Source: Acidobacteriota bacterium (GTDB lineage: Bacteria > Acidobacteriota > Thermoanaerobaculia > Multivoradales > Multivoraceae). From it: a stretch of DNA of 64,000 bases. The notes beneath the pieces were generated by a model. The model saw only the letters and a list, made by a program, of their open reading frames with translations. It searched no databases and was not told the DNA's origin. The DNA lies in assembly GCA_026707325.1 (NCBI GenBank), contig JAPOXA010000165.1:22481-86480 (forward strand), read 5' to 3'. A program made the position numbers and the translations under genes. Shown here piece after piece: positions 1 through 64,000 of the stretch. How positions within the stretch are numbered: position 1 is the first letter of the stretch; every line of letters begins with the position of its first letter.

Positions 1-112
1 GGACGCGAGAAGGCGAGCGTGGTCCGCGATCTTCCTGACCAACCATGTCTTCCGGTACTTCGAGAATCACACGGCTTACGGCCATGCGTTTGCTGCTGAA
101 GCGTGTCGCCGC

Positions 113-1147
113 GTGGCGGACCTTTCCGTAGCCGTGGCGGAAGCCTATGGCTACCCAGTGATCATGTCTAGCTGGATAAGGATCGGCGACCTGATCGAAG
201 GTCTAGGCGCACTCAGAAAGGAAGTAGGACGCGACATCCTGCCATTGCCGACCAAGGAGATAGACGAGTTCGACGGCTCGACCATCTTCAAGGTTCGGAT
301 GCCAGTCACCGGAGTGATCGAGACCGTGACCGAGAGAGAGGCCGTGTTCTTCGGGCGCAGGCGGCTCAAGAACGCGGAACATGAACTCCTCCTCGCCGTG
401 CAGGCTCTTGTCGTGCGCGACAACCCTCTCAACCTCGAAGACTGTGCAAGCCACCTGCGAATGTCCGAGAAGTGGCTCAAGGAGGCAGCCGGCTACATCG
501 TCGGGTCAAGGGCGTTCGCCACCGAAGTCGAGATGTTTCGACTCTGCATCGACGTCATGATCGACAGGCTGAACAAGCTGCCGATATCGAAGAAGATGCC
601 CAACGCCTACGACCGTTTCTGCGATCACCTGCACGAGGTCTTTGCCGACAGGGAAGCCGGACGGGCTTACCTGGAGGATGCGCTATGGCCAGCCGGGCCG
701 CGCTGCCCTTACTGCAAAGGCGACAACGTCAGGCGATCGACCCGGCGCGAGCGCAAGTCCGAGCAGAAGAGCGGCCACAAGCTGATGCTCTATCGGCCGC
801 ACTGGTGCCGAACGTGCGAGCGGCCATTCAAGGTCACGGACAGAACACCGCTCGGTCGACACTTCTACCCGGAACACCTCTCAGCGCGAGCCGCCTTGGT
901 GATCGCGAACTTTTCCGTTCGACAAGCACTCCTGGCTCAAGCCGTCGGAGTTCACGTAACAGTCGTGCGGGTATTCCGAGAACGGATGAGGACCATGGAT
1001 CTGCGGCCGTTCGGCATAGAGGTCCTGGATCCGGCTGTGATTCGGGCCTGGGCGGCTCACGCTTCGCGGGCCGGCAGACGGATCACCTTGGCTTCGGCGA
1101 CGGGATCGTCACTGGACGGCACTTCATCGAGATCGGCGCGAACGTAA
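113..1147 (+). CDS. Zn-ribbon/HTH protein resembling the N-terminal module of IS1595-type transposases (no DDE domain seen)
   Basis: 344-aa ORF; CPYC...CRTC ribbon followed by helical SARAALVIANFSVRQALLAQAVGV segment; rare + strand gene; 3' end overlaps convergent 1057..1596. Confidence 0.4.
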   Translation: MADLSVAVAEAYGYPVIMSSWIRIGDLIEGLGALRKEVGRDILPLPTKEIDEFDGSTIFKVRMPVTGVIETVTEREAVFFGRRRLKNAEHELLLAVQALVVRDNPLNLEDCASHLRMSEKWLKEAAGYIVGSRAFATEVEMFRLCIDVMIDRLNKLPISKKMPNAYDRFCDHLHEVFADREAGRAYLEDALWPAGPRCPYCKGDNVRRSTRRERKSEQKSGHKLMLYRPHWCRTCERPFKVTDRTPLGRHFYPEHLSARAALVIANFSVRQALLAQAVGVHVTVVRVFRERMRTMDLRPFGIEVLDPAVIRAWAAHASRAGRRITLASATGSSLDGTSSRSART

Positions 1148-1596
1148 TCCAACTTCTCGTCCCGATGATCTCCCATGTCGAGGAGGAACGGGTCCTCCTT
1201 TGAGCCGGTGACGGCATCTTCGTCGTAGTAGCCGAGCCAGTCCTGCTGCTCTTGTTCTCTCGTGGCGATGATGTCCGGCAACGCGATGTCGAGCATGATC
1301 TTGGCCTTGATCGCTGGGTGAGCATTCGGGTCTGCGATGATCGCGCCGAGGCCGGCCATCGACCGTGAGCGCAGCCAGTACGCCTGATGCAGACGCGTCT
1401 CGGCTGATTCCGTGTACTCACGCCGGACAACCGCCTGGAAACGCTCATCGTGCTCCCAGCGCCTGACATCCGACTCTTCGACCCCGAGCTCCTTGGCGAT
1501 CTGCGAGTGCGGGAGACCTCGGAACCTCAGGAACGCGGCACGCTCAACGTTCTTGAGTAGATCGACGTCAGGAAGCGGCCGGTCGTCCTTGGGCAT
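1057..1596 (-). CDS. HTH DNA-binding protein (regulator or small-terminase-like)
   Basis: 179-aa ORF; LRFRGLPHSQIAKELGVEESDVRRWE helix-turn-helix; acidic C-terminus. Confidence 0.45.
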   Translation of the reverse strand: MPKDDRPLPDVDLLKNVERAAFLRFRGLPHSQIAKELGVEESDVRRWEHDERFQAVVRREYTESAETRLHQAYWLRSRSMAGLGAIIADPNAHPAIKAKIMLDIALPDIIATREQEQQDWLGYYDEDAVTGSKEDPFLLDMGDHRDEKLDYVRADLDEVPSSDDPVAEAKVIRLPAREA

Positions 1597-1605
1597 GGCC
1601 CAATG

Positions 1606-1851
1606 CTAGCGGATGGCCTTGACGACGTTCTCGAAACGAAGGATGTTGCCCGGAAGCATGTCCGCGGCCCACTGCCCGGGCGGCAGTGCTCGGATCACTT
1701 CGCGCTCCGTGGCTTGACCGCTGTTGAAGTCGATCAGAACCCGGGCGATGGACTCGAGGATGAAGGCGCAAGCCTCGATGTCCATTGCCAGCGAGACGAC
1801 TTGGTCCTTCTCCGGCGGCTTGGTGGAAGCTGGCTCCTCAGCGCCGGTCAC
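1606..1851 (-). CDS. hypothetical protein
   Basis: 81-aa ORF in minus-strand gene train, start overlaps stop of 1848..2129. Confidence 0.35.
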   Translation of the reverse strand: MTGAEEPASTKPPEKDQVVSLAMDIEACAFILESIARVLIDFNSGQATEREVIRALPPGQWAADMLPGNILRFENVVKAIR

Positions 1852-2129
1852 GCCGGCGCTTCCAGGCCGGCGAGCGCCTCGGCAACGGCTTCCGGCTTCT
1901 CAGCCTTCAACTGTTCGATCTTCGCTGCTCTGATTCGAGCACGCCGTTCCCGAGACAGCCTGACGTTGGTCTGCCGGCGAAGCTGCTTTGAGCAGGCGCT
2001 CGAGCAGGTCTTGGTCTTGGGCTGAGCCTCAATCCTCGGCCGAGGAATCTCGTTCTCGCACGAATCGACCGCACACTTGGTGATGACATCTGCCATGAGA
2101 TCTCTCCCCTTATACCGCAAGGCTGACAT
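1848..2129 (-). CDS. small Zn-ribbon protein with basic tail (4-member family in window)
   Basis: CAVDSCENEIP...KTKTCSSACSKQLRRQ motif shared with 38553..38759, 44255..44458, 52109..52642. Confidence 0.5.
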   Translation of the reverse strand: MSALRYKGRDLMADVITKCAVDSCENEIPRPRIEAQPKTKTCSSACSKQLRRQTNVRLSRERRARIRAAKIEQLKAEKPEAVAEALAGLEAPA

Positions 2130-2174
2130 TCGCCGCCAGCCTCAACGGCATTCTAGTCTAGTGGACACCAGCAG

Positions 2175-2624
2175 TCAACCCAATATCCAGATCTTGCTCC
2201 GCCACAAGTGAACGTCATCGCCGAGCTTGCGGAGAACTGACGGCGACCCAGGACGAACCGCACCGAACCGAAACGGCGTGTAGCAGCGGTGATCTCGAGG
2301 ATCGAGCAGCGCGGGTACATGATCCGGCAACTGCCAGTGATTCAACGGGAAACGCCCGGCATCTTTCGGCTGCACGATCTCCCGCAAAGTGCCGACGACG
2401 GCGATGCAGGGTGTCTTCTGGCCTCCGCGTTTGATCAAGGCGACAGAGTTGGCGGCGTAGTGGACCTTTGCGTTGTCGATTCGGACCAGTGCGCCCGGCG
2501 CAGTGTGGTGGTGAGCCCGCGAGTAGATGGGCTGTTGCCGGCGAAGGTCCAGTTGGTGGAATGTCAGGACCCCCGGAAGCCGGAGGTTCGGACGGACGGC
2601 GTAGGCGATGCCGCGGACAGGCAC
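2175..2624 (-). CDS. hypothetical protein
   Basis: 149-aa ORF co-oriented with neighbours; no motif recognised. Confidence 0.35.
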   Translation of the reverse strand: MPVRGIAYAVRPNLRLPGVLTFHQLDLRRQQPIYSRAHHHTAPGALVRIDNAKVHYAANSVALIKRGGQKTPCIAVVGTLREIVQPKDAGRFPLNHWQLPDHVPALLDPRDHRCYTPFRFGAVRPGSPSVLRKLGDDVHLWRSKIWILG

Positions 2625-2858
2625 CTACTCGACGCGCCAGCCCAGCTTCCGCTTTCGGATTGGGGCCCCCGGCCAGCACCCCCTTGGCCAGAAGATGGCG
2701 GAGAAAACGAATGCAGCCGGCACGGTCGGGAGCAACGCCCAGTACCAGCCGTAGTTGATCCACACCAGGACGATGACGGCCGTGTACGCGAGCGCGGCAT
2801 CAACCAGGAGCGACCAGATGAATGTCTTGCGGCCCCGCAGGGCTCCTTCTATGCCCAT
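2625..2858 (-). CDS. small membrane protein
   Basis: 77 aa with two hydrophobic spans (IWSLLVDAALAYTAVIVLVWI, ALLPTVPAAFVFSAIFW). Confidence 0.4.
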   Translation of the reverse strand: MGIEGALRGRKTFIWSLLVDAALAYTAVIVLVWINYGWYWALLPTVPAAFVFSAIFWPRGCWPGAPIRKRKLGWRVE

Positions 2859-3057
2859 CGCTCCCTCCTGTACTGCTGCCTCAGTTCACGTCGCCGGTGA
2901 CGTGCGAGCCGCTTCTTGATCTCGTGCGGCGACCTGGCGCCGCGCGGCCAGATGTAGTGGCGACGCCACGCAACGCACACCCAGTCCATCGCGTCATGCC
3001 CCACTGCCAACCGCTCTTTTCGGCGCATCGAACTATTACCTCGAGATCGACTCGGAC

Positions 3058-3468
3058 CTAGAGCTGGTCGATGTAAACATTCGCCCCTTCCAGTGCAGGG
3101 TTGTCGGCCCACGTCTTGGAGGCGTGGATAGAGGCAACCTGAGAGTCCTTGCTGTAGGCGATGCCGTCGAGAGCATCCATGATCGTCTTGAGCAGGTTAT
3201 CGAGGTCAGGACGCTGCGACACGTACTTGCCGGCAAAGGACCGGCGCTTGACCTTCGGCCAGGACTTCGCCATCAGCAGCGTGAAGTGGACCGTAATGCT
3301 GACCGGGCCTTCTAGCGGCTCGATGGAAGCGGCTTTGGCGTAGCCCTTGACGAGGGCCTCGTAGTCCCTGGTCTTGTTGGGCGTGTAGGTGATTCCGCGG
3401 CGAGTGACGCGGGGACGGCCTTTGCCGACCGGCCTTCCTGGGACAGTGAACTCGTACATCTTCGACAA
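3058..3468 (-). CDS. rusA: RusA-family Holliday junction resolvase
   Basis: MYEFTVPGRPVGKGRPRVT...RPDLDNLLKTIMDALDGIAY, typical RusA motifs; ATG at 3459 is the likelier start. Confidence 0.9.
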   Translation of the reverse strand: MSKMYEFTVPGRPVGKGRPRVTRRGITYTPNKTRDYEALVKGYAKAASIEPLEGPVSITVHFTLLMAKSWPKVKRRSFAGKYVSQRPDLDNLLKTIMDALDGIAYSKDSQVASIHASKTWADNPALEGANVYIDQL

Positions 3469-3521
3469 CTATAGCCAACTCGCCTATCACTTCAGCCATG
3501 ACTTACCCCCCTTTGAGGCTC

Positions 3522-3530
3522 AGTGTATCA
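3522..3530 (-). promoter_or_regulatory. extended -10 promoter (TGATACACT) upstream of rusA block
   Basis: TGn + TACACT read on minus strand, about 55 nt upstream of rusA; followed by GGGGGG Shine-Dalgarno. Confidence 0.35.
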
Positions 3531-3618
3531 CAGTTGTACACCGGCCAACTTGGCCGGTCGCTTGCGGCTGATACATTGACGGAACCAAGCAGTCCCTATC
3601 CTGACTGCCGGTAATCAA

Positions 3619-3649
3619 GAAGCCGCTGGCCTGACCAGCCAGCGGCTTC
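3619..3649 (-). terminator. intrinsic terminator-like hairpin
   Basis: 12-bp perfect stem GAAGCCGCTGGC/GCCAGCGGCTTC, 7-nt loop; followed on minus strand by UUGAUU, on plus by UUCC. Confidence 0.5.
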
Positions 3650-3659
3650 TTCCCGTAGC

Positions 3660-4122
3660 GCTGGCTTCGCCCATCCCTGTCCAGATTGGGGACAGGGTGA
3701 CCACCGCTTACCGCCGTGTACTACCGGCAGGGTGGCCGAACCGCGCGCGCCTCCGTGGGTCCGCCCGTCAGGGCGGTCCGGACAGTCCGGGATGCAGGGC
3801 TGGGCAGAGCCCGGGTTTCAAGGTGGAGGGACCACTCGGGCCTTGAAAGTCCCTGTCGCAATGCCTGGGGGTGTACCCCAGACCCAGCCCGAGTGCGGCT
3901 GCGCGCCGGCCGATTGACGCAGTGAGGCGAGCACCCCTTCGGGATTGTTCCGACGGTGTAGGCGGGGACTGTTCCCACCGCACGTCGGCTCCCAGGCTTT
4001 GGCTCTTCGCTTGTTCTCGACAAGACCAGCCGAGCGTACCACGGGCCATCGAGGGTGTCCACGCCTCGATGGCCCGTGGGAAGGCGGTGCTCGTCTTGTC
4101 GAGGGAAGAGCTAAAGCCAGTG
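3660..4122. ncRNA. candidate large structured RNA or DNA structural element (identity unknown)
   Basis: No credible ORF; nested helices 3995-4008/4105-4118 (13 of 14 pairs), 4016-4026/4093-4103 and 4039-4054/4064-4079 (both perfect), plus at least 6 more local hairpins. Confidence 0.3.
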
Positions 4123-4128
4123 GTCAGG

Positions 4129-4137
4129 ACTGTACCA
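4129..4137 (-). promoter_or_regulatory. extended -10 promoter (TGGTACAGT) pointing into the structured region
   Basis: TGn + TACAGT on minus strand at the right edge of the ORF-free region. Confidence 0.3.
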
Positions 4138-4314
4138 CACTTTGCGTACAACTGACGGTGGCGCTGCTGGCTCGGTTTCTGCACATCGTACAGATCGGAA
4201 GATCAAGCCGCTCGTCGACTTCAACGTACTTGCGCCAGTTCAAGCCGCCAGTGGACCACATGCGACAGGCAGTATCTGGACCAGTCCAGACATGGGCCAC
4301 GCGACTCTTACCGC

Positions 4315-4323
4315 TGCTATGAT
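4315..4323 (+). promoter_or_regulatory. extended -10 promoter (TGCTATGAT), near-leaderless start of 4330..4716
   Basis: TGn + TATGAT ends 6 nt before the ATG at 4330. Confidence 0.35.
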
Positions 4324-4329
4324 CGAGAC

Positions 4330-4716
4330 ATGACCGACTCTGAGGTTTTGCACCATGCGGACGGCCGCACCAGCGTTCCCGAAGACCTCTACAACCACAT
4401 CTTCAACGAGGGCAAGTGCGGCGACTGGTTCTGGTCGTCAGAGAACCGAGACGGCAAGGTTCACCGGACCATCTGGATTCTCGTACCTGCGGTCGGCAAT
4501 CCGGCGACTGGCAAGCCGCTGGCCGATCGAGGACTCGAACTGGCGATCGTGTTCCCGATTCACGGACCGAACAACTGGGCCGAACCAGGCGACATCAACG
4601 GCTGGGACGGGAACGAGGAAGCACCAACGCTGGAGCCGTCGATCTGGGTCAGAGGCGAGACCGACAACCCAGGCTGGCATGGGTTCTTTCGGCACGGCAG
4701 ACTGGTCTCAGCATGA
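4330..4716 (+). CDS. DUF6527-like protein
   Basis: 128 aa; ...INGWDGNEEAPTLEPSIWV...GWHGFFRHGRL resembles the W-x-NG-x3-PT-x-PS / WHG-x-L-x-G signature (from memory). Confidence 0.45.
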   Translation: MTDSEVLHHADGRTSVPEDLYNHIFNEGKCGDWFWSSENRDGKVHRTIWILVPAVGNPATGKPLADRGLELAIVFPIHGPNNWAEPGDINGWDGNEEAPTLEPSIWVRGETDNPGWHGFFRHGRLVSA

Positions 4717-4835
4717 CAGTCTTGGCTGACCACCGCCCCGTTCGACGACGACGATTCCGTTCTCCGGGATCAGCTCGGACTTGATCGCGGCTCGGTTTCC
4801 GCGCAGCGTCAAGCCCGGAGGGCGGTCACTTGGAG

Positions 4836-5945
4836 TCACAGGACTTCCGGGGCGCGGTCCGGGTAGAACGCCATCACCACGTCTGGCTTCTCGAGTCTCC
4901 GCAGAAACACGGGATCGGGGCTCCTTGACGTCCACGCGATGATCTGGTTTTCACCGATCGTCGAGATGACCGGCTGCGACACCTTGAGGTGCCCGACGTT
5001 CGTGGCCGGAGCCAGCACGCTGATCTTGCCGCCCTCGAACTTCGCCGCCGGGATAGCGCACTTCTGGACGGACGTGCTGTGACCCTCCCAGGCCGTCAAC
5101 ACGTCGTCGCCCTTGCGCTCGATGATGAACCGTCCGATTGGCTTCGGCAGCCGGAAGTCCGCGAGGTCCTCCAAGTAGACCTGCACGTTGGCGATCCTCG
5201 ACAGCAGCATCCGCCTCAGGCTGTAGGTCCAGGGCAGAGGCGTATTGGCGATCAGCTTGTAGGCGTGGAAGTACCAGTGCGGGCTCCGTGTCGTTCGGCC
5301 AGCCTCATAGTCCTGCGGCGTGACCGGCGCGGTCGCTTCGTCCCAGGTGCCGTTGATGCGATACGGGACGCCGAGCACTTCGGAGAGAAGCGGGCAGACC
5401 ATCGGATCGGCGATCGACGCGACGTTGGCCCTCATGCCGGTCGGAGGCAGGTACAGGCCGGACAGCTGGCGCACCGGCAAGGTGGTCTTCTCGTCGCCCC
5501 ACACGAACGACATCTCCTTGGGCTTGCGGCTGACGAACACCGACTGCAACGCCAGGAAGATCGTCCACTTGCGGAAGAAATCCCATTCGGGATTGAAGCC
5601 GCGAGCCCAAGCGCCGAGCGCGGCGGCCATGTACACCCGGCCCGTGTACAGGGGCGAGTTGAACTCTCTCAGGCCCCAGCCATAGCTCTTGTACAGATCG
5701 AAGAACTGCTCCAGGCCCGACCAGTCTCCGCGGGCTGCCCGCAGGCCCGGGCAGAAGTTGCCCGAACCGTCGACCATCAGATCGGGCAGAGCATAGTCCT
5801 GAGGCCGACAGTAGTGTGACCACTCGGCGGCCAGGTTGGCCGCTGCGTCGTCGCCGGCAATGGCCTTGGCCCTGTACCACATTCCGACGTCACCAGCGAC
5901 GCGGGCGCCGAGGTTCCGTTCAGTCTCAGAAAGGGATGTCGTCAT
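4836..5945 (-). CDS. hypothetical protein (369 aa)
   Basis: Start MTTSLSETERN at 5945, overlapping ssb 3' end; upstream part of the 494-aa track ORF is Arg-rich read-through. Confidence 0.55.
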   Translation of the reverse strand: MTTSLSETERNLGARVAGDVGMWYRAKAIAGDDAAANLAAEWSHYCRPQDYALPDLMVDGSGNFCPGLRAARGDWSGLEQFFDLYKSYGWGLREFNSPLYTGRVYMAAALGAWARGFNPEWDFFRKWTIFLALQSVFVSRKPKEMSFVWGDEKTTLPVRQLSGLYLPPTGMRANVASIADPMVCPLLSEVLGVPYRINGTWDEATAPVTPQDYEAGRTTRSPHWYFHAYKLIANTPLPWTYSLRRMLLSRIANVQVYLEDLADFRLPKPIGRFIIERKGDDVLTAWEGHSTSVQKCAIPAAKFEGGKISVLAPATNVGHLKVSQPVISTIGENQIIAWTSRSPDPVFLRRLEKPDVVMAFYPDRAPEVL

Positions 5946-6342
5946 CGCCGTCGTCCGGGTTGTAGGGCGGATCTTCGTACTGGCGCGACCGCTCGTTGCG
6001 TCCGCCGGCACTATCGGACTTGCCGAGCATCTGGAAGTTCTCGCAGACGACCTCCGTGCGGTAGCGCTTCTGGCCGGTCTCGCGATCGTCCCAGGAGCGC
6101 GTTTGCAGCCTGCCTTCGACCGACAGCAGCCGACCCCTCTGGAGGTACTGGCCGGCAACCTCGGCCTGACGGCCCCAGCAGACAATATAGTGCCACTCCA
6201 CCTGCTCTTGACGGTTGCCGTCGCGATCCTTCCAGCGCCGCGTGGTGGCGAGCGAGAAGTTGGCGACAGTTTGCCCACTATTCGTGGATCGAATCTCGGG
6301 GTCTCTACCGATGTTCCCAATGAGCAGAACCTTGTTCAACAT
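5926..6342 (-). CDS. ssb: single-stranded DNA-binding protein
   Basis: MLNKVLLIGNIGRDPEIR...OB fold, C-terminal DDGDDDIPF tip. Confidence 0.92.
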   Translation of the reverse strand: MLNKVLLIGNIGRDPEIRSTNSGQTVANFSLATTRRWKDRDGNRQEQVEWHYIVCWGRQAEVAGQYLQRGRLLSVEGRLQTRSWDDRETGQKRYRTEVVCENFQMLGKSDSAGGRNERSRQYEDPPYNPDDGDDDIPF

Positions 6343-6429
6343 GCTTCCAGACCTTTCCGTTCCTGATGCGCTTGGCGACCTTGCCCACAAGTCTTCACGC
6401 CCCAAGCATAGGCGCGTAGGCACCAGTTG

Positions 6430-6654
6430 TCAACGCGATTTCCGAGCATGGATGTCGGACTGCTTCACCCAGGTGTGCCCCCGAGCGTGAGCACGCTTCA
6501 AGGCTTCTTGTCTCGAGCCGGCTACGACGAATCGAGCAGCCCGGTTCGGCTGGCCGGCGAGCGGGTGCCAGACATGGCGCTTGCGGCCGTGGAAGACGAC
6601 CGGCAGCTTATCGGGGAAGATCCGACTCGGATCTCTGAACCAATAGAGATTCAT
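6430..6654 (-). CDS. hypothetical protein
   Basis: 74-aa ORF, co-oriented. Confidence 0.3.
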   Translation of the reverse strand: MNLYWFRDPSRIFPDKLPVVFHGRKRHVWHPLAGQPNRAARFVVAGSRQEALKRAHARGHTWVKQSDIHARKSR

Positions 6655-6782
6655 GGTGTTGCCCTCTCAACTTCTTGACGATGTTCAGCAGACCCGAGCC
6701 GACCCAGGCTGCGCGGCCCGCGGGCGGTGGTCCATGAATGTCTGTCCAGTCAGCCGGCATCGCAGCCTTGGCGGTCATGCCG

Positions 6783-7112
6783 TCAATCGCCATATTGCCT
6801 CCGCAGCGGGTCCTTCATCGTGTGAGTCTTCCGATACGCCCAGGCCGCCGCCCGGGCAAGGACCTGACCGTGACACGGCTTCGGAGCGCAGTGGCACGCG
6901 AGAGTTCTACCGTGAAGGTTGGCCACTGCATGGATCAGGTCCGGTTCGTTCTTGAGTCGTTTCCACAGCCACGCGCGGTAGTGGTTGATCACCTTCAGTC
7001 GGTCGCCGTCCTTGCCGATGATGAATGGGTTGCCCCATCGAGTTTTCCGGTCGATACGAACCGCTCCCTTGGCTTGCGGGGTGCCGAGACGGACGACCCT
7101 TGCCGGCTTCAC
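6783..7112 (-). CDS. DUF4326-like protein
   Basis: RWGNPFIIGKDGDRLKVINHYRAWL...LACHCAPKPCHGQVL matches DUF4326 signature (memory). Confidence 0.7.
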   Translation of the reverse strand: MKPARVVRLGTPQAKGAVRIDRKTRWGNPFIIGKDGDRLKVINHYRAWLWKRLKNEPDLIHAVANLHGRTLACHCAPKPCHGQVLARAAAWAYRKTHTMKDPLRRQYGD

Positions 7113-7297
7113 GGCACGACTTCTCTCGCCTTGTCGATGATGGATTGGGCCTTCTGATGGTTCATGTTTGGAGACTCGAAGCCATGCTTGGCCGCGGTCT
7201 CGTAGAACCTGGTCACTTCATCGGACGTGAACAGATCGAGCAGGTTCTGGGCCAGGTCAGCCAACCGTCGCACGGCGACCCGCTCACGCTTGTTCAC
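7109..7297 (-). CDS. hypothetical protein
   Basis: 62-aa ORF with overlapping stop/start on both sides. Confidence 0.4.
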   Translation of the reverse strand: MNKRERVAVRRLADLAQNLLDLFTSDEVTRFYETAAKHGFESPNMNHQKAQSIIDKAREVVP

Positions 7298-8448
7298 TGA
7301 GACTCCCCATGATTCTCACGCTTCCTCCTGTCGTCGCCCTTCTTCGGGGCCCTCATGATGACGTCGCCGAACGAGGGGGCGAAGGTGCTCGGCCTCTTCG
7401 GTGATGGCGTTGGACTTGATTTTACGGGACGTGGACTGCCGTTGCCAACGCGGCCAAGTTGGCCGGGGACCGCACTGGGCTTCTTCTTCGACTCTGGCTC
7501 CGGCTTGGGTTGGAAGCCCGACACGGCCGTCTTCTCGACGAAGAACGCCTCGCGCAGATGGAGCATCAACTCCTCGATTCCGCGCTCCTGGTGCAGGTCG
7601 TTCGCGTCGCCGCGCTCCGGCGGCATCCACCAGCGGCATCCGGTTCGCTCAGCATAGGAAGCGCCGACCTGATTCGGGTCATGGTCAGCGACCACGAAGT
7701 CGCCGCGTCTGGCGACGTTGAGCAGGTTCGCTGCCGAGAAGGAGACCTTGATCGAGACCTCGTGCTCCATGCGCTTGAGGGCCTCGGCAACGGACAGGGC
7801 TGTCGCGAGACCTTCAACGACCCAGATGCCGCTTCGCGAGCGTCCGTGGGTGTACCGGCCTCCGGTGATGCGGCCGCCTGGGAGGAACCGCTTCTCGCCT
7901 TCGTCGGAGATGGTCTGCGCGGACATGATGTTCAGCTTCCAGTCGCGGATCGGGATGAACAACAGTCCGTCATGAACCAGCCACTTCTGCTCTGGGAAGC
8001 CCTTGTCGGCAAGGTACTGGTGGAGCTTCCACTCGCACTTCTCGATCATCGCCTGGGCGCGTTCCGCCGCGCGGCGGTGACGATCGACCTCTTCCTTCCG
8101 GGCCTCCTTCCTCCGCTTCGCTCGTCGTATGCGTTGCTGCGGAGTCGGAAGCGGGAGATCCCGGCCCCAGACCGTTTCCATGAGTCTGCCGTAGACCGCC
8201 CGTCGCTCGGTGGACGCCAAACCGTCCATGCAACCACGACAACCGACCAGAGTACGGCCATCAAGGTCTCGGACGTGGAAGCGGTCCGTGCCGCCGCATA
8301 GCGGGCAACTGCCGTGCCATTCGCGGCCGGAGCGGACGAGGCCGAGACGCTTCGCCCAGTCCTCTGCCGTGCGATCGAAGTTATACCGAAAGGTTGACAG
8401 CGGAATGCCTACTCGTCGTCGCCCAGTGGCGTGAACGTGACCCGGCAC
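7294..8448 (-). CDS. DNA primase (Zn-finger + Toprim)
   Basis: CPLCGGTDRFHV...GCRGC zinc finger; Toprim-like VVEGLATALSV...VVADHDPNQVG...GDANDL. Confidence 0.8.
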   Translation of the reverse strand: MPGHVHATGRRRVGIPLSTFRYNFDRTAEDWAKRLGLVRSGREWHGSCPLCGGTDRFHVRDLDGRTLVGCRGCMDGLASTERRAVYGRLMETVWGRDLPLPTPQQRIRRAKRRKEARKEEVDRHRRAAERAQAMIEKCEWKLHQYLADKGFPEQKWLVHDGLLFIPIRDWKLNIMSAQTISDEGEKRFLPGGRITGGRYTHGRSRSGIWVVEGLATALSVAEALKRMEHEVSIKVSFSAANLLNVARRGDFVVADHDPNQVGASYAERTGCRWWMPPERGDANDLHQERGIEELMLHLREAFFVEKTAVSGFQPKPEPESKKKPSAVPGQLGRVGNGSPRPVKSSPTPSPKRPSTFAPSFGDVIMRAPKKGDDRRKRENHGESQ

Positions 8449-8696
8449 TGGTTCCCGACCTTGAACTTCTCGCCGTCCTCCTTGCTATAGAGAATCAGCC
8501 TCACGCCGTCGGTGCCGAGTTCGACATGGACCGAGTGCCCAGGCGCAGGCTCCCGGTCATCTTCCCACTCGGACTTGACGATCTCGCCGTAGACGACAAG
8601 GGATTCGAGGTCGCTGGCGACGCCGATGTTCTCCGGCGGCACTTCAGGTTCCTTCATCTGCTTTCTCCTTTTGGTTGAACGGGTCATCGACAACAC
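8409..8696 (-). CDS. hypothetical protein
   Basis: 95-aa ORF; likely start MKEPEV after AAAGGAGAAAGCAG. Confidence 0.4.
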   Translation of the reverse strand: MLSMTRSTKRRKQMKEPEVPPENIGVASDLESLVVYGEIVKSEWEDDREPAPGHSVHVELGTDGVRLILYSKEDGEKFKVGNQCRVTFTPLGDDE

Positions 8697-8775
8697 GGAA
8701 GCCGAACACGTTGCCCTGGATTGCTGACGGGCAGCGCCGCCGCGTTGTTTCGACGATCGGCGACGCGGGTCTTCA

Positions 8776-9063
8776 TCACAGCAGCAGGGAGATCACGCCG
8801 GCCTGAACGAAGGTGAGCACCAGGAAGATTCGGCACCGAGTCAGGATTGAGTGGCAGTTCAGTTCCGCGTGGCACAGAGTAAGCGCCAGTTGCGCCGAGT
8901 TCCAGTCCGTGAGTTCCTTGACCCGTCCAGGATCGACATCGACCTTCTCGACCGGACTCGCGTAGACGCGGTAGATACGCGGCCGGCCCCGAGCGGCGAT
9001 GCCAGCCCAGATCACGGTCGTCAGCCACACAGTCAACGTCAGGATGGCGAGAGCATTCATCAT
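8776..9063 (-). CDS. membrane protein
   Basis: 95 aa, hydrophobic N- and C-terminal spans. Confidence 0.4.
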   Translation of the reverse strand: MMNALAILTLTVWLTTVIWAGIAARGRPRIYRVYASPVEKVDVDPGRVKELTDWNSAQLALTLCHAELNCHSILTRCRIFLVLTFVQAGVISLLL

Positions 9064-9087
9064 CTAGTGACTCCATACCAGTGCTTG

Positions 9088-9477
9088 TCAGTCATCTTGG
9101 ACCACCCAGATGCGCCGGCCGCGCTCCGCTCGGTCAACGGCGGCCATCGCCCTCTTGACGTCCTTGGCCATGCGCTTCTTCAATCTCCGAGCGGACTCGG
9201 CAAACGGAGTGAACACGGTATTGCCGCATGACCAACATCGATGACGCATGAGCAGGCCGCCGGCCGCCGCACCCATGAACTCGTACCGCGACTGGCTCTC
9301 GCAGATAGCGCACCAGTCGACGAAGGTACTGCTGTTCTCATTGCGCTCAATCTTCGACTCCCCGCCTCTGACCATCTCGATCAGGATCTCTTCGGCGACC
9401 TTCTTCAGAATCTCCTCTCGCGTTCCGGTGTAGACCGTTCGGTATTCGCCGGCCGCGAGGTCCATGCCCGCGCTCAC
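9088..9477 (-). CDS. hypothetical protein
   Basis: 129-aa ORF with CAIC...CWSC cysteine pairs. Confidence 0.45.
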   Translation of the reverse strand: MSAGMDLAAGEYRTVYTGTREEILKKVAEEILIEMVRGGESKIERNENSSTFVDWCAICESQSRYEFMGAAAGGLLMRHRCWSCGNTVFTPFAESARRLKKRMAKDVKRAMAAVDRAERGRRIWVVQDD

Positions 9478-9508
9478 GGCGCGAACAGTACGCGCAGCTC
9501 ATAGGGGT

Positions 9509-9754
9509 TCATGGCCGTTCGACCTCCTTCTTCATCAGTGCATCGAGTTCCTTGCGGACCGACGCGGCCTCGGCCTGTTGCTCGAGCCAGTCGGCGCGCA
9601 TCACGTCCAGTTCCTTCCTCACGGCCTCGATTCGCTCGGACAGGTGATGGTGTTCTTCCTGCCGGGCCAGCATCTCGCACGACCGCTCGTTGATGCGGCC
9701 GATCACCGCGTCGAGGCGCTCGGACAGAGCCTTGTAAGCCTCACTCGTCGGCAT
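9509..9754 (-). CDS. coiled-coil protein
   Basis: 81 aa, heptad-like charged sequence. Confidence 0.45.
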   Translation of the reverse strand: MPTSEAYKALSERLDAVIGRINERSCEMLARQEEHHHLSERIEAVRKELDVMRADWLEQQAEAASVRKELDALMKKEVERP

Positions 9755-9784
9755 CGGGGTAGAACATGAAGATCAGGGTGCAAC

Positions 9785-9833
9785 TCATATCGGTAATCTC
9801 CCAGCTTGTCGAAACCCTCAAGGTCTTCCTCGG
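9785..9833. repeat. direct repeat copy (pairs with 10722-10768)
   Basis: tcatatcggtaatc(tc)ccagcttgtcgaaac(c/a)ctcaaggtcttcctcgg on both sides of the PAPS-reductase-like gene. Confidence 0.8.
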
Positions 9834-9876
9834 CGGCCCCTGGCAGCAGATTGACGTCATCGTGCGGACGAGGCTC

Positions 9877-10725
9877 CTAGTCGCCGCAGAAACAACTGAT
9901 CCCCTCGTCGACGGACCCGAGCGGCAACGGCGCCTGCGATTCCGCGATGCGGACGAGGTCGGAATACGACCACGGCTTTTCGAACGATGAACCAACGCCG
10001 CGCTCCTGCGCCATCCACCATTCGGCGAGGGATGGATCCTCCCTGATGAGGGAAACCAACCGCCTCTTCCCCTTCAGGAAACAGAGATCGCAATTGCTCT
10101 GATCGGACCGGAGCGCAAGATCGAAGGGCGACCGATTCCAATACCTGGTGATGTCGCGCTCAGTGACGCCGGCCAACACGAGCGGGTACATGACTCGGCA
10201 CTCCTCCACGAGCGCCATCTTGACGCGACGGGGCTCATCGGAGCGGATGCCGAGCACGTTCACCCACTGGTTGCGAGGCCAGCCGAGCGTCCGATGTACG
10301 TATCGCTCGACCGTGCGGACCTTCAAGTGGGACGTGCAGATCCGCATCTTCGGGTTGGGCAGCATCCCGCGAGAAATCAGCATCTCGAAGGGCTCGCCGG
10401 CGCGGCTGGCCGTCTCGTAGTCGACGACGGCGTAAGTGCCCCGGTAGTCGCCGGCACGTCCGGACGCTTCGGGTCGCCACCGGAACTCGAGCCAGATCAG
10501 CGGCACCGACCACTCGATCTCGATTCGATGCAGGAACTCAAGCGTCTCCTCTCGCTCCTTGCCCGTGTTGGTGAACACCGGCACCACATGAGCAGGCAAG
10601 GCGCCGTCATGGGCGTCGAGAACCGCACGCAGCAGATAGGCGCTGGTGCGACCTCCGGAGATGTTGAGCGCATAGCGCCGAGCGGCGCCGAACGTGTCGG
10701 CCGCTGGCAGATAATAGGGGTTCAT
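9877..10725 (-). CDS. PAPS reductase-like / PP-loop ATP pyrophosphatase family protein
   Basis: ISGGRTSAYLL PP-loop; length and C-terminal Cys pair typical of phage PAPS-reductase-like proteins. Confidence 0.85.
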   Translation of the reverse strand: MNPYYLPAADTFGAARRYALNISGGRTSAYLLRAVLDAHDGALPAHVVPVFTNTGKEREETLEFLHRIEIEWSVPLIWLEFRWRPEASGRAGDYRGTYAVVDYETASRAGEPFEMLISRGMLPNPKMRICTSHLKVRTVERYVHRTLGWPRNQWVNVLGIRSDEPRRVKMALVEECRVMYPLVLAGVTERDITRYWNRSPFDLALRSDQSNCDLCFLKGKRRLVSLIREDPSLAEWWMAQERGVGSSFEKPWSYSDLVRIAESQAPLPLGSVDEGISCFCGD

Positions 10726-10768
10726 ATCGGTAATCCCAGCTTGTCGAAACACTCAAGGTCTTCCTCGG
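10722..10768. repeat. direct repeat copy (pairs with 9785-9833)
   Basis: Encodes the EEDLECFDKLG C-terminus of 10722..11021; second copy lies just after the PAPS-reductase stop. Confidence 0.8.
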
Positions 10769-11021
10769 TCAACTCCGGGAACAGGATCTCGATGCCGCAC
10801 ATGCAGCGGTCCGGCTCGATGTCGGCCGGACAGACCATCGTCGTAGTCGAGCAGACGCGGCATCCGCAGCGGGATACCTGCGGCAGCTTGCCGCACCGCC
10901 CGCAGGGCGGGCGAGAATCGGGGCCGGGCAATGCGAGTGCCCGGCCCCGGAACCGGCCGTCAAGCCGGCTGGACACCACCGAGTCTCGGAGAAAGGACTT
11001 CAAGATGGAGCCCAAAAACAT
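10722..11021 (-). CDS. Cys-rich small protein
   Basis: 99-aa ORF, CGRCG...CGCRVC...CMCG. Confidence 0.4.
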   Translation of the reverse strand: MFLGSILKSFLRDSVVSSRLDGRFRGRALALPGPDSRPPCGRCGKLPQVSRCGCRVCSTTTMVCPADIEPDRCMCGIEILFPELTEEDLECFDKLGLPI

Positions 11022-11079
11022 GTCCCCAAAGATCCTGTCCGCCGCCTACCGCCCCAAGCCGCGACGTGAGGTTGGCGCT

Positions 11080-11124
11080 GCTCAACGACAGGCGAAGTAT
11101 AGCAGAGAGAATCCCTCCTGACCG
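11080..11124 (-). promoter_or_regulatory. class A-like promoter-leader module (weak -35)
   Basis: -10 TATACT (11096-11101), 8 nt, CGTTGAGC box (11080-11087). Confidence 0.4.
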
Positions 11125-11189
11125 GCGCCCCAGACTGGCTCTCCGTGTCATCCGACGGCTCAATCCGGACAGGTTCGGCCACTTCAAGG

Positions 11190-12137
11190 CTACGGGTACA
11201 CGAAGCCGCCGCAATCCTCTGGCGCTATCGGAAACCACGGTTCCGTGAGAGCCAAACTACTGCTGTACGGCGCCTCGGGCGGCTTTCCGTCATTCAACTC
11301 CCAAGCGAAGATCCACTCATTGGTCCGATTGCGAACCACGATCTGCCAGGGCAAGTTGGTCATGCCAGCCGCAAAGAGCCAAGCGTGAACGTAGGTGGTC
11401 GGCGCACGGATGACGCACGGGATGACCTTCACGTCCAGTTCCACGTTCCCGGGGCTGAAGAAGTAGAAGCGAGCCAGCGATGTGTCTCCGGGCGAACTGT
11501 CCAGAATCTTGGCCGGCTTGCCCGATACACCCTCAAGATCCCACTGAGTCCAGTAGTACGCGGTGAGTTCGACGGCTCCATCCAGCAAGCAGATGACCGA
11601 TTCGGTCGGCTCGCAGACATCGGTGCGCCGAGGATCGTTCAGCATCACCGGCGGCCAGAAGTACGATTCTTCGCTGTAGCCCTCCGTGCCATCGCGATAA
11701 CTCCGATGTTCGGTCGCGCGGAACCAGAGAGCAGTTCGGCCGTCTAACGGCGGGCTAAAGACAATGACCTGAGCCACGCAGCGGATACGATCGCCGCTCC
11801 CCCGGCACCGCTCATAGTTCCGGTCCGCCAAGGATCCAGCCGCTGGAAACGAGCAATCCTGGTTCTTCCTCCAGCGAACGGCCATGTCGACGGGAACAGC
11901 GCAGACGTCGAATACGACCCGGTGGTTGAACGTGTTCGCTGTTCGCCCCGCCGTGAAGTACAGCAGGTCAAAGACGAAACCTGGATTCCACGAGCCATCG
12001 GCCGCCCTGCTGTGGAGGCGGTCCTCCTCTGGAACCCTGAACACCCACGACGCATCGAAGTCGTCGATCTCGGTTCCCGCCAGCGTTGACGGCATGGCCA
12101 ACGCGGCCAGTACCACCATGGACTTGAGCCTATTCAT
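11190..12137 (-). CDS. secreted protein of unknown function
   Basis: 315 aa; signal peptide MNRLKSMVVLAALAMPSTLAG. Confidence 0.6.
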   Translation of the reverse strand: MNRLKSMVVLAALAMPSTLAGTEIDDFDASWVFRVPEEDRLHSRAADGSWNPGFVFDLLYFTAGRTANTFNHRVVFDVCAVPVDMAVRWRKNQDCSFPAAGSLADRNYERCRGSGDRIRCVAQVIVFSPPLDGRTALWFRATEHRSYRDGTEGYSEESYFWPPVMLNDPRRTDVCEPTESVICLLDGAVELTAYYWTQWDLEGVSGKPAKILDSSPGDTSLARFYFFSPGNVELDVKVIPCVIRAPTTYVHAWLFAAGMTNLPWQIVVRNRTNEWIFAWELNDGKPPEAPYSSSLALTEPWFPIAPEDCGGFVYP

Positions 12138-12676
12138 CCAGTCACCCCTTTCTGGAAGAGCACCGACCCCTGGATTGGCGCCGGGCTACTCACTTCGGAG
12201 CTGGAGTGGAGGCCCGGGGAGTCGATGCCTCCACGGGCCTCCGGGCCGTCTGTCCGCCCCGAAAAGATGATCGCGTCAGGATCATTGCTCTCCTCTTTTG
12301 TCAGCGTGAACGAGGAAGGTCGATGCCTCCCCGGCCCTCCGGGCGGTCTCAGCGTGAACCGGAAGGTCTTGCCGGCCCACAAGTCAACCAGCGCATCCAG
12401 CTTCGACTCGGCATCCTCCTTCGACATCTCGGACATGCTGTCGAACTCGTCGATGAAGTGCCGAGCCCGAGCAGACATCCGGTATGCGCCGATCACGTTG
12501 CCTTCCTCGTTCACGAAGTGGCAATCGCCCTTGACGTGCGGCCGGCAATCGTCGTTCACGAACCACAGATGCACAACCGACAGCGCCAGCGGACACAGGA
12601 ACGGCTCACCGCAGACGCCGCCGCGGATGGCACCCTCGTCCAGCGTCACAGTGATGTGCCGAGGCCAGCCGTTCAT
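12134..12676 (-). CDS. hypothetical protein (paralog family with 25080..25331 and 26263..26580)
   Basis: ITVTLDEGAIRGGVCGEPFLCPLALSV motif shared by three ORFs. Confidence 0.5.
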   Translation of the reverse strand: MNGWPRHITVTLDEGAIRGGVCGEPFLCPLALSVVHLWFVNDDCRPHVKGDCHFVNEEGNVIGAYRMSARARHFIDEFDSMSEMSKEDAESKLDALVDLWAGKTFRFTLRPPGGPGRHRPSSFTLTKEESNDPDAIIFSGRTDGPEARGGIDSPGLHSSSEVSSPAPIQGSVLFQKGVTG

Positions 12677-12990
12677 ACCTTCACCCCGCCGATCTCCGGA
12701 CAGGCGTAGACCACTTCAAGATCGAATGACAGATCGGAGTCCGAGTCGTCCAGCCTCGGGTAGTAGCGGTTGAAGTAGGCGCCCGTCGGTTGCCCGGGCT
12801 TCGCATAGGTCTTGTACCGAGCCACCGTCAGCAACGGGAACCTCTTGTTCGGGAAGACTCGCTTCTCAGCCTCTTCCCTCGTCTCGAACCCGACCGACCA
12901 ATCGGCCAGCGTCGTAGCCATCCAGGCTTCGCGCGGCTCGCCCTGAACCTCGATCGGCTCCTTGCACCAGTCCTTCTCGAGCGTCTTCAT
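12673..12990 (-). CDS. hypothetical protein
   Basis: 105-aa ORF preceded by AAAGGAGGGTGA. Confidence 0.45.
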   Translation of the reverse strand: MKTLEKDWCKEPIEVQGEPREAWMATTLADWSVGFETREEAEKRVFPNKRFPLLTVARYKTYAKPGQPTGAYFNRYYPRLDDSDSDLSFDLEVVYACPEIGGVKV

Positions 12991-13116
12991 TCACCCTCCT
13001 TTCAGAATCGCGGGGGCGGCCGCACGTCCATGAGTCAACGCCGTTTTACCGAGCCACGGTCACGGCGGCCGACCCCGCGAAAGATCACTCCACCTGAATC
13101 CTCGGATTACTCTCGT

Positions 13117-13458
13117 TCATGTTCCGGCCTCCGCGTAGGCAGCGCGCTTGTCGGCCAACACGGCGCGGAGCGGACGGGCCTCGAAGTCGCCGCCAAGCTC
13201 CGTCAGCGCGTCGTTTCCGGGCCGGTACGGCCACAGCGGGCAACGGCTCGATTCGCAGGCCGCGACCTGGGCGCGCCAACTTCCCGCTCCGCTCGCGCCG
13301 GGATCGTAGATGCACTCCGCACAGAACGCCGCGACCGCCACGCCCATCGCAGGTACTCCGGCCGCCTTGCGGGCACTCGATACGGCGCGCTTGCTGGCCT
13401 GGGCCTTCGCCGCCGCGTCGGCCCGCTGTTTCGACGTCAGGTCGGCAAGACCGCTCAT
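13117..13458 (-). CDS. hypothetical protein
   Basis: 113-aa ORF, stop/start overlap. Confidence 0.4.
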   Translation of the reverse strand: MSGLADLTSKQRADAAAKAQASKRAVSSARKAAGVPAMGVAVAAFCAECIYDPGASGAGSWRAQVAACESSRCPLWPYRPGNDALTELGGDFEARPLRAVLADKRAAYAEAGT

Positions 13459-13676
13459 CGCGCCTCCTCCGGTCTCAGGGCCTTACGAGCCGGTGTCAGC
13501 GGTCCGTCCACTGCCGGCGCCTCAAATCCGCCGGCCGGGTAGCCGGCGCGCCGCTTGACCAGAATCTCGCAGCCGCACTCCCCGCACCGGGCGATCCCTG
13601 CGTAGTCGCCGAGGCACTCGGCCAAGGGCAGGCCGACCAGGGACGCGCCGCACTTCGGGCAAGCGGGATCGTTCAT
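13455..13676 (-). CDS. Zn-ribbon protein
   Basis: MNDPACPKCG...CGECGC; start trimmed to 13676. Confidence 0.4.
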   Translation of the reverse strand: MNDPACPKCGASLVGLPLAECLGDYAGIARCGECGCEILVKRRAGYPAGGFEAPAVDGPLTPARKALRPEEAR

Positions 13677-13720
13677 CGACTCAGCTGCCGCTGAGCCTCG
13701 CAGTCGGCGGCCGCCGGCGC

Positions 13721-14053
13721 TCACGACGCGCCCTCCATGCAATTCTGACAGGTGATCGAGCCCGCCACGATCACCATCGAACCGGGGTACGTCTCCTGAC
13801 ATACACCGCACTGCCAACGATCCATCACAGAATCGTCACCGGACCGCTGGTAGAAGTCGCCACCGTGCCCGGGCGAACCAGACGGCTCCCCGTCGACCAC
13901 CGTCACGCGAGTAGGAGAAACCGCAGCCTCGATCAACTCCAGCAGCGTACCCGCTACCTCCTGACGATGACGCAGACAACAACCGCCCTCAGCCTTCGAT
14001 TGGTTCCAGTCGTGACCGCACCATTCGCAGACGTTCGAGGCAGCCACGCTCAC
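13721..14053 (-). CDS. Cys-rich protein
   Basis: GTG start after GGAGGA; CEWCGH...CGVC...CQNC. Confidence 0.4.
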   Translation of the reverse strand: MSVAASNVCEWCGHDWNQSKAEGGCCLRHRQEVAGTLLELIEAAVSPTRVTVVDGEPSGSPGHGGDFYQRSGDDSVMDRWQCGVCQETYPGSMVIVAGSITCQNCMEGAS

Positions 14054-14442
14054 GGCGTCCTCCGGTCCGCGTCGACACGGTCCAACGGCCGACGCTCGGG
14101 GCCGCCGCCGTACAGCACGCACTCCGGCCGCAAGATGCGGACGCGCAGCACATCGCCGACCTCGACCGCCTCCACCTCGAAGCCGGCGCGCATGGCGGCG
14201 CGGCAGGTACGCTGCGCCTCGGCTCGACTCATCGGCCGGCCGTCACGGCCGTCGGCGTAGCTGCCGGTCCAGCGGGTAACGGTGCGCAAGGCCTCACGAG
14301 CCGGCGTCAGCAGCCCGCCGTCCACTGCCGGCGCATCCAGGAGCGGCCGCTCACCGGCCGCAATCCTCGCCATGCGCTCACGGTCGACGGCATCGCCGGC
14401 GTCCAAGTCCAAACGCGCACCGACGAACGGATCAGCGCTCAT
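14050..14442 (-). CDS. hypothetical protein
   Basis: 130-aa ORF; shares APAVDG-LTPAR-ALR segment with 13455..13676. Confidence 0.45.
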   Translation of the reverse strand: MSADPFVGARLDLDAGDAVDRERMARIAAGERPLLDAPAVDGGLLTPAREALRTVTRWTGSYADGRDGRPMSRAEAQRTCRAAMRAGFEVEAVEVGDVLRVRILRPECVLYGGGPERRPLDRVDADRRTP

Positions 14443-14687
14443 GCCAGCGCCTCGCGAAGACTACGACGCAAAGCGGGATCGCCGGCCAGACGCCGACGCG
14501 CAAGCACGACCGCAGACTCCGCCTCGCGACGCGGAACGCCAGCACCGAGAGACATGCCCGCTCCAGCCGTGCTGTTACCACGCTCGGCTCCGTCGCCGCT
14601 GGACGGGTCCTCGATCAACAACCGGCAAGCCAAACGAATCAGACGCTCGCGGACACCCACCACGCCGACTCCACTCTCACCCGTCAT
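14439..14687 (-). CDS. hypothetical protein
   Basis: Start trimmed to MTGESG. Confidence 0.35.
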   Translation of the reverse strand: MTGESGVGVVGVRERLIRLACRLLIEDPSSGDGAERGNSTAGAGMSLGAGVPRREAESAVVLARRRLAGDPALRRSLREALA

Positions 14688-15048
14688 CCGACACATCACC
14701 TTCATGACAGTCCAAACACTCCCAAGGCACATCAGTGTCCTCGTAACGCAAACGGCCCCCCTCCTCAACTAACTCCTGAACCCAAGACGTCTCAACACCA
14801 CAACCAGGACACAACGGACAAACCGAAACCTCCTCCACGTCCGTGCGAAATACCTCAGCACCCATCCAGCCGCGAGCGTCCACACGAGGATGAGAAGACA
14901 ACAACCCACCCGAACAACCAGAACCCGGCTCTACCGACGGCCGAACAACCTCCCCCACATCCGACGACCCCTCAACGTCCGATGCTGGACGCGAACGATC
15001 AGGAAATATGAGCACTTTGGCGTTGACCATCGCTGTACACTCTACCAT
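14677..15048 (-). CDS. hypothetical Cys-rich protein
   Basis: CPLCPGCG...CLDC; first gene after the terminator at 15086-15128. Confidence 0.4.
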   Translation of the reverse strand: MVECTAMVNAKVLIFPDRSRPASDVEGSSDVGEVVRPSVEPGSGCSGGLLSSHPRVDARGWMGAEVFRTDVEEVSVCPLCPGCGVETSWVQELVEEGGRLRYEDTDVPWECLDCHEGDVSDDG

Positions 15049-15085
15049 ATTTTTTCCCTGGATCCGTGAGGAGGTTGGCCGGCCG

Positions 15086-15128
15086 AAAAGAGGAGGCAAC
15101 GGGATCCGTTGGATCGCGTTGCCTCCTC
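15086..15128 (-). terminator. rho-independent terminator
   Basis: 12-bp stem GAGGAGGCAACG/CGTTGCCTCCTC followed on minus strand by CUUUUCGG; lies after the stop at 15181. Confidence 0.7.
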
Positions 15129-15180
15129 CGGGCCGGGTTGCGCGGGCCGGCCCGGTCCGGGCCGGCCCGCAGCTCCGGGC

Positions 15181-15909
15181 CTAGGCGCCGCCCGCGATGG
15201 ACACGGCGATCGCCACGCTTTCCGCGTCCGCGGCCGCGGCCGCATTTCGGCGGCGCGTGGCCCAGGCTTTCAGCGCGCGGGCCGTTCCCGCCGCGGCCTT
15301 CTCCTCAGGCGTCAGCTCGCGCTTCGGCGGCGGCGGCGTCCAGTCAGGCCCGCGCCGCGTGGCCCAGGCTTTCAGCGCGCGGGCCGTCCCAGCCGCGGCC
15401 TTCTCCTCAGGCGTCAGCTCGCGCTTCGGCGGCGGCGGCGTCCAGTCAGGCCCGCGCCGCGTGGCCCAGGCTTTCAGCGCGCGGGCCGTCCCAGCCGCGG
15501 CCTTCTCCTCAGGCGTCAGCTCGCGCTTCGGCGGCGGCGGCGTCCAGTCAGGCCCGCGGCGAGTCCGCCACGCTTTCAGCGCGCGGGCCGTCCCCTCCAC
15601 GGAGGCCTGGGTGTCGGCCTCCGCCTGGACCGGCTCCGGCTCCGCAGCCGCAGCCCGGTCCAGCGCGTCAGCCAGCGCATCCGTTGCGCGGCGCGTCGGC
15701 TCCGGCTCCGGCTCCGGCTCCGTCTGAGAGCGGACCACGTCGCGGACCGCGTCGTAGAGGCGGCGCCGCTCCACGGCGCCGCCCACCGCGTGGTAGCCCG
15801 TGGTCGTGACGTCGATCCAGCCGACGGGCTCCTCGCCGCACGTCACGACGACGGCCGCACCGTCATCCTCGACCGCGTAGGCAGTGCCGTTGAGCGTGTA
15901 GCTCTTCAT
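15181..15909 (-). CDS. tandem-repeat protein (34-aa KAWATRRGPDW units)
   Basis: Start MKSYTLNG after GGAGAAACGCAATG; 3.5 copies of TARALKAWATRRGPDWTPPPPKRELTPEEKAAAG; paralog of 24345..24980. Confidence 0.6.
   Translation of the reverse strand: MKSYTLNGTAYAVEDDGAAVVVTCGEEPVGWIDVTTTGYHAVGGAVERRRLYDAVRDVVRSQTEPEPEPEPTRRATDALADALDRAAAAEPEPVQAEADTQASVEGTARALKAWRTRRGPDWTPPPPKRELTPEEKAAAGTARALKAWATRRGPDWTPPPPKRELTPEEKAAAGTARALKAWATRRGPDWTPPPPKRELTPEEKAAAGTARALKAWATRRRNAAAAADAESVAIAVSIAGGA
15245..15600. repeat. 102-bp tandem repeat, about 3.5 copies, in-frame
   Basis: Unit starts at 15257, 15359, 15461, 15563. Confidence 0.85.
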
Positions 15910-16081
15910 TGCGTTTCTCCTTGCTGTGGTGGGCCTGGAAGGCCCGTTCTCTGCTCCGGCGGGGCACACCCCCGCACGACATCCAAAACCTCGTTCCCAA
16001 GCGCGTCGCGCGAGACTCTCTGCGGGGTGGTCGTCGCCGACGAACGCGGGCATTCCGTGAATTGGTGGCATCCGGACCATT

Positions 16082-16720
16082 TCACCTGTCTCCGGCGCGG
16101 TGCAGCCGCAGCGCGTCGCGCATCGCGGCGGAAATGCTGGTGCGCGGCTCCGGCACCCACCTCGGTGCGTCAGCGGCCGGAATCGCGCGCCACGTCGTCA
16201 CGTCGACGACCGAGACCTCGAGCACACCGATCACAGCTCCGGACTCCGCCGTGACGTGCAGGAGGTCCGGCCACCTGGAATCGACGTCCAGCTCGAGGAA
16301 CTCGCCATCAATCTCGCGGATGTGCGCCGGCTCGTACCGGGCCGGCTCCGGCGTGGGCTCCGGCGTGGGCTCGGGCTCCGGCTCGGGCTCCGGCTCGGGC
16401 TCCGGCTCGGGCTCCGGCTCGGGCTCCGCCGCATCGCAGCGGTGGCCCGTGTAGGGCTCGCCGCTCCACGGATCCCAGGGCTCGGTGAACTCCGGGTTGC
16501 CCCCCCGTGCGATCCTCACCGCGTCCAGGACCGCCCCGAAGATGCACGTCCGCGAGTGGAGCGGCGGCGACGAACCGTCCAGCGGGACGGCCGCGAACCG
16601 GCGGTTCACCTCTATCGCGGCGATTTCTTCTCCGGACTGGCAGTCAGTCACCGCCAGGAGGTCCGAGTCGGTCGGATCGGCCGCGACGGCGAAAAAGTCG
16701 TTGTCAATGCAGAAGGTCAT
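16082..16720 (-). CDS. hypothetical protein with (PE)n linker
   Basis: Start MTFCIDNDFF after GGAGAAAACGGAATG; central EPEPEP...TPEPTPEP run. Confidence 0.5.
   Translation of the reverse strand: MTFCIDNDFFAVAADPTDSDLLAVTDCQSGEEIAAIEVNRRFAAVPLDGSSPPLHSRTCIFGAVLDAVRIARGGNPEFTEPWDPWSGEPYTGHRCDAAEPEPEPEPEPEPEPEPEPEPTPEPTPEPARYEPAHIREIDGEFLELDVDSRWPDLLHVTAESGAVIGVLEVSVVDVTTWRAIPAADAPRWVPEPRTSISAAMRDALRLHRAGDR
16343..16428. repeat. 12-bp microsatellite (ggctcgggctcc)n encoding (PE)n
   Basis: Read directly; in-frame within 16082..16720. Confidence 0.8.
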
Positions 16721-16765
16721 TCCGTTTTCTCCCTTTGTGGGCCTTCCGGCCCGGTTGTGTTGTCT

Positions 16766-16810
16766 CACCAACGATGAACGGATCGTTGCACAGATCTCAC
16801 AATCCGTCAG
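16766..16810 (-). promoter_or_regulatory. class C promoter with 20-nt palindrome
   Basis: -35 CTGACG, 17 nt, -10 AACGAT; palindrome CAACGATccgttcATCGTTG at 16769-16788. Confidence 0.45.
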
Positions 16811-17121
16811 GCCACCTCTGCCAGCGCGTCCCGACGTCTCCACGTCCGGTCCAGTCTGCGAGTCAGGCGTTCGCAGGCGTCCATCCTCTGCGTTGTCGGC
16901 CGACAGCCGGCCGCAGCGGCCAGCGACCGGGTGGCATCGTCCAGCGCGTCGTCCGCCGCGCGGAGCAACTGCCAGCGCGCGAATGTGACCGCGGTCGCGG
17001 AGTCGACACCCGGCGGCAGCACCAGCCGCTCCGCCGTGCATTCGCGCCCCTCGTCGACCAAGTCCTGGAGCAGGTCCAGGCAGCGGTTCGCGTTGTCCAA
17101 CTTGCGGCTGAAGAAGTTCAT
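16807..17121 (-). CDS. hypothetical protein (paralog of 17323..17613)
   Basis: Start MNFFSRKL after GGGAGAAAACGGAATG; both end in ALAEV. Confidence 0.45.
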   Translation of the reverse strand: MNFFSRKLDNANRCLDLLQDLVDEGRECTAERLVLPPGVDSATAVTFARWQLLRAADDALDDATRSLAAAAGCRPTTQRMDACERLTRRLDRTWRRRDALAEVA

Positions 17122-17322
17122 TCCGTTTTCTCCCTTCGTGAAGTGATTCCTCATTCTCCAGTCTCCTGTCTCACACAGAAGATCCGCGGACAGTCGAGGT
17201 GGTGGTCCGGGTTGACCGGCGTGGCCACCTCGTGGACCAGGACGACAGCTCCCAGCGCGATCGCACCCAGCGACAGCGTGATCACGACGGCGCACAGTCC
17301 GATGACGATCGAATGCCTCACG

Positions 17323-17613
17323 TCAAACCACCTCCGCCAGCGCGGCGTAGCGGCGCCGGCACTCCACGATCGCAGCGACCAGCCGAGCGGGCTCGGCGAC
17401 TCGCCAGACTGCGGGCCACACGTGGGGATCGCGGGCGGCGATCCGCTCCGCGGTGTCCAGGTGGTGATCGATCGTGTCGAGTCTCTGCCAGTTGGGACAC
17501 GTCGTCCGGCGATCCTCCGCGACCAGCCGCTCGAGGATGGTCAGGCACCGGCGCGCCGTGGTCACCGCCCGTGCGGCCTCGGTGTCGGGGGTTGAACGTC
17601 CGATTCGGCTCAT
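17323..17613 (-). CDS. hypothetical protein (paralog of 16807..17121)
   Basis: Start MSRIGRS after GGAGAAAACGGAATG. Confidence 0.45.
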   Translation of the reverse strand: MSRIGRSTPDTEAARAVTTARRCLTILERLVAEDRRTTCPNWQRLDTIDHHLDTAERIAARDPHVWPAVWRVAEPARLVAAIVECRRRYAALAEVV

Positions 17614-17646
17614 TCCGTTTTCTCCTCGCCCCGTCGGGGGCCGCAA

Positions 17647-17689
17647 TCAACGATGAACGGATCGTTGCACAGATCTCACAATCCGTCAA
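17647..17689 (-). promoter_or_regulatory. class C promoter with 20-nt palindrome
   Basis: -35 TTGACG (17684-17689), 17 nt, -10 AACGAT (17661-17666); palindrome 17648-17667. Confidence 0.5.
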
Positions 17690-17699
17690 CCCCCCCCCC
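17690..17699. repeat. C10/G10 homopolymer abutting the -35
   Basis: Ten consecutive C on + strand directly upstream of the TTGACG hexamer. Confidence 0.9.
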
Positions 17700-17724
17700 A
17701 ACAAAAGGGGCCTGGGTAAACCCC

Positions 17725-18003
17725 CGCGGACCACGACCGCGGCCTCCTGGTCGACCGGCGCGGACCACGACCGCGGACCACGACCGCGGACCACGACCGC
17801 GGCCTCCTGGTCGACCGGCGCGGACCACGACCGCGGCCTCCTGGTCGACCGGCGCGGACCACGACCGCGGACCACGACCGCGGACCACGACCGCGGCCTC
17901 CTGGTCGACCGGCGCGGACCACGACCGCGGCCTCCTGGTCGACCGGCGCGGACCACGACCGCGGACCACGACCGCGGACCACGGGACCACGACCGCGGAC
18001 CAC
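17725..18003. repeat. non-coding tandem array of 13-bp (GCGGACCACGACC) and 21-bp (GCGGCCTCCTGGTCGACCGGC) units
   Basis: Order X Y X X X Y gives a 94-bp higher-order period, about 3 copies (17725, 17819, 17913). Confidence 0.9.
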
Positions 18004-18011
18004 GCACGTGA

Positions 18012-18281
18012 CCAATTGAGCTTTCCCTCTTTCCCTTCCTTGACCAATCGAGCTTTCCCCATCCCAGTCCCGGAGCCAATCCCTTCGCCAATCGAGCTTT
18101 CCCCATCCCAGTCCCGGAGCCAATCCCTTCGCCAATCGAGCTTTCCCCATCCCAGTCCCGGAGCCAATCCCTTCGCCAATCGAGCTTTCCCCATCCCAGT
18201 CCCGGAGCCAATCCCTTCGCCAATCGAGCTTTCCCCATCCCAGTCCCGGAGCCAATCCCTTCGCCAATCGAGCTTTCCCTC
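18012..18281. repeat. non-coding 44-bp tandem array, about 5.5 copies
   Basis: Unit ccaatcgagctttccccatcccagtcccggagccaatcccttcg starts at 18044, 18088, 18132, 18176, 18220, 18264. Confidence 0.9.
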
Positions 18282-18395
18282 AGATGCCAAGCGGCCACCC
18301 AGCGGGCCAGCGGACGGTGGACCATGAACCAGCCCTTCGGCCAGTCCCGTGCTTTCCCCCGGAAGCCATTTCCGCTACGGGCAGCAGAGACCAGA

Positions 18396-18617
18396 TCAGA
18401 CTTCCACGACGATCCTCTGGATACGGTCCACGATTTCCATGACCTTGTCGCTGTCGGGGTCGCTGCCAACCATCTCAGCGATGTCGACCGCGGCTTCCAT
18501 CGTTGCCATGACGATGCCTTCCTGAGCATCATCGTTGGTGTGTCCCATCCGTTCCAGGGCCGATTCCGCCAGCAGGCAGATGTTCGTGGCCGGGACGTTC
18601 TTTCGTGTCGTTGCCAT
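18396..18617 (-). CDS. small acidic protein
   Basis: 73-aa ORF behind a class A module. Confidence 0.5.
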   Translation of the reverse strand: MATTRKNVPATNICLLAESALERMGHTNDDAQEGIVMATMEAAVDIAEMVGSDPDSDKVMEIVDRIQRIVVEV

Positions 18618-18648
18618 GTTGCGTTTTCCTTTCGCCCGGTGGGCCTGT

Positions 18649-18692
18649 GTTCAACGTGAGAGAAGTATGGCGGAGTGGATCCCGGCGGTCAA
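18649..18692 (-). promoter_or_regulatory. class A promoter-leader module
   Basis: -35 TTGACC (18687-18692), 17 nt, -10 CATACT (18664-18669), 7 nt, CGTTGAAC (18649-18656). Confidence 0.6.
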
Positions 18693-18786
18693 GCAGCCAC
18701 CCAGCGGGCCAGCGGACCGCGGCGGTGGACCATGAACCAGTTCCGCCGGCTGGCCCGTGGTCTCACTCGTGCTTTCCCTCTTTCCC

Positions 18787-18975
18787 TCAGTCGGCCAGTT
18801 CGACGATCTGGCCCACGGCCATGCCGGGCCGGGCATCCACGATCCGGCGATCGGCTTCGGGATGCAGCTTCTGGCTGATGGCCTTGTAGACACTCGATAT
18901 CCGTGTCCGGCGACCGGATTCGGCTTCGGCTTCGGGATGCAGCTTCTGGCTGATGGCCTTGTAGACATTCGACAT
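18787..18975 (-). CDS. small protein with internal VYKAISQKLHPEA duplication
   Basis: Start MSNVYKA after GGAAGAAAAACGAAATG. Confidence 0.45.
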   Translation of the reverse strand: MSNVYKAISQKLHPEAEAESGRRTRISSVYKAISQKLHPEADRRIVDARPGMAVGQIVELAD

Positions 18976-19005
18976 TTCGTTTTTCTTCCTGCCCGGTGGG
19001 CTGTC

Positions 19006-19049
19006 GTTCAACGTGTTAAGAGTATGGCGGAGTGGATCCCGGCGGTCAA
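19006..19049 (-). promoter_or_regulatory. class A promoter-leader module
   Basis: -35 TTGACC, 17 nt, -10 CATACT, CGTTGAAC box. Confidence 0.6.
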
Positions 19050-19217
19050 GCGGCCACCCAGCGGGGCCAGCGTACCGCGGCGGTGGACCATGGCCGCAGC
19101 CTGTCTACCAATCGAGCCTTCCCGGACCGCGTCGGTGTCGAGCTCACTGGCTGGTTTGTGCTTTCCCCGACAGAATCCCTCACTGTATCGAGCTTTCCCT
19201 GTACGAGGCGAGAGCCC

Positions 19218-19604
19218 TCATTTCGGTTCCCCGTTCAGAGCTTCGGCCCAGGACCGGCGGCTCAGGATGGCTTTCGCTTCGGCGACGTTGATGCTGCGCC
19301 GTTGTGAGTGCTTGACCCGCCTCAATATCTGGGTCGGTTCCGCGCTCAGGTATCCGGAGACTGCATTGATGAACGAGGCCAGCGGCCTGTCCTGCCGCCG
19401 AGAGTTGCATTGGTGGCAGGCCGTAACCAAGTTCGTTTCGTGGTTCCAACCGCCCTTGCTGCGGGGCTTGACGTGATCCAGAGTCAGCCTAGCTTCGTCT
19501 TCCACCGTCGATCCGCAGTAAACGCAGGCCAGACCGTCGCGCATGTAGATCGCCAGTCGTTTCTCCCGGCGAATCCAGTTCATGCCCTGAGTATGTGTCG
19601 TCAT
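19218..19604 (-). CDS. HNH endonuclease
   Basis: CVYCGS...LTLDHVKPRSKGGWNHETNLVTACHQCNSRR. Confidence 0.85.
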   Translation of the reverse strand: MTTHTQGMNWIRREKRLAIYMRDGLACVYCGSTVEDEARLTLDHVKPRSKGGWNHETNLVTACHQCNSRRQDRPLASFINAVSGYLSAEPTQILRRVKHSQRRSINVAEAKAILSRRSWAEALNGEPK

Positions 19605-19637
19605 TCCGTTTTCGTTTCCGGCGGCGTGCCGCCCTGC

Positions 19638-19681
19638 GTTCAACGTGAGAAAAGTATGACTGAGTGGGTCCCGGTTGTCCA
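19638..19681 (-). promoter_or_regulatory. class A promoter-leader module
   Basis: -35 TGGACA, 17 nt, -10 CATACT, CGTTGAAC box. Confidence 0.55.
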
Positions 19682-19712
19682 CGAACCAGGCCCTGCGCGG
19701 GCGAGCCCGCTC

Positions 19713-19952
19713 CTAGTCGAACGCCCGCCGCAGATCGCGACGCGCCGCCCGGAGCTCGAAGCCGTCAAAGGCGCCGCCGAGCATGTGCGCCAAGCAGACC
19801 TCGTCGCGGGACAGGTAGCCGACCACGTTGCCGTCGACGCGAACCGCCCACTCGCTCGCGTCGTCGCAGAAGTCGTCGCAGCACTTGATGGTCAGGATGG
19901 AGCAGGGGTGCCGGCGGCCGTCGCGACTGGGCATCCCGTGAATCGTGGTCAT
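19713..19952 (-). CDS. hypothetical protein
   Basis: 79-aa ORF behind a class A module. Confidence 0.45.
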   Translation of the reverse strand: MTTIHGMPSRDGRRHPCSILTIKCCDDFCDDASEWAVRVDGNVVGYLSRDEVCLAHMLGGAFDGFELRAARRDLRRAFD

Positions 19953-19980
19953 TTCGTTTCCCCTTGCCCTGTGGGCTGTC

Positions 19981-20024
19981 GTTCAACGTGGTAAGAGTAT
20001 GACTGAGTGGATCCCGGCGGTCAA
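19981..20024 (-). promoter_or_regulatory. class A promoter-leader module
   Basis: -35 TTGACC, 17 nt, -10 CATACT, CGTTGAAC box. Confidence 0.6.
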
Positions 20025-20117
20025 CGAACCACCCCAGCGGGGCCAGCGGACCGCGGGCGGTGGACCGCCGCCGGCTCCCAGCGCCAGCCTCGGTCCGATT
20101 CTCGCGTTCAGGCTACT

Positions 20118-20363
20118 TCATCCTCGGACTCCTTCCCGTTCGCTCGCACTTTCCCTCAGTGACAGGCTGGGCTTCCAGATGCCCGACTCCACGAACCGGT
20201 ATCGCTCCAGCATGTCGATCCGCGCTTGCGCGGCCTCCTCCGTGCCGAAGCGCTCGACCGAGAAGTCGCCGCGCATCTCGTTGCCATCGGCATCGATCAG
20301 GCGCCAGTCGCCGCGATTCGCCGCCTCGGCCTCTTCGATCCGATCGTGGACTCGCGACCTCAC
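20118..20363 (-). CDS. hypothetical protein
   Basis: GTG start overlapping the stop of 20360..20485 (GTGA); charged 81-aa product. Confidence 0.4.
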   Translation of the reverse strand: MRSRVHDRIEEAEAANRGDWRLIDADGNEMRGDFSVERFGTEEAAQARIDMLERYRFVESGIWKPSLSLRESASEREGVRG

Positions 20364-20485
20364 GATGACACCACGCGGAACCGAATGGCCATGCTCAAGC
20401 CCAACCCGTGAGCCTGACGCGCCGTGAAGCAGCGGGCCACCGCGACCCACTTGCCGTTGAGCCATTGCTCGAGAATGAACTTCAT
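20360..20485 (-). CDS. 41-aa micro-ORF
   Basis: ATG placed exactly as in other modules (GAGAGAAACGCAATG); below the track size cut-off. Confidence 0.3.
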   Translation of the reverse strand: MKFILEQWLNGKWVAVARCFTARQAHGLGLSMAIRFRVVSS

Positions 20486-20519
20486 TGCGTTTCTCTCTCC
20501 CTGCCCCGGCGGGGCTGCC

Positions 20520-20563
20520 GTTCAACGTGAGAACAGTATGGCAGAGTGGATCCCGGCGGTCAA
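20520..20563 (-). promoter_or_regulatory. class A promoter-leader module
   Basis: -35 TTGACC, 17 nt, -10 CATACT, CGTTGAAC box. Confidence 0.6.
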
Positions 20564-20639
20564 TGCACCACCCAGCAGGGCCGGAAACCTACCGGTCCGC
20601 ACCAGCCGGCGCGCCAGACACGACAGCTCGCACTTTCCC

Positions 20640-20885
20640 TCAACGATCGGCATCGGGTTCGTCCACCGCGCTCCAGAGACCCACAAGCTGCGCCGGCCGC
20701 ATCTCCCGAAACCGGGCCACGGTGAACTCCACGCACAAGCCGTTGCCCAAACCCTCAAACATGGACAACGACCATCGCGTCAGACCATCCAATCGCACCT
20801 TGTTGAGCTCGCGCTTTCCCTCTGGCAATCGAAGCGCATGCTCGTCCACCGTGCTCCAGCCGCCCACTCGCCGAACTCCCGACAT
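20640..20885 (-). CDS. hypothetical protein
   Basis: ATG overlaps the stop of 20885..21271; stop followed by GGGAAAGTGCGAGC box. Confidence 0.4.
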   Translation of the reverse strand: MSGVRRVGGWSTVDEHALRLPEGKRELNKVRLDGLTRWSLSMFEGLGNGLCVEFTVARFREMRPAQLVGLWSAVDEPDADR

Positions 20886-21271
20886 CAGACGACACCCGGC
20901 GAAAAGTCCACCGCGGCCAAGCACTCCCGCGGACTGCCGAAGGACATCGGCGCCACCGGACCGCGAACCTGTACCCAGCGACCCCAACGAGACTCCTTCA
21001 CGCAGACGATCTCCTCGATCACCCACTCGCCAGGACCAACCTGACGCACACCCAGCGGCCGCGCGAAGACCGGCGACCCGGGTACAACGTCCACGATCGG
21101 ACGACGCTCGATCACCGGCTCATCCTGCCCCCAAGCCGCGTCAGGATGCAAGTCGATCAACCGCTCGATCGCCGCCACGAACGCGGGGTCGCTCACGTTC
21201 ACGGGACCAGGCTCCACAGGAACCTGACCAGCTAGCTGAGCGGCCGACAAGGCCACCGCCAACATCTGCAT
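20885..21271 (-). CDS. hypothetical protein
   Basis: Start MQMLAVAL after AGGAGAAAATGCAATG. Confidence 0.5.
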   Translation of the reverse strand: MQMLAVALSAAQLAGQVPVEPGPVNVSDPAFVAAIERLIDLHPDAAWGQDEPVIERRPIVDVVPGSPVFARPLGVRQVGPGEWVIEEIVCVKESRWGRWVQVRGPVAPMSFGSPRECLAAVDFSPGVV

Positions 21272-21306
21272 TGCATTTTCTCCTGTCTGCCCCCGGCGGG
21301 GCTGCC

Positions 21307-21350
21307 GTTCAACGTGAGAACAGTATGACAGGAGTTGTCCGAAGGGCCAA
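21307..21350 (-). promoter_or_regulatory. class A promoter-leader module
   Basis: -35 TTGGCC, 17 nt, -10 CATACT, CGTTGAAC box. Confidence 0.55.
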
Positions 21351-21368
21351 GGAACCACCCAGCAGGGG

Positions 21369-21809
21369 CTAGCGACGTAACGCCCAGGGATCAACGCCAA
21401 GCCGATTGACGATCCGAGGGTCACCGCGCCTCTCCCAGATCGCCTTTCTCTCGGCCACTCGCCCGAATGGCTCGCTCGAGTGCTCGGACATGACCTCGAC
21501 ACTGAAGCTCGGGCCGAGAGGCTGACTCGCACGATGTCGCTCAAGCCGCTTGCGCAGGTCAACGGTCGACCCGATGTAGTAACTGCCATCGGCCCACTCG
21601 AGCTTGTAGACGACACACGGCTTCGAGTGCTCAGGCCTCGGCTTCTGCGCCGGCCCAGCAGCTTTCGCGGCGGCCGCGGTCGCCAGGACCTCGCCCAAAG
21701 ACACGCTCGACTCAGGAGGATGATCGGCGCTGAACCACGTCACAGCCCGCTCACGCTCGGCTAGCCGACCCACGTCAGCAACGGACAGCGGCCCAATCGT
21801 CGGCTTCAC
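21369..21809 (-). CDS. GIY-YIG nuclease domain protein
   Basis: VYKLEWADGSYYIGSTVDLRKRLERH...E...N core motifs. Confidence 0.8.
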   Translation of the reverse strand: MKPTIGPLSVADVGRLAERERAVTWFSADHPPESSVSLGEVLATAAAAKAAGPAQKPRPEHSKPCVVYKLEWADGSYYIGSTVDLRKRLERHRASQPLGPSFSVEVMSEHSSEPFGRVAERKAIWERRGDPRIVNRLGVDPWALRR

Positions 21810-21815
21810 TTGCCC

Positions 21816-21824
21816 ACTATATCA
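21816..21824 (-). promoter_or_regulatory. extended -10 promoter (TGATATAGT), leaderless GTG start
   Basis: -10 ends 6 nt before the GTG at 21809. Confidence 0.45.
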
Positions 21825-21834
21825 AGCCAGAGTG

Positions 21835-21943
21835 CAGAATCTGAACCGTTCTCGGCGAAACGGTGTGGCCAAAAAGTCTCCTATGGGCCGAGCACCCCAA
21901 GTCGGGAATCTGCACCATTTCCGTCCTGGCGGTTCAGATTCCG
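21835..21943. promoter_or_regulatory. three operator-like GAATCTG(A/C)ACC sites
   Basis: 21835-21847 and 21904-21916 direct, 21930-21943 inverted; first overlaps the -35 region of the GIY-YIG promoter. Confidence 0.45.
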
Positions 21944-22364
21944 TCCATAGCCGTTGGCCTATGCAAGCGGCCAACTTGGCCGGTCGCTGCCCTCGGCGGC
22001 CAACTGGTACCGGACCTCGCTAGTGTGCGAACAGGAGAGAGCGCGCAGGTTGGCTCCCGCGCTTTCCCGTTCGTTCCGGGCCACTTTCCCTTGTCGCAGC
22101 AGGCGTTTTTTCTCGTTGGTCGTTTTGGGTTCGTTGTCGTGTCGTGGTCGTTGCGGGTATTGGGTCGGTATCGGGTTCAGGGGTTTTCGTCGTGTGGTTG
22201 GGTCTTTGTCCCGATCCCGATGGTGGTATGTGTCTGGTTCTTGGGGTGTGTCGAGGGGTGTTTCGCGCTTTCCCTGTAGGTATATGTGTACGGGACCGGA
22301 TCCGAAGGCGCTGGTCGGTGGTGCTTGCCTATGTTCTTGGCCGTTTGTGTGGCTTGGGCTCTTG

Positions 22365-22619
22365 CTAGTGCGAGTCGGTGTCGCAACGCCAGCACATGGG
22401 CCGGTCGTGGGTGATCCGGTAGATGCCGCACTTGGGGCAGTCCTTGGTCTTGGCCGCTTTCAGTGCGTCGGTCGCGGTCGGGTATGGGCCGTCTGTTTGT
22501 GCTGGGCCTGTGCGCCTGTACCAGCCGGCCGGGTATCCGTCTGAGGATCGCGGCAGCTTGAGCACGAGTCCGTTGCGCTTGGCTTCGGCGACTCGCTCGG
22601 CGAGTTCGTTGCGGGTCAT
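22365..22619 (-). CDS. small Zn-ribbon protein
   Basis: 84 aa, CPKCG...CWRC. Confidence 0.5.
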   Translation of the reverse strand: MTRNELAERVAEAKRNGLVLKLPRSSDGYPAGWYRRTGPAQTDGPYPTATDALKAAKTKDCPKCGIYRITHDRPMCWRCDTDSH

Positions 22620-22801
22620 CGCGGCGCCTCGTTGGCGCGCTTGCGGGCTCGTCGGCAGTCGTCGATGTAGGCGCCAACGCCGAGAAGCAAGATGGGTACC
22701 AGGATCGGCAACATGATCAGTCGAATAACACGCCTGACCATCAGTGCCTCCACGTCCGGTTTCGTCGGAACAGCTTGCGGAGTCCCGTCCGTGGAGTCCA
22801 C
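22616..22801 (-). CDS. single-pass membrane protein
   Basis: 61 aa, IRLIMLPILVPILLLGVGAYI span. Confidence 0.4.
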   Translation of the reverse strand: MDSTDGTPQAVPTKPDVEALMVRRVIRLIMLPILVPILLLGVGAYIDDCRRARKRANEAPR

Positions 22802-23082
22802 GGCATGGTCACCCTGCCTTCCGCCATTTCGCGGGCGACTCGGGCGACCTTCTGGAAGGTACGAGAGATCGAGTGCGTAGCCGCGTGGTAGGACTCAAGC
22901 TCTCCTTTGTGAGCCGGATCCCGCCTGATGACGATGACCGGGCCACTCCCGAGGTCTTGGTACAGCTTGCCCATCCGTTCGAGCAGTTCGTGCAGTTCGC
23001 ACTCGGCCTCGATGATCTGGTCCCTGTGAGCACGGATGGCATCGATCTCGGTCGCGATCATCACTGACCTTTTCGTGTTCAC
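22741..23082 (-). CDS. hypothetical protein (tandem paralog of 23157..23438)
   Basis: Shared IIEAECEL...LYQDLG.GP..VIR...SYHAATHSISR.FQKVARVAREMAEG. Confidence 0.5.
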   Translation of the reverse strand: MNTKRSVMIATEIDAIRAHRDQIIEAECELHELLERMGKLYQDLGSGPVIVIRRDPAHKGELESYHAATHSISRTFQKVARVAREMAEGRVTMPWTPRTGLRKLFRRNRTWRH

Positions 23083-23156
23083 TTTTGCGTCTCCTTTGCC
23101 CTCGCGGGCGGTCGTTCAACGTGGTAAGAGTCCGGCTGTGGAGTCCACGGCATGAC

Positions 23157-23438
23157 TCAGCCTTCCGCCATTTCGCGGGCGACTCGGGCGACCTTCTGGA
23201 AGGCGCGAGAGATCGAGTGCGTAGCCGCGTGGTAGGACTGAACCTCTTCTCGGTCAGCCGTCTCCGGCCTGATGACGATGGCCGGGCCATTGCCCAGGTC
23301 TTGGTACAGCTCCCGCATCCGAGAAAGCATGGCGCGCAGTTCACACTCGGCCTCGATGATCCGCAGAGTGCGATCGCCGATCTCCGAGATCTCATGGGCG
23401 GTCTGCGCGTCCAACAGAACGCTCGGCTTCACTGACAT
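23157..23438 (-). CDS. hypothetical protein (tandem paralog of 22741..23082)
   Basis: Start MSVKPSV after AGGAAACGCAAAATG. Confidence 0.5.
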   Translation of the reverse strand: MSVKPSVLLDAQTAHEISEIGDRTLRIIEAECELRAMLSRMRELYQDLGNGPAIVIRPETADREEVQSYHAATHSISRAFQKVARVAREMAEG

Positions 23439-23468
23439 TTTGCGTTTCCTTTGCCCTCGCGGGCGGTC

Positions 23469-23512
23469 GTTCAACGTGGTAAGAGTATGACAGCGTTGGT
23501 CCCGGCGGTCAA
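23469..23512 (-). promoter_or_regulatory. class A promoter-leader module
   Basis: -35 TTGACC, 17 nt, -10 CATACT, CGTTGAAC box. Confidence 0.6.
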
Positions 23513-23597
23513 CGAACCACCCCAGCAGGGCCAGCGGACCGCGGGCGGTGGACCCGCGCCGGAAACCAGCGACAGGCCCTCACTTCGTCTTGGCCAG

Positions 23598-23960
23598 CTA
23601 TTCCCTCTTTCCCGCTACCCGGGCATACTGCCCGATAAGCGATCTCAGACGCTCCAGTGCCCGTGTCTCGTCCTTGATGTGGAACAGTTGTTCCGCGATT
23701 GCCAACGGCAAGCCGAGCAGCAAGGCTGCTTCCTCCTCCCACTCCGGCTCGTCGCTCTCGGCGGGGTTGGCCAGAGCCCACTTCTGCGCCTCGTTGCCGA
23801 ACATGGCGATTGACCAGCCAGCCAGGCATCCTGACGTCCCGCACTCGTGGTGATGAAACCAGGAGCTCATGTCGAAGAAGCGTCCTGACGGGAACGGCTC
23901 GTGCTTGACCGGCAGCGTCGAGCAGAACTCGAGCAGCTGCTCGCAGCGTTCGATGTTCAT
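23598..23960 (-). CDS. hypothetical protein (paralog of 25328..25711)
   Basis: MNIERCEQLLEFCSTLP...CGTSGCLAGW shared signature. Confidence 0.55.
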   Translation of the reverse strand: MNIERCEQLLEFCSTLPVKHEPFPSGRFFDMSSWFHHHECGTSGCLAGWSIAMFGNEAQKWALANPAESDEPEWEEEAALLLGLPLAIAEQLFHIKDETRALERLRSLIGQYARVAGKRE

Positions 23961-24172
23961 ACCGCCTCCGGGTAGATGAAGACGACGCCCGTGAAATCAG
24001 GGCAACCCTCGATCTCTTCTTCCCAATGCAGAGCGGTGATACCGACCCGGCCGCCGAGGAACAACTTAGAGATGCTCCTGAATCCTCTATCTTGGACGGC
24101 ATCCTTCTCGTGCTTCTTGAAGAACTCCTCGGCATCGTCGTGTTGCAGCTTCAGTTGCATGGGCTTGGTCAC
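23957..24172 (-). CDS. hypothetical protein
   Basis: 71-aa ORF behind a class A module; start codon uncertain (GTG 24172 or ATG 24160). Confidence 0.45.
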   Translation of the reverse strand: MTKPMQLKLQHDDAEEFFKKHEKDAVQDRGFRSISKLFLGGRVGITALHWEEEIEGCPDFTGVVFIYPEAV

Positions 24173-24203
24173 CTTTCATTTCCTCTCGGCCGCGTGGCCT
24201 GTC

Positions 24204-24247
24204 GTTCAACGTAAGAACAGTATGGCAGAGGGGGTCGCGGCGGTCAA
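24204..24247 (-). promoter_or_regulatory. class A promoter-leader module
   Basis: -35 TTGACC, 17 nt, -10 CATACT, CGTTGAAC box. Confidence 0.6.
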
Positions 24248-24344
24248 CGCGCTACCCAGGGAAGCCGTGGGCGGTGGTCGAGGGCTCGACCCGTTGGCCA
24301 GCCGTCATCGACTGGCGTCTTGGGTCGAGCCCTCTGGGACCGGG

Positions 24345-24980
24345 CTACGCAGCCTCGGCCTCGGCGGCCTCGGCGGCCGCAGCGGCCGCGTTGGCCTTGC
24401 GGGTCACCCAGGCCTTCTTCGCGCGGGCGCTCGCCGCCGCCGCCTTCTCCTCGGGCGTCAGCTCCGGCTTCGGCGCCGGGGGCACCCAGTCGGGACCGCG
24501 CCGCGTGGCCCATGCCTTATGGGCGCGGGCGCTGGCCGCAGCCGCCTTCTCCTCGGGCGTCAGCTCCGGCTTCGGCTCCGGGGCCACCCAGTCGGGACCG
24601 CGCCGCGTGGCCCATGCCTTATGGGCGCGGGCGCTGGCCGCAGCCGCCTTCTCCTCGGGCGTCAGCTCCGGCTTCGGCTCCGGGGCCACCCAGTCGGGAC
24701 CGCGCCGCGTGGCCCATGCCTTATGGGCGCGGGCGCTGGCCGCAGCCGCGACGTCGGCCGCCTCGGACTCGACGTGCGCGGACAGCGCGTCGCGGGCGGC
24801 GTCGTAGAGCCGCTTCCGCTCGGTCGCGTCCTGAACGTCGGCCGTGTAGCCGCCGTCGGCGTCCGTGATCGAGCCCACGCTGTTGCCGTCGACCGTAACG
24901 TCGTAGCCGCCGGCGTTGGCCTCGAGCACGACGGCGAAGGCGACCTCGCCGATCGTCAGGTTGTAGTTCGTGTTCGACAT
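24345..24980 (-). CDS. tandem-repeat protein (34-aa KAWATRRGPDW units)
   Basis: 3.5 copies of ASARAHKAWATRRGPDWVAPEPKPELTPEEKAAA; same architecture as 15181..15909. Confidence 0.6.
   Translation of the reverse strand: MSNTNYNLTIGEVAFAVVLEANAGGYDVTVDGNSVGSITDADGGYTADVQDATERKRLYDAARDALSAHVESEAADVAAAASARAHKAWATRRGPDWVAPEPKPELTPEEKAAAASARAHKAWATRRGPDWVAPEPKPELTPEEKAAAASARAHKAWATRRGPDWVPPAPKPELTPEEKAAAASARAKKAWVTRKANAAAAAAEAAEAEAA
24400..24750. repeat. 102-bp tandem repeat, about 3.5 copies, in-frame
   Basis: Unit starts at 24403, 24505, 24607, 24709. Confidence 0.85.
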
Positions 24981-25038
24981 TCCGTTTTCCTCCTTGGACC
25001 TTTCGGCCCGGTTTGTGTGTGCGGGGTGACTGCCCCGC

Positions 25039-25083
25039 GTTTCAACGTGACAGAAGTATGGCAGGGTGGATCCCAGCGGTCAA
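25039..25083 (-). promoter_or_regulatory. class A promoter-leader module
   Basis: -35 TTGACC, 17 nt, -10 CATACT, CGTTGAAA box; longer leader. Confidence 0.55.
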
Positions 25084-25331
25084 CTATCCATGCCAAGGCA
25101 ACCAGGAGAGATTGGACCGCGGGCGGTGGACCAGCCCATGACGTCAAGGTCCGCCTCGGACTCATGGATGAAGACGCTGTTATTCACTCGCACGCACTTT
25201 CCCGGAAACCGGATACCGAGCAGGATCGCCAGCGGGCAGTTGTCCTCGTCACAAGCGGTCCCGGACATGATCGCTGCTTCGGTCATCTCGACTTCGACGA
25301 TTCCCGGCAGGTTGTACTTGTCGGACCTCAC
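25080..25331 (-). CDS. hypothetical protein (CPLA family)
   Basis: IVEVEMTEAAIMSGTACDEDNCPLAILLG. Confidence 0.45.
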   Translation of the reverse strand: MRSDKYNLPGIVEVEMTEAAIMSGTACDEDNCPLAILLGIRFPGKCVRVNNSVFIHESEADLDVMGWSTARGPISPGCLGMDS

Positions 25332-25711
25332 GGCATCTCTCCGTGCTCGATCAGGTGGCGCAGCGTTGCCATTGCCTCATCGGTGCCGGTGTATAAGAAC
25401 AACGACCCGGCCGTGTAGTCGTCGAGCCCGAGCAGCCGTTGCGCTACGTGCATGTAGCCTGACTTGTCGTCGCTGTAGAACTCGGCTTCCTCGAAGTCGT
25501 CGTCGTCGCCGAACAGGTTGACGGTCCAGCCGGCCAAGCAGCCGGTCGTCCGGCACATGCCTCGTTGCCACCAGATGTGCTGGTTGAAGGTGTCCTGATG
25601 GCCGCCGCGCTGATTGGCGGCGACCTCAAGATCGATTCCGTCCTCGGGATAGATTCCGTGCGGCAGCGCCGAGCAGTGCTCGTACAACTTCTCGAGTCGT
25701 TCAATGTTCAT
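25328..25711 (-). CDS. hypothetical protein (paralog of 23598..23960)
   Basis: MNIERLEKLYEHCSALP...CRTTGCLAGW. Confidence 0.55.
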   Translation of the reverse strand: MNIERLEKLYEHCSALPHGIYPEDGIDLEVAANQRGGHQDTFNQHIWWQRGMCRTTGCLAGWTVNLFGDDDDFEEAEFYSDDKSGYMHVAQRLLGLDDYTAGSLFLYTGTDEAMATLRHLIEHGEMP

Positions 25712-25716
25712 GGCCA

Positions 25717-25932
25717 TCACGGCCTCCCCTCAACGTGACCGTTGTCGTTCAACACCCAGGATTGGACCGCCATGCCGGCGAACCAGAACATCAGCATGGC
25801 CGCACCGATCATCAGGATGAACCGCCGCGGTTCGGCTCCCTCCTTGATCTCGACCGCGGCGATTGCACAGTGGATAACACCAAGCGCCATGTATGAGCCG
25901 AAGATCAACAGACTAGGCCGGTAGGGCTTCAT
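25717..25932 (-). CDS. membrane protein
   Basis: 71 aa, two hydrophobic spans. Confidence 0.45.
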   Translation of the reverse strand: MKPYRPSLLIFGSYMALGVIHCAIAAVEIKEGAEPRRFILMIGAAMLMFWFAGMAVQSWVLNDNGHVEGRP

Positions 25933-25977
25933 CGGTCGAACCTTTCGGTTTTGTAGACGACCAAGTAGCCGTTGTCG

Positions 25978-26211
25978 CTAGACATCGCAGGCCACCCCCC
26001 AGTCGTCGGGTTGGTCGGAGAGTTCCATCGCGGCCTGGGCTCGCGACGCTGCTTCGGCGTCGTAGGGCCGCTCACGGCTGCACGTCTGGTCCTTGTACCA
26101 GCCACAGCCGAACTTCTGGAAGCGGGCTGAGTTGTGCATGTAGCCGCCCTCCTCCTCGTGGAACTCGTAGGTGTCGATCGGTTCGCCGCAATGCGGGCAG
26201 GGCACGTCCAT
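25978..26211 (-). CDS. Zn-binding small protein
   Basis: MDVPCPHCGEPI... Confidence 0.5.
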   Translation of the reverse strand: MDVPCPHCGEPIDTYEFHEEEGGYMHNSARFQKFGCGWYKDQTCSRERPYDAEAASRAQAAMELSDQPDDWGVACDV

Positions 26212-26262
26212 TTCGTTTCTCCTGTCAGTGGGTTGTAGTGAGATTCTTCATCAAACCGACAT

Positions 26263-26580
26263 TCAGTTCCTGATGAACTCGAAGCTGACTCCGCGCCAGC
26301 GGTCAATGAAATCTTCACGATCTCGCTCCGTGACCAACCTGTCGAACTCAACCACGAACTCGCCGGCTCGTTTTGGCATGGGGTAGTCCGCACCCGCGAA
26401 GGCGCTGCGCTTGACCGACTCGAAGATCCCGGCTGCTTGGACGCCAACAATGATATCCGCCGCATTAGGGAAGACCTCGGCGATCTTGAGCGCCAAAGCG
26501 CAGCGCCTGCCACTGCCGCAGACACCGTTCTCGATGCAGCCGCGGTCGATCGTGACCGTGAACCTGTCGGGGCAGTTCAC
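26263..26580 (-). CDS. hypothetical protein (CPLA family)
   Basis: GTG start overlapping upstream stop; FTVTIDRGCIENGVCGSGRRCALALK. Confidence 0.5.
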   Translation of the reverse strand: MNCPDRFTVTIDRGCIENGVCGSGRRCALALKIAEVFPNAADIIVGVQAAGIFESVKRSAFAGADYPMPKRAGEFVVEFDRLVTERDREDFIDRWRGVSFEFIRN

Positions 26581-26831
26581 ACCGTCTCCTCTCGTTCGAG
26601 CAGCATCGCGAACGCGCTCCAGAACTGAGGCTCGCCGCAGGCTTCGCACTCGACTCCGGCAGCGTCCTGATCGTCAGGCACGTCCTCGAAGCCGCAGTCG
26701 AGGCACAAGCCTTCGTTGGCGACGAACATCTGATTGATCCGTTCGATCGGCACTTCGTGAATGCGCTCGACGGCGCTGGCCAGATGGCCGGCCTGCCGGT
26801 AGTCGTTGGGGTCCGCGTTCATGTTCTGCAT
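26577..26831 (-). CDS. hypothetical protein
   Basis: 84-aa ORF behind a class A module; CLDCG...CEACG. Confidence 0.5.
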   Translation of the reverse strand: MQNMNADPNDYRQAGHLASAVERIHEVPIERINQMFVANEGLCLDCGFEDVPDDQDAAGVECEACGEPQFWSAFAMLLEREETV

Positions 26832-26860
26832 TTCATTTCCTCTCGGCCGCGTGGCCTGTC

Positions 26861-26904
26861 GTTCAACGTGAGAGAAGTATGGCAGTGGGGGTCCCGGCGG
26901 TCAA
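26861..26904 (-). promoter_or_regulatory. class A promoter-leader module
   Basis: -35 TTGACC, 17 nt, -10 CATACT, CGTTGAAC box. Confidence 0.6.
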
Positions 26905-27044
26905 CGGACGAGCCAGAGCGGCCGGAAGGTTCATGTACGTGGGCGGTGGACGGGATTCTGGGCCAGCAGGGGTTCGTAGGCGTCCTGCATATCGGCCCGA
27001 CCACCATCAGCCTTCATCTCGGCCAATGCCAGATACTCCCCGTC

Positions 27045-27136
27045 ACGCACAGTCACAAGCGCGCGCACTTTCCCGATTTGCCATACGCACTTTCCCCCTC
27101 AGCCTTCGACGTCAATGATGAACAAGGTATCGTCGA
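27045..27136. repeat. direct repeat copy (pairs with 27317-27408)
   Basis: About 92 bp including two GGGAAAGTGCG boxes and the last 12 codons of 27099..27290. Confidence 0.85.
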
Positions 27137-27290
27137 CACTGATCCTCAGTTCTCTGACACAGTGCTCGGTCGCAAGAGAGAGCAGTTCCTGGCCCACGTC
27201 GTAGACCTTCCTGGCAAACTCGAACTCCTTGCCCTTGACCTGCGTGAGCTTGACCTCGGCGACGACCTTCAGCATCTTGACATCAGCCAC
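27099..27290 (-). CDS. hypothetical protein
   Basis: 63-aa ORF ending ...DDTLFIIDVEG. Confidence 0.45.
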   Translation of the reverse strand: MADVKMLKVVAEVKLTQVKGKEFEFARKVYDVGQELLSLATEHCVRELRISVDDTLFIIDVEG

Positions 27291-27316
27291 ATCATCCTCC
27301 TTAACATCTGGGCGTT

Positions 27317-27408
27317 ACGCACGGTCACAAGCGCGCGCACTTTCCCCATTTGTCATGCGCACTTTCCCCCTCAGCCTTCGACGTCGATGATGAACACGGT
27401 GTCGTCAT
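27317..27408. repeat. direct repeat copy (pairs with 27045-27136)
   Basis: Carries a start-less ...DDTVFIIDVEG stub just after the C39-like gene. Confidence 0.85.
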
Positions 27409-27860
27409 CCCTCGTACCCGTGGACCAAGACCACTCCGTCCCAGTGACAGCCGAACAGGTCGACCGTCATCTGGAGTCGTCCCAGTGAAGGATCGTCGAT
27501 GGTCATCTCGGACCACATCCGCACGGACTGAATGACGGCAACGCGCACTGACCGGATCACGGCGAAGTGGTCGCCGTGGACGTGAGCGATCGCCGGCATC
27601 GGTATGTCCTCGAGACGGTCTTCCGGCACCCGTAGCCCCTGGCACTTCAAGCCTCGAGCCTCGATCGCCTTCTTGACCTTCAACATCGTGGCTCCTTGTG
27701 GGCCGCACTCCATTTCCGCGTGCAGGCTCACAAGATCGCTCTCGATCCCGTAGTGACCAAGGAACATCTTGGCAGCGGCCGGACCACAGCCAGTTCGGCA
27801 GTGCTGCCGGATTGCTTCCGGTGGCTGGCGCTCGGCCAGTGACTCATGCCAGAACATCAA
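27405..27860 (-). CDS. stand-alone peptidase C39-like domain protein
   Basis: QHCRTGCGPAAAKMFLGHYG...PAIAHVHGDHFAVI resembles C39 Cys/His motifs (memory). Confidence 0.65.
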   Translation of the reverse strand: MMFWHESLAERQPPEAIRQHCRTGCGPAAAKMFLGHYGIESDLVSLHAEMECGPQGATMLKVKKAIEARGLKCQGLRVPEDRLEDIPMPAIAHVHGDHFAVIRSVRVAVIQSVRMWSEMTIDDPSLGRLQMTVDLFGCHWDGVVLVHGYEG

Positions 27861-27862
27861 TG

Positions 27863-28273
27863 CTACCGGCCAACTTGGCCGGCCAGTTCACCGTCGGTTG
27901 GTATGCGGCGAAGCCCCCGGGCTGCCCGCGCGAAAGCGATCAGCGGCCGCTTCGTCCTGAAGAGCTGGTCGCGTTCAAGCTTCAGGATCTTGGGTCCGCC
28001 CGGGAACGGAGCGATGGCTGTTCTCTCGATGTTAGACAGGAGTTCGTAGCCGAGTTCCGGCTCGCCCATCCCGTGGTCACAAAGGCCGAACAGCCTGCCG
28101 TCCGGCCACAGTTCGGTGAACAGCCAGGTTTGCGGACCGTATGGATTGAATACCTTGATGACTGGAACGTGCTCGGGTGTGTCTCCACCCGTCTCGTTCA
28201 GCATCGTCTCGGTCGCTTCGGCGTTCCGCATCAACTTGTCGCGGATCGCCTTCGTGAAGATCATTCGCTGCAT
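27863..28273 (-). CDS. DUF2958-like protein
   Basis: VKVFNPYGPQTWLFTELWPDGRLFGLCDHGMGEPELGYELLSNIE. Confidence 0.8.
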   Translation of the reverse strand: MQRMIFTKAIRDKLMRNAEATETMLNETGGDTPEHVPVIKVFNPYGPQTWLFTELWPDGRLFGLCDHGMGEPELGYELLSNIERTAIAPFPGGPKILKLERDQLFRTKRPLIAFARAARGLRRIPTDGELAGQVGR

Positions 28274-28455
28274 TGTGTTTCTCCTTGGCCAGGACTTGGC
28301 CATGTCCTGCTGCCGTCCGGCGTCCACACGAGGTCTTCGTGGTACTCCATGTACTCACGCTCGACGACAGCAAGGGCGTGTCTCGCACTCCTGGCGGTAC
28401 TCCTCGAAGGAGATACCGGAAGGTTCACCGCACCGGCCGCCAGCCGCAACGGCAC

Positions 28456-28920
28456 TCATGTCGCTTCCTCGGCGTTTAGCGATTTGACCGCCTCCTTGTA
28501 GAGCCGACGCAGGATGGTACGGGCGTCTCTGATGTCCTGGATCCTCGCCTGCAACTGACGAGAGACCAAACCGAGTTCGATCTGATCGCGCTCCAACTTG
28601 TCGAGTCGATCACGAAGACGGGACAGGACACGCATCTGCCAAGCGCACCGCTCGAACGGCGTGATCAGCGGCACCCAGATCATGCCGAACCGCGTGAAGC
28701 CATCATGAACGTTGTCCAGGTTGTGGACCTCAAGCCGAGCATCGACGCCTTCACCGTCGCTCAGCCCCAGGTTCTTGGGGTCCTGGTTCTCGAACAGGTG
28801 GAGGGCAATCTCGGCTGCCTCTCGGGCGCACTGCGCCTTGATCTCCGTGGCCCAACGAGTGGAACCCGCAGTCGGTGTCGGATGGCCTAGCAACGTCTCG
28901 GTGACTCCGTAGACGTTCAT
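28456..28920 (-). CDS. hypothetical protein
   Basis: Start MNVYGV; upstream part of the track ORF is alternate-frame read-through. Confidence 0.5.
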   Translation of the reverse strand: MNVYGVTETLLGHPTPTAGSTRWATEIKAQCAREAAEIALHLFENQDPKNLGLSDGEGVDARLEVHNLDNVHDGFTRFGMIWVPLITPFERCAWQMRVLSRLRDRLDKLERDQIELGLVSRQLQARIQDIRDARTILRRLYKEAVKSLNAEEAT

Positions 28921-29222
28921 GCCGCCCCCTCGAGCCGGAACACGACACCGCGCGGCCTGACTCCGTGGATCTCGACTGCGGTTTCGTAGCGCAGCCGGCC
29001 GACCGAAACTCCGTGCTGGATGACGTTCACGACGTCGTCCGGCTTCGGGTAGAACGAATCGATCCGGAAGTCCTCGTGCTTCATTCCCATGTTGTCGCAC
29101 CAGTGGTCGATGCAGCGCATGGTGAACTCGTGATCGTCGAAGGCCCGGTGAAAGTAGAACTTTCCACTCCACGGAGCTCGGTGATAGACCTCGAATCTCG
29201 GGGCGTGATGATGACTGGACAT
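28917..29222 (-). CDS. hypothetical protein
   Basis: Start MSSHHHA after AGGAGAAACGCAATG. Confidence 0.5.
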   Translation of the reverse strand: MSSHHHAPRFEVYHRAPWSGKFYFHRAFDDHEFTMRCIDHWCDNMGMKHEDFRIDSFYPKPDDVVNVIQHGVSVGRLRYETAVEIHGVRPRGVVFRLEGAA

Positions 29223-29251
29223 TGCGTTTCTCCTGCCGCGTTGCGGCTGTC

Positions 29252-29295
29252 GTTCAACGTAGGAAGATCCTACGCGAGCGGATCGCAGTTGTCCA
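29252..29295 (-). promoter_or_regulatory. class B promoter-leader module
   Basis: -35 TGGACA, 17 nt, -10 TAGGAT, 7 nt, CGTTGAAC. Confidence 0.55.
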
Positions 29296-29347
29296 CTCGT
29301 AAGGACTGTTCGGTTGAGGATCAGCGGTCCGCGGCCGTGGTCAAGAG

Positions 29348-29602
29348 TCAAGGTTCAGTGCCAGTGAAAGCGCCGGCCAACTCGGACTCGAGAATGCTGC
29401 CGCATCTAAGGCATGTCACTCGAGTTCGCGGCTCTTGGTCGAAGGGAATACGCACGGGCTTTCGGTCGGGCCGATGATGCCAGGCATCTTCAAGATCGAC
29501 GAACGCGCGGATCGTGTGGCCGAACCGCTTGAGCTCAACTCCACAGACGGCGTGTTGAGCCAGTTGGCCTGGCTGAATCGCATGGGTCTTCTTGCTGGAC
29601 AT
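29348..29602 (-). CDS. hypothetical protein
   Basis: 84-aa ORF after GGAGAAACGCAATG. Confidence 0.45.
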   Translation of the reverse strand: MSSKKTHAIQPGQLAQHAVCGVELKRFGHTIRAFVDLEDAWHHRPDRKPVRIPFDQEPRTRVTCLRCGSILESELAGAFTGTEP

Positions 29603-29685
29603 TGCGTTTCTCCGGTCGGCTTAGGCCGGAGGGATCGGCAGCAGTAGCAGTACCGACCCCTCCGACCCAGCCTCGTTGAACGACC

Positions 29686-30057
29686 CTACCGTGGGTCGAG
29701 AGAAGACTGGTGTTCGCGCGCCGCCTTCCGCGCCGCGGCCTTGATCTTCGTGTACTCGTCGTCGAGATCACGAGCCTTGCAGGCGATCATGGCAAGATGC
29801 GCGACAGTGACAGGTCCGTAGGCCAAGCAGAGGCCCCGGATACGTTCGTGGCAGACGGCAAGGTCCGTGTGGTGATCTATGACCTTCCGGACGATCGGAT
29901 CGTTCTTGTCGTCCTCGTCATCGGGCAACGGATGCTCTTCGCCGTTCACCCACAACATGCCCTTGGCCTCGGCCGCAAGTTCACGCTCGAACTCTTCGAT
30001 CGTTCGGGGGTTCAGGAATGGAATACTCTGGCTCATCGACCACGTCGCCCTCTTCAT
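29686..30057 (-). CDS. hypothetical protein
   Basis: ATG overlaps upstream stop (TGATG). Confidence 0.45.
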   Translation of the reverse strand: MKRATWSMSQSIPFLNPRTIEEFERELAAEAKGMLWVNGEEHPLPDDEDDKNDPIVRKVIDHHTDLAVCHERIRGLCLAYGPVTVAHLAMIACKARDLDDEYTKIKAAARKAAREHQSSLDPR

Positions 30058-30368
30058 CAGTCCGCCATCCTTCCCAGCCGGCCAGTCCAAGTTTCGCGTG
30101 TCATCCGACTGACCCTAGCCTCGGCCCGGGCTGTGTCCCGCCGCCACTTCTCAGCCGCAGCCTTGTTCAGCTTCCGGCGCTGTGCCGGCGTGACCCCGGC
30201 CTTGATGTCCCTGATCTTCCACTGCGCATCGGTAAGTTCGTTGCCGACCCGAAGCATCTCGTCGTGAAGTTCTGAGCTGTAGCCGCGCCGACGCCGCTCA
30301 CACAGGTCGTCGTACTGCTTCTTGAGCCTTACGACATGAGCCTCCCACTGAGCCAGTGTTCGTGCCAC
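30057..30368 (-). CDS. hypothetical protein
   Basis: GTG start after GGGGGAAAGAAG; basic coiled-coil-like. Confidence 0.45.
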   Translation of the reverse strand: MARTLAQWEAHVVRLKKQYDDLCERRRRGYSSELHDEMLRVGNELTDAQWKIRDIKAGVTPAQRRKLNKAAAEKWRRDTARAEARVSRMTRETWTGRLGRMAD

Positions 30369-30443
30369 CTTCTTTCCCCCTTATCCAAACAGTGAGCCCG
30401 GCACCGTTTCGATCGCAGATTGACTTCGCTGACGCGGGCTGTC

Positions 30444-30487
30444 GTTCAACGTGACAGAAGTATGGAAGAAGAGTTCCGGCTGGTCAA
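30444..30487 (-). promoter_or_regulatory. class A promoter-leader module
   Basis: -35 TTGACC, 17 nt, -10 CATACT, CGTTGAAC box. Confidence 0.55.
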
Positions 30488-30571
30488 CTCAGGCACGAGA
30501 TGAGACTGGCGCTCGCGCGCATTCCCGGGCAAGACGATGACGGCACTGCTTGCGGCGTTCCTCCGGCTTCA

Positions 30572-30928
30572 TCAGTGGGAACACCCCATCTCGTTCTCGG
30601 TGTCTTCGGCGATTGCGTGAGCGAGGGCATCCGCCGCCTCGCCGACCGTGAGCTGCGCGTTCAGATCGTCGACCAGATCCTTCTTGAAATGATGGAACCG
30701 TATCTCGAACGGCTGACAGTTCACGATCATCAGCAAGATCAGACGGCCCATGCGGCGCTTGTCGCCCTCCGCTGCGTAGTAGATGTCCCGGTCGTCACCG
30801 TAGGACGTCTCCGTGTACAGGACCCAACCGCACTGCTCGCAGTTGATCTCCTTGGGCTCGCTGGCCGATTGCCGCTCGAAGCTAAGCAAGCTGAGACAAC
30901 TGGCGCACCGGCACTCGACCGGCCTCAA
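30572..30928 (-). CDS. hypothetical Cys-containing protein
   Basis: Proposed TTG start overlapping the preceding stop; CRCASC...CEQCG. Confidence 0.35.
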   Translation of the reverse strand: MRPVECRCASCLSLLSFERQSASEPKEINCEQCGWVLYTETSYGDDRDIYYAAEGDKRRMGRLILLMIVNCQPFEIRFHHFKKDLVDDLNAQLTVGEAADALAHAIAEDTENEMGCSH

Positions 30929-31043
30929 AAGGGCACCTCGTCGCAAGAGGATTGCCGATGATCCTCGTTGAAGCCACGGGCCAACTTCTCCGCGTAGACT
31001 TCGTCTTCGTACATACCCCAACCTTGTTCCTCGCGTTCTTCTT

Positions 31044-31355
31044 CTAGCGGATCGGGCAAGTTCCTGAACCGCTCGTTCGTGTAGATGCGGATGCCGCTCT
31101 TGCGTGTAGCCCACGCCTTCTTCGTGGCGTTACAATCTCGTCGATGCTCGACAGGTGACTAGGCAGGCATCCCTTGTTGCACCTGAGCCATCCCGCATAG
31201 CGTTCGGAACGAACCGAGAAACGGACGTCGGGCCAACGATCTCGAAGGTAGCCCCTTATCAGAGACGCAACATCAACGAGACCAATGGATGGGGCCACAC
31301 CGGAACTCGTGTACTTGCTTCGTGCTTCCTCAACGATCTTCCTGGCGCTTGGCAT
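31044..31355 (-). CDS. hypothetical protein; C-terminal part doubtful
   Basis: N-terminal 75 aa look protein-like (WPDVRFSVRSERYAG); the tail is Arg-rich while the -1 frame (31158 down to 30925) reads as a plausible protein. Confidence 0.35.
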   Translation of the reverse strand: MPSARKIVEEARSKYTSSGVAPSIGLVDVASLIRGYLRDRWPDVRFSVRSERYAGWLRCNKGCLPSHLSSIDEIVTPRRRRGLHARAASASTRTSGSGTCPIR

Positions 31356-31551
31356 TCAGCACCTCCTTGTCGAATCCTCGTGCGGCACAGGACAGAATCT
31401 CGATCGCCAGCCCCGCACTTACCTTTCCGGAGTCGAGCAGCTTCTCTAGACTTGGCCAGCCATCGCCGGTTGCCTTTCGCAGCCACTCACGCTTCATGTA
31501 CTCGCGTTCTTCCGACTCCTTGAGGAGCCGACCATCCTTGCTCATGGTCAT
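31330..31551 (-). CDS. hypothetical protein
   Basis: 73-aa ORF. Confidence 0.4.
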   Translation of the reverse strand: MTMSKDGRLLKESEEREYMKREWLRKATGDGWPSLEKLLDSGKVSAGLAIEILSCAARGFDKEVLNAKRQEDR

Positions 31552-31554
31552 GGC

Positions 31555-31728
31555 CTAGAAGCTCAGGTCCTCGAGTGGCGAGTCGAGGCCCGAGCATTCG
31601 ATGACCTCAACGACCTCTTCGCACTCGACGATTATGTCGGCGACTTCGGCACCCTCGATCACGTCAAAGGTCTCCACCAGTTCGAGGCCGCAGGCAATGA
31701 CGAGGATGCGTTCGATCAGCTTCCACAT
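31555..31728 (-). CDS. small acidic protein
   Basis: 57 aa from MWKLIERILV. Confidence 0.35.
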   Translation of the reverse strand: MWKLIERILVIACGLELVETFDVIEGAEVADIIVECEEVVEVIECSGLDSPLEDLSF

Positions 31729-32201
31729 CTCCGCTCTTCCCGAAATCTCTCGAGCAGACCACGCCAGAAGTCCTTGACCTCTTCGGTGTGGTTCGGGTAC
31801 TCGGCCGCGTGCTTGAGAGAGCCGAAGTAGTCGGCCTCCGCCATCTCGACGAGGAACTGCGCCGAGTTCTCGTACTCTCCAGCCTTTGCGTAGAAGGAAA
31901 ACACCTTCTTGTGGGCATCCTCCCAAACTAGAGACCCGCTATCGGTGGCGCGTTCACGGAAGAAGGCTTCGCTCTGGCACAGACTCTCCATCCTGCCAAC
32001 GATCACGTCAAAGCAGTTCTTGACGCGACGATGGAACCGGCCGCACATGGCCGGATTACTGGCGTGTCTGGCCTTGCCGCAGGCGAAGCCGAAGTCCTCG
32101 ATCTCTTGCAAGTTGCGTCGAACCGACTTCAGATCGGACAATACCGCACGGTAGTTGATTCGGACAGTTTCTTCCTCTGTCGCCAGAGGGATGCTGGACA
32201 T
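31716..32201 (-). CDS. hypothetical protein
   Basis: Start MSSIPLATEE after AGGAGGACCGCAATG. Confidence 0.5.
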   Translation of the reverse strand: MSSIPLATEEETVRINYRAVLSDLKSVRRNLQEIEDFGFACGKARHASNPAMCGRFHRRVKNCFDVIVGRMESLCQSEAFFRERATDSGSLVWEDAHKKVFSFYAKAGEYENSAQFLVEMAEADYFGSLKHAAEYPNHTEEVKDFWRGLLERFREERRCGS

Positions 32202-32231
32202 TGCGGTCCTCCTTGCCCCGAGTAGGGCCTC

Positions 32232-32276
32232 GTTCAACGATGAGAGGATCCTACGTCAGAGGGTCGCGGGTGTCAA
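32232..32276 (-). promoter_or_regulatory. class B promoter-leader module
   Basis: -35 TTGACA, 17 nt, -10 TAGGAT, 8 nt, CGTTGAAC. Confidence 0.6.
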
Positions 32277-32561
32277 CTCTCTGCGCGTCACCGGCCGCAA
32301 CGACATCGAGTAGATGCACCGTGGCCCTGGGCCGACCATGATGGCGTACTCGTCGTAGTCCATCGCCTCGATGTGGACAAAGTGGCCTCGAACAATCAAC
32401 TCATCCAGCGTCTCGATCTCGCTGTCATCGTCCAGCCGCATCTTGCGGCCTTTCGGGTAGCGATCGCACGGACCATCCGGCCGCTCCTCGATCTCGCGCT
32501 TGAAGCGGTCGCAAAGATCGCGCCAGAACCGATACCAGCGTCGCGTGAAGAAGGCGAGCAC
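32256..32561 (-). CDS. hypothetical protein
   Basis: 101-aa ORF; 3' end runs into the downstream promoter. Confidence 0.45.
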   Translation of the reverse strand: MLAFFTRRWYRFWRDLCDRFKREIEERPDGPCDRYPKGRKMRLDDDSEIETLDELIVRGHFVHIEAMDYDEYAIMVGPGPRCIYSMSLRPVTRRELTPATL

Positions 32562-32848
32562 TAGACGAACTCGATTCTCATGACCTGGACCGTCGCTTTG
32601 TCGTCTTTGGCGTACTCCAGCCGGCCCCTGACGACGATCGAAGACCTGTCTCGGGCTTTCTCGAGCAACCTCGCAGTGCCGCCGAACGCGCGGCAGGTAT
32701 GGACCTCGGAGCCCTGACCCACCGTGCCGTCGTTGTTCCGCCAGCGTCGGTGAGTCTCGACTCCCAGGAAGGTGATCGGCGTACCGTTGGACGCCGTTGG
32801 CGTCTTGGCAGGCCCGTGGACCTTGCCAACCAGTGTGACCCTGTTCAC
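32561..32848 (-). CDS. short OB-fold SSB-like protein lacking an acidic tail
   Basis: MNRVTLVGKVHGPAKTP...VETHRRWRNNDG...VHTCRAFGGTA...VVRGRLEY resembles an SSB OB core. Confidence 0.6.
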   Translation of the reverse strand: MNRVTLVGKVHGPAKTPTASNGTPITFLGVETHRRWRNNDGTVGQGSEVHTCRAFGGTARLLEKARDRSSIVVRGRLEYAKDDKATVQVMRIEFV

Positions 32849-32987
32849 TGCGTTTCTCCTATCGTCGTGGACGCAGCCTCGCCAGACTCCGATCGATGTA
32901 TGTTCCCATCCTCAGCGCCAACTGGCGCATCTTCTCGTCTTCGCTTGCCGCTGAGCCGGTGCAACCTGGCCCTATCGTTGCCGATCG

Positions 32988-33155
32988 TCATTCGCCGGCA
33001 CTCGGACGGCCGACCTGGTTCCTGACCAGCTCCGGAAGCAACAGAAAAACCAGAAGACCGGGCAGGATTTTCCACACGAACAGCCACAAGGCCGTGGCGC
33101 ACAAGGCGATCGTGATGATCGCTACAACGATGTCGCCAGCACTCTTTGATTCCAT
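32988..33155 (-). CDS. 55-aa membrane micro-protein
   Basis: MESKSAGDIVVAIITIALCATALWLFVWKILPGLLVFLLLPE... after GGAAAGGAGGAAACGGAAAGC; below the track cut-off. Confidence 0.4.
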   Translation of the reverse strand: MESKSAGDIVVAIITIALCATALWLFVWKILPGLLVFLLLPELVRNQVGRPSAGE

Positions 33156-33243
33156 GCTTTCCGTTTCCTCCTTTCCGCGTTTGTCTCGCGGCGTAGTTGT
33201 CCCCGACTTTGAGAATGGTGGCAGGAAGGATCGCGGGTGTCAA

Positions 33244-33292
33244 CTCAGTTGTACACCACATCGGAGACTGTCTACCTCGCGGTATAAGCCCC
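33244..33292 (-). mobile_element. solo copy of the TnpB-element left end
   Basis: GGGGCTTATACCGCGAGGTAGACAGTCTCCGATGTGGTGTACAACTGA (minus strand) matches the first 49 nt of the three full elements. Confidence 0.7.
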
Positions 33293-33295
33293 TGC

Positions 33296-33571
33296 TCATT
33301 CATCACCCTCGGCCAGTGCCTTGCTGGCCAGACCACAGTATTCCGACACGTCGTCCAGGAAGTTCTCGACGTGCTCGATGGTCAAGCGCCGGTCGTCCTC
33401 ATCGCAGTCCGGCTGCGAGTCGAGGTGGCGATCGAACGCGCGCCAAGACGGCTCAAGCAGACGGCCGGCCTGGAACTCGAGTTCGGTTTGCAGGTCGTAG
33501 TCGGTTTGGTGTTCAACCTTGCCGTCTACGAGAAGTCGAGCTTCAAGCTCGATCCTGACGTTCTTCGTCAT
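33296..33571 (-). CDS. hypothetical protein
   Basis: Start MTKNVRIE preferred. Confidence 0.45.
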   Translation of the reverse strand: MTKNVRIELEARLLVDGKVEHQTDYDLQTELEFQAGRLLEPSWRAFDRHLDSQPDCDEDDRRLTIEHVENFLDDVSEYCGLASKALAEGDE

Positions 33572-33601
33572 GCGTTGAATGCGAGCCCCTTTTCGCGTGA
33601 A

Positions 33602-33646
33602 GTTCAACGACATGAAGATCCTACTTGCGCGGATCGCAGTTGTCAA
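33602..33646 (-). promoter_or_regulatory. class B promoter-leader module
   Basis: -35 TTGACA (33641-33646), 17 nt, -10 TAGGAT (33618-33623), CGTTGAAC (33602-33609). Confidence 0.6.
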
Positions 33647-33706
33647 CTCACGACAGCACTGCCGAACAAGGATCGCGGGCGGTGGCCGAGATGTCGCACC
33701 TGACTT

Positions 33707-36700
33707 CTAGGCGTCGGCCTGTTGACGCTTCCAACGGAGGTACTGCTGCCGGCAATATTTGTCGACCCGGACGTCGGGATCGCGCCAGATGACCTCGAAC
33801 TCTCGGTGGCACTTCCGCCCCATGAGGTCCCAATACTTCGCTCGTGCGATCTTGTTCGCTTTCTCAATGTTCGTCGGTGAAATGCGGCAGGCGATCGCGC
33901 ACAGTTCCGGCCAGATGTCGAGACTCGGCGGCCACGGAAGGTAGTCGTCTTCGCCATCGACGCCTCGAACCTCTGTCAGTTCGCCTGGACGGGACACGAG
34001 CTTTCCCCTTGGGCGCACTCGAGTAGCGCCGCAGGCTGGACATGACTCCATGTCTTTCTCGAGTACGAAACCGCACCGGCACCGCATCTCCGCAGCCTTG
34101 CGCTTGTAGCTCACCGTGCTGACGCGCCTGGGGCGTGTACTCAGCTTTGGACAGCCCTCTGCGAAGAACCTGAAGATCTCGTCCATGAACCGGAGGTAGT
34201 TGCCCGAGTTATGAGTCAGGAGCCCTTCCACAGTGAAGCGATTTCTGGGTCCGGCTCCACGAATGTCCCATACCTCCCTTTCGGTTTCAACGACGGCAGG
34301 GACCACCGTTCGGCGATCTCTTCGTCCGTCAAGCCCTCGACCATCAACGCTCTGAGCGTGGCATCTCGATAGCGGACCTCCGGGTACTTGATCTTGAACG
34401 CATTCATACGCGGAGACCACTTGGTTCCGCGCCTGTTGTTCGTGTTGAGAATCCGAGTAGCCCAACGCAGGTTCCCAGGCTCGTAGTGACCGTCGTTCTC
34501 GACCCGGTCTAGATCGGGCAACGGAGGCTCGGGCACTCCTAGATGAGCGACGACCCATCGCGCGGCAACGGCCACCGACTTCCAGCGAAACTCGATGCCA
34601 CGACCGCCATAGTTGTCGTATCCAACCGCGTTGGGGTTTGTGCAGCGCTGCTTCGCCGCGGCAAGACGCGCGTACAGCCACGAGGGGTAAGCCTTCGGCC
34701 GTGCCTGATTGCACCATCGGCAACCCTGGCTGCGGCCTCGTCTTAGATTCTGATACGAGACGACGGAGCGAAAGCCACAGGTCACGCACTCGCAGATGAC
34801 GTACAGCTTCCTTTCGTCTCGATGGCCCAGACGAAGAGCCGTAGCGGAAACGACCTTGACTGAGCCTAAGCGCTTGCCCTCCAAATCCGGTCTCTGCGAT
34901 TCCAAGGCGTCGATCCGCGGCCTCCCGTAGCGTGGCCCAGCCTTCTGATGTGTAGACCTTGTGATCTTCAGTTCCGATGAGTCCTGCATACTCGATGACC
35001 TTCCGCCTGCCAACGCGGACAGCGCCACAATGATGAACCCACTCAACGCCGTCCCAAAGCAGATCGGTGCCTAGTATATCTCGAATACACTGCAACCCAC
35101 GATCTCTTGTTAGCACTCGCTGGTCAGCCGCAATGCAGTGGTCGATGAGCAAGCCGTACTTCTTGCCTGAAGCGGCGCGCATGACCCGGCCGAGACGCTG
35201 AATCTCCAGGTCGACTGCCTTCCTCAGTGTGTAGGCGTCGATCATGACTCGGGTCTGCGGCACGTCGAAGCCCTTGGCCAACGACGAACAAGAGATAAGA
35301 CCTAGGTACTTTCCCTCTCTGTACGCATCAATGATCGGCTGCTTCTCCTTCCACTTCTGCTTGTAGGTGATCGAGCGGAAGTCATGGCCACGACGCTGGA
35401 ACCGCTGTGCGAGGTCCTGGCAATCCGCCACTGATGGACAGAAGACGATCGTCTGCACTGGCTGGCCGTAGAACTGGTCGCACCGCGCCTCCCACTCACC
35501 GAGGATGTCGCCCGTGATTGCCTGGACACGCCGGCCGAGGTCTTCTCGAACGTACTCCCCATCGCTCTTGCGCTGAACACCAACCGTGTTGACCTGGATG
35601 TTGGGGGCAACCACTTTGATCGGACTCAGGTAGCTGCGCCTGACCAGTTCGTTCGTGTTCGAGGCATTCACCACGTCCTGGTAGTGCTTGCCGCACTTGA
35701 ACGGCGTTGCCGACAGACCGAGCAGCGTGATGTCCTTCTCCCTGATCTGGCGCAAGATAGAAGTCCACATCGTGTGACAGTTGCCAGCCACGCAGACTTT
35801 CCCGTTTCGGCGAACCACAATCGCCCCGGAAGGAACTTCGACGCAGTAAACGGGGCCACAGTACGGCACCCTCGACCTTCGGGCAGTCTGAGTTGAAACG
35901 CTGTCAACATTCCAGCCAATGAAGAGACGCCAAATGTCTCTGTGCTGCTCAGACTCATGGACCTGCCGAGTCTTTCGGCAACGGCAACCAGCGATAGCAG
36001 CCAGCGCCTGATAGTAGTCGGCGACCGACTCATCGGCCGTCGAGAAATAGCCCAACCCCTCTGAAACCTCGCTACCGTCCCAGTGCAGCATCTCCTTCAG
36101 CACTGCCAGCGCTGACGACGCGGACATCGAACCAGGAGGCATCAGGCTCGGAAGATGCAGCATGGCAGCGTCAACTCCATACACGAAGAACCGTCGCTTT
36201 GCTCGATTGCACTTTCCCTCTTTCCACGAGAAGCTACCGCGCTTCATGAGCGCTAGGAACCGGTCGATCTTCCGCTGGCGACTGAATGAGAAAGCCAGCG
36301 TCGCTCTTCCATCTGCCCATCTATAATGAAGGTTGCCGTCCGCCTGAAACGCAATCGCCAGCCTGTGGAATGTCCGAAGCTCCACGGGTGGCATCGACGA
36401 CTTTCCTGAAACAGGGATGCGCCGATAACCATTCAGCTTGACATCCTTGGCACGGTCTTTGTGGACTCTACCAACGGGAGTAGTCGTAACGACATCATGG
36501 TTCGGTGTCACCAGAAGATCGGCATGTCGATGCTGGATGTGAACAAGCTCTCCATCGAAGTTCTGCTTGATCTTCCTGGCCGGACTCGTGAAGTCGATGC
36601 TGCCATCTGAGTGCCACTGCGCGACTTTCTCGCTGCCAAGATCAGCGAAGGGCACAAAGCCAGATTCCGTCAAAATCTCCGTGCTCGCGTGAAAACACTC

Positions 36701-37117
36701 GTCGATGACCACAAGATCGGGAGGCTCTTCGCGTCCCGTGACCTTGTTGATGTAGTCGAAACCTCGACGGATCAGGGTCTGAGCCGAGCAGATCACCGTG
36801 CGGGACCAAAGGCCACGGGTCATTCCGTGCATGAGCACCCCGTGGCGGATCCCATAGCTGGAGAACCGTCGGCTGGTCTGGCGCACCAGTTCACGCTGGT
36901 CACAGATGAAGAGAGAGTGGCTCCCCTTCGTCTGTGACGACTTGATGATCGCCATCGACATTTCGGTCTTTCCCGATCCTGGCGGAGCGCAGAGGACCAG
37001 CCGCTTAGCGCCGGCCCGGTACTTTCGCCGAAGCTCGTTGACCGCTGTGATCTGGTAGTCGTAGAGGGTCAGACCAGATGCCGGCTGACCCGACTCATCA
37101 AGCGTGATCTGGCTCAA
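33707..37117 (-). CDS. SF2 (DECH-box) phage helicase interrupted by two inteins
   Basis: APPGSGKT (I), VVIDE|intein|CH (II), LSAT (III), QRLGRVMR (VI); C-terminal CRCG...CPACG ribbon. Confidence 0.9.
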   Translation of the reverse strand: MSQITLDESGQPASGLTLYDYQITAVNELRRKYRAGAKRLVLCAPPGSGKTEMSMAIIKSSQTKGSHSLFICDQRELVRQTSRRFSSYGIRHGVLMHGMTRGLWSRTVICSAQTLIRRGFDYINKVTGREEPPDLVVIDECFHASTEILTESGFVPFADLGSEKVAQWHSDGSIDFTSPARKIKQNFDGELVHIQHRHADLLVTPNHDVVTTTPVGRVHKDRAKDVKLNGYRRIPVSGKSSMPPVELRTFHRLAIAFQADGNLHYRWADGRATLAFSFSRQRKIDRFLALMKRGSFSWKEGKCNRAKRRFFVYGVDAAMLHLPSLMPPGSMSASSALAVLKEMLHWDGSEVSEGLGYFSTADESVADYYQALAAIAGCRCRKTRQVHESEQHRDIWRLFIGWNVDSVSTQTARRSRVPYCGPVYCVEVPSGAIVVRRNGKVCVAGNCHTMWTSILRQIREKDITLLGLSATPFKCGKHYQDVVNASNTNELVRRSYLSPIKVVAPNIQVNTVGVQRKSDGEYVREDLGRRVQAITGDILGEWEARCDQFYGQPVQTIVFCPSVADCQDLAQRFQRRGHDFRSITYKQKWKEKQPIIDAYREGKYLGLISCSSLAKGFDVPQTRVMIDAYTLRKAVDLEIQRLGRVMRAASGKKYGLLIDHCIAADQRVLTRDRGLQCIRDILGTDLLWDGVEWVHHCGAVRVGRRKVIEYAGLIGTEDHKVYTSEGWATLREAADRRLGIAETGFGGQALRLSQGRFRYGSSSGPSRRKEAVRHLRVRDLWLSLRRLVSESKTRPQPGLPMVQSGTAEGLPLVAVRASCRGEAALHKPQRGWIRQLWRSWHRVSLEVGGRCRAMGRRSSRSARASVARSRPGRERRSLRAWEPALGYSDSQHEQQARNQVVSAYECVQDQVPGGPLSRCHAQSVDGRGLDGRRDRRTVVPAVVETEREVWDIRGAGPRNRFTVEGLLTHNSGNYLRFMDEIFRFFAEGCPKLSTRPRRVSTVSYKRKAAEMRCRCGFVLEKDMESCPACGATRVRPRGKLVSRPGELTEVRGVDGEDDYLPWPPSLDIWPELCAIACRISPTNIEKANKIARAKYWDLMGRKCHREFEVIWRDPDVRVDKYCRQQYLRWKRQQADA
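34208..35137 (-). other. intein 2 (310 codons) in helicase
   Basis: Starts CIAADQRVLT after LLIDH, block B GTEDHKVYT, ends VWDIRG...FTVEGLLTHN followed by S. Confidence 0.75.
34216..34989 (-). CDS. HNH-family homing endonuclease encoded in an alternate frame inside intein 2
   Basis: GKRLGSVKVV...CECVTCG...CRWCN...YGGRGIEFRW...LDRVENDGHYEPGNLRWATRILNTNN; frame differs from the helicase frame. Confidence 0.6.
   Translation of the reverse strand: MQDSSELKITRSTHQKAGPRYGRPRIDALESQRPDLEGKRLGSVKVVSATALRLGHRDERKLYVICECVTCGFRSVVSYQNLRRGRSQGCRWCNQARPKAYPSWLYARLAAAKQRCTNPNAVGYDNYGGRGIEFRWKSVAVAARWVVAHLGVPEPPLPDLDRVENDGHYEPGNLRWATRILNTNNRRGTKWSPRMNAFKIKYPEVRYRDATLRALMVEGLTDEEIAERWSLPSLKPKGRYGTFVEPDPEIASLWKGS
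35780..36697 (-). other. intein 1 (306 codons) in helicase motif II
   Basis: Starts CFHASTEILT after VVIDE, ends KVCVAGN followed by CH; LAGLIDADG-like LAIAFQADGN and LKEMLHWDGS. Confidence 0.8.
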
Positions 37118-37419
37118 AGCTCAAGTAACCTTGCCAGTTCTTCCAACTGCCACGGCTCGAATGACTCCCCTGCCAACAGTGCGCCACCCGACAACGGCGT
37201 CTCGTCGGTCACAACCCGGACTCGACGAGCCACCTGCTCAAGATCACCGCGTATGTCCTTCACCGGACCGACCTTGATCTGCTCTTCCTGGGTCAGCAGG
37301 CGGCGCAGGTGAAACACAGGCCAGCCGCGCGGATCGAAAGACAACTCCGTGTCGATGTCTTCCGCACCCAGGCCGCCAAGCTGACCACGAGCGATCGCCA
37401 GAAGCTTCCGCTCTGGCAT
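37114..37419 (-). CDS. hypothetical protein
   Basis: 101-aa ORF, stop overlaps the helicase start. Confidence 0.45.
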   Translation of the reverse strand: MPERKLLAIARGQLGGLGAEDIDTELSFDPRGWPVFHLRRLLTQEEQIKVGPVKDIRGDLEQVARRVRVVTDETPLSGGALLAGESFEPWQLEELARLLEL

Positions 37420-37635
37420 AGGAGCCTTGATCGAGACGTGCCAGACCGGCCCGCCGAAACCTTGCTCGATTCACTCGTAGCCAGCGTTGACGGTGAGATT
37501 CACCGTGTAGCGGACCGCTGGCGGAACCTTGACTAACCGACCGTAGCGAGGGCGAACCGTCTCGCAGGCCAGATAGCAAGGGTACGCCAGCGCAGTCCGC
37601 TGGTGAGGACGGAGCTTTCTCACTCGAGCGTGACC

Positions 37636-38556
37636 CTAGCTCTTCTTCGCAGGGGCCTTCCTAGCGCCAGCCTTCTTCTTGGCCGGAGCAGCCTTCTTGG
37701 CCGGAGCAGCCTTCTCCGCTGGCGGAGCCTTCTTGACCTCGACCGCCTGGCCATCAGTCAACTGGCGGATCTGCTTGTCCTTGTCGCGCATCCGGTAGTT
37801 CAGCCGGCGGTTCTCGCGAGTGAGTTCTTCGTTCTTCGTCCGAAGCTCCTCGATCTCGCTGTCCTTGCGACGGATGACCGCCTGGAGGTCTTCGATCGTG
37901 GACACCGAAGACTCGAAACCGTCAGCAACCCGAGCATCGTCCTGAAGCTGGTTGATGATCTGGTTCTTCTCCTCGACCGTGGTCGAGCAAATGCGGAGAT
38001 CCCGCTTCAACTCCTCGTTCTCCTCGATCAGATGATCGCGCTCGATGATGCGCTTCTCGGCTGCCGTCAGCTTCGGCGCTTCCTCGGCCGCCACGTCGAC
38101 CGACGGAGTCTCAGTATCTTCCGGCGCCGAAGCCGGCGGCAGAGCCTTGAAAGCTTCGGAGACCGAACTGAAGGACTCAACCTGCTCCAGGGTGAAGCTC
38201 TGATGGAAGTGACGGTAGCGCCGCTCGGTGCGCTCCTTCATGCCGACCGTCTCGACCCACTCACGCCACGACTCGTGCTCGACGTCGCTGTCCTCCTGGT
38301 GTGCCTTGTCGTACTTCTCCTTCAGCGCGCCCAGCAGCCGACCGACGTGCCAGACCTCGGGAACGCTCCGACGCCTCAGCGTGTCGAACACTGCCTGACG
38401 CTTTCGGATGTGCTCCGCGATGTCGGACATCGACATCGAAGCTGTGTCGAGGTCGACCGGGTCGGCCTCAAGAATGGTGATCAGAGCCGGGCTCTGGATT
38501 TCAGCCTCAGCCGAGTCGTCCTGCGCGGCCTGCACGGCCTCTTTCTCGTTGCTCAT
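37636..38556 (-). CDS. DUF3102-like coiled-coil protein with Lys/Ala/Pro-rich tail
   Basis: VWHVGRLLGALKEKY...WREWVE...ERTERRYRHF; C-terminal KKAPPAEKAAPAKKAAPAKKKAGARKAPAKKS. Confidence 0.55.
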   Translation of the reverse strand: MSNEKEAVQAAQDDSAEAEIQSPALITILEADPVDLDTASMSMSDIAEHIRKRQAVFDTLRRRSVPEVWHVGRLLGALKEKYDKAHQEDSDVEHESWREWVETVGMKERTERRYRHFHQSFTLEQVESFSSVSEAFKALPPASAPEDTETPSVDVAAEEAPKLTAAEKRIIERDHLIEENEELKRDLRICSTTVEEKNQIINQLQDDARVADGFESSVSTIEDLQAVIRRKDSEIEELRTKNEELTRENRRLNYRMRDKDKQIRQLTDGQAVEVKKAPPAEKAAPAKKAAPAKKKAGARKAPAKKS

Positions 38557-38759
38557 TGAGCATTCTCCTTGTGGCGCTGTTCTTGTTTGCGACGCTTGCG
38601 AAAGCGCCTCTGCCTCTTTGTGCCCAAGCGACGTTCGCGCCGAGACGAACACTCAGGGCTACAAGTCTTGACGTGAGGATAGGACTGCCGGCGAGACTCC
38701 TTGATCGCCCTGCCGCATTCGCTACAGCCACCCCACAAAAAACGAACCAGCCGAATCAT
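38553..38759 (-). CDS. small Zn-ribbon protein with basic tail (family member)
   Basis: CSECGRAIKESRRQSYPHVKTCSPECSSRRERR. Confidence 0.45.
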   Translation of the reverse strand: MIRLVRFLWGGCSECGRAIKESRRQSYPHVKTCSPECSSRRERRLGTKRQRRFRKRRKQEQRHKENAQ

Positions 38760-38787
38760 GCGATCCGCCACTACGCGCGGCCGCACC

Positions 38788-39693
38788 CTATACATCGGCG
38801 ACCTCCTTGACCGTCGCGTACTCGCTGGCAGGCTTGCGGAAGTCCTCGGCGTAAGCATCGAACTCCTCGTCGGTCCCGTCGAACAGACCGCGGGCAAGTC
38901 GCTTGAAATCGACCGAACCCTTCTTTTCGACCATGCTCACCTGTACGCCTGATGCTCGACCGACACCCAAGGAAATGATCCGGCTACGGAGATCCTTCAA
39001 CTCGGCATCAGCCTCTTCCTTCACGCTCTTGGCGGCGAGCCAACGTGGAGCCAGGCTCTCCCACTCTTCGGACGGGGCTACGAACTGCTTGCCACCAGCG
39101 CGGAACCGCTCCCACTCGGACTTGAGCGCGGGCCAGTCAGGATCGAGTTCTTCGACCGGAATGTCGACGATGGTGTAGTCGAGTGCGTTCACCCACACGA
39201 CTACAGAGCAGAGCTTTCCCCTCTCCTGGAGGACCCCGCGCTGTTGAACCAGTTGCCACCAGAGGTGCGCCGGCAGCGCGTCTTTCGGCAGCATCCTCTC
39301 GCACTTGCGAGCCGCCACCATGAGCCTGGACTTGCTGCCCTGCTTGGCGATCGGACTCTTGATCTCCCACCAGTGACCCTCTTCCTCAAGCCACGAATCG
39401 AGTGACACCGAGTTGCTGCCGCGCTCGAAGAACGCTGCCGGAGGCAGACCCAGGTACTCCCGGACCTCCTCTTCCTTGCGGTGACCGTGGTCAAACGCCC
39501 TCTGCGCGAACTCGGACGGATCATCAGCGAGTCCGACCTTGGCAACCCGCAGGTCTTCCCAGGTCTTCATGTCGGCGTAGTACGCCGGCTGGCCCATGAT
39601 CACCGCAGCCTCCGACGCGCCGCACAGACGATCACGCCACGAGTGCCACTCCTCAGTTCCGTGCTCCAGATCGCGCTCGATCAGTTCGCTCAC
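38788..39693 (-). CDS. YqaJ-type (lambda Exo-like) recombination exonuclease
   Basis: GTEEWHSWRDRLCGASEAAVIMG...WWEIKSP... typical YqaJ motifs. Confidence 0.85.
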   Translation of the reverse strand: MSELIERDLEHGTEEWHSWRDRLCGASEAAVIMGQPAYYADMKTWEDLRVAKVGLADDPSEFAQRAFDHGHRKEEEVREYLGLPPAAFFERGSNSVSLDSWLEEEGHWWEIKSPIAKQGSKSRLMVAARKCERMLPKDALPAHLWWQLVQQRGVLQERGKLCSVVVWVNALDYTIVDIPVEELDPDWPALKSEWERFRAGGKQFVAPSEEWESLAPRWLAAKSVKEEADAELKDLRSRIISLGVGRASGVQVSMVEKKGSVDFKRLARGLFDGTDEEFDAYAEDFRKPASEYATVKEVADV

Positions 39694-40103
39694 TTGATCT
39701 CCGCAGGCGTGATCTCAAGCGGGTCGCATTCGATCTCCGCCGCGATTTCACGGACAGCCTCCTCGAAGTATTCGTTGAAGTCCTGTTGCGACATCGACTC
39801 AAAGTCCGTGGACCGGAGCTTGAAGTAGACCCGATCCGAGTCCGCAGAGATCACTTCGTCGAACATCTTGAGTTGGAACAGGATCCACTGATGGAGTTCG
39901 TGCTTTGTGCGCCAGCGGCCCGTCGCCTCGACCACGTTGGTCAGCATGGCCCAGTACAGACGATGGTGCCTGAGACTGCGGCCTTTCCTGAGTCCGATCA
40001 GGAACGACTCGCCGGGCTTGGGTGGTGGCTCCCCGGTCGGAAAGCACTTCACCGTGAACGATCGCTCGTTCACTTCCGTGATTCGACCGGGATACCACTT
40101 CAC
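39690..40103 (-). CDS. hypothetical protein (possibly DUF1367-like)
   Basis: GTG start overlapping upstream stop; ...RHHRLYWAMLTNVV...STDFESMSQQDFNEYFE. Confidence 0.45.
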   Translation of the reverse strand: MKWYPGRITEVNERSFTVKCFPTGEPPPKPGESFLIGLRKGRSLRHHRLYWAMLTNVVEATGRWRTKHELHQWILFQLKMFDEVISADSDRVYFKLRSTDFESMSQQDFNEYFEEAVREIAAEIECDPLEITPAEIK

Positions 40104-40432
40104 TTCTTCTTCGCGGCAGCCTTCTTGGCCGGCTGCTTTGACGGCTCCGGCACAGGCGCAGGCTCGACGAACTCGAGGTCTCCCTGGTTCTTGAGGAACT
40201 TCTCCTCGGCGATCCGGTGGATGTCGTCGAAGTACGCCTGGATGGCGCGGCGTGTCTCGGACTTCGCGGTTCGCAACTTCTCCCATGTCTTACCGCCGAC
40301 CTGGGCGGCTGCTTCAGCGTGGGCCTTGCATGTCCAGCCAGCGGCACTGCCGCGTAACTCGGCCACAACAGCCTGCCGGAAGATCACGGGAACCGTGATC
40401 TGCTTCTCGCCAAACGCGATCTTGCTCTTCAA
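40100..40432 (-). CDS. hypothetical protein with KKAAAKKK tail
   Basis: 110-aa ORF. Confidence 0.45.
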   Translation of the reverse strand: MKSKIAFGEKQITVPVIFRQAVVAELRGSAAGWTCKAHAEAAAQVGGKTWEKLRTAKSETRRAIQAYFDDIHRIAEEKFLKNQGDLEFVEPAPVPEPSKQPAKKAAAKKK

Positions 40433-40452
40433 CCCACTTTCCCTCCTTTGGG

Positions 40453-40788
40453 TCAGAACGGGATGTCCTCATCCTCGTTCCCGGTTTGCCGGCTCGGAGC
40501 CAGCTTCTGCACTTCGGCCCGAATGGCCGCGTGTTCCTCTTCTCTGGCTAGCTGAACCGCCCGCTGTACGCGCTCCGCAACCATCTTCTCGCGGTACCAG
40601 ATGTTCTTCCGGTAGTCACGCGCTTTGACCAGGATCTCGCTCTCTTTCGGAATAATCTCGCGAGCCTCGACCAACAGAGCGCACTCGGACTTGCTGATGT
40701 CCAGCCGCAGTTGCTCGTCGGACGGCTCTTCGGCCATCAGCCGGTTCAGGTGATCCTCGAATGAGCCTGGAGCCGGCCTCTCACTCAT
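40453..40788 (-). CDS. small protein ending in an SSB-like DEDIPF tip
   Basis: 111 aa, no OB-fold features, C-terminus ...GNEDEDIPF. Confidence 0.55.
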   Translation of the reverse strand: MSERPAPGSFEDHLNRLMAEEPSDEQLRLDISKSECALLVEAREIIPKESEILVKARDYRKNIWYREKMVAERVQRAVQLAREEEHAAIRAEVQKLAPSRQTGNEDEDIPF

Positions 40789-41566
40789 CCGAGCTTTCCC
40801 TCTGGGCCTCTTGGTCAGCGCTCAGACGATCCTTGATCCCCTTGACCTGGCGCGCGATCTCTTCTTTCGCCTGGTCGGTCAAGCGGCTGATACCGTCACG
40901 GTTGTTCTCGACCAGCTTGAGCCGGCGCTCGTCGTCGATCGTGTCGTCGGAGACGCTCCGCATGATCAGTTTGTAGAACTCGGCCGCAGCTTCCTTCTTG
41001 GTCTTGAACTTGCCCTGGCTTCGCAGAACAAGGTCAGGGCCGACAGTCCACTTTCCCGCAGGGGCTCTAGCAGCCGCGGGCGGTGGTCCATCTGCTTTCG
41101 AGTCGTCCGTGTCCCGCTCGCCGGTCGCCAGCAACGTCTTCGGCCGCAGGTAATACTTGGCGGCGTAGGTTCGCACCGAGCCGAGAGACTGGGCGTCACG
41201 CAGCCGCTCCATCACAGTGATGCGCTCCGTCTTGTCCTCTGCCGGCGCTTCACCGTTTGGAGTCATCGCCATGTCGTAAGTGGCCTTGATCCAGGGAGCT
41301 TCCGGCTTCTCTCCAGAGCGCGGAGTGAACGGTTGGATGACCTCGAGTTCTTTCTGATCCATCCAGAGACCTAGCCCCGCAGCAGCAAGAGACGGCCGAA
41401 CCGCCTTGAAGACGGCATCGGCCGATGAATAGTCGTAGCCCTTGTGGCTGTTCCTGGCATCGAACACCGCTGTCGAGGGCATCGCCAACATGGCGGCGGA
41501 AAGACCTTGCCCTTCCACCGGACGCTCCGCTTCGTCGCCCTGTTCGGGCTGCTTCTTCTCCGTCAT
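40781..41566 (-). CDS. ERF-family single-strand annealing protein
   Basis: YDYSSADAVFKAVRPSLAAAGLGL...QSLGSVRTYAAKYYL...DTDDS. Confidence 0.75.
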   Translation of the reverse strand: MTEKKQPEQGDEAERPVEGQGLSAAMLAMPSTAVFDARNSHKGYDYSSADAVFKAVRPSLAAAGLGLWMDQKELEVIQPFTPRSGEKPEAPWIKATYDMAMTPNGEAPAEDKTERITVMERLRDAQSLGSVRTYAAKYYLRPKTLLATGERDTDDSKADGPPPAAARAPAGKWTVGPDLVLRSQGKFKTKKEAAAEFYKLIMRSVSDDTIDDERRLKLVENNRDGISRLTDQAKEEIARQVKGIKDRLSADQEAQRESSDE

Positions 41567-41664
41567 GGACCCCCCTAAGGTCGGTTGAGCACCCACCGTA
41601 ACAGGACCGTGACGGAGCCGTCAAGGGGTTCGCGACCCATCGTTCTGGCGTGGATGCGCCGGCC

Positions 41665-41985
41665 TCAGGCCAGGGCCTCGCGGGCGACGTCAATCGCTGC
41701 CTGCGCCCGGTCCAGCACCTCGCGCAACTCGTCCGAGTCCACGTCCACTATCAGCCGCTCGCCATCCCACAGCCCGGCACTTTCCAGGTCGGTCAGGACG
41801 GCCGCGGCGGTAGCACCGTCGAACGGCGCGCCCCGGTTCGGGCAGGCGAACCAGTAGCGCGGACCGCTCGCCGGGTCCTGGTAGCGCACAAGGTGCGCGT
41901 CATGGCGCTTCGCCACGGCGTCCACCGCGACGGCCACGTGGTCGGGGACCCGGCCGCTGCCGAGTCCGAAGAAGTGCTCGCTCAT
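41665..41985 (-). CDS. hypothetical protein
   Basis: 106-aa ORF. Confidence 0.45.
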   Translation of the reverse strand: MSEHFFGLGSGRVPDHVAVAVDAVAKRHDAHLVRYQDPASGPRYWFACPNRGAPFDGATAAAVLTDLESAGLWDGERLIVDVDSDELREVLDRAQAAIDVAREALA

Positions 41986-42131
41986 CGTCCGCCCCTTTCC
42001 TGCGCCGCCCGGCAGGCGGCGGCAATCAGGTCGTGGAAGGCTTCCTCTGCCGGCAACAGCCGGATGTTTCTCGCGGTCACCCGGCCGTCCGGCTGGACCA
42101 TCCGCTTGCGCGAGATGCAGACTACTTGCAT
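41982..42131 (-). CDS. 49-aa micro-protein
   Basis: ATG after GAAAGGAGATCGCA. Confidence 0.4.
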   Translation of the reverse strand: MQVVCISRKRMVQPDGRVTARNIRLLPAEEAFHDLIAAACRAAQERGGR

Positions 42132-42144
42132 TGCGATCTCCTTT

Positions 42145-42462
42145 CTACTCGCCGATGGCGACCTGGGCGGCGAACACCGCCAGTTCGGCATCGCGCTTCG
42201 ACCTGAATCGATCTTCGAGCATGATGTAGGTGTCTGTCAGAGTGCGGTACTGAGCGCGCCAGGGAGCCACCACGGGCTTTACGTCACGCCCCGGGATGTA
42301 GAGGTTCCGTTCCTTCCAGACTCGACCTATAACGAAGCCTGTGTGATCCTCGACCGGCTCGTAGACCTTCGCAGACCTCATGCTCCAGATATCGGGCTTT
42401 GGCATGGTCCGCTGGCGATCGGCATTCACGACGCACTGCTTCTTGTTGACGTAAAAGCCCAT
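42145..42462 (-). CDS. hypothetical protein
   Basis: Start MGFYVNKK overlapping upstream stop. Confidence 0.45.
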   Translation of the reverse strand: MGFYVNKKQCVVNADRQRTMPKPDIWSMRSAKVYEPVEDHTGFVIGRVWKERNLYIPGRDVKPVVAPWRAQYRTLTDTYIMLEDRFRSKRDAELAVFAAQVAIGE

Positions 42463-42971
42463 CAGCCAGCCTCCGGCGGTCCAGGAGCGACCGGGATGTA
42501 GTTGACCTCGTGACGGAACGCAGCTGTGGCCCGCTGCCACTCCCGGCCAAGCGACTCCTCACACTCGATCGCTTGCCGCAACAGCTTGGCGAGACAATCC
42601 GCGAGATCAGCCGGGTCTTCCTCATCGACGTTGACGCGATTCAGCGTCGCCATCGTGGTCTTGATCGCCGAGTCAAGCTGACGCAACCGCAGCAGATAGC
42701 CGGCCATGCCTTCGATGCGGTCACGAAGGTCACCGCCAAAACGGCGACGGTACGGCTCAACCGGATCATGCTCTTCATCCTGGTATACCCGTCCTTCACA
42801 GGTGGCGACCAACCGATAGATCGTGCACTTCCGACCTTCCGGGAAGCACTCTTGCGCAAACTCGACCGCGTCATCGACGCGAGCAAACATGCCAGCCTTG
42901 GTGCCGAGAGAACCTGCCTCGATCCAGTAGACGGACGGATCGCTCTCGATCTTCGTTTCTGTGGGGCTCAT
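42462..42971 (-). CDS. hypothetical protein whose ATG lies in the TnpB-element end
   Basis: MSPTETKIESDPSVYW...; ATG overlaps the tnpB TGA (ATGA) at 42968-42971. Confidence 0.5.
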   Translation of the reverse strand: MSPTETKIESDPSVYWIEAGSLGTKAGMFARVDDAVEFAQECFPEGRKCTIYRLVATCEGRVYQDEEHDPVEPYRRRFGGDLRDRIEGMAGYLLRLRQLDSAIKTTMATLNRVNVDEEDPADLADCLAKLLRQAIECEESLGREWQRATAAFRHEVNYIPVAPGPPEAG

Positions 42972-44207
42972 ACCGAAAGATTGACGGCGGAAGCCGCCAG
43001 CCTCAACGGCATGTATTGACGGATCACCGAGGTGGCCAGCGCCAACGCCTCTCCCCGCCCAGTTGCCCCTGCTCCAGAGGCCAGTATGTTGCGAGCAGCG
43101 TTCAGGTCCGCGTGATCGCGGTACCCGCACTCGCAACGAAACACGGTTCGACGACGCTCACCGCGAGCGCCGCAACCAGCACAAGACACCGAAGTGCCGG
43201 ATGGGTTCACCGCAACCGTAGAGGCGGCCTTGTAGCCGATCTTGGCGAGCAGTCCACCCCAGCCTGGCTTGAGGTTCTCACGGTTCAGGCCATGCTTGCC
43301 GCGACCCTTGCGGGACATCGCCTTGACCTTCAGCGCCTCATGGCAGACGAGACCAGCGGTGTCCGCAAGGCAACGACTGACGTGATGCTGCCAGTTCTTT
43401 CGCACGTTCCGCAGCTTCCGCTCGGTCTTGGCCTTCCGGTAACGAGCCACGGCCCGACGACCGGAACCCTTCTTCCGACGAGACATCATCCGCTGATACC
43501 GCTTCTTCCGCGCTTCCAGACGATTCACGTCCGTGAACGGCATGATCTGGCCGGTAGAGCAGGCCACAGCGCGGCTCGCGTGGTTCAGGTCGATGCCGAT
43601 GGACAAGCCGTTGTCTTCCGGCTCCTCGTCCGGCACCGAGTAGCAGACCGTCGCGTAGTACCGCCCAAGCTCTCGTTTCACGACCACCTTCACCGGGTCG
43701 CCGTCAGGATACGGATTCGAGCCGACGATCTGGACCCATCCGAGCTTCGGTATCCACAGGCGGCCGGAGCGGATGCGGATGTCCTGCGGGATCGTGAACG
43801 TGTCGTTCCAACGCTTGAAACGAGGATGACCACCTTGACCCTTGAAGTAGCGAGACCACGCCTCCGACTGATACTTAAGCGAGTACCGGACCACACCGAA
43901 CGGCTGCTCAGACAACCACGGGTGCTCACGACGAAGACCAGGCATCCGCTTGCCGAGAGCGAAGAACGAGGTTGAAGGCTTCTCCACGCCGTACATCTCG
44001 TGCAGAAGCATGTCCTCTTCGTTCTCCGAAAGAACCTTGTTCCAGACGAAGCGGCACGCCTGCATCACACCATCGAGACGAGACGCCATGCCCCGGCTGC
44101 CTGGACGCAAGCGGTAAATCACCTGACGGTGCATTCCGTTCATTGTACTAGAGTTGACGTCAGTTGTACACCGCATCGGAGACGGTCTACCTTGCGGTAT
44201 AAGCCCC
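42963..44207 (-). mobile_element. TnpB-only IS element, copy 1 (1245 bp)
   Basis: Ends GGGGCTTATACCG(C/A)AAGGT(A/T)GAC inverted; internal promoter TGTACA-17-TACAAT at 44142-44170. Confidence 0.8.
42968..44143 (-). CDS. tnpB: TnpB RNA-guided endonuclease, RuvC residues intact
   Basis: SIGIDLN, VCHEALKVKAM, CAGCG...CECG, HADLNAARNI; start MNGMHRQ. Confidence 0.88.
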   Translation of the reverse strand: MNGMHRQVIYRLRPGSRGMASRLDGVMQACRFVWNKVLSENEEDMLLHEMYGVEKPSTSFFALGKRMPGLRREHPWLSEQPFGVVRYSLKYQSEAWSRYFKGQGGHPRFKRWNDTFTIPQDIRIRSGRLWIPKLGWVQIVGSNPYPDGDPVKVVVKRELGRYYATVCYSVPDEEPEDNGLSIGIDLNHASRAVACSTGQIMPFTDVNRLEARKKRYQRMMSRRKKGSGRRAVARYRKAKTERKLRNVRKNWQHHVSRCLADTAGLVCHEALKVKAMSRKGRGKHGLNRENLKPGWGGLLAKIGYKAASTVAVNPSGTSVSCAGCGARGERRRTVFRCECGYRDHADLNAARNILASGAGATGRGEALALATSVIRQYMPLRLAASAVNLSV

Positions 44208-44254
44208 GGACGAGTCCTTGCGTATAGCGATTGTCCACTGCTAGTCTCGAACCC

Positions 44255-44458
44255 ATGAAGTGCGAAGTCTGCCCGAAAGAGATCCCGCCCGAACGTCTAG
44301 AGGTTCAGCCGAAAACGAAGACGTGCTCAGCCGTCTGCACCAAGGAACGGCAGCGCCGGATGAACCGACTGCTCTCGCGAAAGAGACGCGAGAAGCAGCG
44401 CATCCTTCGCCGGCGCAAGAAGCAGGCGATGGAACGGAAGGCTGCGTCAGGCGACTAG
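44255..44458 (+). CDS. small Zn-ribbon protein with basic tail (family member)
   Basis: MKCEVCPKEIPPERLEVQPKTKTCSAVCTKERQRR; + strand, 48 nt from the element end. Confidence 0.5.
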   Translation: MKCEVCPKEIPPERLEVQPKTKTCSAVCTKERQRRMNRLLSRKRREKQRILRRRKKQAMERKAASGD

Positions 44459-44469
44459 ACCGGTAGTTG

Positions 44470-45126
44470 TCACGGCTCTTCGTTGACCCCCAGTCGCTGG
44501 AGCAACCCGTTCGCGATCTGTTCCGAGTCTTCGCCGTAGTCAGCAGCAAGACTCGTGAGCAGCGATTCCAGTTCCTCCTTGGTGATCTTGAACCGATACG
44601 GCCCGATCACCGCGTTCAGGCCGGCCTCGCGCTTCTTGGGCTTGACTGGCTCGGCCTCTTCTTCCGCTTCGTCAGCCGCCTCATCTTCTAAGCCAGCTTC
44701 CCATTCCAGTTCGTCTGTGAACGCATCGGCCGGGAACCATTCCTCAATCTCGACAGCCTCGGCAACCTCTGGAACCGTGGCGGCAAGGTCAACCTCTTTC
44801 AGTTCTTCGAGTTCGGTTTCCAGCCGGTCGAAGTCCCACTGTGAATACTCGAGGATGCGATTGTCGATGATCCGAAGCGCCCTGATCTCTTCGTCGCCCA
44901 GGTTATCGGCGACGTGCACCGGCAGCGTTTCCATCTCGAGACGCTGCGCGGCGCGGAACGTGACGTGGCCCATGCAAATGACGTGATCCTTGTCGAGCAC
45001 AATCGCCTGACGCACTCCGAAGGTTTGCATCGACCGGGCAACCGCTTCGACTGCCTCTTCGGTGATCAGCCGCGGATTCCGGTCGTACTCCCGAATCTCC
45101 GAGAGCGGCATGTCTACCACCTTCAT
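44470..45126 (-). CDS. ParB N-terminal (ParB/Srx) domain protein
   Basis: LSEIREYDRNPRLITEEAVEAVARSMQTFGVRQAIVL...GHVTFRAAQRL; acidic C-terminal half. Confidence 0.8.
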   Translation of the reverse strand: MKVVDMPLSEIREYDRNPRLITEEAVEAVARSMQTFGVRQAIVLDKDHVICMGHVTFRAAQRLEMETLPVHVADNLGDEEIRALRIIDNRILEYSQWDFDRLETELEELKEVDLAATVPEVAEAVEIEEWFPADAFTDELEWEAGLEDEAADEAEEEAEPVKPKKREAGLNAVIGPYRFKITKEELESLLTSLAADYGEDSEQIANGLLQRLGVNEEP

Positions 45127-45671
45127 GCCGTGGCCTCCTTGTTCACCAGCGACCTGAACATCCGGCGCTTCAACTCAGCCTCAGCGTCTTCCATCAACGG
45201 ATACTCCTTATCGAAGGCCCAGACCCAGGACACGATCTCGTCCAGCTTCTCGAGGCGGATCTTGCTGCCGATGCTGATGTACCAGCGCGGCTGCTCGTCT
45301 TCCCAGAGGCGCATCACTTCCAGGTCCTCCTGGAGGTTCAGCGAGTCGATCTCACGCTGCAAACCGAACGGGTCCCAGCGGGCGAACTCGGCGCTGCGAT
45401 TGTCGACGAGCCGGTAAGCCTTGATCTGCTCGGGCGTCAGTTCCGACGCGACATGCACCGGAAGCTTCTTGATGCCGAGCTTCTTGGCGGCAACCAATCG
45501 AGCGTGACCAGCAACGATGACGCCCTCCTCGTCCACGACAATGCATCGGCGTATACCGAACCTGTCGATCGACTCGGCAACTGCCGAGATCAAGGTATCC
45601 TGGAGAAACCTCGGGTTGTTATGGTATGGGATCACCTTGTCGATGTCCCACATTTCGATCTTGAAGCTCAT
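45123..45671 (-). CDS. ParB N-terminal (ParB/Srx) domain protein
   Basis: IDKVIPYHNNPRFL...SIDRFGIRRCIVVDEEGVIVAGHARLVAAKKLG. Confidence 0.8.
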   Translation of the reverse strand: MSFKIEMWDIDKVIPYHNNPRFLQDTLISAVAESIDRFGIRRCIVVDEEGVIVAGHARLVAAKKLGIKKLPVHVASELTPEQIKAYRLVDNRSAEFARWDPFGLQREIDSLNLQEDLEVMRLWEDEQPRWYISIGSKIRLEKLDEIVSWVWAFDKEYPLMEDAEAELKRRMFRSLVNKEATA

Positions 45672-45847
45672 ACTGTTAGCTCCGCCGCTGGTTGGCAGCC
45701 GGCCAACGGCACAGATTGACGGATAACGGAGGTGGCGAGCGCCTTGCCGGCTTCGCCGGGCCGCTGCCCCGGCTGCCTGGACGCAAGCGGTAAATCACCT
45801 GACGGTACATTCCGTTCATTGTACTAGAGTTGGCCTCAGTTGTCCAC
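45669..45847 (-). mobile_element. internally deleted TnpB-element remnant
   Basis: Keeps promoter TGGACA-17-TACAAT (45818-45846), first about 20 tnpB codons and about 110 nt of the right end; outermost left end missing. Confidence 0.7.
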
Positions 45848-46489
45848 GCGGCCAGGGTAGCAGGTGAACCAAAAGTAGTCGGTCCGGCCTGCGATCTTGT
45901 GCAGACGGGGAATACCGCCGTAGCGCCGCATCCAGGCTTCCGTCTCCATCCGGAACTTGTCTAGCTGCTCGTGTGCCGCGCGCTGGTTGAGAACGGGTGC
46001 ATACTCCATCGCCCTCCAACTGAACGGGCGTCGTCGGCGCGAGATCGCAATGCGGATGCTCACCGTCAGGATAACCTCCACCTTCTCGGTGAAGCGAGCC
46101 CGCTTCATGAAGTGCATCACGGCCCGGAACGGGTTGCTGTACGCGTCGAAGTCCGCGTAGCCGAACTCGACGTCAGACGGGAACGGCAACTGCTCCGCCG
46201 CCTTGTGGATCATGTGGGAGCCCGGGAAAGCGGTCCGGCAGTGCAGCGCAGCGGCCTTCTTGATGTCACAGCCGTAGATGCGACCTGGAGGGTACGGCAC
46301 GAGCTTTCCCAGTTCGCCGTAGCCAGAGAACGGCATGAAGATAGCTGATTCCGGGTCAGCCTCGGCGAGAGCCTGACGCCTCATACCCACCTTCGAGGCG
46401 ATGTCCTGCGAACTGGTCTTCCGGGCGTAGACGACGAGATCCGATTCCTTTGGGGCGCTGGCACCCCCCAGTCTGGTTCGCCGTGCCAT
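45836..46489 (-). CDS. putative methyltransferase-like partner of the Gp37/Gp68 protein (TcmP-like?)
   Basis: FMPFSGYGELG and YADFDAYSNPF resemble SAM-MTase motifs I and IV; directly downstream of the DUF5131 gene. Confidence 0.4.
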   Translation of the reverse strand: MARRTRLGGASAPKESDLVVYARKTSSQDIASKVGMRRQALAEADPESAIFMPFSGYGELGKLVPYPPGRIYGCDIKKAAALHCRTAFPGSHMIHKAAEQLPFPSDVEFGYADFDAYSNPFRAVMHFMKRARFTEKVEVILTVSIRIAISRRRRPFSWRAMEYAPVLNQRAAHEQLDKFRMETEAWMRRYGGIPRLHKIAGRTDYFWFTCYPGRVDN

Positions 46490-46494
46490 TGCCT

Positions 46495-48364
46495 CTACAC
46501 GAACAGTGCTGCCTGCGGCTCTGGCTCAGGAACCAGACCGGGAACCGGAAGGGCGCTCGGGGGAATCTGGCGGATGATCTCACCGTCGATGCGTCCGCCG
46601 CCCTTGCCGTCCTTGTCGAGTTTCCTGGCTTCGGCCGTCGTCATGCCTACCTCTCTGACAAGCGGGTTGCTCAGATAGGTGCCCCATTGCTTGAAGAAGA
46701 AGGCAACGCCAAGCTCTGCACACTCGTCACGGTTTTGCCTTGCCCACTCAGGCTTGTTCGTGCGAGCCCCTGGCCCGCTCTCTCCACCGTAGATGGACAG
46801 GTCCGGGTACGTCGAGTGGTCCTTCATGCTGATCGGACCTAGAGCTGGCTCGTAGCTGATGAAGCGGATGGCGGCTGGAACTGCGGCAAGGATCGGCCAG
46901 CGAAGATCGTAGTGATTCTGGTCCTCAGCCGAGATGCCGAGCCAGACGTTCTTGTAGCCGAAGCCCCAGTCGTCTGGAAGCATCCGCTCGATCGACTGCG
47001 GCCTCTTGGTCAGCAGCAGCCAGTCGAGGTTCGGAGTCTCGCGAATGAGTGGCCAGAGGTCTTCACGGGCACCTTCCGGCGCTCTCGAGTCGAAGACGTC
47101 GGCGAGGCTCGCGCAGAAGACTCGGTGGCGACGCCGCTCCTTCTCAGCCTTGCGATTCCAGGATAGCGGCTTGCGCCAGTAGGATGCCGATGTCCGTTTG
47201 CGGGCACCCTTCGGCCCCCACGTCGACCAACCGTAGCGGTTCGCTAGCGATTCTGCGTAGCAGTTGTGGGTGACGAAGCCGTTCGCCATGAACGTCCTGG
47301 TGCTGGTCTGGATGTCGATCAACTCTCTGTTGCCCAGTGCAGACAGGCCAGTAACTGGCGACTCCCTTGCAAGAAGACGATGCCCAAGACATGAATCTGT
47401 CTTGTAAGAGAGAGCTGGCTGCGTCATGCCGAAGAAGCGGCCACGCTCAGCGACATCTCCATAAAGCCGAGCGTGACCGCAGTGGCCAACGTAAGCTTCA
47501 ACTCGGAAGTCAAAACCCAGACAAACGCCTGCGTCGACTACTCGGCCAAGAAGCTCGTGGTCAGTATTGCCAATCGTCAGGCTGCTGAGCTTTCTCCCAC
47601 TGGACAAGTAGCTGCCGGATGACCCTTCGGCGTCGAACATTCCAGCCAGCCAGCCGCGATCGTAGTCGTTGTTACGTGGACACTCCATAGCTGACTTGAC
47701 CCGAAGAAGAGAATCCGGCCTCCTTGATTCAACCTTGAGCATCTCACTTCCGGTGCCGCCATCAAACCCTTGGACCTCCAAGTCAACAGCCCAGAGATCA
47801 CTGAAGTAGCACACCAGACGCTCCAGAATCTCTATCTGGTCGGCAGCAATAGCGACACGCCAATAGGACTGCCTGGATTCCGAGCTCCTGAACGTACCAT
47901 CGCCAGCCGTCATGCCAGCTATGTAGCCTCGCTTGTAGTCGTTCGACTTCTGCTCTCTAGCTACACAATGGATGTAGCGCAGCCTATGTCCAAGCTGGAA
48001 AGCGCTCGGATTCCTCCAGCGCCAACGGCCGCCTCCTGGCGGAGACGCCCAGAAAGGATGATCTGTGGAAGCGACGATCGACCCGTCAAGAGTAGAGAGT
48101 TCAACAGCCGGCTTCTTTACCGACCAAATCTTCTCGACTACCGAAACTTCCAATGCCTTACTAGCACTGCTCTCGGGAATAGCCAAAAGCTCGTCGCCGG
48201 TCTTGACGTCCCGGAGTGGCCTCCACGTCCAATCGCGGTACAGAATAAGAGTGTCAGGATCTAAGCAATGATCGCAACCCGCGCTGACCTTGGAACAGCC
48301 GATCCAAGGGTTAATTCCAGGTGCTGTCCGACCACTCTATCTTTGTGACCTCACCCATCGGCAT
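46495..48364 (-). CDS. Gp37/Gp68 (DUF5131) family protein with a LAGLIDADG intein and a +1 frame break near the 5' end
   Basis: MPMGEVTKIEWSDSTWN stop, then +1 frame NPWIGCSKVSAGCDH|C-intein-N|CYAESLANRYGW... Confidence 0.75.
47263..48267 (-). other. intein (335 codons) with LAGLIDADG endonuclease domain
   Basis: Starts CLDPDTLIL, YIAGMTAGDGTF and WLAGMFDAEGS motifs, ends NGFVTHN followed by C. Confidence 0.8.
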
Positions 48365-48417
48365 CACCACCCCTCGACGGCACGAAGGTGCCGTGACTGT
48401 TTGCTTTCATGCCTTGG

Positions 48418-48446
48418 AGTGTATACGAGTAGATCGCAGTTGTCCA
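48418..48446 (-). promoter_or_regulatory. class B-type promoter without leader box
   Basis: -35 TGGACA (48441-48446), 17 nt, -10 TACACT (48418-48423); 54 nt upstream of the ATG at 48364. Confidence 0.5.
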
Positions 48447-48531
48447 CTCAGGTGTTGGGCGTAGATTTTGCCGTGCCCCAGATTGGCCGCGATCCTGACG
48501 TCCCGGACCGGAATGTCCTTTGCTGCCCAAG

Positions 48532-48651
48532 TCATCGAGGATACGACCACTTCTTCGTACAGCCGCAGGTGCCGCACTGGTGGCAGCCGCCGCAACCACA
48601 GCAAAGCGTGTAGTGCCCACAGGAGCCGCAGCGGATCGTCGTGATGGTCAT
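48532..48651 (-). CDS. 39-aa cysteine-rich micro-ORF
   Basis: MTITTIRCGSCGHYTLCCGCGGCHQCGTCGCTKKWSYPR; ATG overlaps the upstream stop; below the track cut-off. Confidence 0.3.
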   Translation of the reverse strand: MTITTIRCGSCGHYTLCCGCGGCHQCGTCGCTKKWSYPR

Positions 48652-48887
48652 CCGCGCACCTGATTCGACAGCCACCCGAGAACCGTCTCAGCGATGTGGG
48701 AAGGTCCGCCGATCACGCCCCAGGAATGCTGGCCGCCGACGCCAGAACAGAACCCGCGGGCAACGCGAGCGTCGTCCGGTGCTACCTCCGAACGCACGAA
48801 CTCGAGCGAGGCCGCGTGGCAGTTCTTGGCCCAGGGCTCAAGGCTGACTCCGACTGCCTCGATGATCTGCTTGTCTTCAAGCTGCAT
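48648..48887 (-). CDS. hypothetical protein
   Basis: Start MQLEDKQ. Confidence 0.4.
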   Translation of the reverse strand: MQLEDKQIIEAVGVSLEPWAKNCHAASLEFVRSEVAPDDARVARGFCSGVGGQHSWGVIGGPSHIAETVLGWLSNQVRG

Positions 48888-50712
48888 TCCGCCCCTCCAA
48901 TAGTTCGAGCATCGCCGCGATTCCAGGGATGATCGACAGGTAGTTCGACCGGGCCTCGCGGTTCTCCATGTAGTAGACAAGGTCTTCGGGATCCGCTTCC
49001 TTGAGCCGCAGATGGGTGAAGCTCTGACCCCAGCCGTCGTTACTTGACTCTGGCAGCATCACCTTGGCGTCGAACTCGCGCTCGCGGTAGCTCCACTTCC
49101 GATACCACCCGTCTGTGTCGTGGTAGCCCCAAGAGCCACCTTCGACTGGAACCTTGATGTAGTGGCGATCCTTCTGCCGCCGCGCGATGCTGACGCCGAT
49201 CCGCTCCTTGGGCGTGAAGTACCGCTCAGGGTTATGCCAGTGGCGACTCCAGCATCCAGGCGCGTTCTCGGCGGTGATCAGCTTGTCCCAGTAGCAGGCG
49301 ACCTCGTCGCCGCTCTCGATCTTGTCGTTGTGGTACTTGATCCACTGCCAGAAGTTGGGCCGACCATCGGCGAGCACTTTCTCCTTGTCGTGGACGAACC
49401 GGAAGAAGCGTTCCTGCGACTCGATGGAGTACAGATTGGGCCGGCCTCCCTCGAACTGACCTAGAAGGCCCAGCCGATCGCTCAGACCTGACAGCAGGAT
49501 CAGGATGCGTCGGTAGTACAGCGCGAGTTCGTCGGCCTCGTGCTTCTTTCCGGGATACTCCAGGCTCTCAGGTGTGATCACGTATGCCTTGCGCTTGAAG
49601 AACGAGTCGCCCTTGACGTGGAACGGCTCCTCGAACTCACCTTCGTTCGGGAACAACTGGTGCATGATCTTTATGCTAGAGAACACGGCGTGAAGGTTCT
49701 CGCCGTCTCGGATCAGCAGGAATGCGCGCTTGTACTCCTTGTTCAGGTTCGCTTCCAGCCACGGGTCTTTCGTGCCGTAGTCCTTGAGATTGCGTCGGAT
49801 CTGCATGGCCACAACGGCTCGCTCAGCCGGAATGACGCGCTCGACCAGCTTCGGGTCCTCATTGAGTTGCTTCCCGAATGCCTGCATGTCCCTGAAATCC
49901 GCTCCGCCCCGATGAAGGTGGATCAGCGATTCCTCGTCCATGTAGAGACGGCGCTGGAACAGGCAGACAGGCTCCGACGGCTTCGCGCCGGTGCCTTCCT
50001 TGAAGGTGCGCACCACGACGCCGTTGCCCGTATAGAGGCCGATGGTTTGGAGCTTGGAGCTGATCTTCTTGAGCTGGCCTTGCACGGCGTCGCTCATGAT
50101 CTCTGCCACCATCGACTGTTCTTCGAGGAACTTCCGCACCGGCTCCATTGAGGCTTCGACCCGTTCGAGTTGAGCGGTGGCATCCTCCGCGTAGGCGGTC
50201 AGCTTCACCATCGAGTCTTGAGCCTTTTCCACTGACTCCAGATTGGTCGGTGCAGCCGGATTGCTCGGCAGAAGGGCCAGTTGATCGTTGACTTCGCTTT
50301 GGGCAGCCGCAAGCAATCTCTGGCGCTTGACCGCACCTTCAGGATCGTGCTCGTATTCGTCGATGAAATCGTCAACGAGATAGCGACGGTGCTGGTCCAT
50401 GTAGCGATCGCGACCGCCCCAGTTGTCGTACTTCCTCCACAGATCGGGATGCTGCACAACGGTAACGCTGTGCGGCTCCTTGTCGACGGTATGGACCTTC
50501 GACAGGATCACGAGTTCGCCGGCCGCAGCTTCGCGGCCGTGGCGAGCTTTCCAGTACGACCCGAGCGGGAGTTCGACATACGAATCGACCCGCTCCACCG
50601 TCTGGAGCTTGGCAATCTCAGTGGTCACCGAGACACCGACGATTGAGTCTAGGCGACTCTCCGGTCTTGTTCCGCGGACGATCGACTGGAGAACGATGGC
50701 GTGAACAACCAT
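48877..50712 (-). CDS. large hypothetical protein (about 610 aa)
   Basis: Long ORF with normal composition; start uncertain (ATG 50712 or downstream GTG). Confidence 0.55.
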   Translation of the reverse strand: MVVHAIVLQSIVRGTRPESRLDSIVGVSVTTEIAKLQTVERVDSYVELPLGSYWKARHGREAAAGELVILSKVHTVDKEPHSVTVVQHPDLWRKYDNWGGRDRYMDQHRRYLVDDFIDEYEHDPEGAVKRQRLLAAAQSEVNDQLALLPSNPAAPTNLESVEKAQDSMVKLTAYAEDATAQLERVEASMEPVRKFLEEQSMVAEIMSDAVQGQLKKISSKLQTIGLYTGNGVVVRTFKEGTGAKPSEPVCLFQRRLYMDEESLIHLHRGGADFRDMQAFGKQLNEDPKLVERVIPAERAVVAMQIRRNLKDYGTKDPWLEANLNKEYKRAFLLIRDGENLHAVFSSIKIMHQLFPNEGEFEEPFHVKGDSFFKRKAYVITPESLEYPGKKHEADELALYYRRILILLSGLSDRLGLLGQFEGGRPNLYSIESQERFFRFVHDKEKVLADGRPNFWQWIKYHNDKIESGDEVACYWDKLITAENAPGCWSRHWHNPERYFTPKERIGVSIARRQKDRHYIKVPVEGGSWGYHDTDGWYRKWSYREREFDAKVMLPESSNDGWGQSFTHLRLKEADPEDLVYYMENREARSNYLSIIPGIAAMLELLEGRNAA

Positions 50713-50975
50713 TGCTCGAATCCGTCGCCGATGAAGCCATTGGACTCCACCCACTCGCGTAGTGGCCGAGTGCGCCTGAGAAGGCCGTAGGCCCTCTCTG
50801 CGGCTGCCTTCCAGGAGACCCGGCCCGGCTGGACTACTCGCTGCACTTTGAGTCCGTCAGCGTCCATCTCTCCGCACTCGATGAGTGCCTGACGGAGCTC
50901 GCCCTCACGCTCTTCGGCGCGGGTCAGTTCGGTCTTGGCCTCAAGCCAGTCCTGGGCCAGTTGAGCCCTGTCCAT
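50649..50975 (-). CDS. hypothetical protein
   Basis: Start MDRAQLAQDW after GGGGGAAAG. Confidence 0.45.
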   Translation of the reverse strand: MDRAQLAQDWLEAKTELTRAEEREGELRQALIECGEMDADGLKVQRVVQPGRVSWKAAAERAYGLLRRTRPLREWVESNGFIGDGFEQWLFTPSFSSRSSAEQDRRVA

Positions 50976-51006
50976 CTTTCCCCCTTTCTGCCTCTGCATA
51001 CAGCAG

Positions 51007-51050
51007 GTTCAACGTGAGAGAAGTATGGCAGAGGGGGTCCCGGTTGTCCA
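51007..51050 (-). promoter_or_regulatory. class A promoter-leader module
   Basis: -35 TGGACA, 17 nt, -10 CATACT, CGTTGAAC box. Confidence 0.55.
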
Positions 51051-51425
51051 CACACCACCTTCCCGGGAAGTGCCGCAAGGTGCCCGCCAAAGCCCCTGCT
51101 GTCTCGCCTGGGCCTCCTCCCGGGCTCGGCGAATCTCGGCGCGTCGCTCCTCGCGCTCCCGCCGCCGCGACGCCTCGGCGTCGTCCAGGCCGAAGAGCCA
51201 TTTGTCGGCGGTGGCGTCCAGTTCCGTGTGCGGCCGAGCACTCCAGGTCCTGACGATACCAAGGGCCGCGTCGGCCATCGCCTCCAGATGGCGTTGCATC
51301 AGCAACAGCGCCGCCGCTTCCGCTGCGCGGCGAGAGTTGAACGGCGTGCCTCGGGACGTATCCGGCAGGTCGTTCCGCAGCTCCCACGGCCAGTCAGCAT
51401 CACCCGTGGGCCGCACCTCGATCAC
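51009..51425 (-). CDS. hypothetical protein
   Basis: 138-aa ORF; last codons run through the promoter. Confidence 0.45.
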   Translation of the reverse strand: MIEVRPTGDADWPWELRNDLPDTSRGTPFNSRRAAEAAALLLMQRHLEAMADAALGIVRTWSARPHTELDATADKWLFGLDDAEASRRREREERRAEIRRAREEAQARQQGLWRAPCGTSREGGVWTTGTPSAILLSR

Positions 51426-51904
51426 CGGCTCAGCCTCTCGGACAGCGCGAAAACGGCTCGACGAATCGGGGCCAACAGGCGCGGATCGTAGATGTGCCCG
51501 ACCTGCATGTCGCTGCCGATCAGCGTGTCAGTGGGGCCGCGACCATGAGCGGAGAGTATCTCCAGCGCGCCGGCCGCGACGCCGCCGTCAGGTTGCGGGC
51601 CATGTGGCATACACCACAGGACGTGACGATGCATCCCGGCCGCGTTGAGCGCGATGTGGGCGTCGCGGACCGCCTCCCACATGATGTCCATGCCGATCAG
51701 GAGCGGTTGGCCTCCCTGCCGCCTGACCTCGCGACCGCCGGCCAGCAGGAGCGCCCCGTCTCCGCAAGCGGGGTCGAAGACGGCGTACTCGTCGGCTGTG
51801 TCCTGGACCTCGATCGCCAGCCGGGACAGCATGGCCCCGCCCACCGCCCCGGTGTAGAACGCACCGTCACTGGTTCGCCGGGTGCCTCGGCGGCCGCTGC
51901 TCAT
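51422..51904 (-). CDS. truncated N6-adenine methyltransferase-like protein (motifs X and I only)
   Basis: GAFYTGAVGGAML...VFDPACGDGALLLA; no NPPY/F-type catalytic motif in 160 aa. Confidence 0.55.
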   Translation of the reverse strand: MSSGRRGTRRTSDGAFYTGAVGGAMLSRLAIEVQDTADEYAVFDPACGDGALLLAGGREVRRQGGQPLLIGMDIMWEAVRDAHIALNAAGMHRHVLWCMPHGPQPDGGVAAGALEILSAHGRGPTDTLIGSDMQVGHIYDPRLLAPIRRAVFALSERLSR

Positions 51905-51908
51905 TGTC

Positions 51909-52112
51909 TCACCAGAGCGCCCGCTGAGGTTCGCAGTCCGGGCATGTCCGCTGCTTGCGCGTCGTCTCAGTCTGCGGACACTGAGCGACCAGGTAACGAC
52001 CGCACATCGAGCAGGATCCGGTGACCCAGATCCAGTCAGGACGAATGCCGCGACGCCGCAGATGCTCGAGCTCGCTCATCGGACGCTTTCTCTTCACCTC
52101 GTCCATCCTCAC
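51909..52112 (-). CDS. small Zn-finger protein
   Basis: CSMCG...CPDC. Confidence 0.4.
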   Translation of the reverse strand: MRMDEVKRKRPMSELEHLRRRGIRPDWIWVTGSCSMCGRYLVAQCPQTETTRKQRTCPDCEPQRALW

Positions 52113-52642
52113 CGGCTCAGCCTCTCCAGGATCTCGGACAGCGCGATCTCGATGCGGTCCAGCCGCCTGCCGATCGACTCGGGCTGCTCACCGGCTGGCT
52201 CCATGCTGACCGGATCCGAGTTGCCGACGATGTGCTTGTGTGTGGCCCGCCGCTTCTCGGCCGGCCACGGCCGGTAGGCACCGTTCCGTGCGATCGCTTC
52301 GCGACGCTTCTTCGCCCGTTGCCGGCGGCGGTCCGCGATCCGACGACACGTCTCGGAGCACCGTTTCGCGTGATCCGGCCGCGACGTCTCGAATGTGGAC
52401 GAGCAGATGTCACAGGTCGCGGTGTGCAGGGCCTGGGGACCGACAAACCTGATCGGCCCCTGGTCCACGATCGTCGCGTCGGGCGCCCGCGCAGCCGCGC
52501 GTTCTCGCTCGCGGGTCTGGTGCACCGCGATCTCTCCGGCGTGACCGTTGAGGATGCGCTCGGCCTGCTGCTGCCGCGTCTTGTCCTCGCCGGGTTGTCG
52601 GTTGTGCCGCGAGCGATGCGGCTTGTGTGTCTGGCGCGCCAT
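52109..52642 (-). CDS. basic protein with family Zn-ribbon (CDIC...AKRCSETC)
   Basis: ATG at 52642 abuts the TnpB-element end at 52643. Confidence 0.5.
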   Translation of the reverse strand: MARQTHKPHRSRHNRQPGEDKTRQQQAERILNGHAGEIAVHQTRERERAAARAPDATIVDQGPIRFVGPQALHTATCDICSSTFETSRPDHAKRCSETCRRIADRRRQRAKKRREAIARNGAYRPWPAEKRRATHKHIVGNSDPVSMEPAGEQPESIGRRLDRIEIALSEILERLSR

Positions 52643-53887
52643 GGGGCTTATACCGAAAGGTTGACAGCAGCAGCTGCCAGCCTCAACGGCACGTATTGAC
52701 GGATCACCGAGGTGGCCAGCGCCAACGCCTCTCCCCGCCCAGTTGCCCCTGCTCCAGAGGCCAGTATGTTGCGAGCAGCGTTCAGGTCCGCGTGATCGCG
52801 GTACCCGCACTCGCAACGAAACACGGTTCGACGACGCTCACCGCGAGCGCCGCAACTAGAACAAGACACCGAAGTGCCGGACGGGTTTACCGCAGCCTTC
52901 GAGGCAGCCTTGTAGCCGATCTTGTCGAGAAGACCCGACCATCCCGGCTTGAGGTTCTCGCGGTTCAGACCATGCTTGCCGCGACCCTTGCGGGACATCG
53001 CCTTGACCTTCAGAGCCTCGTGACACACGAGACCAGCGGTGTCCGCGAGGCAACGGCTGACGTGGTGCTGCCAGTTCTTCCTCGTGTTCCTCAGCTTCCG
53101 CTCGGTCTTGGCCTTCCGGTGACGAGCCACGGCGCGGCGACCGGAACCCTTCTTCCGTCTCGACATCATCCGCTGATACCGCTTTTTCCGCGCTTCCAGG
53201 CGATCCACTTCTGGGAACGGCATGATCTCGCCAGTGGAACAGGCCACGGCGCGGGCAGCATGATTCAGGTCGATGCCGATGGACAAGCCGTTGTCTTCCG
53301 GCGCCTCATCCGGCACCGAGTAACAGACTGTCGCGTAGTACCGGCCGAGCTCCCGCTTCACGACCACCTTCACGGGCTCGCCGTCAGGATACGGATTCGA
53401 GCCGACGAGTCGAACCCAACCGAGCTTCGGTATCCATAGACGACTGGAGCGGATACGGATGCCTTGGGGAATCGTGAACGTGTCGTTCCAACGCTTGAAA
53501 CGAGGACGACCACCCTGACCCTTGAAAAAGCGAGACCACGCCTCCGACTGATACTTCAGTGTGTAGCGAACCACGGCACATGGCTGCTCTACCAACCACT
53601 CGTGATTGCGACGAAGAGAGGCTACACGCTTGCCCATCGTGAAAAACGAGGTGGATGGCTTCTCCACGCCGTACATCTCGTGCAACAACATGTCCTCTTC
53701 GTTCTCCGAAAGAACCTTGTTCCAGACGAAGCGGCACGCCTGCATCACACCATCGAGACGAGACGCCATGCCCCGGCTGCCTGGACGCAAGCGGTAAATA
53801 ACCTGACGGTGCATTCCGTTCATTGTACCAGAGTTGACGTCAGTTGTACACCGCATCGGAGACGGTCTACCTTGCGATATAAGCCCC
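52643..53887 (-). mobile_element. TnpB-only IS element, copy 2 (1245 bp)
   Basis: Same termini and length as copy 1; 19 nt after the stop of 53907..54179. Confidence 0.8.
52648..53823 (-). CDS. tnpB: TnpB RNA-guided endonuclease
   Basis: By eye roughly 90 percent identical to copy 1; D/E/D and Zn-finger motifs intact. Confidence 0.88.
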   Translation of the reverse strand: MNGMHRQVIYRLRPGSRGMASRLDGVMQACRFVWNKVLSENEEDMLLHEMYGVEKPSTSFFTMGKRVASLRRNHEWLVEQPCAVVRYTLKYQSEAWSRFFKGQGGRPRFKRWNDTFTIPQGIRIRSSRLWIPKLGWVRLVGSNPYPDGEPVKVVVKRELGRYYATVCYSVPDEAPEDNGLSIGIDLNHAARAVACSTGEIMPFPEVDRLEARKKRYQRMMSRRKKGSGRRAVARHRKAKTERKLRNTRKNWQHHVSRCLADTAGLVCHEALKVKAMSRKGRGKHGLNRENLKPGWSGLLDKIGYKAASKAAVNPSGTSVSCSSCGARGERRRTVFRCECGYRDHADLNAARNILASGAGATGRGEALALATSVIRQYVPLRLAAAAVNLSV

Positions 53888-53906
53888 GTCTGGGGCATTA
53901 GGGGTT

Positions 53907-54179
53907 CTACGGCTTCTCCGGCGTCCGACCGTGAACCCGCAAGGTCACCGATGTCCCGTCGCTGAATCGGAGCCATGCCTCTCGCGAGCCCAGGAGGAGG
54001 CCGAGGAGCTCGCCCCGGCCTCCCGTCAGTTGATCGAGCGTCACCAGCCCTCCTTCGACGCCGTGCTCATCCGTCAGGCGCACCGCGTCCAGCGGGAGAG
54101 AGATCGCCACCTGCGCGACGGTTTCCGCCAGCGTCGGCCCCGTGAACGCGGACCGAGGTTCCATGGGCACCGGATTCAC
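53907..54179 (-). CDS. hypothetical protein
   Basis: 90-aa ORF. Confidence 0.4.
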   Translation of the reverse strand: MNPVPMEPRSAFTGPTLAETVAQVAISLPLDAVRLTDEHGVEGGLVTLDQLTGGRGELLGLLLGSREAWLRFSDGTSVTLRVHGRTPEKP

Positions 54180-54180
54180 C

Positions 54181-56412
54181 CTAGTCGCCCCCGCTGAACT
54201 TCCAGTCGCTGTAGTTCACGCCGTCGGGGCCGCGCGCGCCCACCTGGACGCCGATCACCGTCGATCCGGTCAGCTCGCCCTCGATCGGAAAGACCACGCG
54301 GCGGCGCGAGCGGTCGCCGGCCGGCTCCGGGCGGTAGCCGACGTGCTGCGTCTTGACCTCGCGCGGGAACTGACCCCGCTGGAGTCGATTCTCGTAGCTG
54401 ATGTTCGCGCGTCGCGGCCGGCAATCGATTGTTGACCCCGGCTCGATGATCCAGGTCGGGCAGTGGATGTTCGGCTCCTCGGCGAACATCATCACGCGGA
54501 TCACGAAGGAGAGCTCGTCGTCGGAGAGGTCAGTCCAGGTGATGTCGAGGTCGTAGTAGCCGGGCTCGCCCCAGGCCCAATACGCCGTGATCCTCGGCGC
54601 TCGCGGGATGTCCCAGGTGAGGTCGCTGTACGCCGCGAGGTACATCGACGTGCGGTTCAGCGCTCCGGCCGCGTCGTAGAGGTACACGCTGTGCTTGGCC
54701 TTGTTCTTCGCCTTCAAGTCCGGGCTGGCGTTCGGCCAGTCCGGATGGTGCATGTCGTTCCGCGAACTGCCCAGGTGCCACATGGTCCCCGGATGCAGCA
54801 TCACGCCCTTCTTCATCGTCGGCTTCTTCCCGCGCAGGCCGTAGGGCGCCAGCCAGCCCTCGCCGGGGTTGCGCTTGTGAACGAGCCAGATGTCCGGGTT
54901 GGAGAAGAACGGCAATCGGCGGTAGTCGGAGTTGACCGGGTAACCCATGATCGTCAGCGCGCCCGTTTTCTGGGCGCGCCGGTCGGGATACGGACCCCGG
55001 AGCCGACCGCGGTAGCTCAACGCGCCCGTGCACGCCCGGTTCTCGGAGCGCTCTTTCGCGCTGTCGCACCACATGCCATGTTCCGCCTTGACCCACGGAT
55101 TGATGAAGACCCCGTGCCCGTTCCGATGCGTCGGCCAGCCGGAGTAGGGCATCGGATGCCAGCTCTCGTCGGGCCGGGCCGGGACGCGCACGCTGTCGTC
55201 ATAGGGACCGTAGTTCGGCAGCTGCCGGGCGTGATTGAGGCCGAGGTTGTGACCGATCTCATGGGCGAACGTGAACGCCGCTTCGTAGTGCGAGATGCCC
55301 TGGATCGACGAGCCGAACGCGCTGCGCAGGTTCCTGATCGCGCAGCCCAGATCCGTGAAGCCGTAGGTCTGGTCCATCACCGTCCACCAGCGGTTCTCCT
55401 GATTCAGGTCGGTTTCGCGGATTAGGCTCGCCTGGCCGCAGAGGCCGCGAGAGTCATTGGCGCCGTTCCAGGAGACCACGTGAACGAGATCGGCCTGATA
55501 TTGGTGGCGCAGGGCCTGGATCCGCATCGGGTAGCGGCTGATCGTCCAGTCCATGTTGCGCCACTGGGTCCGGCGGGCGCCGGTCTCCCTGATCTCCTCG
55601 GTGGTGAGGCCGGCGATGCCGTCCAGCCCGTCGATCGGCGACGGCTCGATGCCGACCAGCCGGAGCGATGCGCCGGTCTGGGAGTTGCGCAGGATTCGGT
55701 TCATGTTGGCGAACCAATATTCGAGCACCGAGTGGATGCCGTCTCGCTCGTCGCCCCACCGCTGCGCGTTCGGCGTCGTGATGACGAGCACGTCGATCTC
55801 GCGGTGGCCGTCTCGCGGCTCGAATGTCGAGCTCGACACCGCGACGGACGGACCGTTGCCCGCTCGGGGCAAGCCTCGGGCGAGTGGGTTCATCTCCGGC
55901 GGAATGACGGCGCGCTCCGCCTCCGCCACGTGATCCACGCCGCACCAGTGCTCGGACCGCTCGAACGTCGGTACCTCGCCGATGGTCCCGCGGCCGTCCG
56001 GGCCGACGTCGAGCGCGTAGTGGACTCCACCGAGCCAGAGGTCACCGATGACGCCCGATTCCGTGATCGAAAACAGCGTCGGCTCGCCCTGGGCGCCGAG
56101 TGGGCCGCCGGACCACGTCCCCGGGGCGCGGTGCATGGCCAGGTGTTGCTCGTGGCGCCCGTCGGGACGCGGCAGCAGGACCGAGTCCGGACCGGACCTG
56201 AGCTGGGCCATGTCCACCTCGACAGGCACGCCCTGAACGCGAACGGACGGCCCGAAGCCGTCCGATGTGGAATACGAAGCGACCATGCCGGCGTCGTCCG
56301 GTTCCCATTGCGCCTCGAACAGCAGTTGACCGCGCGCCGACGTCGACACCAGCAAGCCGGCGGCCAGCGCGAGGCACGCGAGAAACAGTCTACGCGCGGT
56401 GCGGCGCGACAT
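54181..56412 (-). CDS. secreted zinc metalloprotease (HExxH, reprolysin/M12B-like)
   Basis: Signal peptide MSRRTARRLFLACLALAAGLLVSTSARG; FAHEIGHNLGLNHA. Confidence 0.8.
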   Translation of the reverse strand: MSRRTARRLFLACLALAAGLLVSTSARGQLLFEAQWEPDDAGMVASYSTSDGFGPSVRVQGVPVEVDMAQLRSGPDSVLLPRPDGRHEQHLAMHRAPGTWSGGPLGAQGEPTLFSITESGVIGDLWLGGVHYALDVGPDGRGTIGEVPTFERSEHWCGVDHVAEAERAVIPPEMNPLARGLPRAGNGPSVAVSSSTFEPRDGHREIDVLVITTPNAQRWGDERDGIHSVLEYWFANMNRILRNSQTGASLRLVGIEPSPIDGLDGIAGLTTEEIRETGARRTQWRNMDWTISRYPMRIQALRHQYQADLVHVVSWNGANDSRGLCGQASLIRETDLNQENRWWTVMDQTYGFTDLGCAIRNLRSAFGSSIQGISHYEAAFTFAHEIGHNLGLNHARQLPNYGPYDDSVRVPARPDESWHPMPYSGWPTHRNGHGVFINPWVKAEHGMWCDSAKERSENRACTGALSYRGRLRGPYPDRRAQKTGALTIMGYPVNSDYRRLPFFSNPDIWLVHKRNPGEGWLAPYGLRGKKPTMKKGVMLHPGTMWHLGSSRNDMHHPDWPNASPDLKAKNKAKHSVYLYDAAGALNRTSMYLAAYSDLTWDIPRAPRITAYWAWGEPGYYDLDITWTDLSDDELSFVIRVMMFAEEPNIHCPTWIIEPGSTIDCRPRRANISYENRLQRGQFPREVKTQHVGYRPEPAGDRSRRRVVFPIEGELTGSTVIGVQVGARGPDGVNYSDWKFSGGD

Positions 56413-56638
56413 CCGCGCCACCTGCACCGTGCATCCGGTCGGGCCATAGCTCCTCATCGTCACGCTCCTTTGCAGTGGTTTGTGATCCGACACGAACATC
56501 ATATACGCCGGGGTCTCATGGACCCCGCCGCGCAGCATCCGCAACGGTGCTACGCTCTGATCGCTCATCGTCGATCCTCCATGGTTGATCGGCGGTCAGC
56601 CCGCCGGGCCGCGGGGCTCCTCTCGCCCCGCCCCGGCA

Positions 56639-56809
56639 TTATACACACTCCCGTTCATCCGATTCCACCGAGACGACGGCACCGTCGGACGGCATCACGC
56701 CGTGGGTGGCGTAGGTCGCGTCCAGGTCGTCCGGTCCGTAGATCTCCTCGCAGCGTGGCACGTCGTGACCGTCGTCGCTGACTGCATCGATGCGGTAGGT
56801 GGTCGTCAT
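56639..56809 (-). CDS. 56-aa acidic micro-protein
   Basis: MTTTYRIDAV...; same upstream element and MTTT start as 56866..57435. Confidence 0.35.
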   Translation of the reverse strand: MTTTYRIDAVSDDGHDVPRCEEIYGPDDLDATYATHGVMPSDGAVVSVESDERECV

Positions 56810-56865
56810 TGTTCATGCACCTCCTGGGTTGTTCTCTTCCTGTCTCGCTGGATCGCCGCGACGTA

Positions 56866-57435
56866 CTACGACACGATGCCCATGTCGTCGCCGAGCGCTT
56901 GGAGCTCGTCCGCGTACTCGTCGCCGAGGATCGCGGCATGCTCGGCGGGGGTGATGGCGCGGACCGCGTGGCCCGGCACCCACTGCCGGCACGGCTCCCA
57001 AGCGGCGCGAAAAGCGTCCGAGTAAGGCGCGCCGGCGTCCGCCGCCCAATAGAAGGTTTCGTCGATCTGTTCGATGGTCGCTGTGGTCGGAATCGGACAG
57101 TAGCGGCCGACGATCACGGGATCCGACCAGCTATAGGTCACGGCCGCGCCGGGGACCGGCATCCCATCAATCCGTCGTTCGGCGCGCACCAGCACCGGCA
57201 GATCCGGCGTCAGTTTCGGCGCGCCAGGGAGCCAGGCAACCCCATTGCGCGTACACGGCCGGTCGAACCCCCATGCGTTGTCGGGCACCTGATGCGCCGC
57301 GACCGTGGCCGCGACCCGTGCGAACACATACTCGCGGCCCTGCGCAGCCTCGTCCTCGGGAAATTCGATCTCCTCGATGGCGGTAGCGGTCGGGATCGTC
57401 TCGGTCATAGTGGGTTCGTCGTGGGTGGTCGTCAT
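56866..57435 (-). CDS. protein carrying one tail-fibre repeat module
   Basis: GREYVFARVAATVAAHQVPDNAWGFDRPCTRNGVAWLPGAPKLTPDLPVLVRAERRIDG matches units in 61160..64000. Confidence 0.55.
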   Translation of the reverse strand: MTTTHDEPTMTETIPTATAIEEIEFPEDEAAQGREYVFARVAATVAAHQVPDNAWGFDRPCTRNGVAWLPGAPKLTPDLPVLVRAERRIDGMPVPGAAVTYSWSDPVIVGRYCPIPTTATIEQIDETFYWAADAGAPYSDAFRAAWEPCRQWVPGHAVRAITPAEHAAILGDEYADELQALGDDMGIVS

Positions 57436-57537
57436 TGTTCGTCCTCCTTGTGTTGGGATGTTCTCTTACTGTCTCTCTGGATCGCCACGACGTACTCGGT
57501 GCCGCGCGCCGTGTCTTGGTGCAGCGTCACGCCGCCG

Positions 57538-57726
57538 TCATCGCAGCGAACCGATCATGACTTTCGGCTCGACACCGTACATGGCGGCCTGGATCAGCCG
57601 GCGCAAGAACCCGGACCGGCTGTATCTCGCCGTCTCGGTGGGGTCGGACGACGGAAGTTCGAGGTGCTTGTCAACCCATGCGACCTCGGCGTTGTCGAGG
57701 TAAATGACGATGCGGTTCTTGTTCAT
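57538..57726 (-). CDS. possible ribbon-helix-helix protein
   Basis: MNKNRIVIYLDNAEVAWVDKHL... beta-strand then helices. Confidence 0.35.
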   Translation of the reverse strand: MNKNRIVIYLDNAEVAWVDKHLELPSSDPTETARYSRSGFLRRLIQAAMYGVEPKVMIGSLR

Positions 57727-57968
57727 GCTGATTCCTTTTCGCGGTGGAATAGACAGGTGGTGCACAAGCAATCTGTCGCCGACTCGGTGATTTTTGCCTC
57801 GACGCCAAACCTGGCGTGCCTTGCGCTCGCAGCCGTGTCGAATGTCGGCCTGCGCCGGATGAAGTGCACGTACGAGCACCGCCGGCAGGGGCGGCAGTCA
57901 TCGCTGAGGGTGCGGTGGTGCCACATCTGACCGCAGAGCGTGTACCTCGGATCTACCTCGTCGCGCAT
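57723..57968 (-). CDS. hypothetical Cys-rich protein
   Basis: Start MRDEVDP. Confidence 0.35.
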   Translation of the reverse strand: MRDEVDPRYTLCGQMWHHRTLSDDCRPCRRCSYVHFIRRRPTFDTAASARHARFGVEAKITESATDCLCTTCLFHREKESA

Positions 57969-57979
57969 GTGCAGAATTG

Positions 57980-58204
57980 TCAATCTGTGTTCCTCCGGTG
58001 TTTTGGCCACTGGGCCAACGTGGCCTGCGGCCGGCACCCGGACGGGTCCCGCAAGGCGGTTCCGCCAGGTCCATCGGCGTTGAAGTCGAACAATTTGGCA
58101 GCCAGCGCACTCGCGGACTTGTTACCGTAGGCGGCGCAGTCATGCAGCAGGACGAGCACCTCGTCAAGCCGCTCCGTCACCGCCCGTTCGCTTGGGTGCT
58201 TCAA
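57980..58204 (-). CDS. hypothetical protein starting 3 nt after the TnpB-element end
   Basis: TTG start at 58204; element end at 58208. Confidence 0.4.
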   Translation of the reverse strand: MKHPSERAVTERLDEVLVLLHDCAAYGNKSASALAAKLFDFNADGPGGTALRDPSGCRPQATLAQWPKHRRNTD

Positions 58205-58207
58205 GGT

Positions 58208-59452
58208 GGGGCTTATACCGAAAGGTTGACAGCGGCAGCTGCCAGCCTCAACGGCACGTATTGACGGATCACAGAGGTGGCCAGCGCCAACGCCTCTCCC
58301 CGCCCAGTTGCCCCTGCTCCAGAGGCCAGTATGTTACGAGCAGCGTTCAGGTCCGCGTGATCGCGGTACCCGCACTCGCAGCGAAACACGGTTCGACGAC
58401 GCTCACCACGAGCGCCGCAACTAGAACAAGACACCGAAGTGCCGGATGGGTTCACCGCAACCGTAGAACCGGCCTTGTAGCCGATCTTGTCGAGAAGACC
58501 CGACCACCCCGGCTTGAGGTTCTCGCGGTTCAGACCATGCTTGCCCCGACCCTTGCGGGACATCGCCTTGACCTTCAGAGCCTCGTGGCACACGAGACCA
58601 GCAGTATCAGCGAGACATCGGCTCACGTGGTGTTGCCAGTTCTTTCGCACGTTCCGCAGCTTCCGCTCCGTCTTGGCCTTCCGGTAACGAGCCACGGCGC
58701 GGCGACCGGAACCCTTCTTCCGTCTCGACATCATCCGCTGATACCGCTTTTTCCGCGCTTCCAGGCGATCCACTTCTGGGAACGGCATGATCTCGCCAGT
58801 GGAACAGGCCACGGCGCGGTCGGCATGGTTCAGGTCGATGCCGATGGACAAGCCGTTGTCTTCCGGCGCCTCATCTGGCACCGAGTAGCAGACCGTCGCG
58901 TAGTACCGCCCAAGCTCCCGCTTCACGACCACCTTCACCGGCTCGCCGTCAGAATACGGGTTCGAGCCGAGGAGTCGTACCCAGCCAAGCTTCGGTATCC
59001 AGAGGCGGCCAGCTCGGATGCGGATGTCCTGGGGAATCGTGAACGTGTCGTTCCAACGCTTGAAACGGGGCCGACCACGATCACCCTTGAAGAAGCCCCG
59101 CCATGCCTCCGACTGATACTTCAGCGCATACCGAACCACTGCGCACGGCTGCTCAGACAACCACGGGTGTTCACGACGAAGACCAGGCATCCGCTTGCCG
59201 AGAGCGAAGAACGAGGTTGAAGGCTTCTCCACGCCGTACATCTCGTGCAGAAGCATGTCCTCTTCGTTCTCCGAAAGAACCTTGTTCCAGACGAAGCGGC
59301 ACGCCTGCATCACACCATCGAGACGAGACGCCATGCCCCGGCTGCCTGGACGCAAGCGGTAAATCACCTGACGGTACATTCCGTTCATTGTACTAGAGTT
59401 GACGTCAGTTGTCCACCGCATTGGAGCCTGTCTACCTTGCGGTATAAGCCCC
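58208..59452 (-). mobile_element. TnpB-only IS element, copy 3 (1245 bp)
   Basis: Same termini and length; 7 nt after the dam stop. Confidence 0.8.
58213..59388 (-). CDS. tnpB: TnpB RNA-guided endonuclease
   Basis: Intact motifs; start MNGMYRQ. Confidence 0.88.
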   Translation of the reverse strand: MNGMYRQVIYRLRPGSRGMASRLDGVMQACRFVWNKVLSENEEDMLLHEMYGVEKPSTSFFALGKRMPGLRREHPWLSEQPCAVVRYALKYQSEAWRGFFKGDRGRPRFKRWNDTFTIPQDIRIRAGRLWIPKLGWVRLLGSNPYSDGEPVKVVVKRELGRYYATVCYSVPDEAPEDNGLSIGIDLNHADRAVACSTGEIMPFPEVDRLEARKKRYQRMMSRRKKGSGRRAVARYRKAKTERKLRNVRKNWQHHVSRCLADTAGLVCHEALKVKAMSRKGRGKHGLNRENLKPGWSGLLDKIGYKAGSTVAVNPSGTSVSCSSCGARGERRRTVFRCECGYRDHADLNAARNILASGAGATGRGEALALATSVIRQYVPLRLAAAAVNLSV

Positions 59453-59459
59453 CTGTTAC

Positions 59460-60591
59460 TCACGGCGCGGCGAACAGCGGCCGTTGTCGGTCGTTCAGGC
59501 AGGCGGGGCTGAACAGAATGGCGTCTCGTTTTCGCCGCGCGGCCTCGGTGTTGGGGCCACCAAACGCCCGCGTCTGCACCGTCCATCCCGGCGGCGCTTG
59601 CACATCGCCGTCATGGGCGCAGTAGGCGATGCGGTGGCGGTCGCCGTGTTCCTGCGCCCACTGCCAAGCAGCAGCCGCCACATCATCCGACGTGGCGTCC
59701 AGGTCAGAGCGGTACAGGCTGTCGGAACGGTTGCCGGTGGCATAGGGCGGGTCCAGGAACACGCACCGCGTGGCGCGTTCGCCGGGTCCCGTGCGGGTGT
59801 CTGCCAGAACAGTCGGGGTCAGGGCAGCGGTCCAGTCGCGGTTCAGGACGACCACCGCTTGAAGCCGCGCGGCAAGCGCCTCGAACCAGGGCAACAGAGC
59901 GGACCCGTGGGGCATCGTCAGTCGCTGCTCGCTGACACCCTGTACGCCTACCGACGAGAAGATCGTCGGCATCTGCGACCGCTGCTTCGACACGCCCGCG
60001 CCTGCGCCCACATCCTTGCAGACCTTCGGCATCTGCCCGCGCTGCGCGCTGACACCGCGCCCGTTGCCGGGGTCGAGGTGAATGTAGGGGCGCTTCTCGT
60101 GCGGCAGGTTCTTCCGCTGCCTGCTGATCTCGGAACCGCCGCCCACCTGTGCGTCTTTCATCTTCGGCATCTGGTCCACGTCCAGCGCGCACCAACCGCC
60201 GCCGATCCAGATGCTGATACCCCAGACCCACCAGCCCGCCGCCTTCGCGTCAAAGTAGTCCGGGTCCTCGCTTAACCGGTGTGCGTGGTCCTGGACCCAA
60301 CGGCGCAGCCATGCATGGCGTGCGGTCAGGTCCTGGTGAATCGTGGGCCAGTCCGCCCAATGCGCGACCGCTTCGGGGTCCGTTCGCAGGGCGCGCCAAA
60401 AATTGCACAATGCACCGTCCGTGTCGCAAATCACCTCACGTGGCGCGGGGTTCGGGTTTGCCAAGAGCACTGCGAGCGAACCCGCGAACGGCTCGGCGTA
60501 GACGTCAGCTTGCCCGAAGCGCGCCCACACGTCTCGCGCCCAGCGGGATTTCCCGCCGTAGTCAATAGGGGAACGGCGCGGTCAGCGCCAT
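59460..60591 (-). CDS. Dam-type (D12 class) N6-adenine DNA methyltransferase with a +1 frame break after codon 9
   Basis: MALTAPFPY stop, then +1 frame DYGGKSRWA...YAEPFAGSLAV...FLDPPY. Confidence 0.75.
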
Positions 60592-60632
60592 TCCCCATCC
60601 TCCCCTCTACGTGTACGCACGTGCGACCTTGC

Positions 60633-60676
60633 TTTCAACGTCAGAGAAGTATGACAGAGTGTGTTCCAGTTGTCCA
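60633..60676 (-). promoter_or_regulatory. class A promoter-leader module
   Basis: -35 TGGACA, 17 nt, -10 CATACT, CGTTGAAA box. Confidence 0.55.
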
Positions 60677-60722
60677 CGATCCAGGTCCTGCGCGGGCGAG
60701 CCCGCAGTGGTGGGGCCGACGA

Positions 60723-61163
60723 TCAGGCGGCCGAATCCACAATCGAGACGAGGTACGCGCCGTCCGCGAGCTCGCCGAACTCAAGGCCGTCGAGCGTTGC
60801 CGCCAGATACGACGCCTCGCCCGACCCCACTTGGAGCGCGACGGTCTCGATGCCGAGATTGCAGAGCCACCCGGCAATGTGAGCACCGTCGATCTCGCCG
60901 TGCGCCTCGACTTCCGCCGTCACCAGGTCGTCGTCGAACACGATCGTCGCGATGCCATCCACCGCCACGTCGTCCCGGGTGGCGACCAGAACGCGGCGGG
61001 TCAATCCATCCGGCTGCTCGCGGTAGTCGTCCGTCTGATCCAGGGTCAGTTGATGCGAGACGATTCGGTCGCACTCGACGTAGGTCGGGGGCGCGTCCAG
61101 GTGCTCGCACAGCTCGAACAGGATCTGCTCGTCGCCGGGTTGAAGCTGGCGATAGAGCGTCAT
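60723..61163 (-). CDS. hypothetical protein
   Basis: ATG overlaps the tail-fibre stop (TCATGA). Confidence 0.45.
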   Translation of the reverse strand: MTLYRQLQPGDEQILFELCEHLDAPPTYVECDRIVSHQLTLDQTDDYREQPDGLTRRVLVATRDDVAVDGIATIVFDDDLVTAEVEAHGEIDGAHIAGWLCNLGIETVALQVGSGEASYLAATLDGLEFGELADGAYLVSIVDSAA

Positions 61164-64000
61164 GAGCTGCTGTAGAGCCGGAACGCGCTGTAAACGCCGG
61201 TGGACATGACCGCGTAGATCGTCTGCAACGGGCCGTTCCCGGTGAGCGCAGCGGAGACGAAATACCGTCGGTACGTTCCCCGCGCCACCGAAACCGGGGT
61301 CGGCGGGCCGCCCGCGAGCGGAGGCGACATCGCCCAGACGCCATTGGTGTAGGAGCCCCGAGTCGTGCCGGTGCCGAGGTTCGGTCGGCCCGCCCACATG
61401 TCGGCGTCGGTCGACGAGAAAAAGGCGCCCGTGGAGATCAGGCGCGCCCGATTCGCGCTGCTGCCATACGACTGGAACCATTGCTCGTCGCCGCTGGAGA
61501 TGTACGCGCCGGCCCCGCCACCGCCGACCCACGGCGCACTGGTCCATGCGCTGACGGTGCCCTCGCGTTCGGCCGCCGCCACGTTCGGATCGTTTCTGAC
61601 CGTCGGAACCACCTGTTGCCAGCTCGACCAGTCGCCCCAGCGGAACACGGGGGCCGCCCTCGCGGGCGTTCTCGCGGTCACGCGCACCCAGGACGAGCTC
61701 CCGCCGGCGTTGAACGCCTGGACCTCGATCTGATAGCTCGTGTCGACGGTCAGACCTCGGATCGTCGTGTCACGGCTCAGGCCGGATGATTGATGGGTTG
61801 TCCAGGCGCCGGTCGAACCCGCGCGATAACGGACGCGGTAGCCGGTGGGATCGCCGCCGGTGTTCGGGGCGGCGAACCTGACACGGAACTGTTGCGCGGC
61901 CGGAGTCGCTGTCAGAGAGCGGATCGGACCCGGCGCGTCCGGCGCGTCCGGCGCGGCCACGGTCGTCACGCTGTACGTCGGCGTTGCCGACTCCGATCCT
62001 CTGGTCACGACGCATCGATACGGAACGCTGTCGCTGTACCTGCTGGAACTCGTCACGGTCAGTTGCCGCCCGCTACCGAGGACGGCGGCCTGGCCGACGA
62101 TGTACCAGGCGTAGCTGAGTGAGCCGCTACCGCCGGTGTAGGTCACCGACAACACGACCGTGGCCGACCGCGGGACCGGATTCGCCGGCGAGGCCGTGAT
62201 CGAGGCGGAGAACGCGGCGGTCGGCGTAACGGTGATCGTCGCTGACCACGGCCCCAGGACATTGCCCGCAACCGCGCGGACCTGGAACTGCTGCGCGACA
62301 TCGTTCAGCAGGCCGGTGCGCGTCGCGGTCAGGACATTGCCGAGCGTGACCGTCAGCCATACCCGCGTCGGGCTGTCGCCTTGGCGGTAGCGGTAGTGGT
62401 AGGCGGTCGCTCCCGTCACGCGACCCCATGACAGCACGACGCGGGCGTTCCCCGGAATGCCCCGGACCGTGGGAGCGGCGAGGGTAACGGCCGCACCAGT
62501 GAGGGTGATCAGGACGCGGGCCGGAGCCGAGATGAATGTCTCGCCCGCCACCGTTTTCACCGATTCGACCGTGACCACCATGTTGCCGGGCACCGTGTGG
62601 TCCCAGCCGACGGGATTGGACACCTCGTCGCCCGAATCGACGTCCTCGAAGAACTGCGTGTAGCCGGTGCCGCCGACGATCTGGATGCCGACCCGGTAGC
62701 TGTCGGCGCCGTCGACGTCGTTCCAGGTCGGCGTGACCCGGATCGAGCGGACTCTTCCGGCGCCGAGGACCGGATACGGCGCCGAGTAGGTGCCGGTCGC
62801 CTTCAACCCGCCGGGCACGGCCAAGCTCAGGCCGTACCGACCCACGATCACCGGCGAGCTCCAGCCGGTCCAGCCGTTAGCTGGCAGGGACGACGGCGGC
62901 GTATCGCCCTTGTCCGGGGTTCCGGGCACCCGGCGCTCGCAGCGCACCAGCACCGGCAGATCCGGCGTCAGGTCCGGAGCTCCGTCCGTCCACGCGAGCC
63001 CATTGCGGATCTCGGGCGTGTCGAACGCCCAGTCGTCCTCAGGCACCTGGTTCGCGGCCACGGTCGCGGCCACCCGCGCAAAGACATACTCGCGGCCCTG
63101 AGCGCTTTCCCCGTCCTCGCCCTTGGCCCCGGGCACGCCGTCGCGGCCGTAGTGGCCGACGATGACCGGAGTGCTCCAGTTCGCCGCCACGGCATCGCCG
63201 GCACTCGGCGAACCGTCGAGCTCGCGCTCGGCGCGGAACAGGTTGCTCGCGTCGGCGGTGATTCCGGGCGAACCGTCATGCCAGGTCAGGCCGCCGACCG
63301 TGCCCTGCCGCTCGTAACCCCAGTCGTTGTCGGGGAGCTGATTCGAGGGGATCGAGGACGCGGACGACGCGGCGAATGCGTATTCGACCCCGATGCCGGC
63401 GGCTCCGGGCGCGCCGTCATCGCCCCTGGCCCCCGGGACGCCGGCATCGCCCTTGTCGCCTTTCGGGCCATAGCGACCGACGATGGTTGGCTCGTCCCAA
63501 TCGTCGGAAACGGCGGCGCCCTTGGTCGGGGAACCAACGATGTCGCGCTCGCAGCGGAACAGCACGGGATTGGCCAGCGTCACCGAGGGCGCACCGTCGT
63601 GCCACGCTTTGCCGTTGACCGTCGTCGGCTCGTCGAAGCCCCAAGTGTTCAGCGGACGCTGATTCGTCGGCAGCGAGTCGCCCGAATGGACGCAGAAGAT
63701 GTACTCGCGGCCGTGTGCGTCCTCCCCGTCCGCGCCCGGGACCCCGTCCTCGCCGAACCGGCCGACGACGACGGGCGCGTCCCAGTCGTCGGAAACGGCG
63801 GCGCCGACGGCAGGCACGCCTTCGATCTCGCGCTCGCATCTGAGCAGGATCGGTTTCGCCGCCGTCAGCGTCGGCGCGCCGTCTTGCCAGGCAACGCCGT
63901 TACGGGTCGCCGGCTGGTCGAACCCCCAGGTGTTGAGCGGCAACTGATTCTGGTTGACCGCGTTCCGATCATGGGCCGCGAAGATGTACTCGTAGCCGTG
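61160..64000 (-). CDS. tail fibre protein, 5'-partial (collagen-like triplets, repeated domain, FN3-like domains)
   Basis: GPKGDKGDAGVPGARGDDGAPGAAG; at least 5 repeats of ...NTWGFD.P...NG.AW.DGAP...; FN3-like PGPIRSLTATPAAQQFRVRF...; frame open to the window edge. Confidence 0.8.
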   Translation of the reverse strand, partial: HGYEYIFAAHDRNAVNQNQLPLNTWGFDQPATRNGVAWQDGAPTLTAAKPILLRCEREIEGVPAVGAAVSDDWDAPVVVGRFGEDGVPGADGEDAHGREYIFCVHSGDSLPTNQRPLNTWGFDEPTTVNGKAWHDGAPSVTLANPVLFRCERDIVGSPTKGAAVSDDWDEPTIVGRYGPKGDKGDAGVPGARGDDGAPGAAGIGVEYAFAASSASSIPSNQLPDNDWGYERQGTVGGLTWHDGSPGITADASNLFRAERELDGSPSAGDAVAANWSTPVIVGHYGRDGVPGAKGEDGESAQGREYVFARVAATVAANQVPEDDWAFDTPEIRNGLAWTDGAPDLTPDLPVLVRCERRVPGTPDKGDTPPSSLPANGWTGWSSPVIVGRYGLSLAVPGGLKATGTYSAPYPVLGAGRVRSIRVTPTWNDVDGADSYRVGIQIVGGTGYTQFFEDVDSGDEVSNPVGWDHTVPGNMVVTVESVKTVAGETFISAPARVLITLTGAAVTLAAPTVRGIPGNARVVLSWGRVTGATAYHYRYRQGDSPTRVWLTVTLGNVLTATRTGLLNDVAQQFQVRAVAGNVLGPWSATITVTPTAAFSASITASPANPVPRSATVVLSVTYTGGSGSLSYAWYIVGQAAVLGSGRQLTVTSSSRYSDSVPYRCVVTRGSESATPTYSVTTVAAPDAPDAPGPIRSLTATPAAQQFRVRFAAPNTGGDPTGYRVRYRAGSTGAWTTHQSSGLSRDTTIRGLTVDTSYQIEVQAFNAGGSSSWVRVTARTPARAAPVFRWGDWSSWQQVVPTVRNDPNVAAAEREGTVSAWTSAPWVGGGGAGAYISSGDEQWFQSYGSSANRARLISTGAFFSSTDADMWAGRPNLGTGTTRGSYTNGVWAMSPPLAGGPPTPVSVARGTYRRYFVSAALTGNGPLQTIYAVMSTGVYSAFRLYSSS

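What the first reader, a model, noticed from the sequence alone, without database searches (positions are those of the whole stretch)
3619..4137. About 500 nt without ORFs but with nested, almost perfect helices: candidate large structured RNA or DNA structural element
The region lies between rusA and the + strand gene at 4330 and has no believable ORF. It contains a three-tier rod of helices: 3995-4008 pairs with 4105-4118 (13 of 14), 4016-4026 with 4093-4103 (11 of 11), and 4039-4054 with 4064-4079 (16 of 16). At least six more local hairpins occur (3675-3697, 3762-3777, about 3813-3853, about 3864-3880, about 3951-3989, and a TTCG-loop hairpin near 3935). An extended -10 (TGGTACAGT, 4129-4137) points leftward into the region. 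A strong hairpin with a U-rich tail on the minus strand (3619-3649) closes it. Almost all pairs are Watson-Crick with no G-U. That pattern could equally fit a DNA-level element such as an origin, a packaging site or a cruciform.
Basis: partly seen in the sequence, partly recalled or inferred. Interest (0 to 1): 0.6.

Follow-up and report, generated by a model that had tools for sequence, protein, structure and literature searches.

The report
Phage intergenic spacer with long palindrome
The 0.7-kb gene-free gap next to rusA in this uncultured 107-kb phage holds a strong two-way terminator hairpin, a unique 124-base palindrome and two short conserved hairpin motifs, but my tests do not show it to be one large folded RNA.

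Summary
The exceptional folding comes from two elements only. One is a 124-nt imperfect palindrome (3995-4118, z about -9.7 on either strand). The other is a perfect 14-bp hairpin (3617-3651, z about -5). The 336 nt between them fold no better than shuffled sequence (z -1.0 and -1.8).

No Rfam family, tRNA or tmRNA matches. No protein relative was found.

Conservation is limited to two short islands. Island A (3763-3838) recurs in a Ca. Multivorans chromosome and probably in one IMG/VR contig. Island B (hairpin 3951-3989) recurs upstream of a homologue of the neighbouring DUF6527-like gene in another phage contig, with two compensatory pairs. That contig lacks the palindrome at the matching spot.

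My best reading (0.45) is a composite transcription-unit boundary: back-to-back promoters on a shared palindromic operator, a bidirectional terminator, small regulatory hairpins and a lineage-specific palindromic insertion. A discrete minus-strand RNA of about 0.5 kb (0.22) and a DNA-level site such as an origin (0.15) remain open.

The parts
3522..3577 (.). Back-to-back promoter-like pair on a shared 19-bp palindrome (ACCGGCCAACTTGGCCGGT, 3540-3558). The - strand site is TTGGCC (3548-3543), 15 nt, TGATACACT (3530-3522), and faces rusA. The + strand site is TTGGCC (3550-3555), 16 nt, TGATACATT (3569-3577), and faces the gap.
Evidence: Read from the sequence. TGNTACANT matches come, the inverted repeats I17 and I24. 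Promoter function is inferred; the strict sigma-70 scan finds none.
3617..3651 (.). Perfect 14-bp GC-rich hairpin (AAGAAGCCGCTGGC, 7 nt, GCCAGCGGCTTCTT) with an A-rich 5' flank and a U-rich 3' flank on both strands. I read it as a bidirectional intrinsic terminator. The loop is CTGACCA.
   Evidence: I6.: -27.9 kcal/mol, z -5.43 (+) and -29.8 kcal/mol, z -5.08 (-). It is one of only four perfect hairpins with a stem of at least 11 bp in 64 kb. Terminator function is inferred, and the simple scan does not call it.
3655..3990 (.). GC-rich (68%) non-coding middle section. Its overall folding is not above chance. It carries islands A and B.
   Evidence: z -0.98 and -1.76; no codon periodicity; G+C content.
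3762..3838 (+). Island A: a hairpin at 3762-3777, then the motif CCGGGATGCAGG-N4-GGCAGAGCCCGG (3787-3814) and about 25 nt beyond it.
   Evidence: It is 72% and 70% identical over 77 nt to two copies in the Ca. Multivorans sp. chromosome OZ253534. None of 200 shuffles reaches that score. It matches 26 of 28 in IMG/VR contig L054. A covariance model finds nothing else in 401 genomes of the phylum.
3924..3989 (.). Island B: GAGGCGAGCAC followed by a 14-bp interrupted hairpin (3951-3989).
   Evidence: It is 72% identical over 67 nt to L127:4712-4778, which lies in a 936-nt gene-free gap upstream of a homologue of the neighbouring gene. None of 200 shuffles reaches that score. The hairpin is kept with two pairs changed on both sides, A-U to C-G and G-C to C-G. 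Two 1-nt gaps in the alignment rule out coding.
3995..4118 (.). The three-tier rod: a 124-nt imperfect palindrome of about 45 bp in three near-perfect tiers, with a 9-nt non-palindromic centre at 4055-4063.
   Evidence: I2, I4, I5.: -88.0 kcal/mol, z -9.55 (+) and -82.6 kcal/mol, z -9.84 (-). No other copy exists in the 5.1-Mb assembly, in the phage records or in IMG/VR by pattern. It is absent at the matching place of L127. Three Logan contigs end inside it.
4121..4137 (-). TGGTCAG box (4121-4127), complementary to the loop of the 3617-3651 hairpin, followed by the candidate - strand extended -10 TGGTACAGT (4137-4129). This overlaps the third copy of GGWACARTCC. The other copies lie at 3942-3951 and 3966-3975.
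   Evidence: three copies, all here; 0.38 expected in the whole 64 kb. TGGTCAG follows island B in L127 too, at the same offset once the rod is removed. Promoter function is inferred.
4146..4157 (+). GTACAACTGACG box. The same 12-mer sits in the left-end promoter region of the phage's TnpB elements. An inverted copy, GTACAACTG, lies at 3531-3539 inside the rusA promoter.
   Evidence: five copies in 64 kb, 0.15 expected.
4158..4329 (+). Upstream region of the DUF6527-like gene (4330-4716, + strand). It has no Shine-Dalgarno sequence. A -10-like TATGAT (4318-4323) lies 6 nt before the ATG, which suggests a leaderless or near-leaderless mRNA. Two 20-nt direct repeats lie at 4200-4219 and 4237-4256.
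   Evidence: Sequence and (D3). L127 has TAGAAT 7 nt before its ATG. Folding here is at chance. Promoter function is inferred.

Best explanation
The gap is a composite boundary between transcription units, not one large folded molecule. The host is a circular phage genome of about 107 kb in which nearly every gene is read on the minus strand.

Reading leftwards along the minus strand:
- Transcripts leaving the replication module (primase, SSB, a 369-aa gene) run antisense through the one oppositely oriented gene, the DUF6527-like gene at 4330-4716.
- They then cross the gap and are stopped by the perfect 14-bp hairpin at 3651-3617.
- The rusA operon restarts about 90 nt further on, from its own promoter. 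That promoter sits back to back with a plus-strand promoter on a shared 19-bp palindromic operator.
- Because the hairpin has an A-rich and a U-rich flank, it should also stop plus-strand transcripts from that second promoter after about 70 nt.

Inside the gap are two short hairpin motifs, islands A and B, which recur in unrelated phage-type DNA. I take them to be small binding sites for a protein or an RNA.

The 124-nt palindrome is a lineage-specific insertion next to island B. Once transcribed, on either strand, it forms a rod of about 45 bp. Such a rod would be a natural RNase III substrate or a stabilising end structure.

Shown: the anatomy, the statistics, the conservation pattern, and the absence of the rod in the one contig that shares island B.
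Inferred: all promoter, terminator and processing functions.
For: - Folding above chance is confined to the rod and the hairpin. The 336 nt between them are at chance.
- Two of the four perfect long hairpins in 64 kb lie here.
- The contig is circular, with GC skew negative throughout. That fits the gene calls, which are almost all on the minus strand.
- The divergent TGATACACT and TGATACATT elements and the TTGGCC hexamers lie symmetrically on the 3540-3558 palindrome.
- No Rfam family, tRNA or tmRNA matches.
- Conservation is limited to islands A and B, with two compensatory pairs in the island B hairpin.
- The rod is missing in L127 between island B and the shared TGGTCAG, and it is unique everywhere I searched.
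- The homologous gaps elsewhere are not unusually structured.
Against:
- The terminator's U tail is weak (UUCUU), and the simple scan does not call it.
- A gap of about 700 nt is long for a mere boundary in a tightly packed phage genome.
- Two islands conserved across otherwise unrelated contigs imply a function this reading does not name.
- The extended -10 sits 9-11 nt before the rod, and a 10-mer is repeated three times only here. Both fit a dedicated RNA gene or a protein-bound DNA site better than passive spacer.
- The insertion claim for the rod rests on a single comparison sequence.
Confidence: 0.45

Rival explanations
1. A discrete non-coding RNA of about 505 nt on the minus strand. 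Transcription starts about 7 nt after the extended -10 TGGTACAGT (4137-4129), near 4122. The RNA opens with the 124-nt rod as a protective 5' hairpin, carries islands B and A, and ends with the 3697-3675 hairpin and the terminator at 3651-3617. It is transcribed divergently from the DUF6527-like gene and may act with or on that gene.
For: - The promoter-like element, the rod and the terminator are in the right order and spacing.
- The whole-stretch z is slightly stronger on the minus strand, -9.08 against -7.64.
- Fewer G-U pairs are needed on the minus strand.
- In L127 a -10-like TATGCT lies at nearly the same offset from the shared CTGACCA box, and the RNA there would begin with the island B hairpin.
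- One U-G to G-U swap in that hairpin pairs only on the minus strand.
- Linkage to a DUF6527-like gene is seen in two otherwise unrelated contigs.
Against: - The middle 336 nt fold at chance (z -1.76), and so does the L127 gap (z -0.14).
- There is no -35 element.
- Nine of ten other DUF6527-like homologue loci have no such gap.
- There is no Rfam match.
- Only two sequences are available for any covariation test.
Confidence: 0.22
2. A DNA-level element: an origin of replication or another protein-bound site in the replication module. The long palindrome would extrude as a cruciform or fold in single-stranded DNA, and the three GGWACARTCC copies would be protein-binding repeats.
For: - The gap lies between the primase and SSB genes and rusA. 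The L127 gap lies after helicase and YqaJ-type exonuclease genes.
- The helices are almost purely Watson-Crick and equally stable on both strands.
- The 10-mer GGWACARTCC occurs three times, all here.
- Three independent Logan assemblies break inside the rod.
Against: - There is no AT-rich unwinding region. The gap is the most GC-rich part of the neighbourhood.
- Three 10-mers at spacings of 24 and 161 nt are a poor iteron array.
- GC skew shows no switch here.
- The rod's centre (9 nt) and its two internal loops are not palindromic, which works against cruciform extrusion and rules out a protelomerase-type site.
- The rod is absent in L127.
- One Logan contig starts at 4014 and carries the authentic left arm, so the junction exists intact in that sample.
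Confidence: 0.15
3. Plus-strand regulatory RNA. The promoter TTGGCC-16-TGATACATT (3550-3577) makes either a small RNA of about 70 nt ending at the 3617-3651 hairpin, or, on read-through, a 750-nt structured leader of the DUF6527-like gene. The hairpin would then act as an attenuator.
For: - This is the best promoter-like site in the region: a -35, a 16-nt spacer and an extended -10.
- It shares its operator with the rusA promoter.
- The rod is 5.4 kcal/mol more stable on the plus strand, thanks to a G-U pair.
- Wobble pairs extend the island A stem on the plus strand only, in the window and in the Multivorans copies.
- The hairpin loop CUGACCA is complementary to UGGUCAG at 4121-4127 on the same strand.
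Against: - The gene has its own -10-like element 6 nt before the ATG, in L127 as well.
- A 14-bp perfect hairpin 35 nt after the start would stop most transcripts.
- Folding of 3655-3990 on the plus strand is at chance.
- TGGTCAG is a generally over-represented 7-mer in this phage: 19 copies against 8.4 expected.
Confidence: 0.1
4. Functionless remains: eroded sequence left by gene loss or recombination at a module junction, plus a selfish palindromic (MITE-like) insertion. Only the terminator and the promoters would be functional.
For: - The middle section folds at chance.
- The rod is an indel relative to L127.
- This phage is demonstrably colonised by mobile DNA (TnpB elements, solo ends, promoter cassettes; and the earlier notes).
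- In L046 a homologue of the + strand gene sits in a long + strand operon that converges on an SSB block. The single gene here could therefore be what is left of such an operon.
Against: - Islands A and B are kept in unrelated contigs well above the shuffle level, with compensatory changes.
- No second copy of the rod exists anywhere, and I saw no target-site duplication. MITEs are normally multi-copy.
- No trace of codon periodicity remains.
Confidence: 0.08

Closest known systems
Bidirectional intrinsic (Rho-independent) terminators between bacterial and phage transcription units
   Same: A perfect GC-rich stem of 9 bp, extended to 14 bp by an A-rich 5' flank that pairs with a U-rich 3' flank, so the same structure forms on both strands. 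It lies just ahead of the next promoter, between converging directions of transcription.
   Different: The U tract is short and interrupted (UUCUU followed by GAUUA or CCCGU). The consensus scan did not call it, and no termination was measured.
RNase III processing hairpins of phage polycistronic RNAs (phage T7 R sites; lambda sib). From my own knowledge, not tested here.
   Same: A long, irregular double-stranded hairpin with internal loops, lying in an intergenic stretch of a long phage transcript. About 45 bp in three tiers of 14-16 bp exceeds the roughly two helical turns that RNase III needs.
   Different: The T7 sites are about 50-60 nt and recur at several gene junctions. This rod is 124 nt and single-copy. 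No cleavage data exist, and I found no homologous site in any other phage.
Palindromic miniature insertion elements of bacteria (ERIC, Correia, RUP-type MITEs)
   Same: Size (about 125 bp), imperfect-palindrome architecture, intergenic location, and presence or absence between related loci.
   Different: It is single-copy in the 5.1-Mb assembly and absent from every collection I searched. I saw no target-site duplication, and its ends bear no relation to the TnpB or IS1595-type elements of this phage.
Large ornate phage-associated RNAs GOLLD (RF01998) and ROOL (RF03087)
   Same: A non-coding stretch of about 0.5 kb with many helices in a phage genome.
   Different: There is no match to either model even at E = 10. 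The stretch is not next to tRNA genes. Outside one palindrome and one terminator the folding is at chance. Conservation covers only about 140 nt in two islands.
Promoter-early stem-loop (PeSL-like) cassettes already described in this same phage
   Same: Short promoter-plus-hairpin modules at gene boundaries of the same genome, which shows that this phage shuffles small regulatory cassettes.
   Different: Those cassettes use TTGACC-N17-CATACT promoters and a fixed transcribed box, and occur about 20 times. Nothing in 3520-4330 matches them.

Membership tests
Any curated RNA family (Rfam 15, 4227 models, including GOLLD, ROOL, HEARO, tmRNA, RNase P, SRP and 6S) | Covariance-model score at or above the family's gathering threshold | tested here: not met
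   permissive filters, E up to 10, both strands. The best is Betaproteobacteria-1 at 24.9 bits against 49.4. All others are at most 20.7 bits against thresholds of 44-100.
tRNA / tmRNA | tRNA-like acceptor and T arm, and for tmRNA a tag reading frame | tested here: not met
   ARAGORN finds none in the window, L054 or L127. The host's own tmRNA is found elsewhere in the assembly.
Large structured ncRNA (generic: OLE/GOLLD/ROOL class) | Folding stability above composition-matched controls along the whole molecule | tested here: not met
   3655-3990 gives z -0.98 and -1.76. The signal comes from 3995-4118 and 3617-3651 only.
Large structured ncRNA (generic) | Conserved secondary structure with covariation across homologues | tested here: inconclusive
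   Only one hairpin (3951-3989) could be compared, with one other sequence. Two compensatory pairs were seen and none was broken. No homologue of the full stretch exists in any collection searched.
Large structured ncRNA (generic) | A discrete transcript | not testable with these tools
Bidirectional intrinsic terminator | GC-rich hairpin with a 5' A tract and a 3' U tract, located at the end of a transcription unit | tested here: inconclusive
   The stem and its location fit. The U tract has only 4 of the first 5 residues as U, and the consensus scan gives no call.
MITE / palindromic insertion element | Multiple dispersed copies and a target-site duplication | tested here: not met
   No second copy was found. 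The flanks CTCCCA and AGTGGT share no duplication. Presence/absence against L127 is met.
Iteron-type replication origin | An array of phased direct repeats next to an AT-rich unwinding element | tested here: not met
   There are only three 10-mers, at spacings of 24 and 161 nt. G+C is 63-68% across the gap, above that of the flanks.
Protelomerase (telRL-type) or other cruciform target | A perfect dyad through the centre of the palindrome | tested here: not met
   The central 9 nt, GTGTCCACG (4055-4063), are not self-complementary, and two internal loops break the dyad.
TnpB omega-RNA / remnant of the TnpB element | Sequence similarity to the right-end guide scaffold or the inverted terminal repeats of the phage's TnpB elements | tested here: not met
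   Only the 12-mer GTACAACTGACG of the left-end promoter region is shared. The self-search of the assembly finds no other similarity.
Protein-coding gene or pseudogene | Codon periodicity, or a translated homologue | tested here: not met
   The island B alignment needs two 1-nt gaps.

The most novel reading that the evidence does not exclude
The gap encodes an undescribed minus-strand phage RNA of about 0.5 kb. It would start at about 4122 behind the extended -10 TGGTACAGT and open with a rod of about 45 bp. It would carry two short hairpin motifs (islands A and B) that are exchanged among unrelated Acidobacteriota phages and prophage remnants, and end at the 3651-3617 terminator. It would be transcribed divergently from, and functionally tied to, the DUF6527-like gene, whose homologues sit among anti-defence genes (Acb2/Tad1-like, Tad2-like) in other phages.
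Probability: 0.2. Interest if true: 0.55.

Novelty: new member of a known kind. Interest (0 to 1): 0.3.

Why it matters
As it stands this is a cautionary result. A very low folding energy for a 500-nt GC-rich stretch (z -8 to -9) came entirely from one palindrome and one terminator, so "hairpin-dense" gaps in GC-rich phages should be tested piece by piece.

Two things are worth keeping.
- Two short hairpin motifs are shared between otherwise unrelated phage-type sequences of an almost unstudied host group (Acidobacteriota, Ca. Multivorans). One of them travels with a DUF6527-like gene.
- There is a neat back-to-back promoter pair on a palindromic operator that recurs three times in the phage and probably marks a regulatory switch ahead of rusA.

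If transcript data later show a discrete RNA, the locus would become a candidate for a new phage non-coding RNA.

Tried and rejected
- **Known RNA families.** Nothing in the window, L002, L054 or L127.
- **Resemblances recalled from memory.** Island A recalled the RNase P P4 region and the 3' strand of E. coli 4.5S RNA. GGATTCGACGGG in L054 and L127 recalled the 5' end of tmRNA. I dropped all three: the Rfam models and ARAGORN give nothing, and the host's own RNase P and tmRNA show only 8-12-nt chance-level matches.
- **Relatives of the phage.** None were found: blastn against 50,697 phage records, 61 related genomes, and IMG/VR through four flanking proteins. RusA homologues are only about 40% identical and not syntenic.
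- **Identical copies.** The ENA and Logan contigs carry no variation.
- **Island A pattern scans.** The strict form gave one viral hit and the Multivorans genome, plus five chance hits in coding sequence, and none in metagenomes. All 60 metagenome hits of the relaxed form looked like chance coding matches.
- **Island B pattern.** Five chance coding hits.
- **Rod pattern.** One unrelated terminator.
- **Covariance model of island A.** No hit in 401 Acidobacteriota genomes.
- **attP reading for island A.** Rejected. The host assembly and 41 of 42 genomes of the genus lack the sequence, and no conserved host gene holds it.
- **Coding or pseudogene reading.** Rejected.
- **GC-skew search for an origin.** No switch anywhere on the circular contig.
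- **k-mer search for binding sites shared with the rest of the phage.** Nothing beyond the GTACAACTG box.
Full report
**Setting.** The window lies on contig C200 of the assembly, which is 106,915 bp long. The contig has a 66-bp direct repeat at its two ends, so it is a circular or circularly permuted phage genome. Its GC skew is negative along the whole length, and almost all called genes are on the minus strand. Earlier notes of this scan, and the title of a related genome (L060), link the phage to Acidobacteriota of the genus Ca. Multivorans.

To the right of the finding lie replication genes on the minus strand: a Toprim/zinc-ribbon primase, DUF4326, SSB and a 369-aa gene. To the left lies rusA (3459-3058, Pfam E 7e-33), followed by small genes. 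The one gene on the plus strand nearby (4330-4716) is a borderline DUF6527 match, 23.5 bits against a cut-off of 23.6.

**Where does the signal come from?** I split the stretch to find out.
- The rod 3990-4122 alone gives z -9.55 (+) and -9.84 (-).
- The hairpin 3610-3660 gives z -5.43 (+) and -5.08 (-).
- The 336 nt between them give z -0.98 (+) and -1.76 (-). 18 and 6 of 100 shuffles fold at least as well.

In the whole 64-kb window only four perfect hairpins have a stem of at least 11 bp and a loop of 3-9 nt. Two of them are these (shuffles give 0-1). The picture of a 500-nt molecule made of nine helices therefore does not hold. There are two exceptional elements and a GC-rich middle whose hairpins are mostly what 68% G+C gives by chance. 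Individually framed hairpins reach z -2 to -4 at best, and two are at chance.

**Known families.** Rfam 15 with permissive filters gives nothing near a threshold on either strand. ARAGORN finds no tRNA or tmRNA.

**Relatives.**
- The phage has no close relative in the phage records, in 61 related genomes, or in IMG/VR as judged by four flanking proteins.
- Other assemblies of the same phage are 100% identical over the region.
- Three Logan contigs end inside the rod, at 4054, 4014 and 4071. I cannot explain this without reads. The contig that starts at 4014 carries the authentic left arm, so the junction exists intact.

**Island A (3763-3838).** The one non-trivial DNA hit was a 41-nt match in a Ca. 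Multivorans chromosome. It extends to 77 nt at 72% identity, and none of 200 shuffles reaches that score. That genome has two copies, 94% alike. They lie in a 1.7-kb tandem duplication next to tRNA-Gln, in non-coding DNA among small genes with no Pfam match.

The shared part is a GC hairpin of different sequence, followed by CCGGGATGCAGG-N4/5-GGCAGAGCCCGG. A scan for that motif found one more case, matching 26 of 28, in a gene-free gap of about 0.9 kb in a 61-kb IMG/VR contig. It also gave five chance hits inside genes among 185,579 genomes, and none in the metagenome collection. All 60 hits of a relaxed pattern were chance. A covariance model of the island finds nothing else in 401 genomes of the phylum. 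Island A is real but rare. Its stem is extended by wobble pairs on the plus strand only, which is weak evidence for strand.

**Island B (3924-3989).** Of eleven contigs that carry homologues of the plus-strand gene (52-59% identity), only one (L127) has a large gene-free gap upstream: 936 nt, with no codon periodicity. Within it, L127:4712-4778 aligns with 3924-3988 at 72% over 67 nt. None of 200 shuffles reaches that score.

The hairpin 3951-3989 is preserved, with two pairs changed on both sides (A-U to C-G and G-C to C-G) and none broken. Each strand has one wobble feature in its favour: a conserved U-G on the plus strand, and a U-G to G-U swap on the minus strand. The strand therefore stays open. 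The alignment needs two 1-nt gaps, so this is not coding.

Right after the hairpin both sequences have TGGTCAG. In L127 it lies about 10 nt away. In the window it lies 7 nt, then the 124-nt rod, then 2 nt away. The rod is thus an insertion here, or a deletion there. Neither the L127 gap (z -0.14) nor the IMG/VR gap (z -1.74) is unusually structured.

**The rod.** It is unique in every search:
- there is no second copy in the 5.1-Mb assembly;
- there is none in the phage records;
- the pattern for its top tier finds only an unrelated terminator in IMG/VR.

Its centre and two internal loops are not palindromic. I saw no target-site duplication. The single imperfect position of the basal tier is G-T. 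It pairs as G-U on the plus strand (-88.0 against -82.6 kcal/mol), but any single transition in a palindrome would do the same.

**The edges.**
It contains two TTGGCC hexamers facing outwards, each followed by an extended -10. After 15 nt comes TGATACACT, facing rusA. After 16 nt comes TGATACATT, facing the gap. This looks like a back-to-back promoter pair under one operator. These are not the TTGACC-N17-CATACT early promoters that occur about 20 times in this phage.
- *Right edge.* TGGTACAGT (4137-4129) points leftwards and ends 9-11 nt before the rod. It overlaps the third copy of GGWACARTCC, a 10-mer found three times in 64 kb, all between 3942 and 4136. I derived that pattern from these copies, so only its absence elsewhere counts as information.
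- *Shared box.* GTACAACTGACG (4146-4157) is shared with the left-end promoter region of the phage's TnpB elements.
- *The plus-strand gene.* It has no Shine-Dalgarno sequence and has TATGAT 6 nt before its ATG. L127 has TAGAAT 7 nt before its ATG. That suggests the gene has its own promoter and a leaderless message.

**Reading.** I think the most likely account (0.45) is a composite boundary.
- Minus-strand transcripts from the replication module end at the 3651-3617 hairpin.
- The rusA operon restarts under operator control.
- The same hairpin blocks the divergent plus-strand promoter.
- Islands A and B are small regulatory hairpins.
- The rod is a lineage-specific palindromic insertion. As RNA it would be a substrate of RNase III or a stabiliser.

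All of these functions are inferred.

The rivals are:
- a discrete minus-strand RNA of about 505 nt, from about 4122 to 3617 (0.22);
- a DNA-level site such as an origin (0.15);
- a plus-strand small RNA or leader (0.10);
- functionless remains plus a selfish palindrome (0.08).

**Verdict.** The locus is ordinary in kind: a terminator, promoters and a palindrome at a module junction. It has two small conserved motifs and one bold reading still open. Interest 0.3.

Noticed in passing
window 3459-3499: A strong ribosome site (AAAGGGGGGTAAGTC) serves an ATG at 3499 that is out of frame with rusA, whose MYEFTVPG start is at 3459 with a TAG just upstream in its own frame. Either a short upstream ORF is translationally coupled to rusA, or the true start or frame differs from the gene call.
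   Followed up: no
window 3531-3539, 4146-4154, 33246-33254, 44161-44169, 53841-53849: GTACAACTG occurs five times, against 0.15 expected. Three copies lie in TnpB-element left ends, where TGTACA-N17-TACAAT looks like the tnpB promoter. The other two flank this gap in inverted orientation. It may be a shared promoter or regulator box.
   Followed up: partly
window 4242-4253: AAGCCGCCAGTG on the plus strand is perfectly complementary to the last tag codons and stop of the host tmRNA (CACUGGCGGCUU of the tag ANDELALAA*; tmRNA gene at C50:7314-7660). The match is 12 nt with E about 0.03 in that small comparison, so it may well be chance.
   Followed up: partly
window, whole: The 7-mer TGGTCAG/CTGACCA occurs 19 times, against 8.4 expected; none of 100 shuffles reaches 19. 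Copies sit in the loop of the 3617-3651 hairpin, right after the rod (4121-4127), and 10 nt after the stop of the DUF6527-like gene (4726-4732).
   Followed up: no
L053 (Ca. Multivorans sp. OZ253534, 976,900-979,700): A tandem duplication of about 1.7 kb next to tRNA-Gln carries a 167/169-aa membrane-anchored protein and, in the one copy I read, a 182-aa ORF that looked like a P-loop protein by eye (no Pfam hit). It also carries the 220-nt non-coding element that holds island A. The second copy lies upstream of an Nramp-family transporter gene.
   Followed up: partly
L042, L043, L044 (Logan contigs of ERR5003470, ERR5002191, ERR5005007): Three independent assemblies of the same phage all break inside the 124-nt palindrome, at window 4054, 4014 and 4071. 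This may be a coverage loss at a strong hairpin or real DNA heterogeneity.
   Followed up: no
L046 3651-4366; L130 8120-8380: Homologues of the DUF6527-like gene sit beside an Acb2/Tad1-hairpin-family gene in one contig, and in the same operon as a Tad2-like gene in another. That hints that this small protein belongs to phage anti-defence gene sets.
   Followed up: no
window 21810-22365: The second large gene-free gap of the phage holds another copy of the GGCCAACTTGGCCGG palindrome and a strongly G/T-rich stretch of lower G+C (about 22090-22370). By composition it looks more origin-like than the gap studied here.
   Followed up: no
window 10919-10949 and 15142-15170: These are the only other perfect hairpins in the window with a stem of at least 11 bp (12 and 13 bp). 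They are likely further terminators at operon ends.
   Followed up: no

What the first reader, a model, noticed from the sequence alone, without database searches (positions are those of the whole stretch)
16766..33646. About 20 dispersed copies of one promoter + transcribed-box + hairpin + RBS module, giving a chain of near-monocistronic micro-gene cassettes
Read on the minus strand, the module is: -35 (TTGACC, TGGACA or TTGACA), exactly 17 nt, -10 (CATACT in class A, TAGGAT in class B), 7-8 nt, then invariant CGTTGAAC. A short GC hairpin of variable sequence follows (GGCCCACCGGGC, GCCCCGCCGGGGC, GGCCACGCGGCC, CCGCCCGCGAGGGC). It ends in a near-constant start context, GGAGAAACGCAATG. Copies begin at 18649, 19006, 19638, 19981, 20520, 21307, 23469, 24204, 25039, 26861, 29252, 30444, 32232 and 33602, plus 11080, 51007 and 60633 outside the block. 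Most drive only one or two ORFs of 40-130 codons. The conserved transcribed box and hairpin are not required by a sigma70-type promoter, so they suggest a shared regulatory target at the RNA or DNA level. The logic resembles the promoter-stem-loop (PeSL) cassettes described in T4-type phages, but the sequence appears unrelated.
Basis: partly seen in the sequence, partly recalled or inferred. Interest (0 to 1): 0.7.

Follow-up and report, generated by a model that had tools for sequence, protein, structure and literature searches.

The report
Repeated phage promoter-leader cassettes
An uncultivated ~100-kb phage linked to an Acidobacteria host carries about 20 copies of one standard [quoted passage not shown] cassette in front of its small early genes; the kind is already known from T4-like phages, but this version has an unexplained, strictly conserved box at the start of the RNA.

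Summary
The window holds 16 complete composite sites (-35, 17 nt, -10, 7-8 nt, CGTTGAAC) on the coding (minus) strand. It also holds one promoter-less leader copy, two class C variants, two box-less promoters and one weak copy. A further full copy lies just outside the window. A diverged relative from another metagenome (73-93% nucleotide identity) has eight such modules, all with exact CGTTGAAC. In six orthologous pairs the box (1/48 changes) is as constrained as the -35 (2/36) and -10 (1/36). The spacer (22/102) and discriminator (8/42) drift. The hairpin changes sequence but keeps pairing, with G-U pairs, so it acts in the sense RNA. The modules precede unrelated ORFs and lie at or next to ORF insertions and replacements between the two phages. 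They also show a genome-specific shared substitution, which indicates concerted evolution. Best reading: host-RNA-polymerase promoters fused to a standard 5' leader, functionally like T4-type PeSL cassettes. "Near-monocistronic" is not supported: no T-tract terminator lies inside the block. What the box does (initial transcribed sequence, operator or RNA tag) remains unresolved.

The parts
60599..60676 (-). Class A module (TGGACA-17-CATACT-7-CGTTGAAA, hairpin, SD) outside the block
50976..51050 (-). Class A module (TGGACA-17-CATACT-7-CGTTGAAC) outside the block
33572..33646 (-). Class B module (TTGACA-17-TAGGAT-8-CGTTGAAC). The box can pair with UUCAACG just before the AUG.
32202..32276 (-). 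Class B module (TTGACA-17-TAGGAT-8-CGTTGAAC), hairpin GCCCU/GGGGC with a U-G pair
30369..30487 (-). Class A module with a long (84 nt) leader
29223..29295 (-). Class B module (TGGACA-17-TAGGAT-7-CGTTGAAC), hairpin GCCGC-AAC-GCGGC. Its ortholog in L165 is identical from box to ATG.
26832..26904 (-). Class A module, hairpin GGCC-ACGC-GGCC. The ortholog in L166 has GCCC-ACCCA-GGGC, a compensatory change.
24981..25083 (-). Class A module (box CGTTGAAA) with a 68-nt leader and two hairpins
24173..24247 (-). Class A module. Homology to the relative ends within a few bases of the annotated GTG start codon, and the downstream ORF is replaced.
23439..23512 (-). Class A module, hairpin GCCC-GCGA-GGGC
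23083..23131 (-). Promoter-less leader copy (box, hairpin, SD). It is the second unit of a tandem duplication whose junction lies inside the -10.
21272..21350 (-). Class A module (-35 TTGGCC)
20486..20563 (-). Class A module, hairpin GCCCC-GCC-GGGGC
19953..20024 (-). Class A module
19605..19681 (-). Class A module (TGGACA), hairpin GGCGG-CACG-CCGCC
18976..19049 (-). Class A module
18618..18692 (-). Class A module
17614..17689 (-). Class C variant: TTGACG-17-AACGAT-7-TCGTTGAT, hairpin GCCCC-CGAC-GGGGC, SD
16721..16810 (-). Class C variant: (C)TGACG-17-AACGAT-7-TCGTTGGT, hairpin, SD
33215..33243 (-). Related promoter without the box (TTGACA-17-CACCAT), followed by hairpin and SD
48418..48446 (-). 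Related promoter without the box (TGGACA-17-TACACT), followed by a hairpin
11080..11123 (-). Weak, diverged copy (TATACT-8-CGTTGAGC, poor -35)
17698..17725 (-). The only canonical stem + T-run terminator on the coding strand. It ends the class A/B promoter domain.

Best explanation
The repeats are a family of portable expression cassettes of a ~100-kb phage.

Promoter (inferred function, shown anatomy). Each cassette is a strong sigma-70/sigma-A-type promoter read by the host RNA polymerase. It has a -35 of TTGACC, TGGACA or TTGACA, a 17-bp spacer that often carries a TG extended -10, and a -10 of CATACT or TAGGAT.

Box (shown to be under selection; role inferred). Transcription is inferred to start at the A that lies 7 nt after the -10. 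Every transcript would then begin A-CGUUGAAC. I take this box to act in cis as the initial transcribed sequence and common 5' end that such strong, escape-limited promoters need for productive initiation.

Hairpin (shown to be maintained; role inferred). Four nucleotides further on, a 4-6-bp GC stem-loop forms in the RNA, directly before a strong Shine-Dalgarno site. It most likely stabilises and insulates the 5' leader and keeps the ribosome site open.

Deployment. The cassettes are placed in series along a 16-kb stretch of small non-structural genes that has no internal terminator, so each re-boosts transcription of the next 1-7 ORFs. Because the copies are near-identical, they recombine with each other. 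That homogenises them and makes them breakpoints for gain, loss and replacement of ORFs, as described for PeSL elements of T4-like phages.
For: Anatomy and excess over chance.

Position: every copy is on the coding strand, directly upstream of an SD and start codon.

Selection: six orthologous pairs with a relative (L165, L166, L169) give -35 2/36, -10 1/36 and box 1/48 changes. The spacer gives 22/102 and the discriminator 8/42. All 8 modules of the relative carry exact CGTTGAAC.

Link to initiation: the box keeps its 7-8 nt distance from the -10 across classes A and B (16 copies), whose spacers and -10 hexamers differ. The two class C copies keep only CGTTG at that distance.

Hairpin: the 26 nt after the box fold to a mean of -7.6 kcal/mol, against -5.0 for random segments (P=3e-4) and -4.5 for shuffles. 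Four different stems sit in the same register, with self-complement 10/10 and cross-complement 1/48. On a CM-fitted alignment 96.9% of cells pair, 3 of 4 pairs change on both sides, and the covariation score is 0.368 against 0.069 for shuffles (0/500). Orthologs show compensatory changes. U-G pairs indicate the sense RNA.

Shuffling: downstream proteins are unrelated except for 3 paralog pairs. Homology between copies runs only from the -35 to the start codon. One ORF is replaced within a few bases of the annotated start codon. One ORF is inserted about 50 nt upstream of the -35, just 5' of the upstream box of a module. Extra modules lie inside insertions.

Concerted evolution: the base after the -35 is G in 9 of 10 copies here and A in 6 of 6 in the relative (P=9e-4).

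Literature: initial transcribed sequence variants change productive transcription from the phage T5 N25 promoter by up to 25-fold (PMC12464699). PeSL anatomy and behaviour are taken from PMC4122927.
Against: No start-site data exist. The host polymerase's promoter preference is unknown. Invariance over 8 nt is more than promoter escape alone is known to require. Box-less relatives of the promoter exist (33215-33243 and 48418-48446), so the box is not obligatory for a promoter of this type. The promoter-less copy at 23114 keeps a perfect box, although mosaic identity suggests gene conversion. CGTTGAACG is a 9-bp palindrome, and class C carries AACGAT-N6-ATCGTT, both compatible with an operator. 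No upstream stem-loop is consistently present as it is in PeSLs.
Confidence: 0.5

Rival explanations
1. The box is a DNA operator. A phage-encoded (or host) repressor binds CGTTGAAC(G) at +2 to +10 of about 20 promoters and switches the whole set off, or on, together. This would be a dispersed-operator regulon of the kind I recall from memory for P1 C1 operators, L5 stoperators and phiC31 conserved inverted repeats.
For: Invariance equals that of the promoter hexamers. The position overlaps the start site. CGTTGAACG is a 9-bp palindrome in 12 of 15 exact minus-strand copies. Class C has AACGAT-N6-ATCGTT spanning the -10 to the box. Box-less promoters of the same family exist, so two differently regulated sets are possible.
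Against: Conservation is polar: ACGTTGA is invariant while the 3' half is looser. A 4+1+4 palindrome is short for a dimeric repressor. All copies share one orientation and a fixed spacing. No HTH, RHH, repressor or integrase family was detected among 91 window ORFs scanned against Pfam; only one weak HTH was found, in a terminase-small-like protein. The PHROGs scan of the same 91 ORFs listed only its 25 largest families and is not informative on this point.
Confidence: 0.2
2. The box plus hairpin is an RNA-level signal, a common 5' leader recognised by a trans-acting factor. That factor could be a translational repressor or RNase of the T4 RegA/RegB type, a nut-like antitermination factor, or an sRNA. 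It would co-regulate all these transcripts.
For: The hairpin is selected as sense-strand RNA. The box would be the extreme 5' end of each RNA. The promoter-less copy at 23114 keeps box, hairpin and SD intact inside a read-through transcript. A linear box followed by a small stem-loop is the layout of lambda nut sites (boxA + boxB; from memory).
Against: Hairpin loops are not conserved (ACC, ACA, GCC, GCGA, ACGC, AAC, ACUC, CACG), unlike boxB. There are no internal terminators to antiterminate. No Rfam family matches. The predicted closing helix CGUU/AACG is not supported, because AACG also occurs at module-less genes and the box is kept where AACG is absent.
Confidence: 0.2
3. The roughly 50-bp conserved unit that reaches into the transcribed region is the promoter of a phage-encoded RNA polymerase or sigma factor. 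This would resemble T7-type promoters, which span -17 to +6 (from memory).
For: Conservation extends past +1, and partly conserved spacer positions are present.
Against: The hexamers, the exact 17-bp spacing and the TG extended -10 are canonical sigma-70 features. The spacer and discriminator drift freely between orthologs. No RNA polymerase or sigma family was found in the window or in the adjoining 10 kb; only a sub-threshold region-4-like HTH was seen. About 30 kb of the genome was not examined.
Confidence: 0.05
4. The primary function is recombination. On this reading the repeats are site-specific recombination sites of a cassette system. The box GTTGAAC fits the integron attC core GTTRRRY (from memory).
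For: ORF indels lie next to or at module edges. Cassette-like small ORFs follow each other in series.
Against: There is no inverse core (GTTCAAC) partner in the modules; the only two plus-strand hits are at chance level. No tyrosine or serine recombinase was detected in the window. The promoter features are far more specific than an attC-like site would require. Homologous recombination between near-identical copies is enough to explain the shuffling.
Confidence: 0.03

Closest known systems
PeSL (promoter-early stem-loop) cassettes of T4-like myoviruses (PMC4122927, PMC2839356)
   Same: Many near-identical copies of a sigma-70-type promoter ending in an SD and start codon. They are concentrated among small ORFs of unknown function in the plastic, non-structural part of the genome and are rare near structural genes. 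They head unrelated ORFs and sit next to insertions, deletions and replacements between close relatives.
   Different: In PeSLs the stem-loop lies upstream of the promoter and is terminator-like. Here the conserved stem-loop is downstream, in the 5' leader, and an upstream stem-loop is inconsistent. PeSLs have no invariant transcribed box. The sequences are unrelated, the genome has 62% G+C, no T4-like core gene was seen in the window, and the host is probably an Acidobacterium.
Initial transcribed sequence of strong phage early promoters (T5 N25; PMC12464699)
   Same: A host-polymerase promoter whose first ~10 transcribed bases strongly tune productive initiation. The paper argues that the phage promoter has evolved an optimal transcribed start.
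   Different: That case concerns a single promoter studied in vitro. Here one 8-9-nt transcribed box is shared by more than 20 promoters and conserved between genomes. No functional data exist.
Start-associated sequences (SAS/ESAS) of cluster K mycobacteriophages (PMC3203893)
   Same: Short asymmetric repeats in one orientation, in the non-structural half of the genome, directly upstream of start codons of unrelated genes. They are conserved across related phages and their function is unknown.
   Different: SAS overlap the ribosome site and are not tied to a promoter. ESAS inverted repeats do not covary and are thought to be DNA sites. Here the box is locked to the -10 and the hairpin does covary.
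Dispersed operator regulons of temperate phages (L5 stoperators, cited in PMC3203893; P1 C1 operators and phiC31 CIRs from memory)
   Same: Tens of copies of one short asymmetric site spread over the genome, in one orientation relative to transcription.
   Different: Those sites bind a known repressor and need no fixed distance from a promoter. No repressor or lysogeny gene was found here.
Lambda nut sites (boxA + boxB; from memory)
   Same: A conserved linear box followed by a short GC stem-loop early in the transcript.
   Different: The boxB loop sequence is essential and conserved, whereas loops vary freely here. Lambda has two nut sites per genome, not twenty, and there are no terminators here to override.

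Membership tests
Sigma-70/sigma-A-type bacterial promoter | -35 and -10 hexamers close to TTGACA/TATAAT, with A at position 2 and T at position 6 of the -10, separated by 16-18 bp | tested here: met
   13 modules pass an independent consensus scan (15 sites against 2.3 expected). All 16 complete modules have a 17-bp spacer, and several have TG before the -10.
Sigma-70/sigma-A-type bacterial promoter | Selective constraint on the hexamers but not on the spacer sequence | tested here: met
   Orthologs: -35 2/36, -10 1/36, spacer 22/102 changes.
Sigma-70/sigma-A-type bacterial promoter | Transcription initiates 6-9 nt downstream of the -10 | not testable with these tools
PeSL (T4-like phages) | Sigma-70-like early promoter followed by the SD and start codon of the downstream gene | tested here: met
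PeSL (T4-like phages) | Stem-loop (terminator-like) located just upstream of the promoter | tested here: not met
   Upstream folds are heterogeneous. No T-tract terminators occur above chance. The conserved stem-loop is downstream of the start site.
PeSL (T4-like phages) | Enrichment in hyperplastic regions of small ORFs and scarcity near structural genes | tested here: met
   14 complete copies plus the promoter-less leader at 23114 lie in 18.6-33.6 kb. Only 2 complete copies lie in the other ~47 kb of the window and 1 in the adjoining 10 kb.
PeSL (T4-like phages) | Association with indels or replacements between close relatives | tested here: met
   ORF replaced within a few bases of the start codon after the c24204 ortholog. 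An 88-aa ORF is inserted about 50 nt upstream of the -35 of c29252, just 5' of its upstream box. Extra modules lie inside insertions.
PeSL (T4-like phages) | Host genome is a T4-like myovirus | tested here: not met
   No T4 core gene families were found among the window ORFs. The replication set is Erf, RecE-like, SF2 helicase and primase. There is no nucleotide similarity to INPHARED phages, and the helicase gives only distant protein matches below 60% identity.
Lambda-type nut site | boxB stem-loop with a conserved loop recognised by N | tested here: not met
   Loops differ in sequence and length among copies.
Lambda-type nut site | Downstream terminators that are overridden | tested here: not met
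   Terminator-like sites are at chance level, and none lies inside the block on the coding strand.
Dispersed repressor operators (stoperator / P1 C1 type) | A cognate repressor encoded by the phage | tested here: inconclusive
   No repressor, HTH_3, RHH or integrase family was found in 91 window ORFs. Many small ORFs have no family, and ~30 kb of the genome was not seen.
Integron attC | Paired inverse core (RYYYAAC) and core (GTTRRRY) sites plus an integron integrase | tested here: not met
   The box fits GTTRRRY, but there is no inverse core in the modules and no recombinase family.
Known RNA families (Rfam 15) | Match to a curated covariance model | tested here: not met
   No hit at gathering score in the window, and only one chance-level hit at E<=5 in the block.

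The most novel reading that the evidence does not exclude
The invariant box, together with the adjoining stem-loop, is the target of a dedicated trans-acting factor (protein or RNA, phage or host). That factor would recognise the first nine nucleotides of about 20 transcripts, or the same bases in DNA, and switch the phage's whole set of small early genes at once. This would be a promoter-locked 'leader operator' regulon not described for any phage, found in a virus of the poorly studied Acidobacteria.
Probability: 0.3. Interest if true: 0.7.

Novelty: new variant of a known kind. Interest (0 to 1): 0.5.

Why it matters
It extends PeSL-type 'mobile regulatory cassettes' from T4-like coliphages and vibriophages to an unrelated, high-G+C, uncultivated phage linked to an Acidobacteria host. 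That suggests repeated promoter cassettes are a general way in which phages both express and shuffle small accessory genes.

It also defines a compact, comparatively validated promoter / 5'-UTR / RBS part for a phylum with almost no genetic tools.

Finally, it isolates an 8-nt transcribed box under selection as strong as that on the promoter hexamers. Its function is unknown, and simple experiments can address it.

Tried and rejected
- **Close relatives in public collections.** Megablast of the block against INPHARED phages found nothing. Four DNA-pattern scans (IMG/VR twice, JGI metagenomes, GTDB genomes) gave only single chance or coding-sequence hits. Protein-seeded IMG/VR scans with the helicase and the DUF2958 protein found nothing.
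- **Other assemblies of the same phage.** They are 99.98-100% identical and so uninformative.
- **Distant helicase relatives L031 and L032.** Neither has this module. L032 has its own, different six-copy repeat.
- **Closing helix CGUU/AACG around the leader.** It was predicted in most of the folded leaders but rejected. AACG belongs to a general RBS context that also occurs without the box, and the box persists without AACG.
- **Box TTG as a start codon.** PGAP uses it for several ORFs. It is in frame with the downstream start in only 6 of 16 modules, which is the chance level.
- **Conserved upstream peptide ending at the TGA inside the -35.** Frames are inconsistent.
- **Other motif resemblances.** The LexA box, parS and integron attC were considered from memory and do not fit the conserved positions.
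- **Unknown large proteins (625 aa and 494 aa).** They have no PDB, Pfam or PHROG relatives, so a hidden polymerase cannot be excluded from them.
- **Literature search for the box sequence.** It returned only primers.

Full report
**1.

CGTTGAAC occurs 17 times in the window, against 2.2 expected. Fifteen copies are on the minus strand. Each of those 15 sits in the same context. Fourteen have a complete -35 and -10 followed, 7-8 nt later, by the box; the copy at 23114 has lost its promoter. In all 15 a short GC hairpin, a Shine-Dalgarno site and a start codon follow the box.

- A strict regular expression finds 16 complete composites when the last two box positions are relaxed. This adds 25040 and 60633, which read CGTTGAAA.
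- An independent sigma-70 consensus scan of 16.0-34.5 kb reports 15 promoter-like sites against 2.3 expected. Thirteen of them are these modules.
- An nhmmer profile retrieves 16 copies in the window at E<=5.5e-10. It also finds the box half of 23114, two promoter-only relatives (33243-33215 and 48446-48418) and the weak 11080 copy.
- Two further copies form a class C (17689-17646 and 16810-16767). They read TTGACG, 17 nt, AACGAT, 7 nt, TCGTTG(A/G)T, followed by a hairpin and SD.
- Another full copy lies just outside the window, upstream of the terminase and structural genes (L042:11756-11805).

GGAGAAACG(N)AATG also precedes genes with no module.

**2. What the window is**

Nearly all genes are on the minus strand. 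Annotated products are phage-like:
- an SF2 helicase, Erf, a RecE-like nuclease, a primase and RusA;
- SSB-like proteins, ParB-like nucleases and methyltransferases;
- DUF5131, HNH and GIY-YIG endonucleases;
- three TnpB copies and a collagen/fn3 fibre protein.

The same sequence was assembled as ~100-107-kb contigs in several ENA, NCBI and Logan samples. NCBI bins it with an Acidobacteria MAG. A 417-bp piece (32951-32535) is 97.6% identical to a bacterial chromosome contig that co-occurs in the same sample and belongs to the same MAG. That contig is 322 kb, carries recBCD and cobN, and has 69.5% G+C. This supports that host assignment. There is no nucleotide similarity to INPHARED phages, and the helicase gives only distant protein matches there. 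IMG/VR, the JGI metagenome contigs and GTDB genomes gave no real match to the composite motif.

**3. A diverged relative supplies the decisive comparison**

Cluster look-ups of the small proteins revealed variants in JGI metagenome 3300012932. Three contigs were fetched: L165, L166 and L169. They are 73-93% identical to parts of 29.6-20.2 kb, with many indels. They carry eight modules, all with exact CGTTGAAC.

Substitution counts in the six orthologous pairs:

| Element | Changes |
|---|---|
| -35 | 2/36 |
| Spacer | 22/102 |
| -10 | 1/36 |
| Discriminator | 8/42 |
| Box | 1/48 |

The single box change restores the consensus C. The box is therefore under purifying selection as strong as that on the core promoter hexamers, while the sequences on either side of the -10 drift at about 20%. 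It keeps its 7-8 nt distance from the -10 across classes A and B, whose spacers and -10 hexamers differ; the two class C copies keep only CGTTG at that distance. Hitch-hiking by duplication is therefore not enough to explain it. Conservation within the box is polar: ACGTTGA is invariant and the last positions are looser.

**4. The hairpin is a selected RNA structure**

- The 26 nt after the box fold more stably than controls. The mean is -7.6 kcal/mol, against -5.0 for random window segments (P=3e-4) and -4.5 for shuffles.
- In twelve standard-geometry copies, four different outer stems (GCCC, GCCG, GGCC, GGCG) occupy the same register. Each has its own complement: self 10/10, cross 1/48.
- I built a covariance model from four copies and aligned 23 matches to it. 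On that alignment 96.9% of cells pair, 3 of 4 pairs change on both sides, and the covariation score is 0.368 against 0.069 for shuffles (0/500). Slid controls collapse. The alignment is fitted to the structure, which favours it.
- Independently, four of six orthologous pairs changed the hairpin sequence yet keep a hairpin at the same offset. An example is GGCC-ACGC-GGCC changing to GCCC-ACCCA-GGGC.
- U-G pairs occur at 32232, L169:1540 and L169:5815. The second hairpin of 25040 has a G-U pair where the relative has A-U. These would be C-A mismatches on the other strand, so the structure is selected in the sense transcript.
- Loops are not conserved.
- No Rfam family matches.

**5. Deployment and evolution**

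- By my count from the ORF calls, eleven of 17 inter-module intervals contain 1-2 ORFs and six contain 3-7.
- Terminator-like sites are at chance level. The only canonical terminator on the coding strand (17725-17698) lies at the end of the class A/B domain, immediately before the first class C promoter. The promoters therefore more likely reinforce one long read-through domain than define monocistronic units.
- Downstream proteins are unrelated, apart from three paralog pairs.
- Homology between copies such as 24204 and 26861 runs only from the -35 to the start codon.
- Between the two phages, the ORF after the 24204 module is replaced. About 92% identity across the module ends within a few bases of the annotated GTG start codon.
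- An 88-aa ORF is inserted between the stop codon of the preceding gene and the upstream box of the 29252 module, about 50 nt upstream of its -35.
- Two extra modules of the relative (L165:3265 and L169:1540) lie inside insertions absent from the window.
- The base after the -35 is G in 9 of 10 TTGACC modules of this phage and A in 6 of 6 of the relative (P=9e-4). This is a signature of concerted evolution among copies.
- The 23114 copy is the second unit of a tandem duplication whose junction lies inside the -10. Its leader is identical to that of 23469, but identity along the unit is mosaic, which suggests gene conversion.

**6. Mechanism**

Shown:
- promoter anatomy and selection on it;
- selection on the box, tied to the -10;
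- an RNA hairpin maintained by compensation;
- module edges at or next to recombination breakpoints.

Inferred:
- the host sigma-A holoenzyme starts at the A 7 nt after the -10, so the RNAs begin ACGUUGAAC;
- the box works as an initial transcribed sequence, or 5'-end element, for strong, escape-limited promoters (such sequences change the output of T5 N25 by up to 25-fold; PMC12464699);
- the hairpin stabilises or insulates the leader next to the SD.

The main rivals are a DNA operator for an unidentified repressor and an RNA tag for a trans-acting factor. Neither is excluded. No regulator family was found among the window ORFs. A phage polymerase promoter and an attC-like recombination site are unlikely.

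**7. Comparison with known systems**

The closest described system is the PeSL of T4-like phages. A PeSL is a sigma-70-like early promoter plus SD and start codon. PeSLs are enriched among small ORFs of plastic regions and associated with indels (PMC4122927). Two defining features are not met here: the stem-loop is downstream rather than upstream, and the genome is not T4-like. In addition, the invariant transcribed box has no PeSL counterpart. This is therefore a functional analogue, not a member.

Cluster K SAS/ESAS repeats (PMC3203893) resemble it in being start-associated, one-orientation repeats of unknown function. They differ in that they are not locked to a promoter and their inverted repeats do not covary.

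**8. Verdict**

This is a real, conserved regulatory cassette: a new variant of a known kind. I rate its interest as moderate. It would rise if the box proves to be the target of a dedicated regulator.

Noticed in passing
window 32535-32951; L167/L168:9898-10314: A 417-bp segment (a 95-aa SSB-like gene plus ~100 nt upstream) is 97-98% identical to a bacterial chromosome contig. That contig is 322 kb, carries recBCD and cobN, has 69.5% G+C, and comes from the same samples and the same NCBI 'Acidobacteria bacterium' MAG. This is a recent phage-host gene exchange and a host link.
   Followed up: partly
window 33707-37117 (-): The 1136-aa SF2 helicase appears to contain an intein. About 27-30% of the query matches intein-bearing, otherwise unrelated proteins (RNR, NAPRTase, DNA polymerase), and the closest helicases are ~790-840 aa. 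DUF5131 (46495-48186) and an 854-aa protein in L042 also carry LAGLIDADG domains.
   Followed up: no
window 42968-44176, 52648-53976, 58213-59586 (-): Three TnpB (OrfB_IS605 / Cas12f-like TNB) copies are 90-92% identical to each other. In the relative L165, a TnpB 3' end abuts the start of the 84-aa gene homologous to 29348-29602 and replaces the intergenic region there.
   Followed up: partly
window 17723-18279: An apparently non-coding stretch holds two tandem-repeat arrays: CGCGGACCACGAC-based units of 13/34/94 nt (17723-18004) and a perfect 44-nt unit x5.4 (18044-18279). It has no codon bias and lies just upstream of the terminator and the class C promoter. It may be a replication origin.
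   Followed up: partly
window 18717-18728, 19075-19086, 20051-20063, 23539-23551, 24265-24277, 25117-25129, 26938-26949, 33674-33685: A second conserved box, CCACCGCC(C)RCGG, lies 18-34 nt upstream of the -35 of many modules. Spacing is variable, and it is sometimes coding and sometimes not. There are 13 matches against 2.7 expected, all on the minus strand. It is also present upstream of the modules in the relative, and it marks the 5' edge of homology at the 29252 module.
   Followed up: partly
L032:3879-7312: Another phage-like contig from the relative's metagenome (helicase 45% identical) carries six copies of a different repeated module, (T)GTTGACAT(A/C)AATCTCATTTATGCGAAGTGGAGG, directly before small genes. 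It has no box or hairpin.
   Followed up: partly
window 29673-29703 (+): A leader-like element (box CGTTGAAC, hairpin GACCC-TACCGT-GGGTC, GAGAGAAG) lies in the opposite orientation, without a promoter, in the intergenic region upstream of 29602. It scores 14.8 bits (E=0.12) and is absent in the relative.
   Followed up: partly
window 15250-15594 and 24407-24749: 102-nt x3.4 tandem repeats sit inside two paralogous genes (15181-15909 and 24345-24980, 52% aa identity). The copy number at 24.4-24.7 kb differs between assemblies of the phage.
   Followed up: no
window 18787-19011, 23157-23474, 31716-32237, 33296-33607: Public annotation (PGAP) starts several ORFs at the TTG inside the box, giving 12-codon N-terminal extensions. 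The TTG is in frame in only 6 of 16 modules, so these starts are probably wrong.
   Followed up: yes
window 15909, 26211, 28273, 29602, 32848, 33155 gene starts: The RBS context (A)GGAGAAAC(G/A)NAATG recurs before genes with and without modules in the 15-33 kb region. It resembles the start-associated sequences of cluster K mycobacteriophages.
   Followed up: partly
window 113-1147 (+); L042:10450-11700: The only long opposite-strand gene is a 344-aa ORF in the window, extending to 416 aa in the neighbouring locus L042. It has an IS1595-type zinc ribbon and is wedged between the HTH (terminase-small-like) gene and the module that precedes the structural genes.
   Followed up: no
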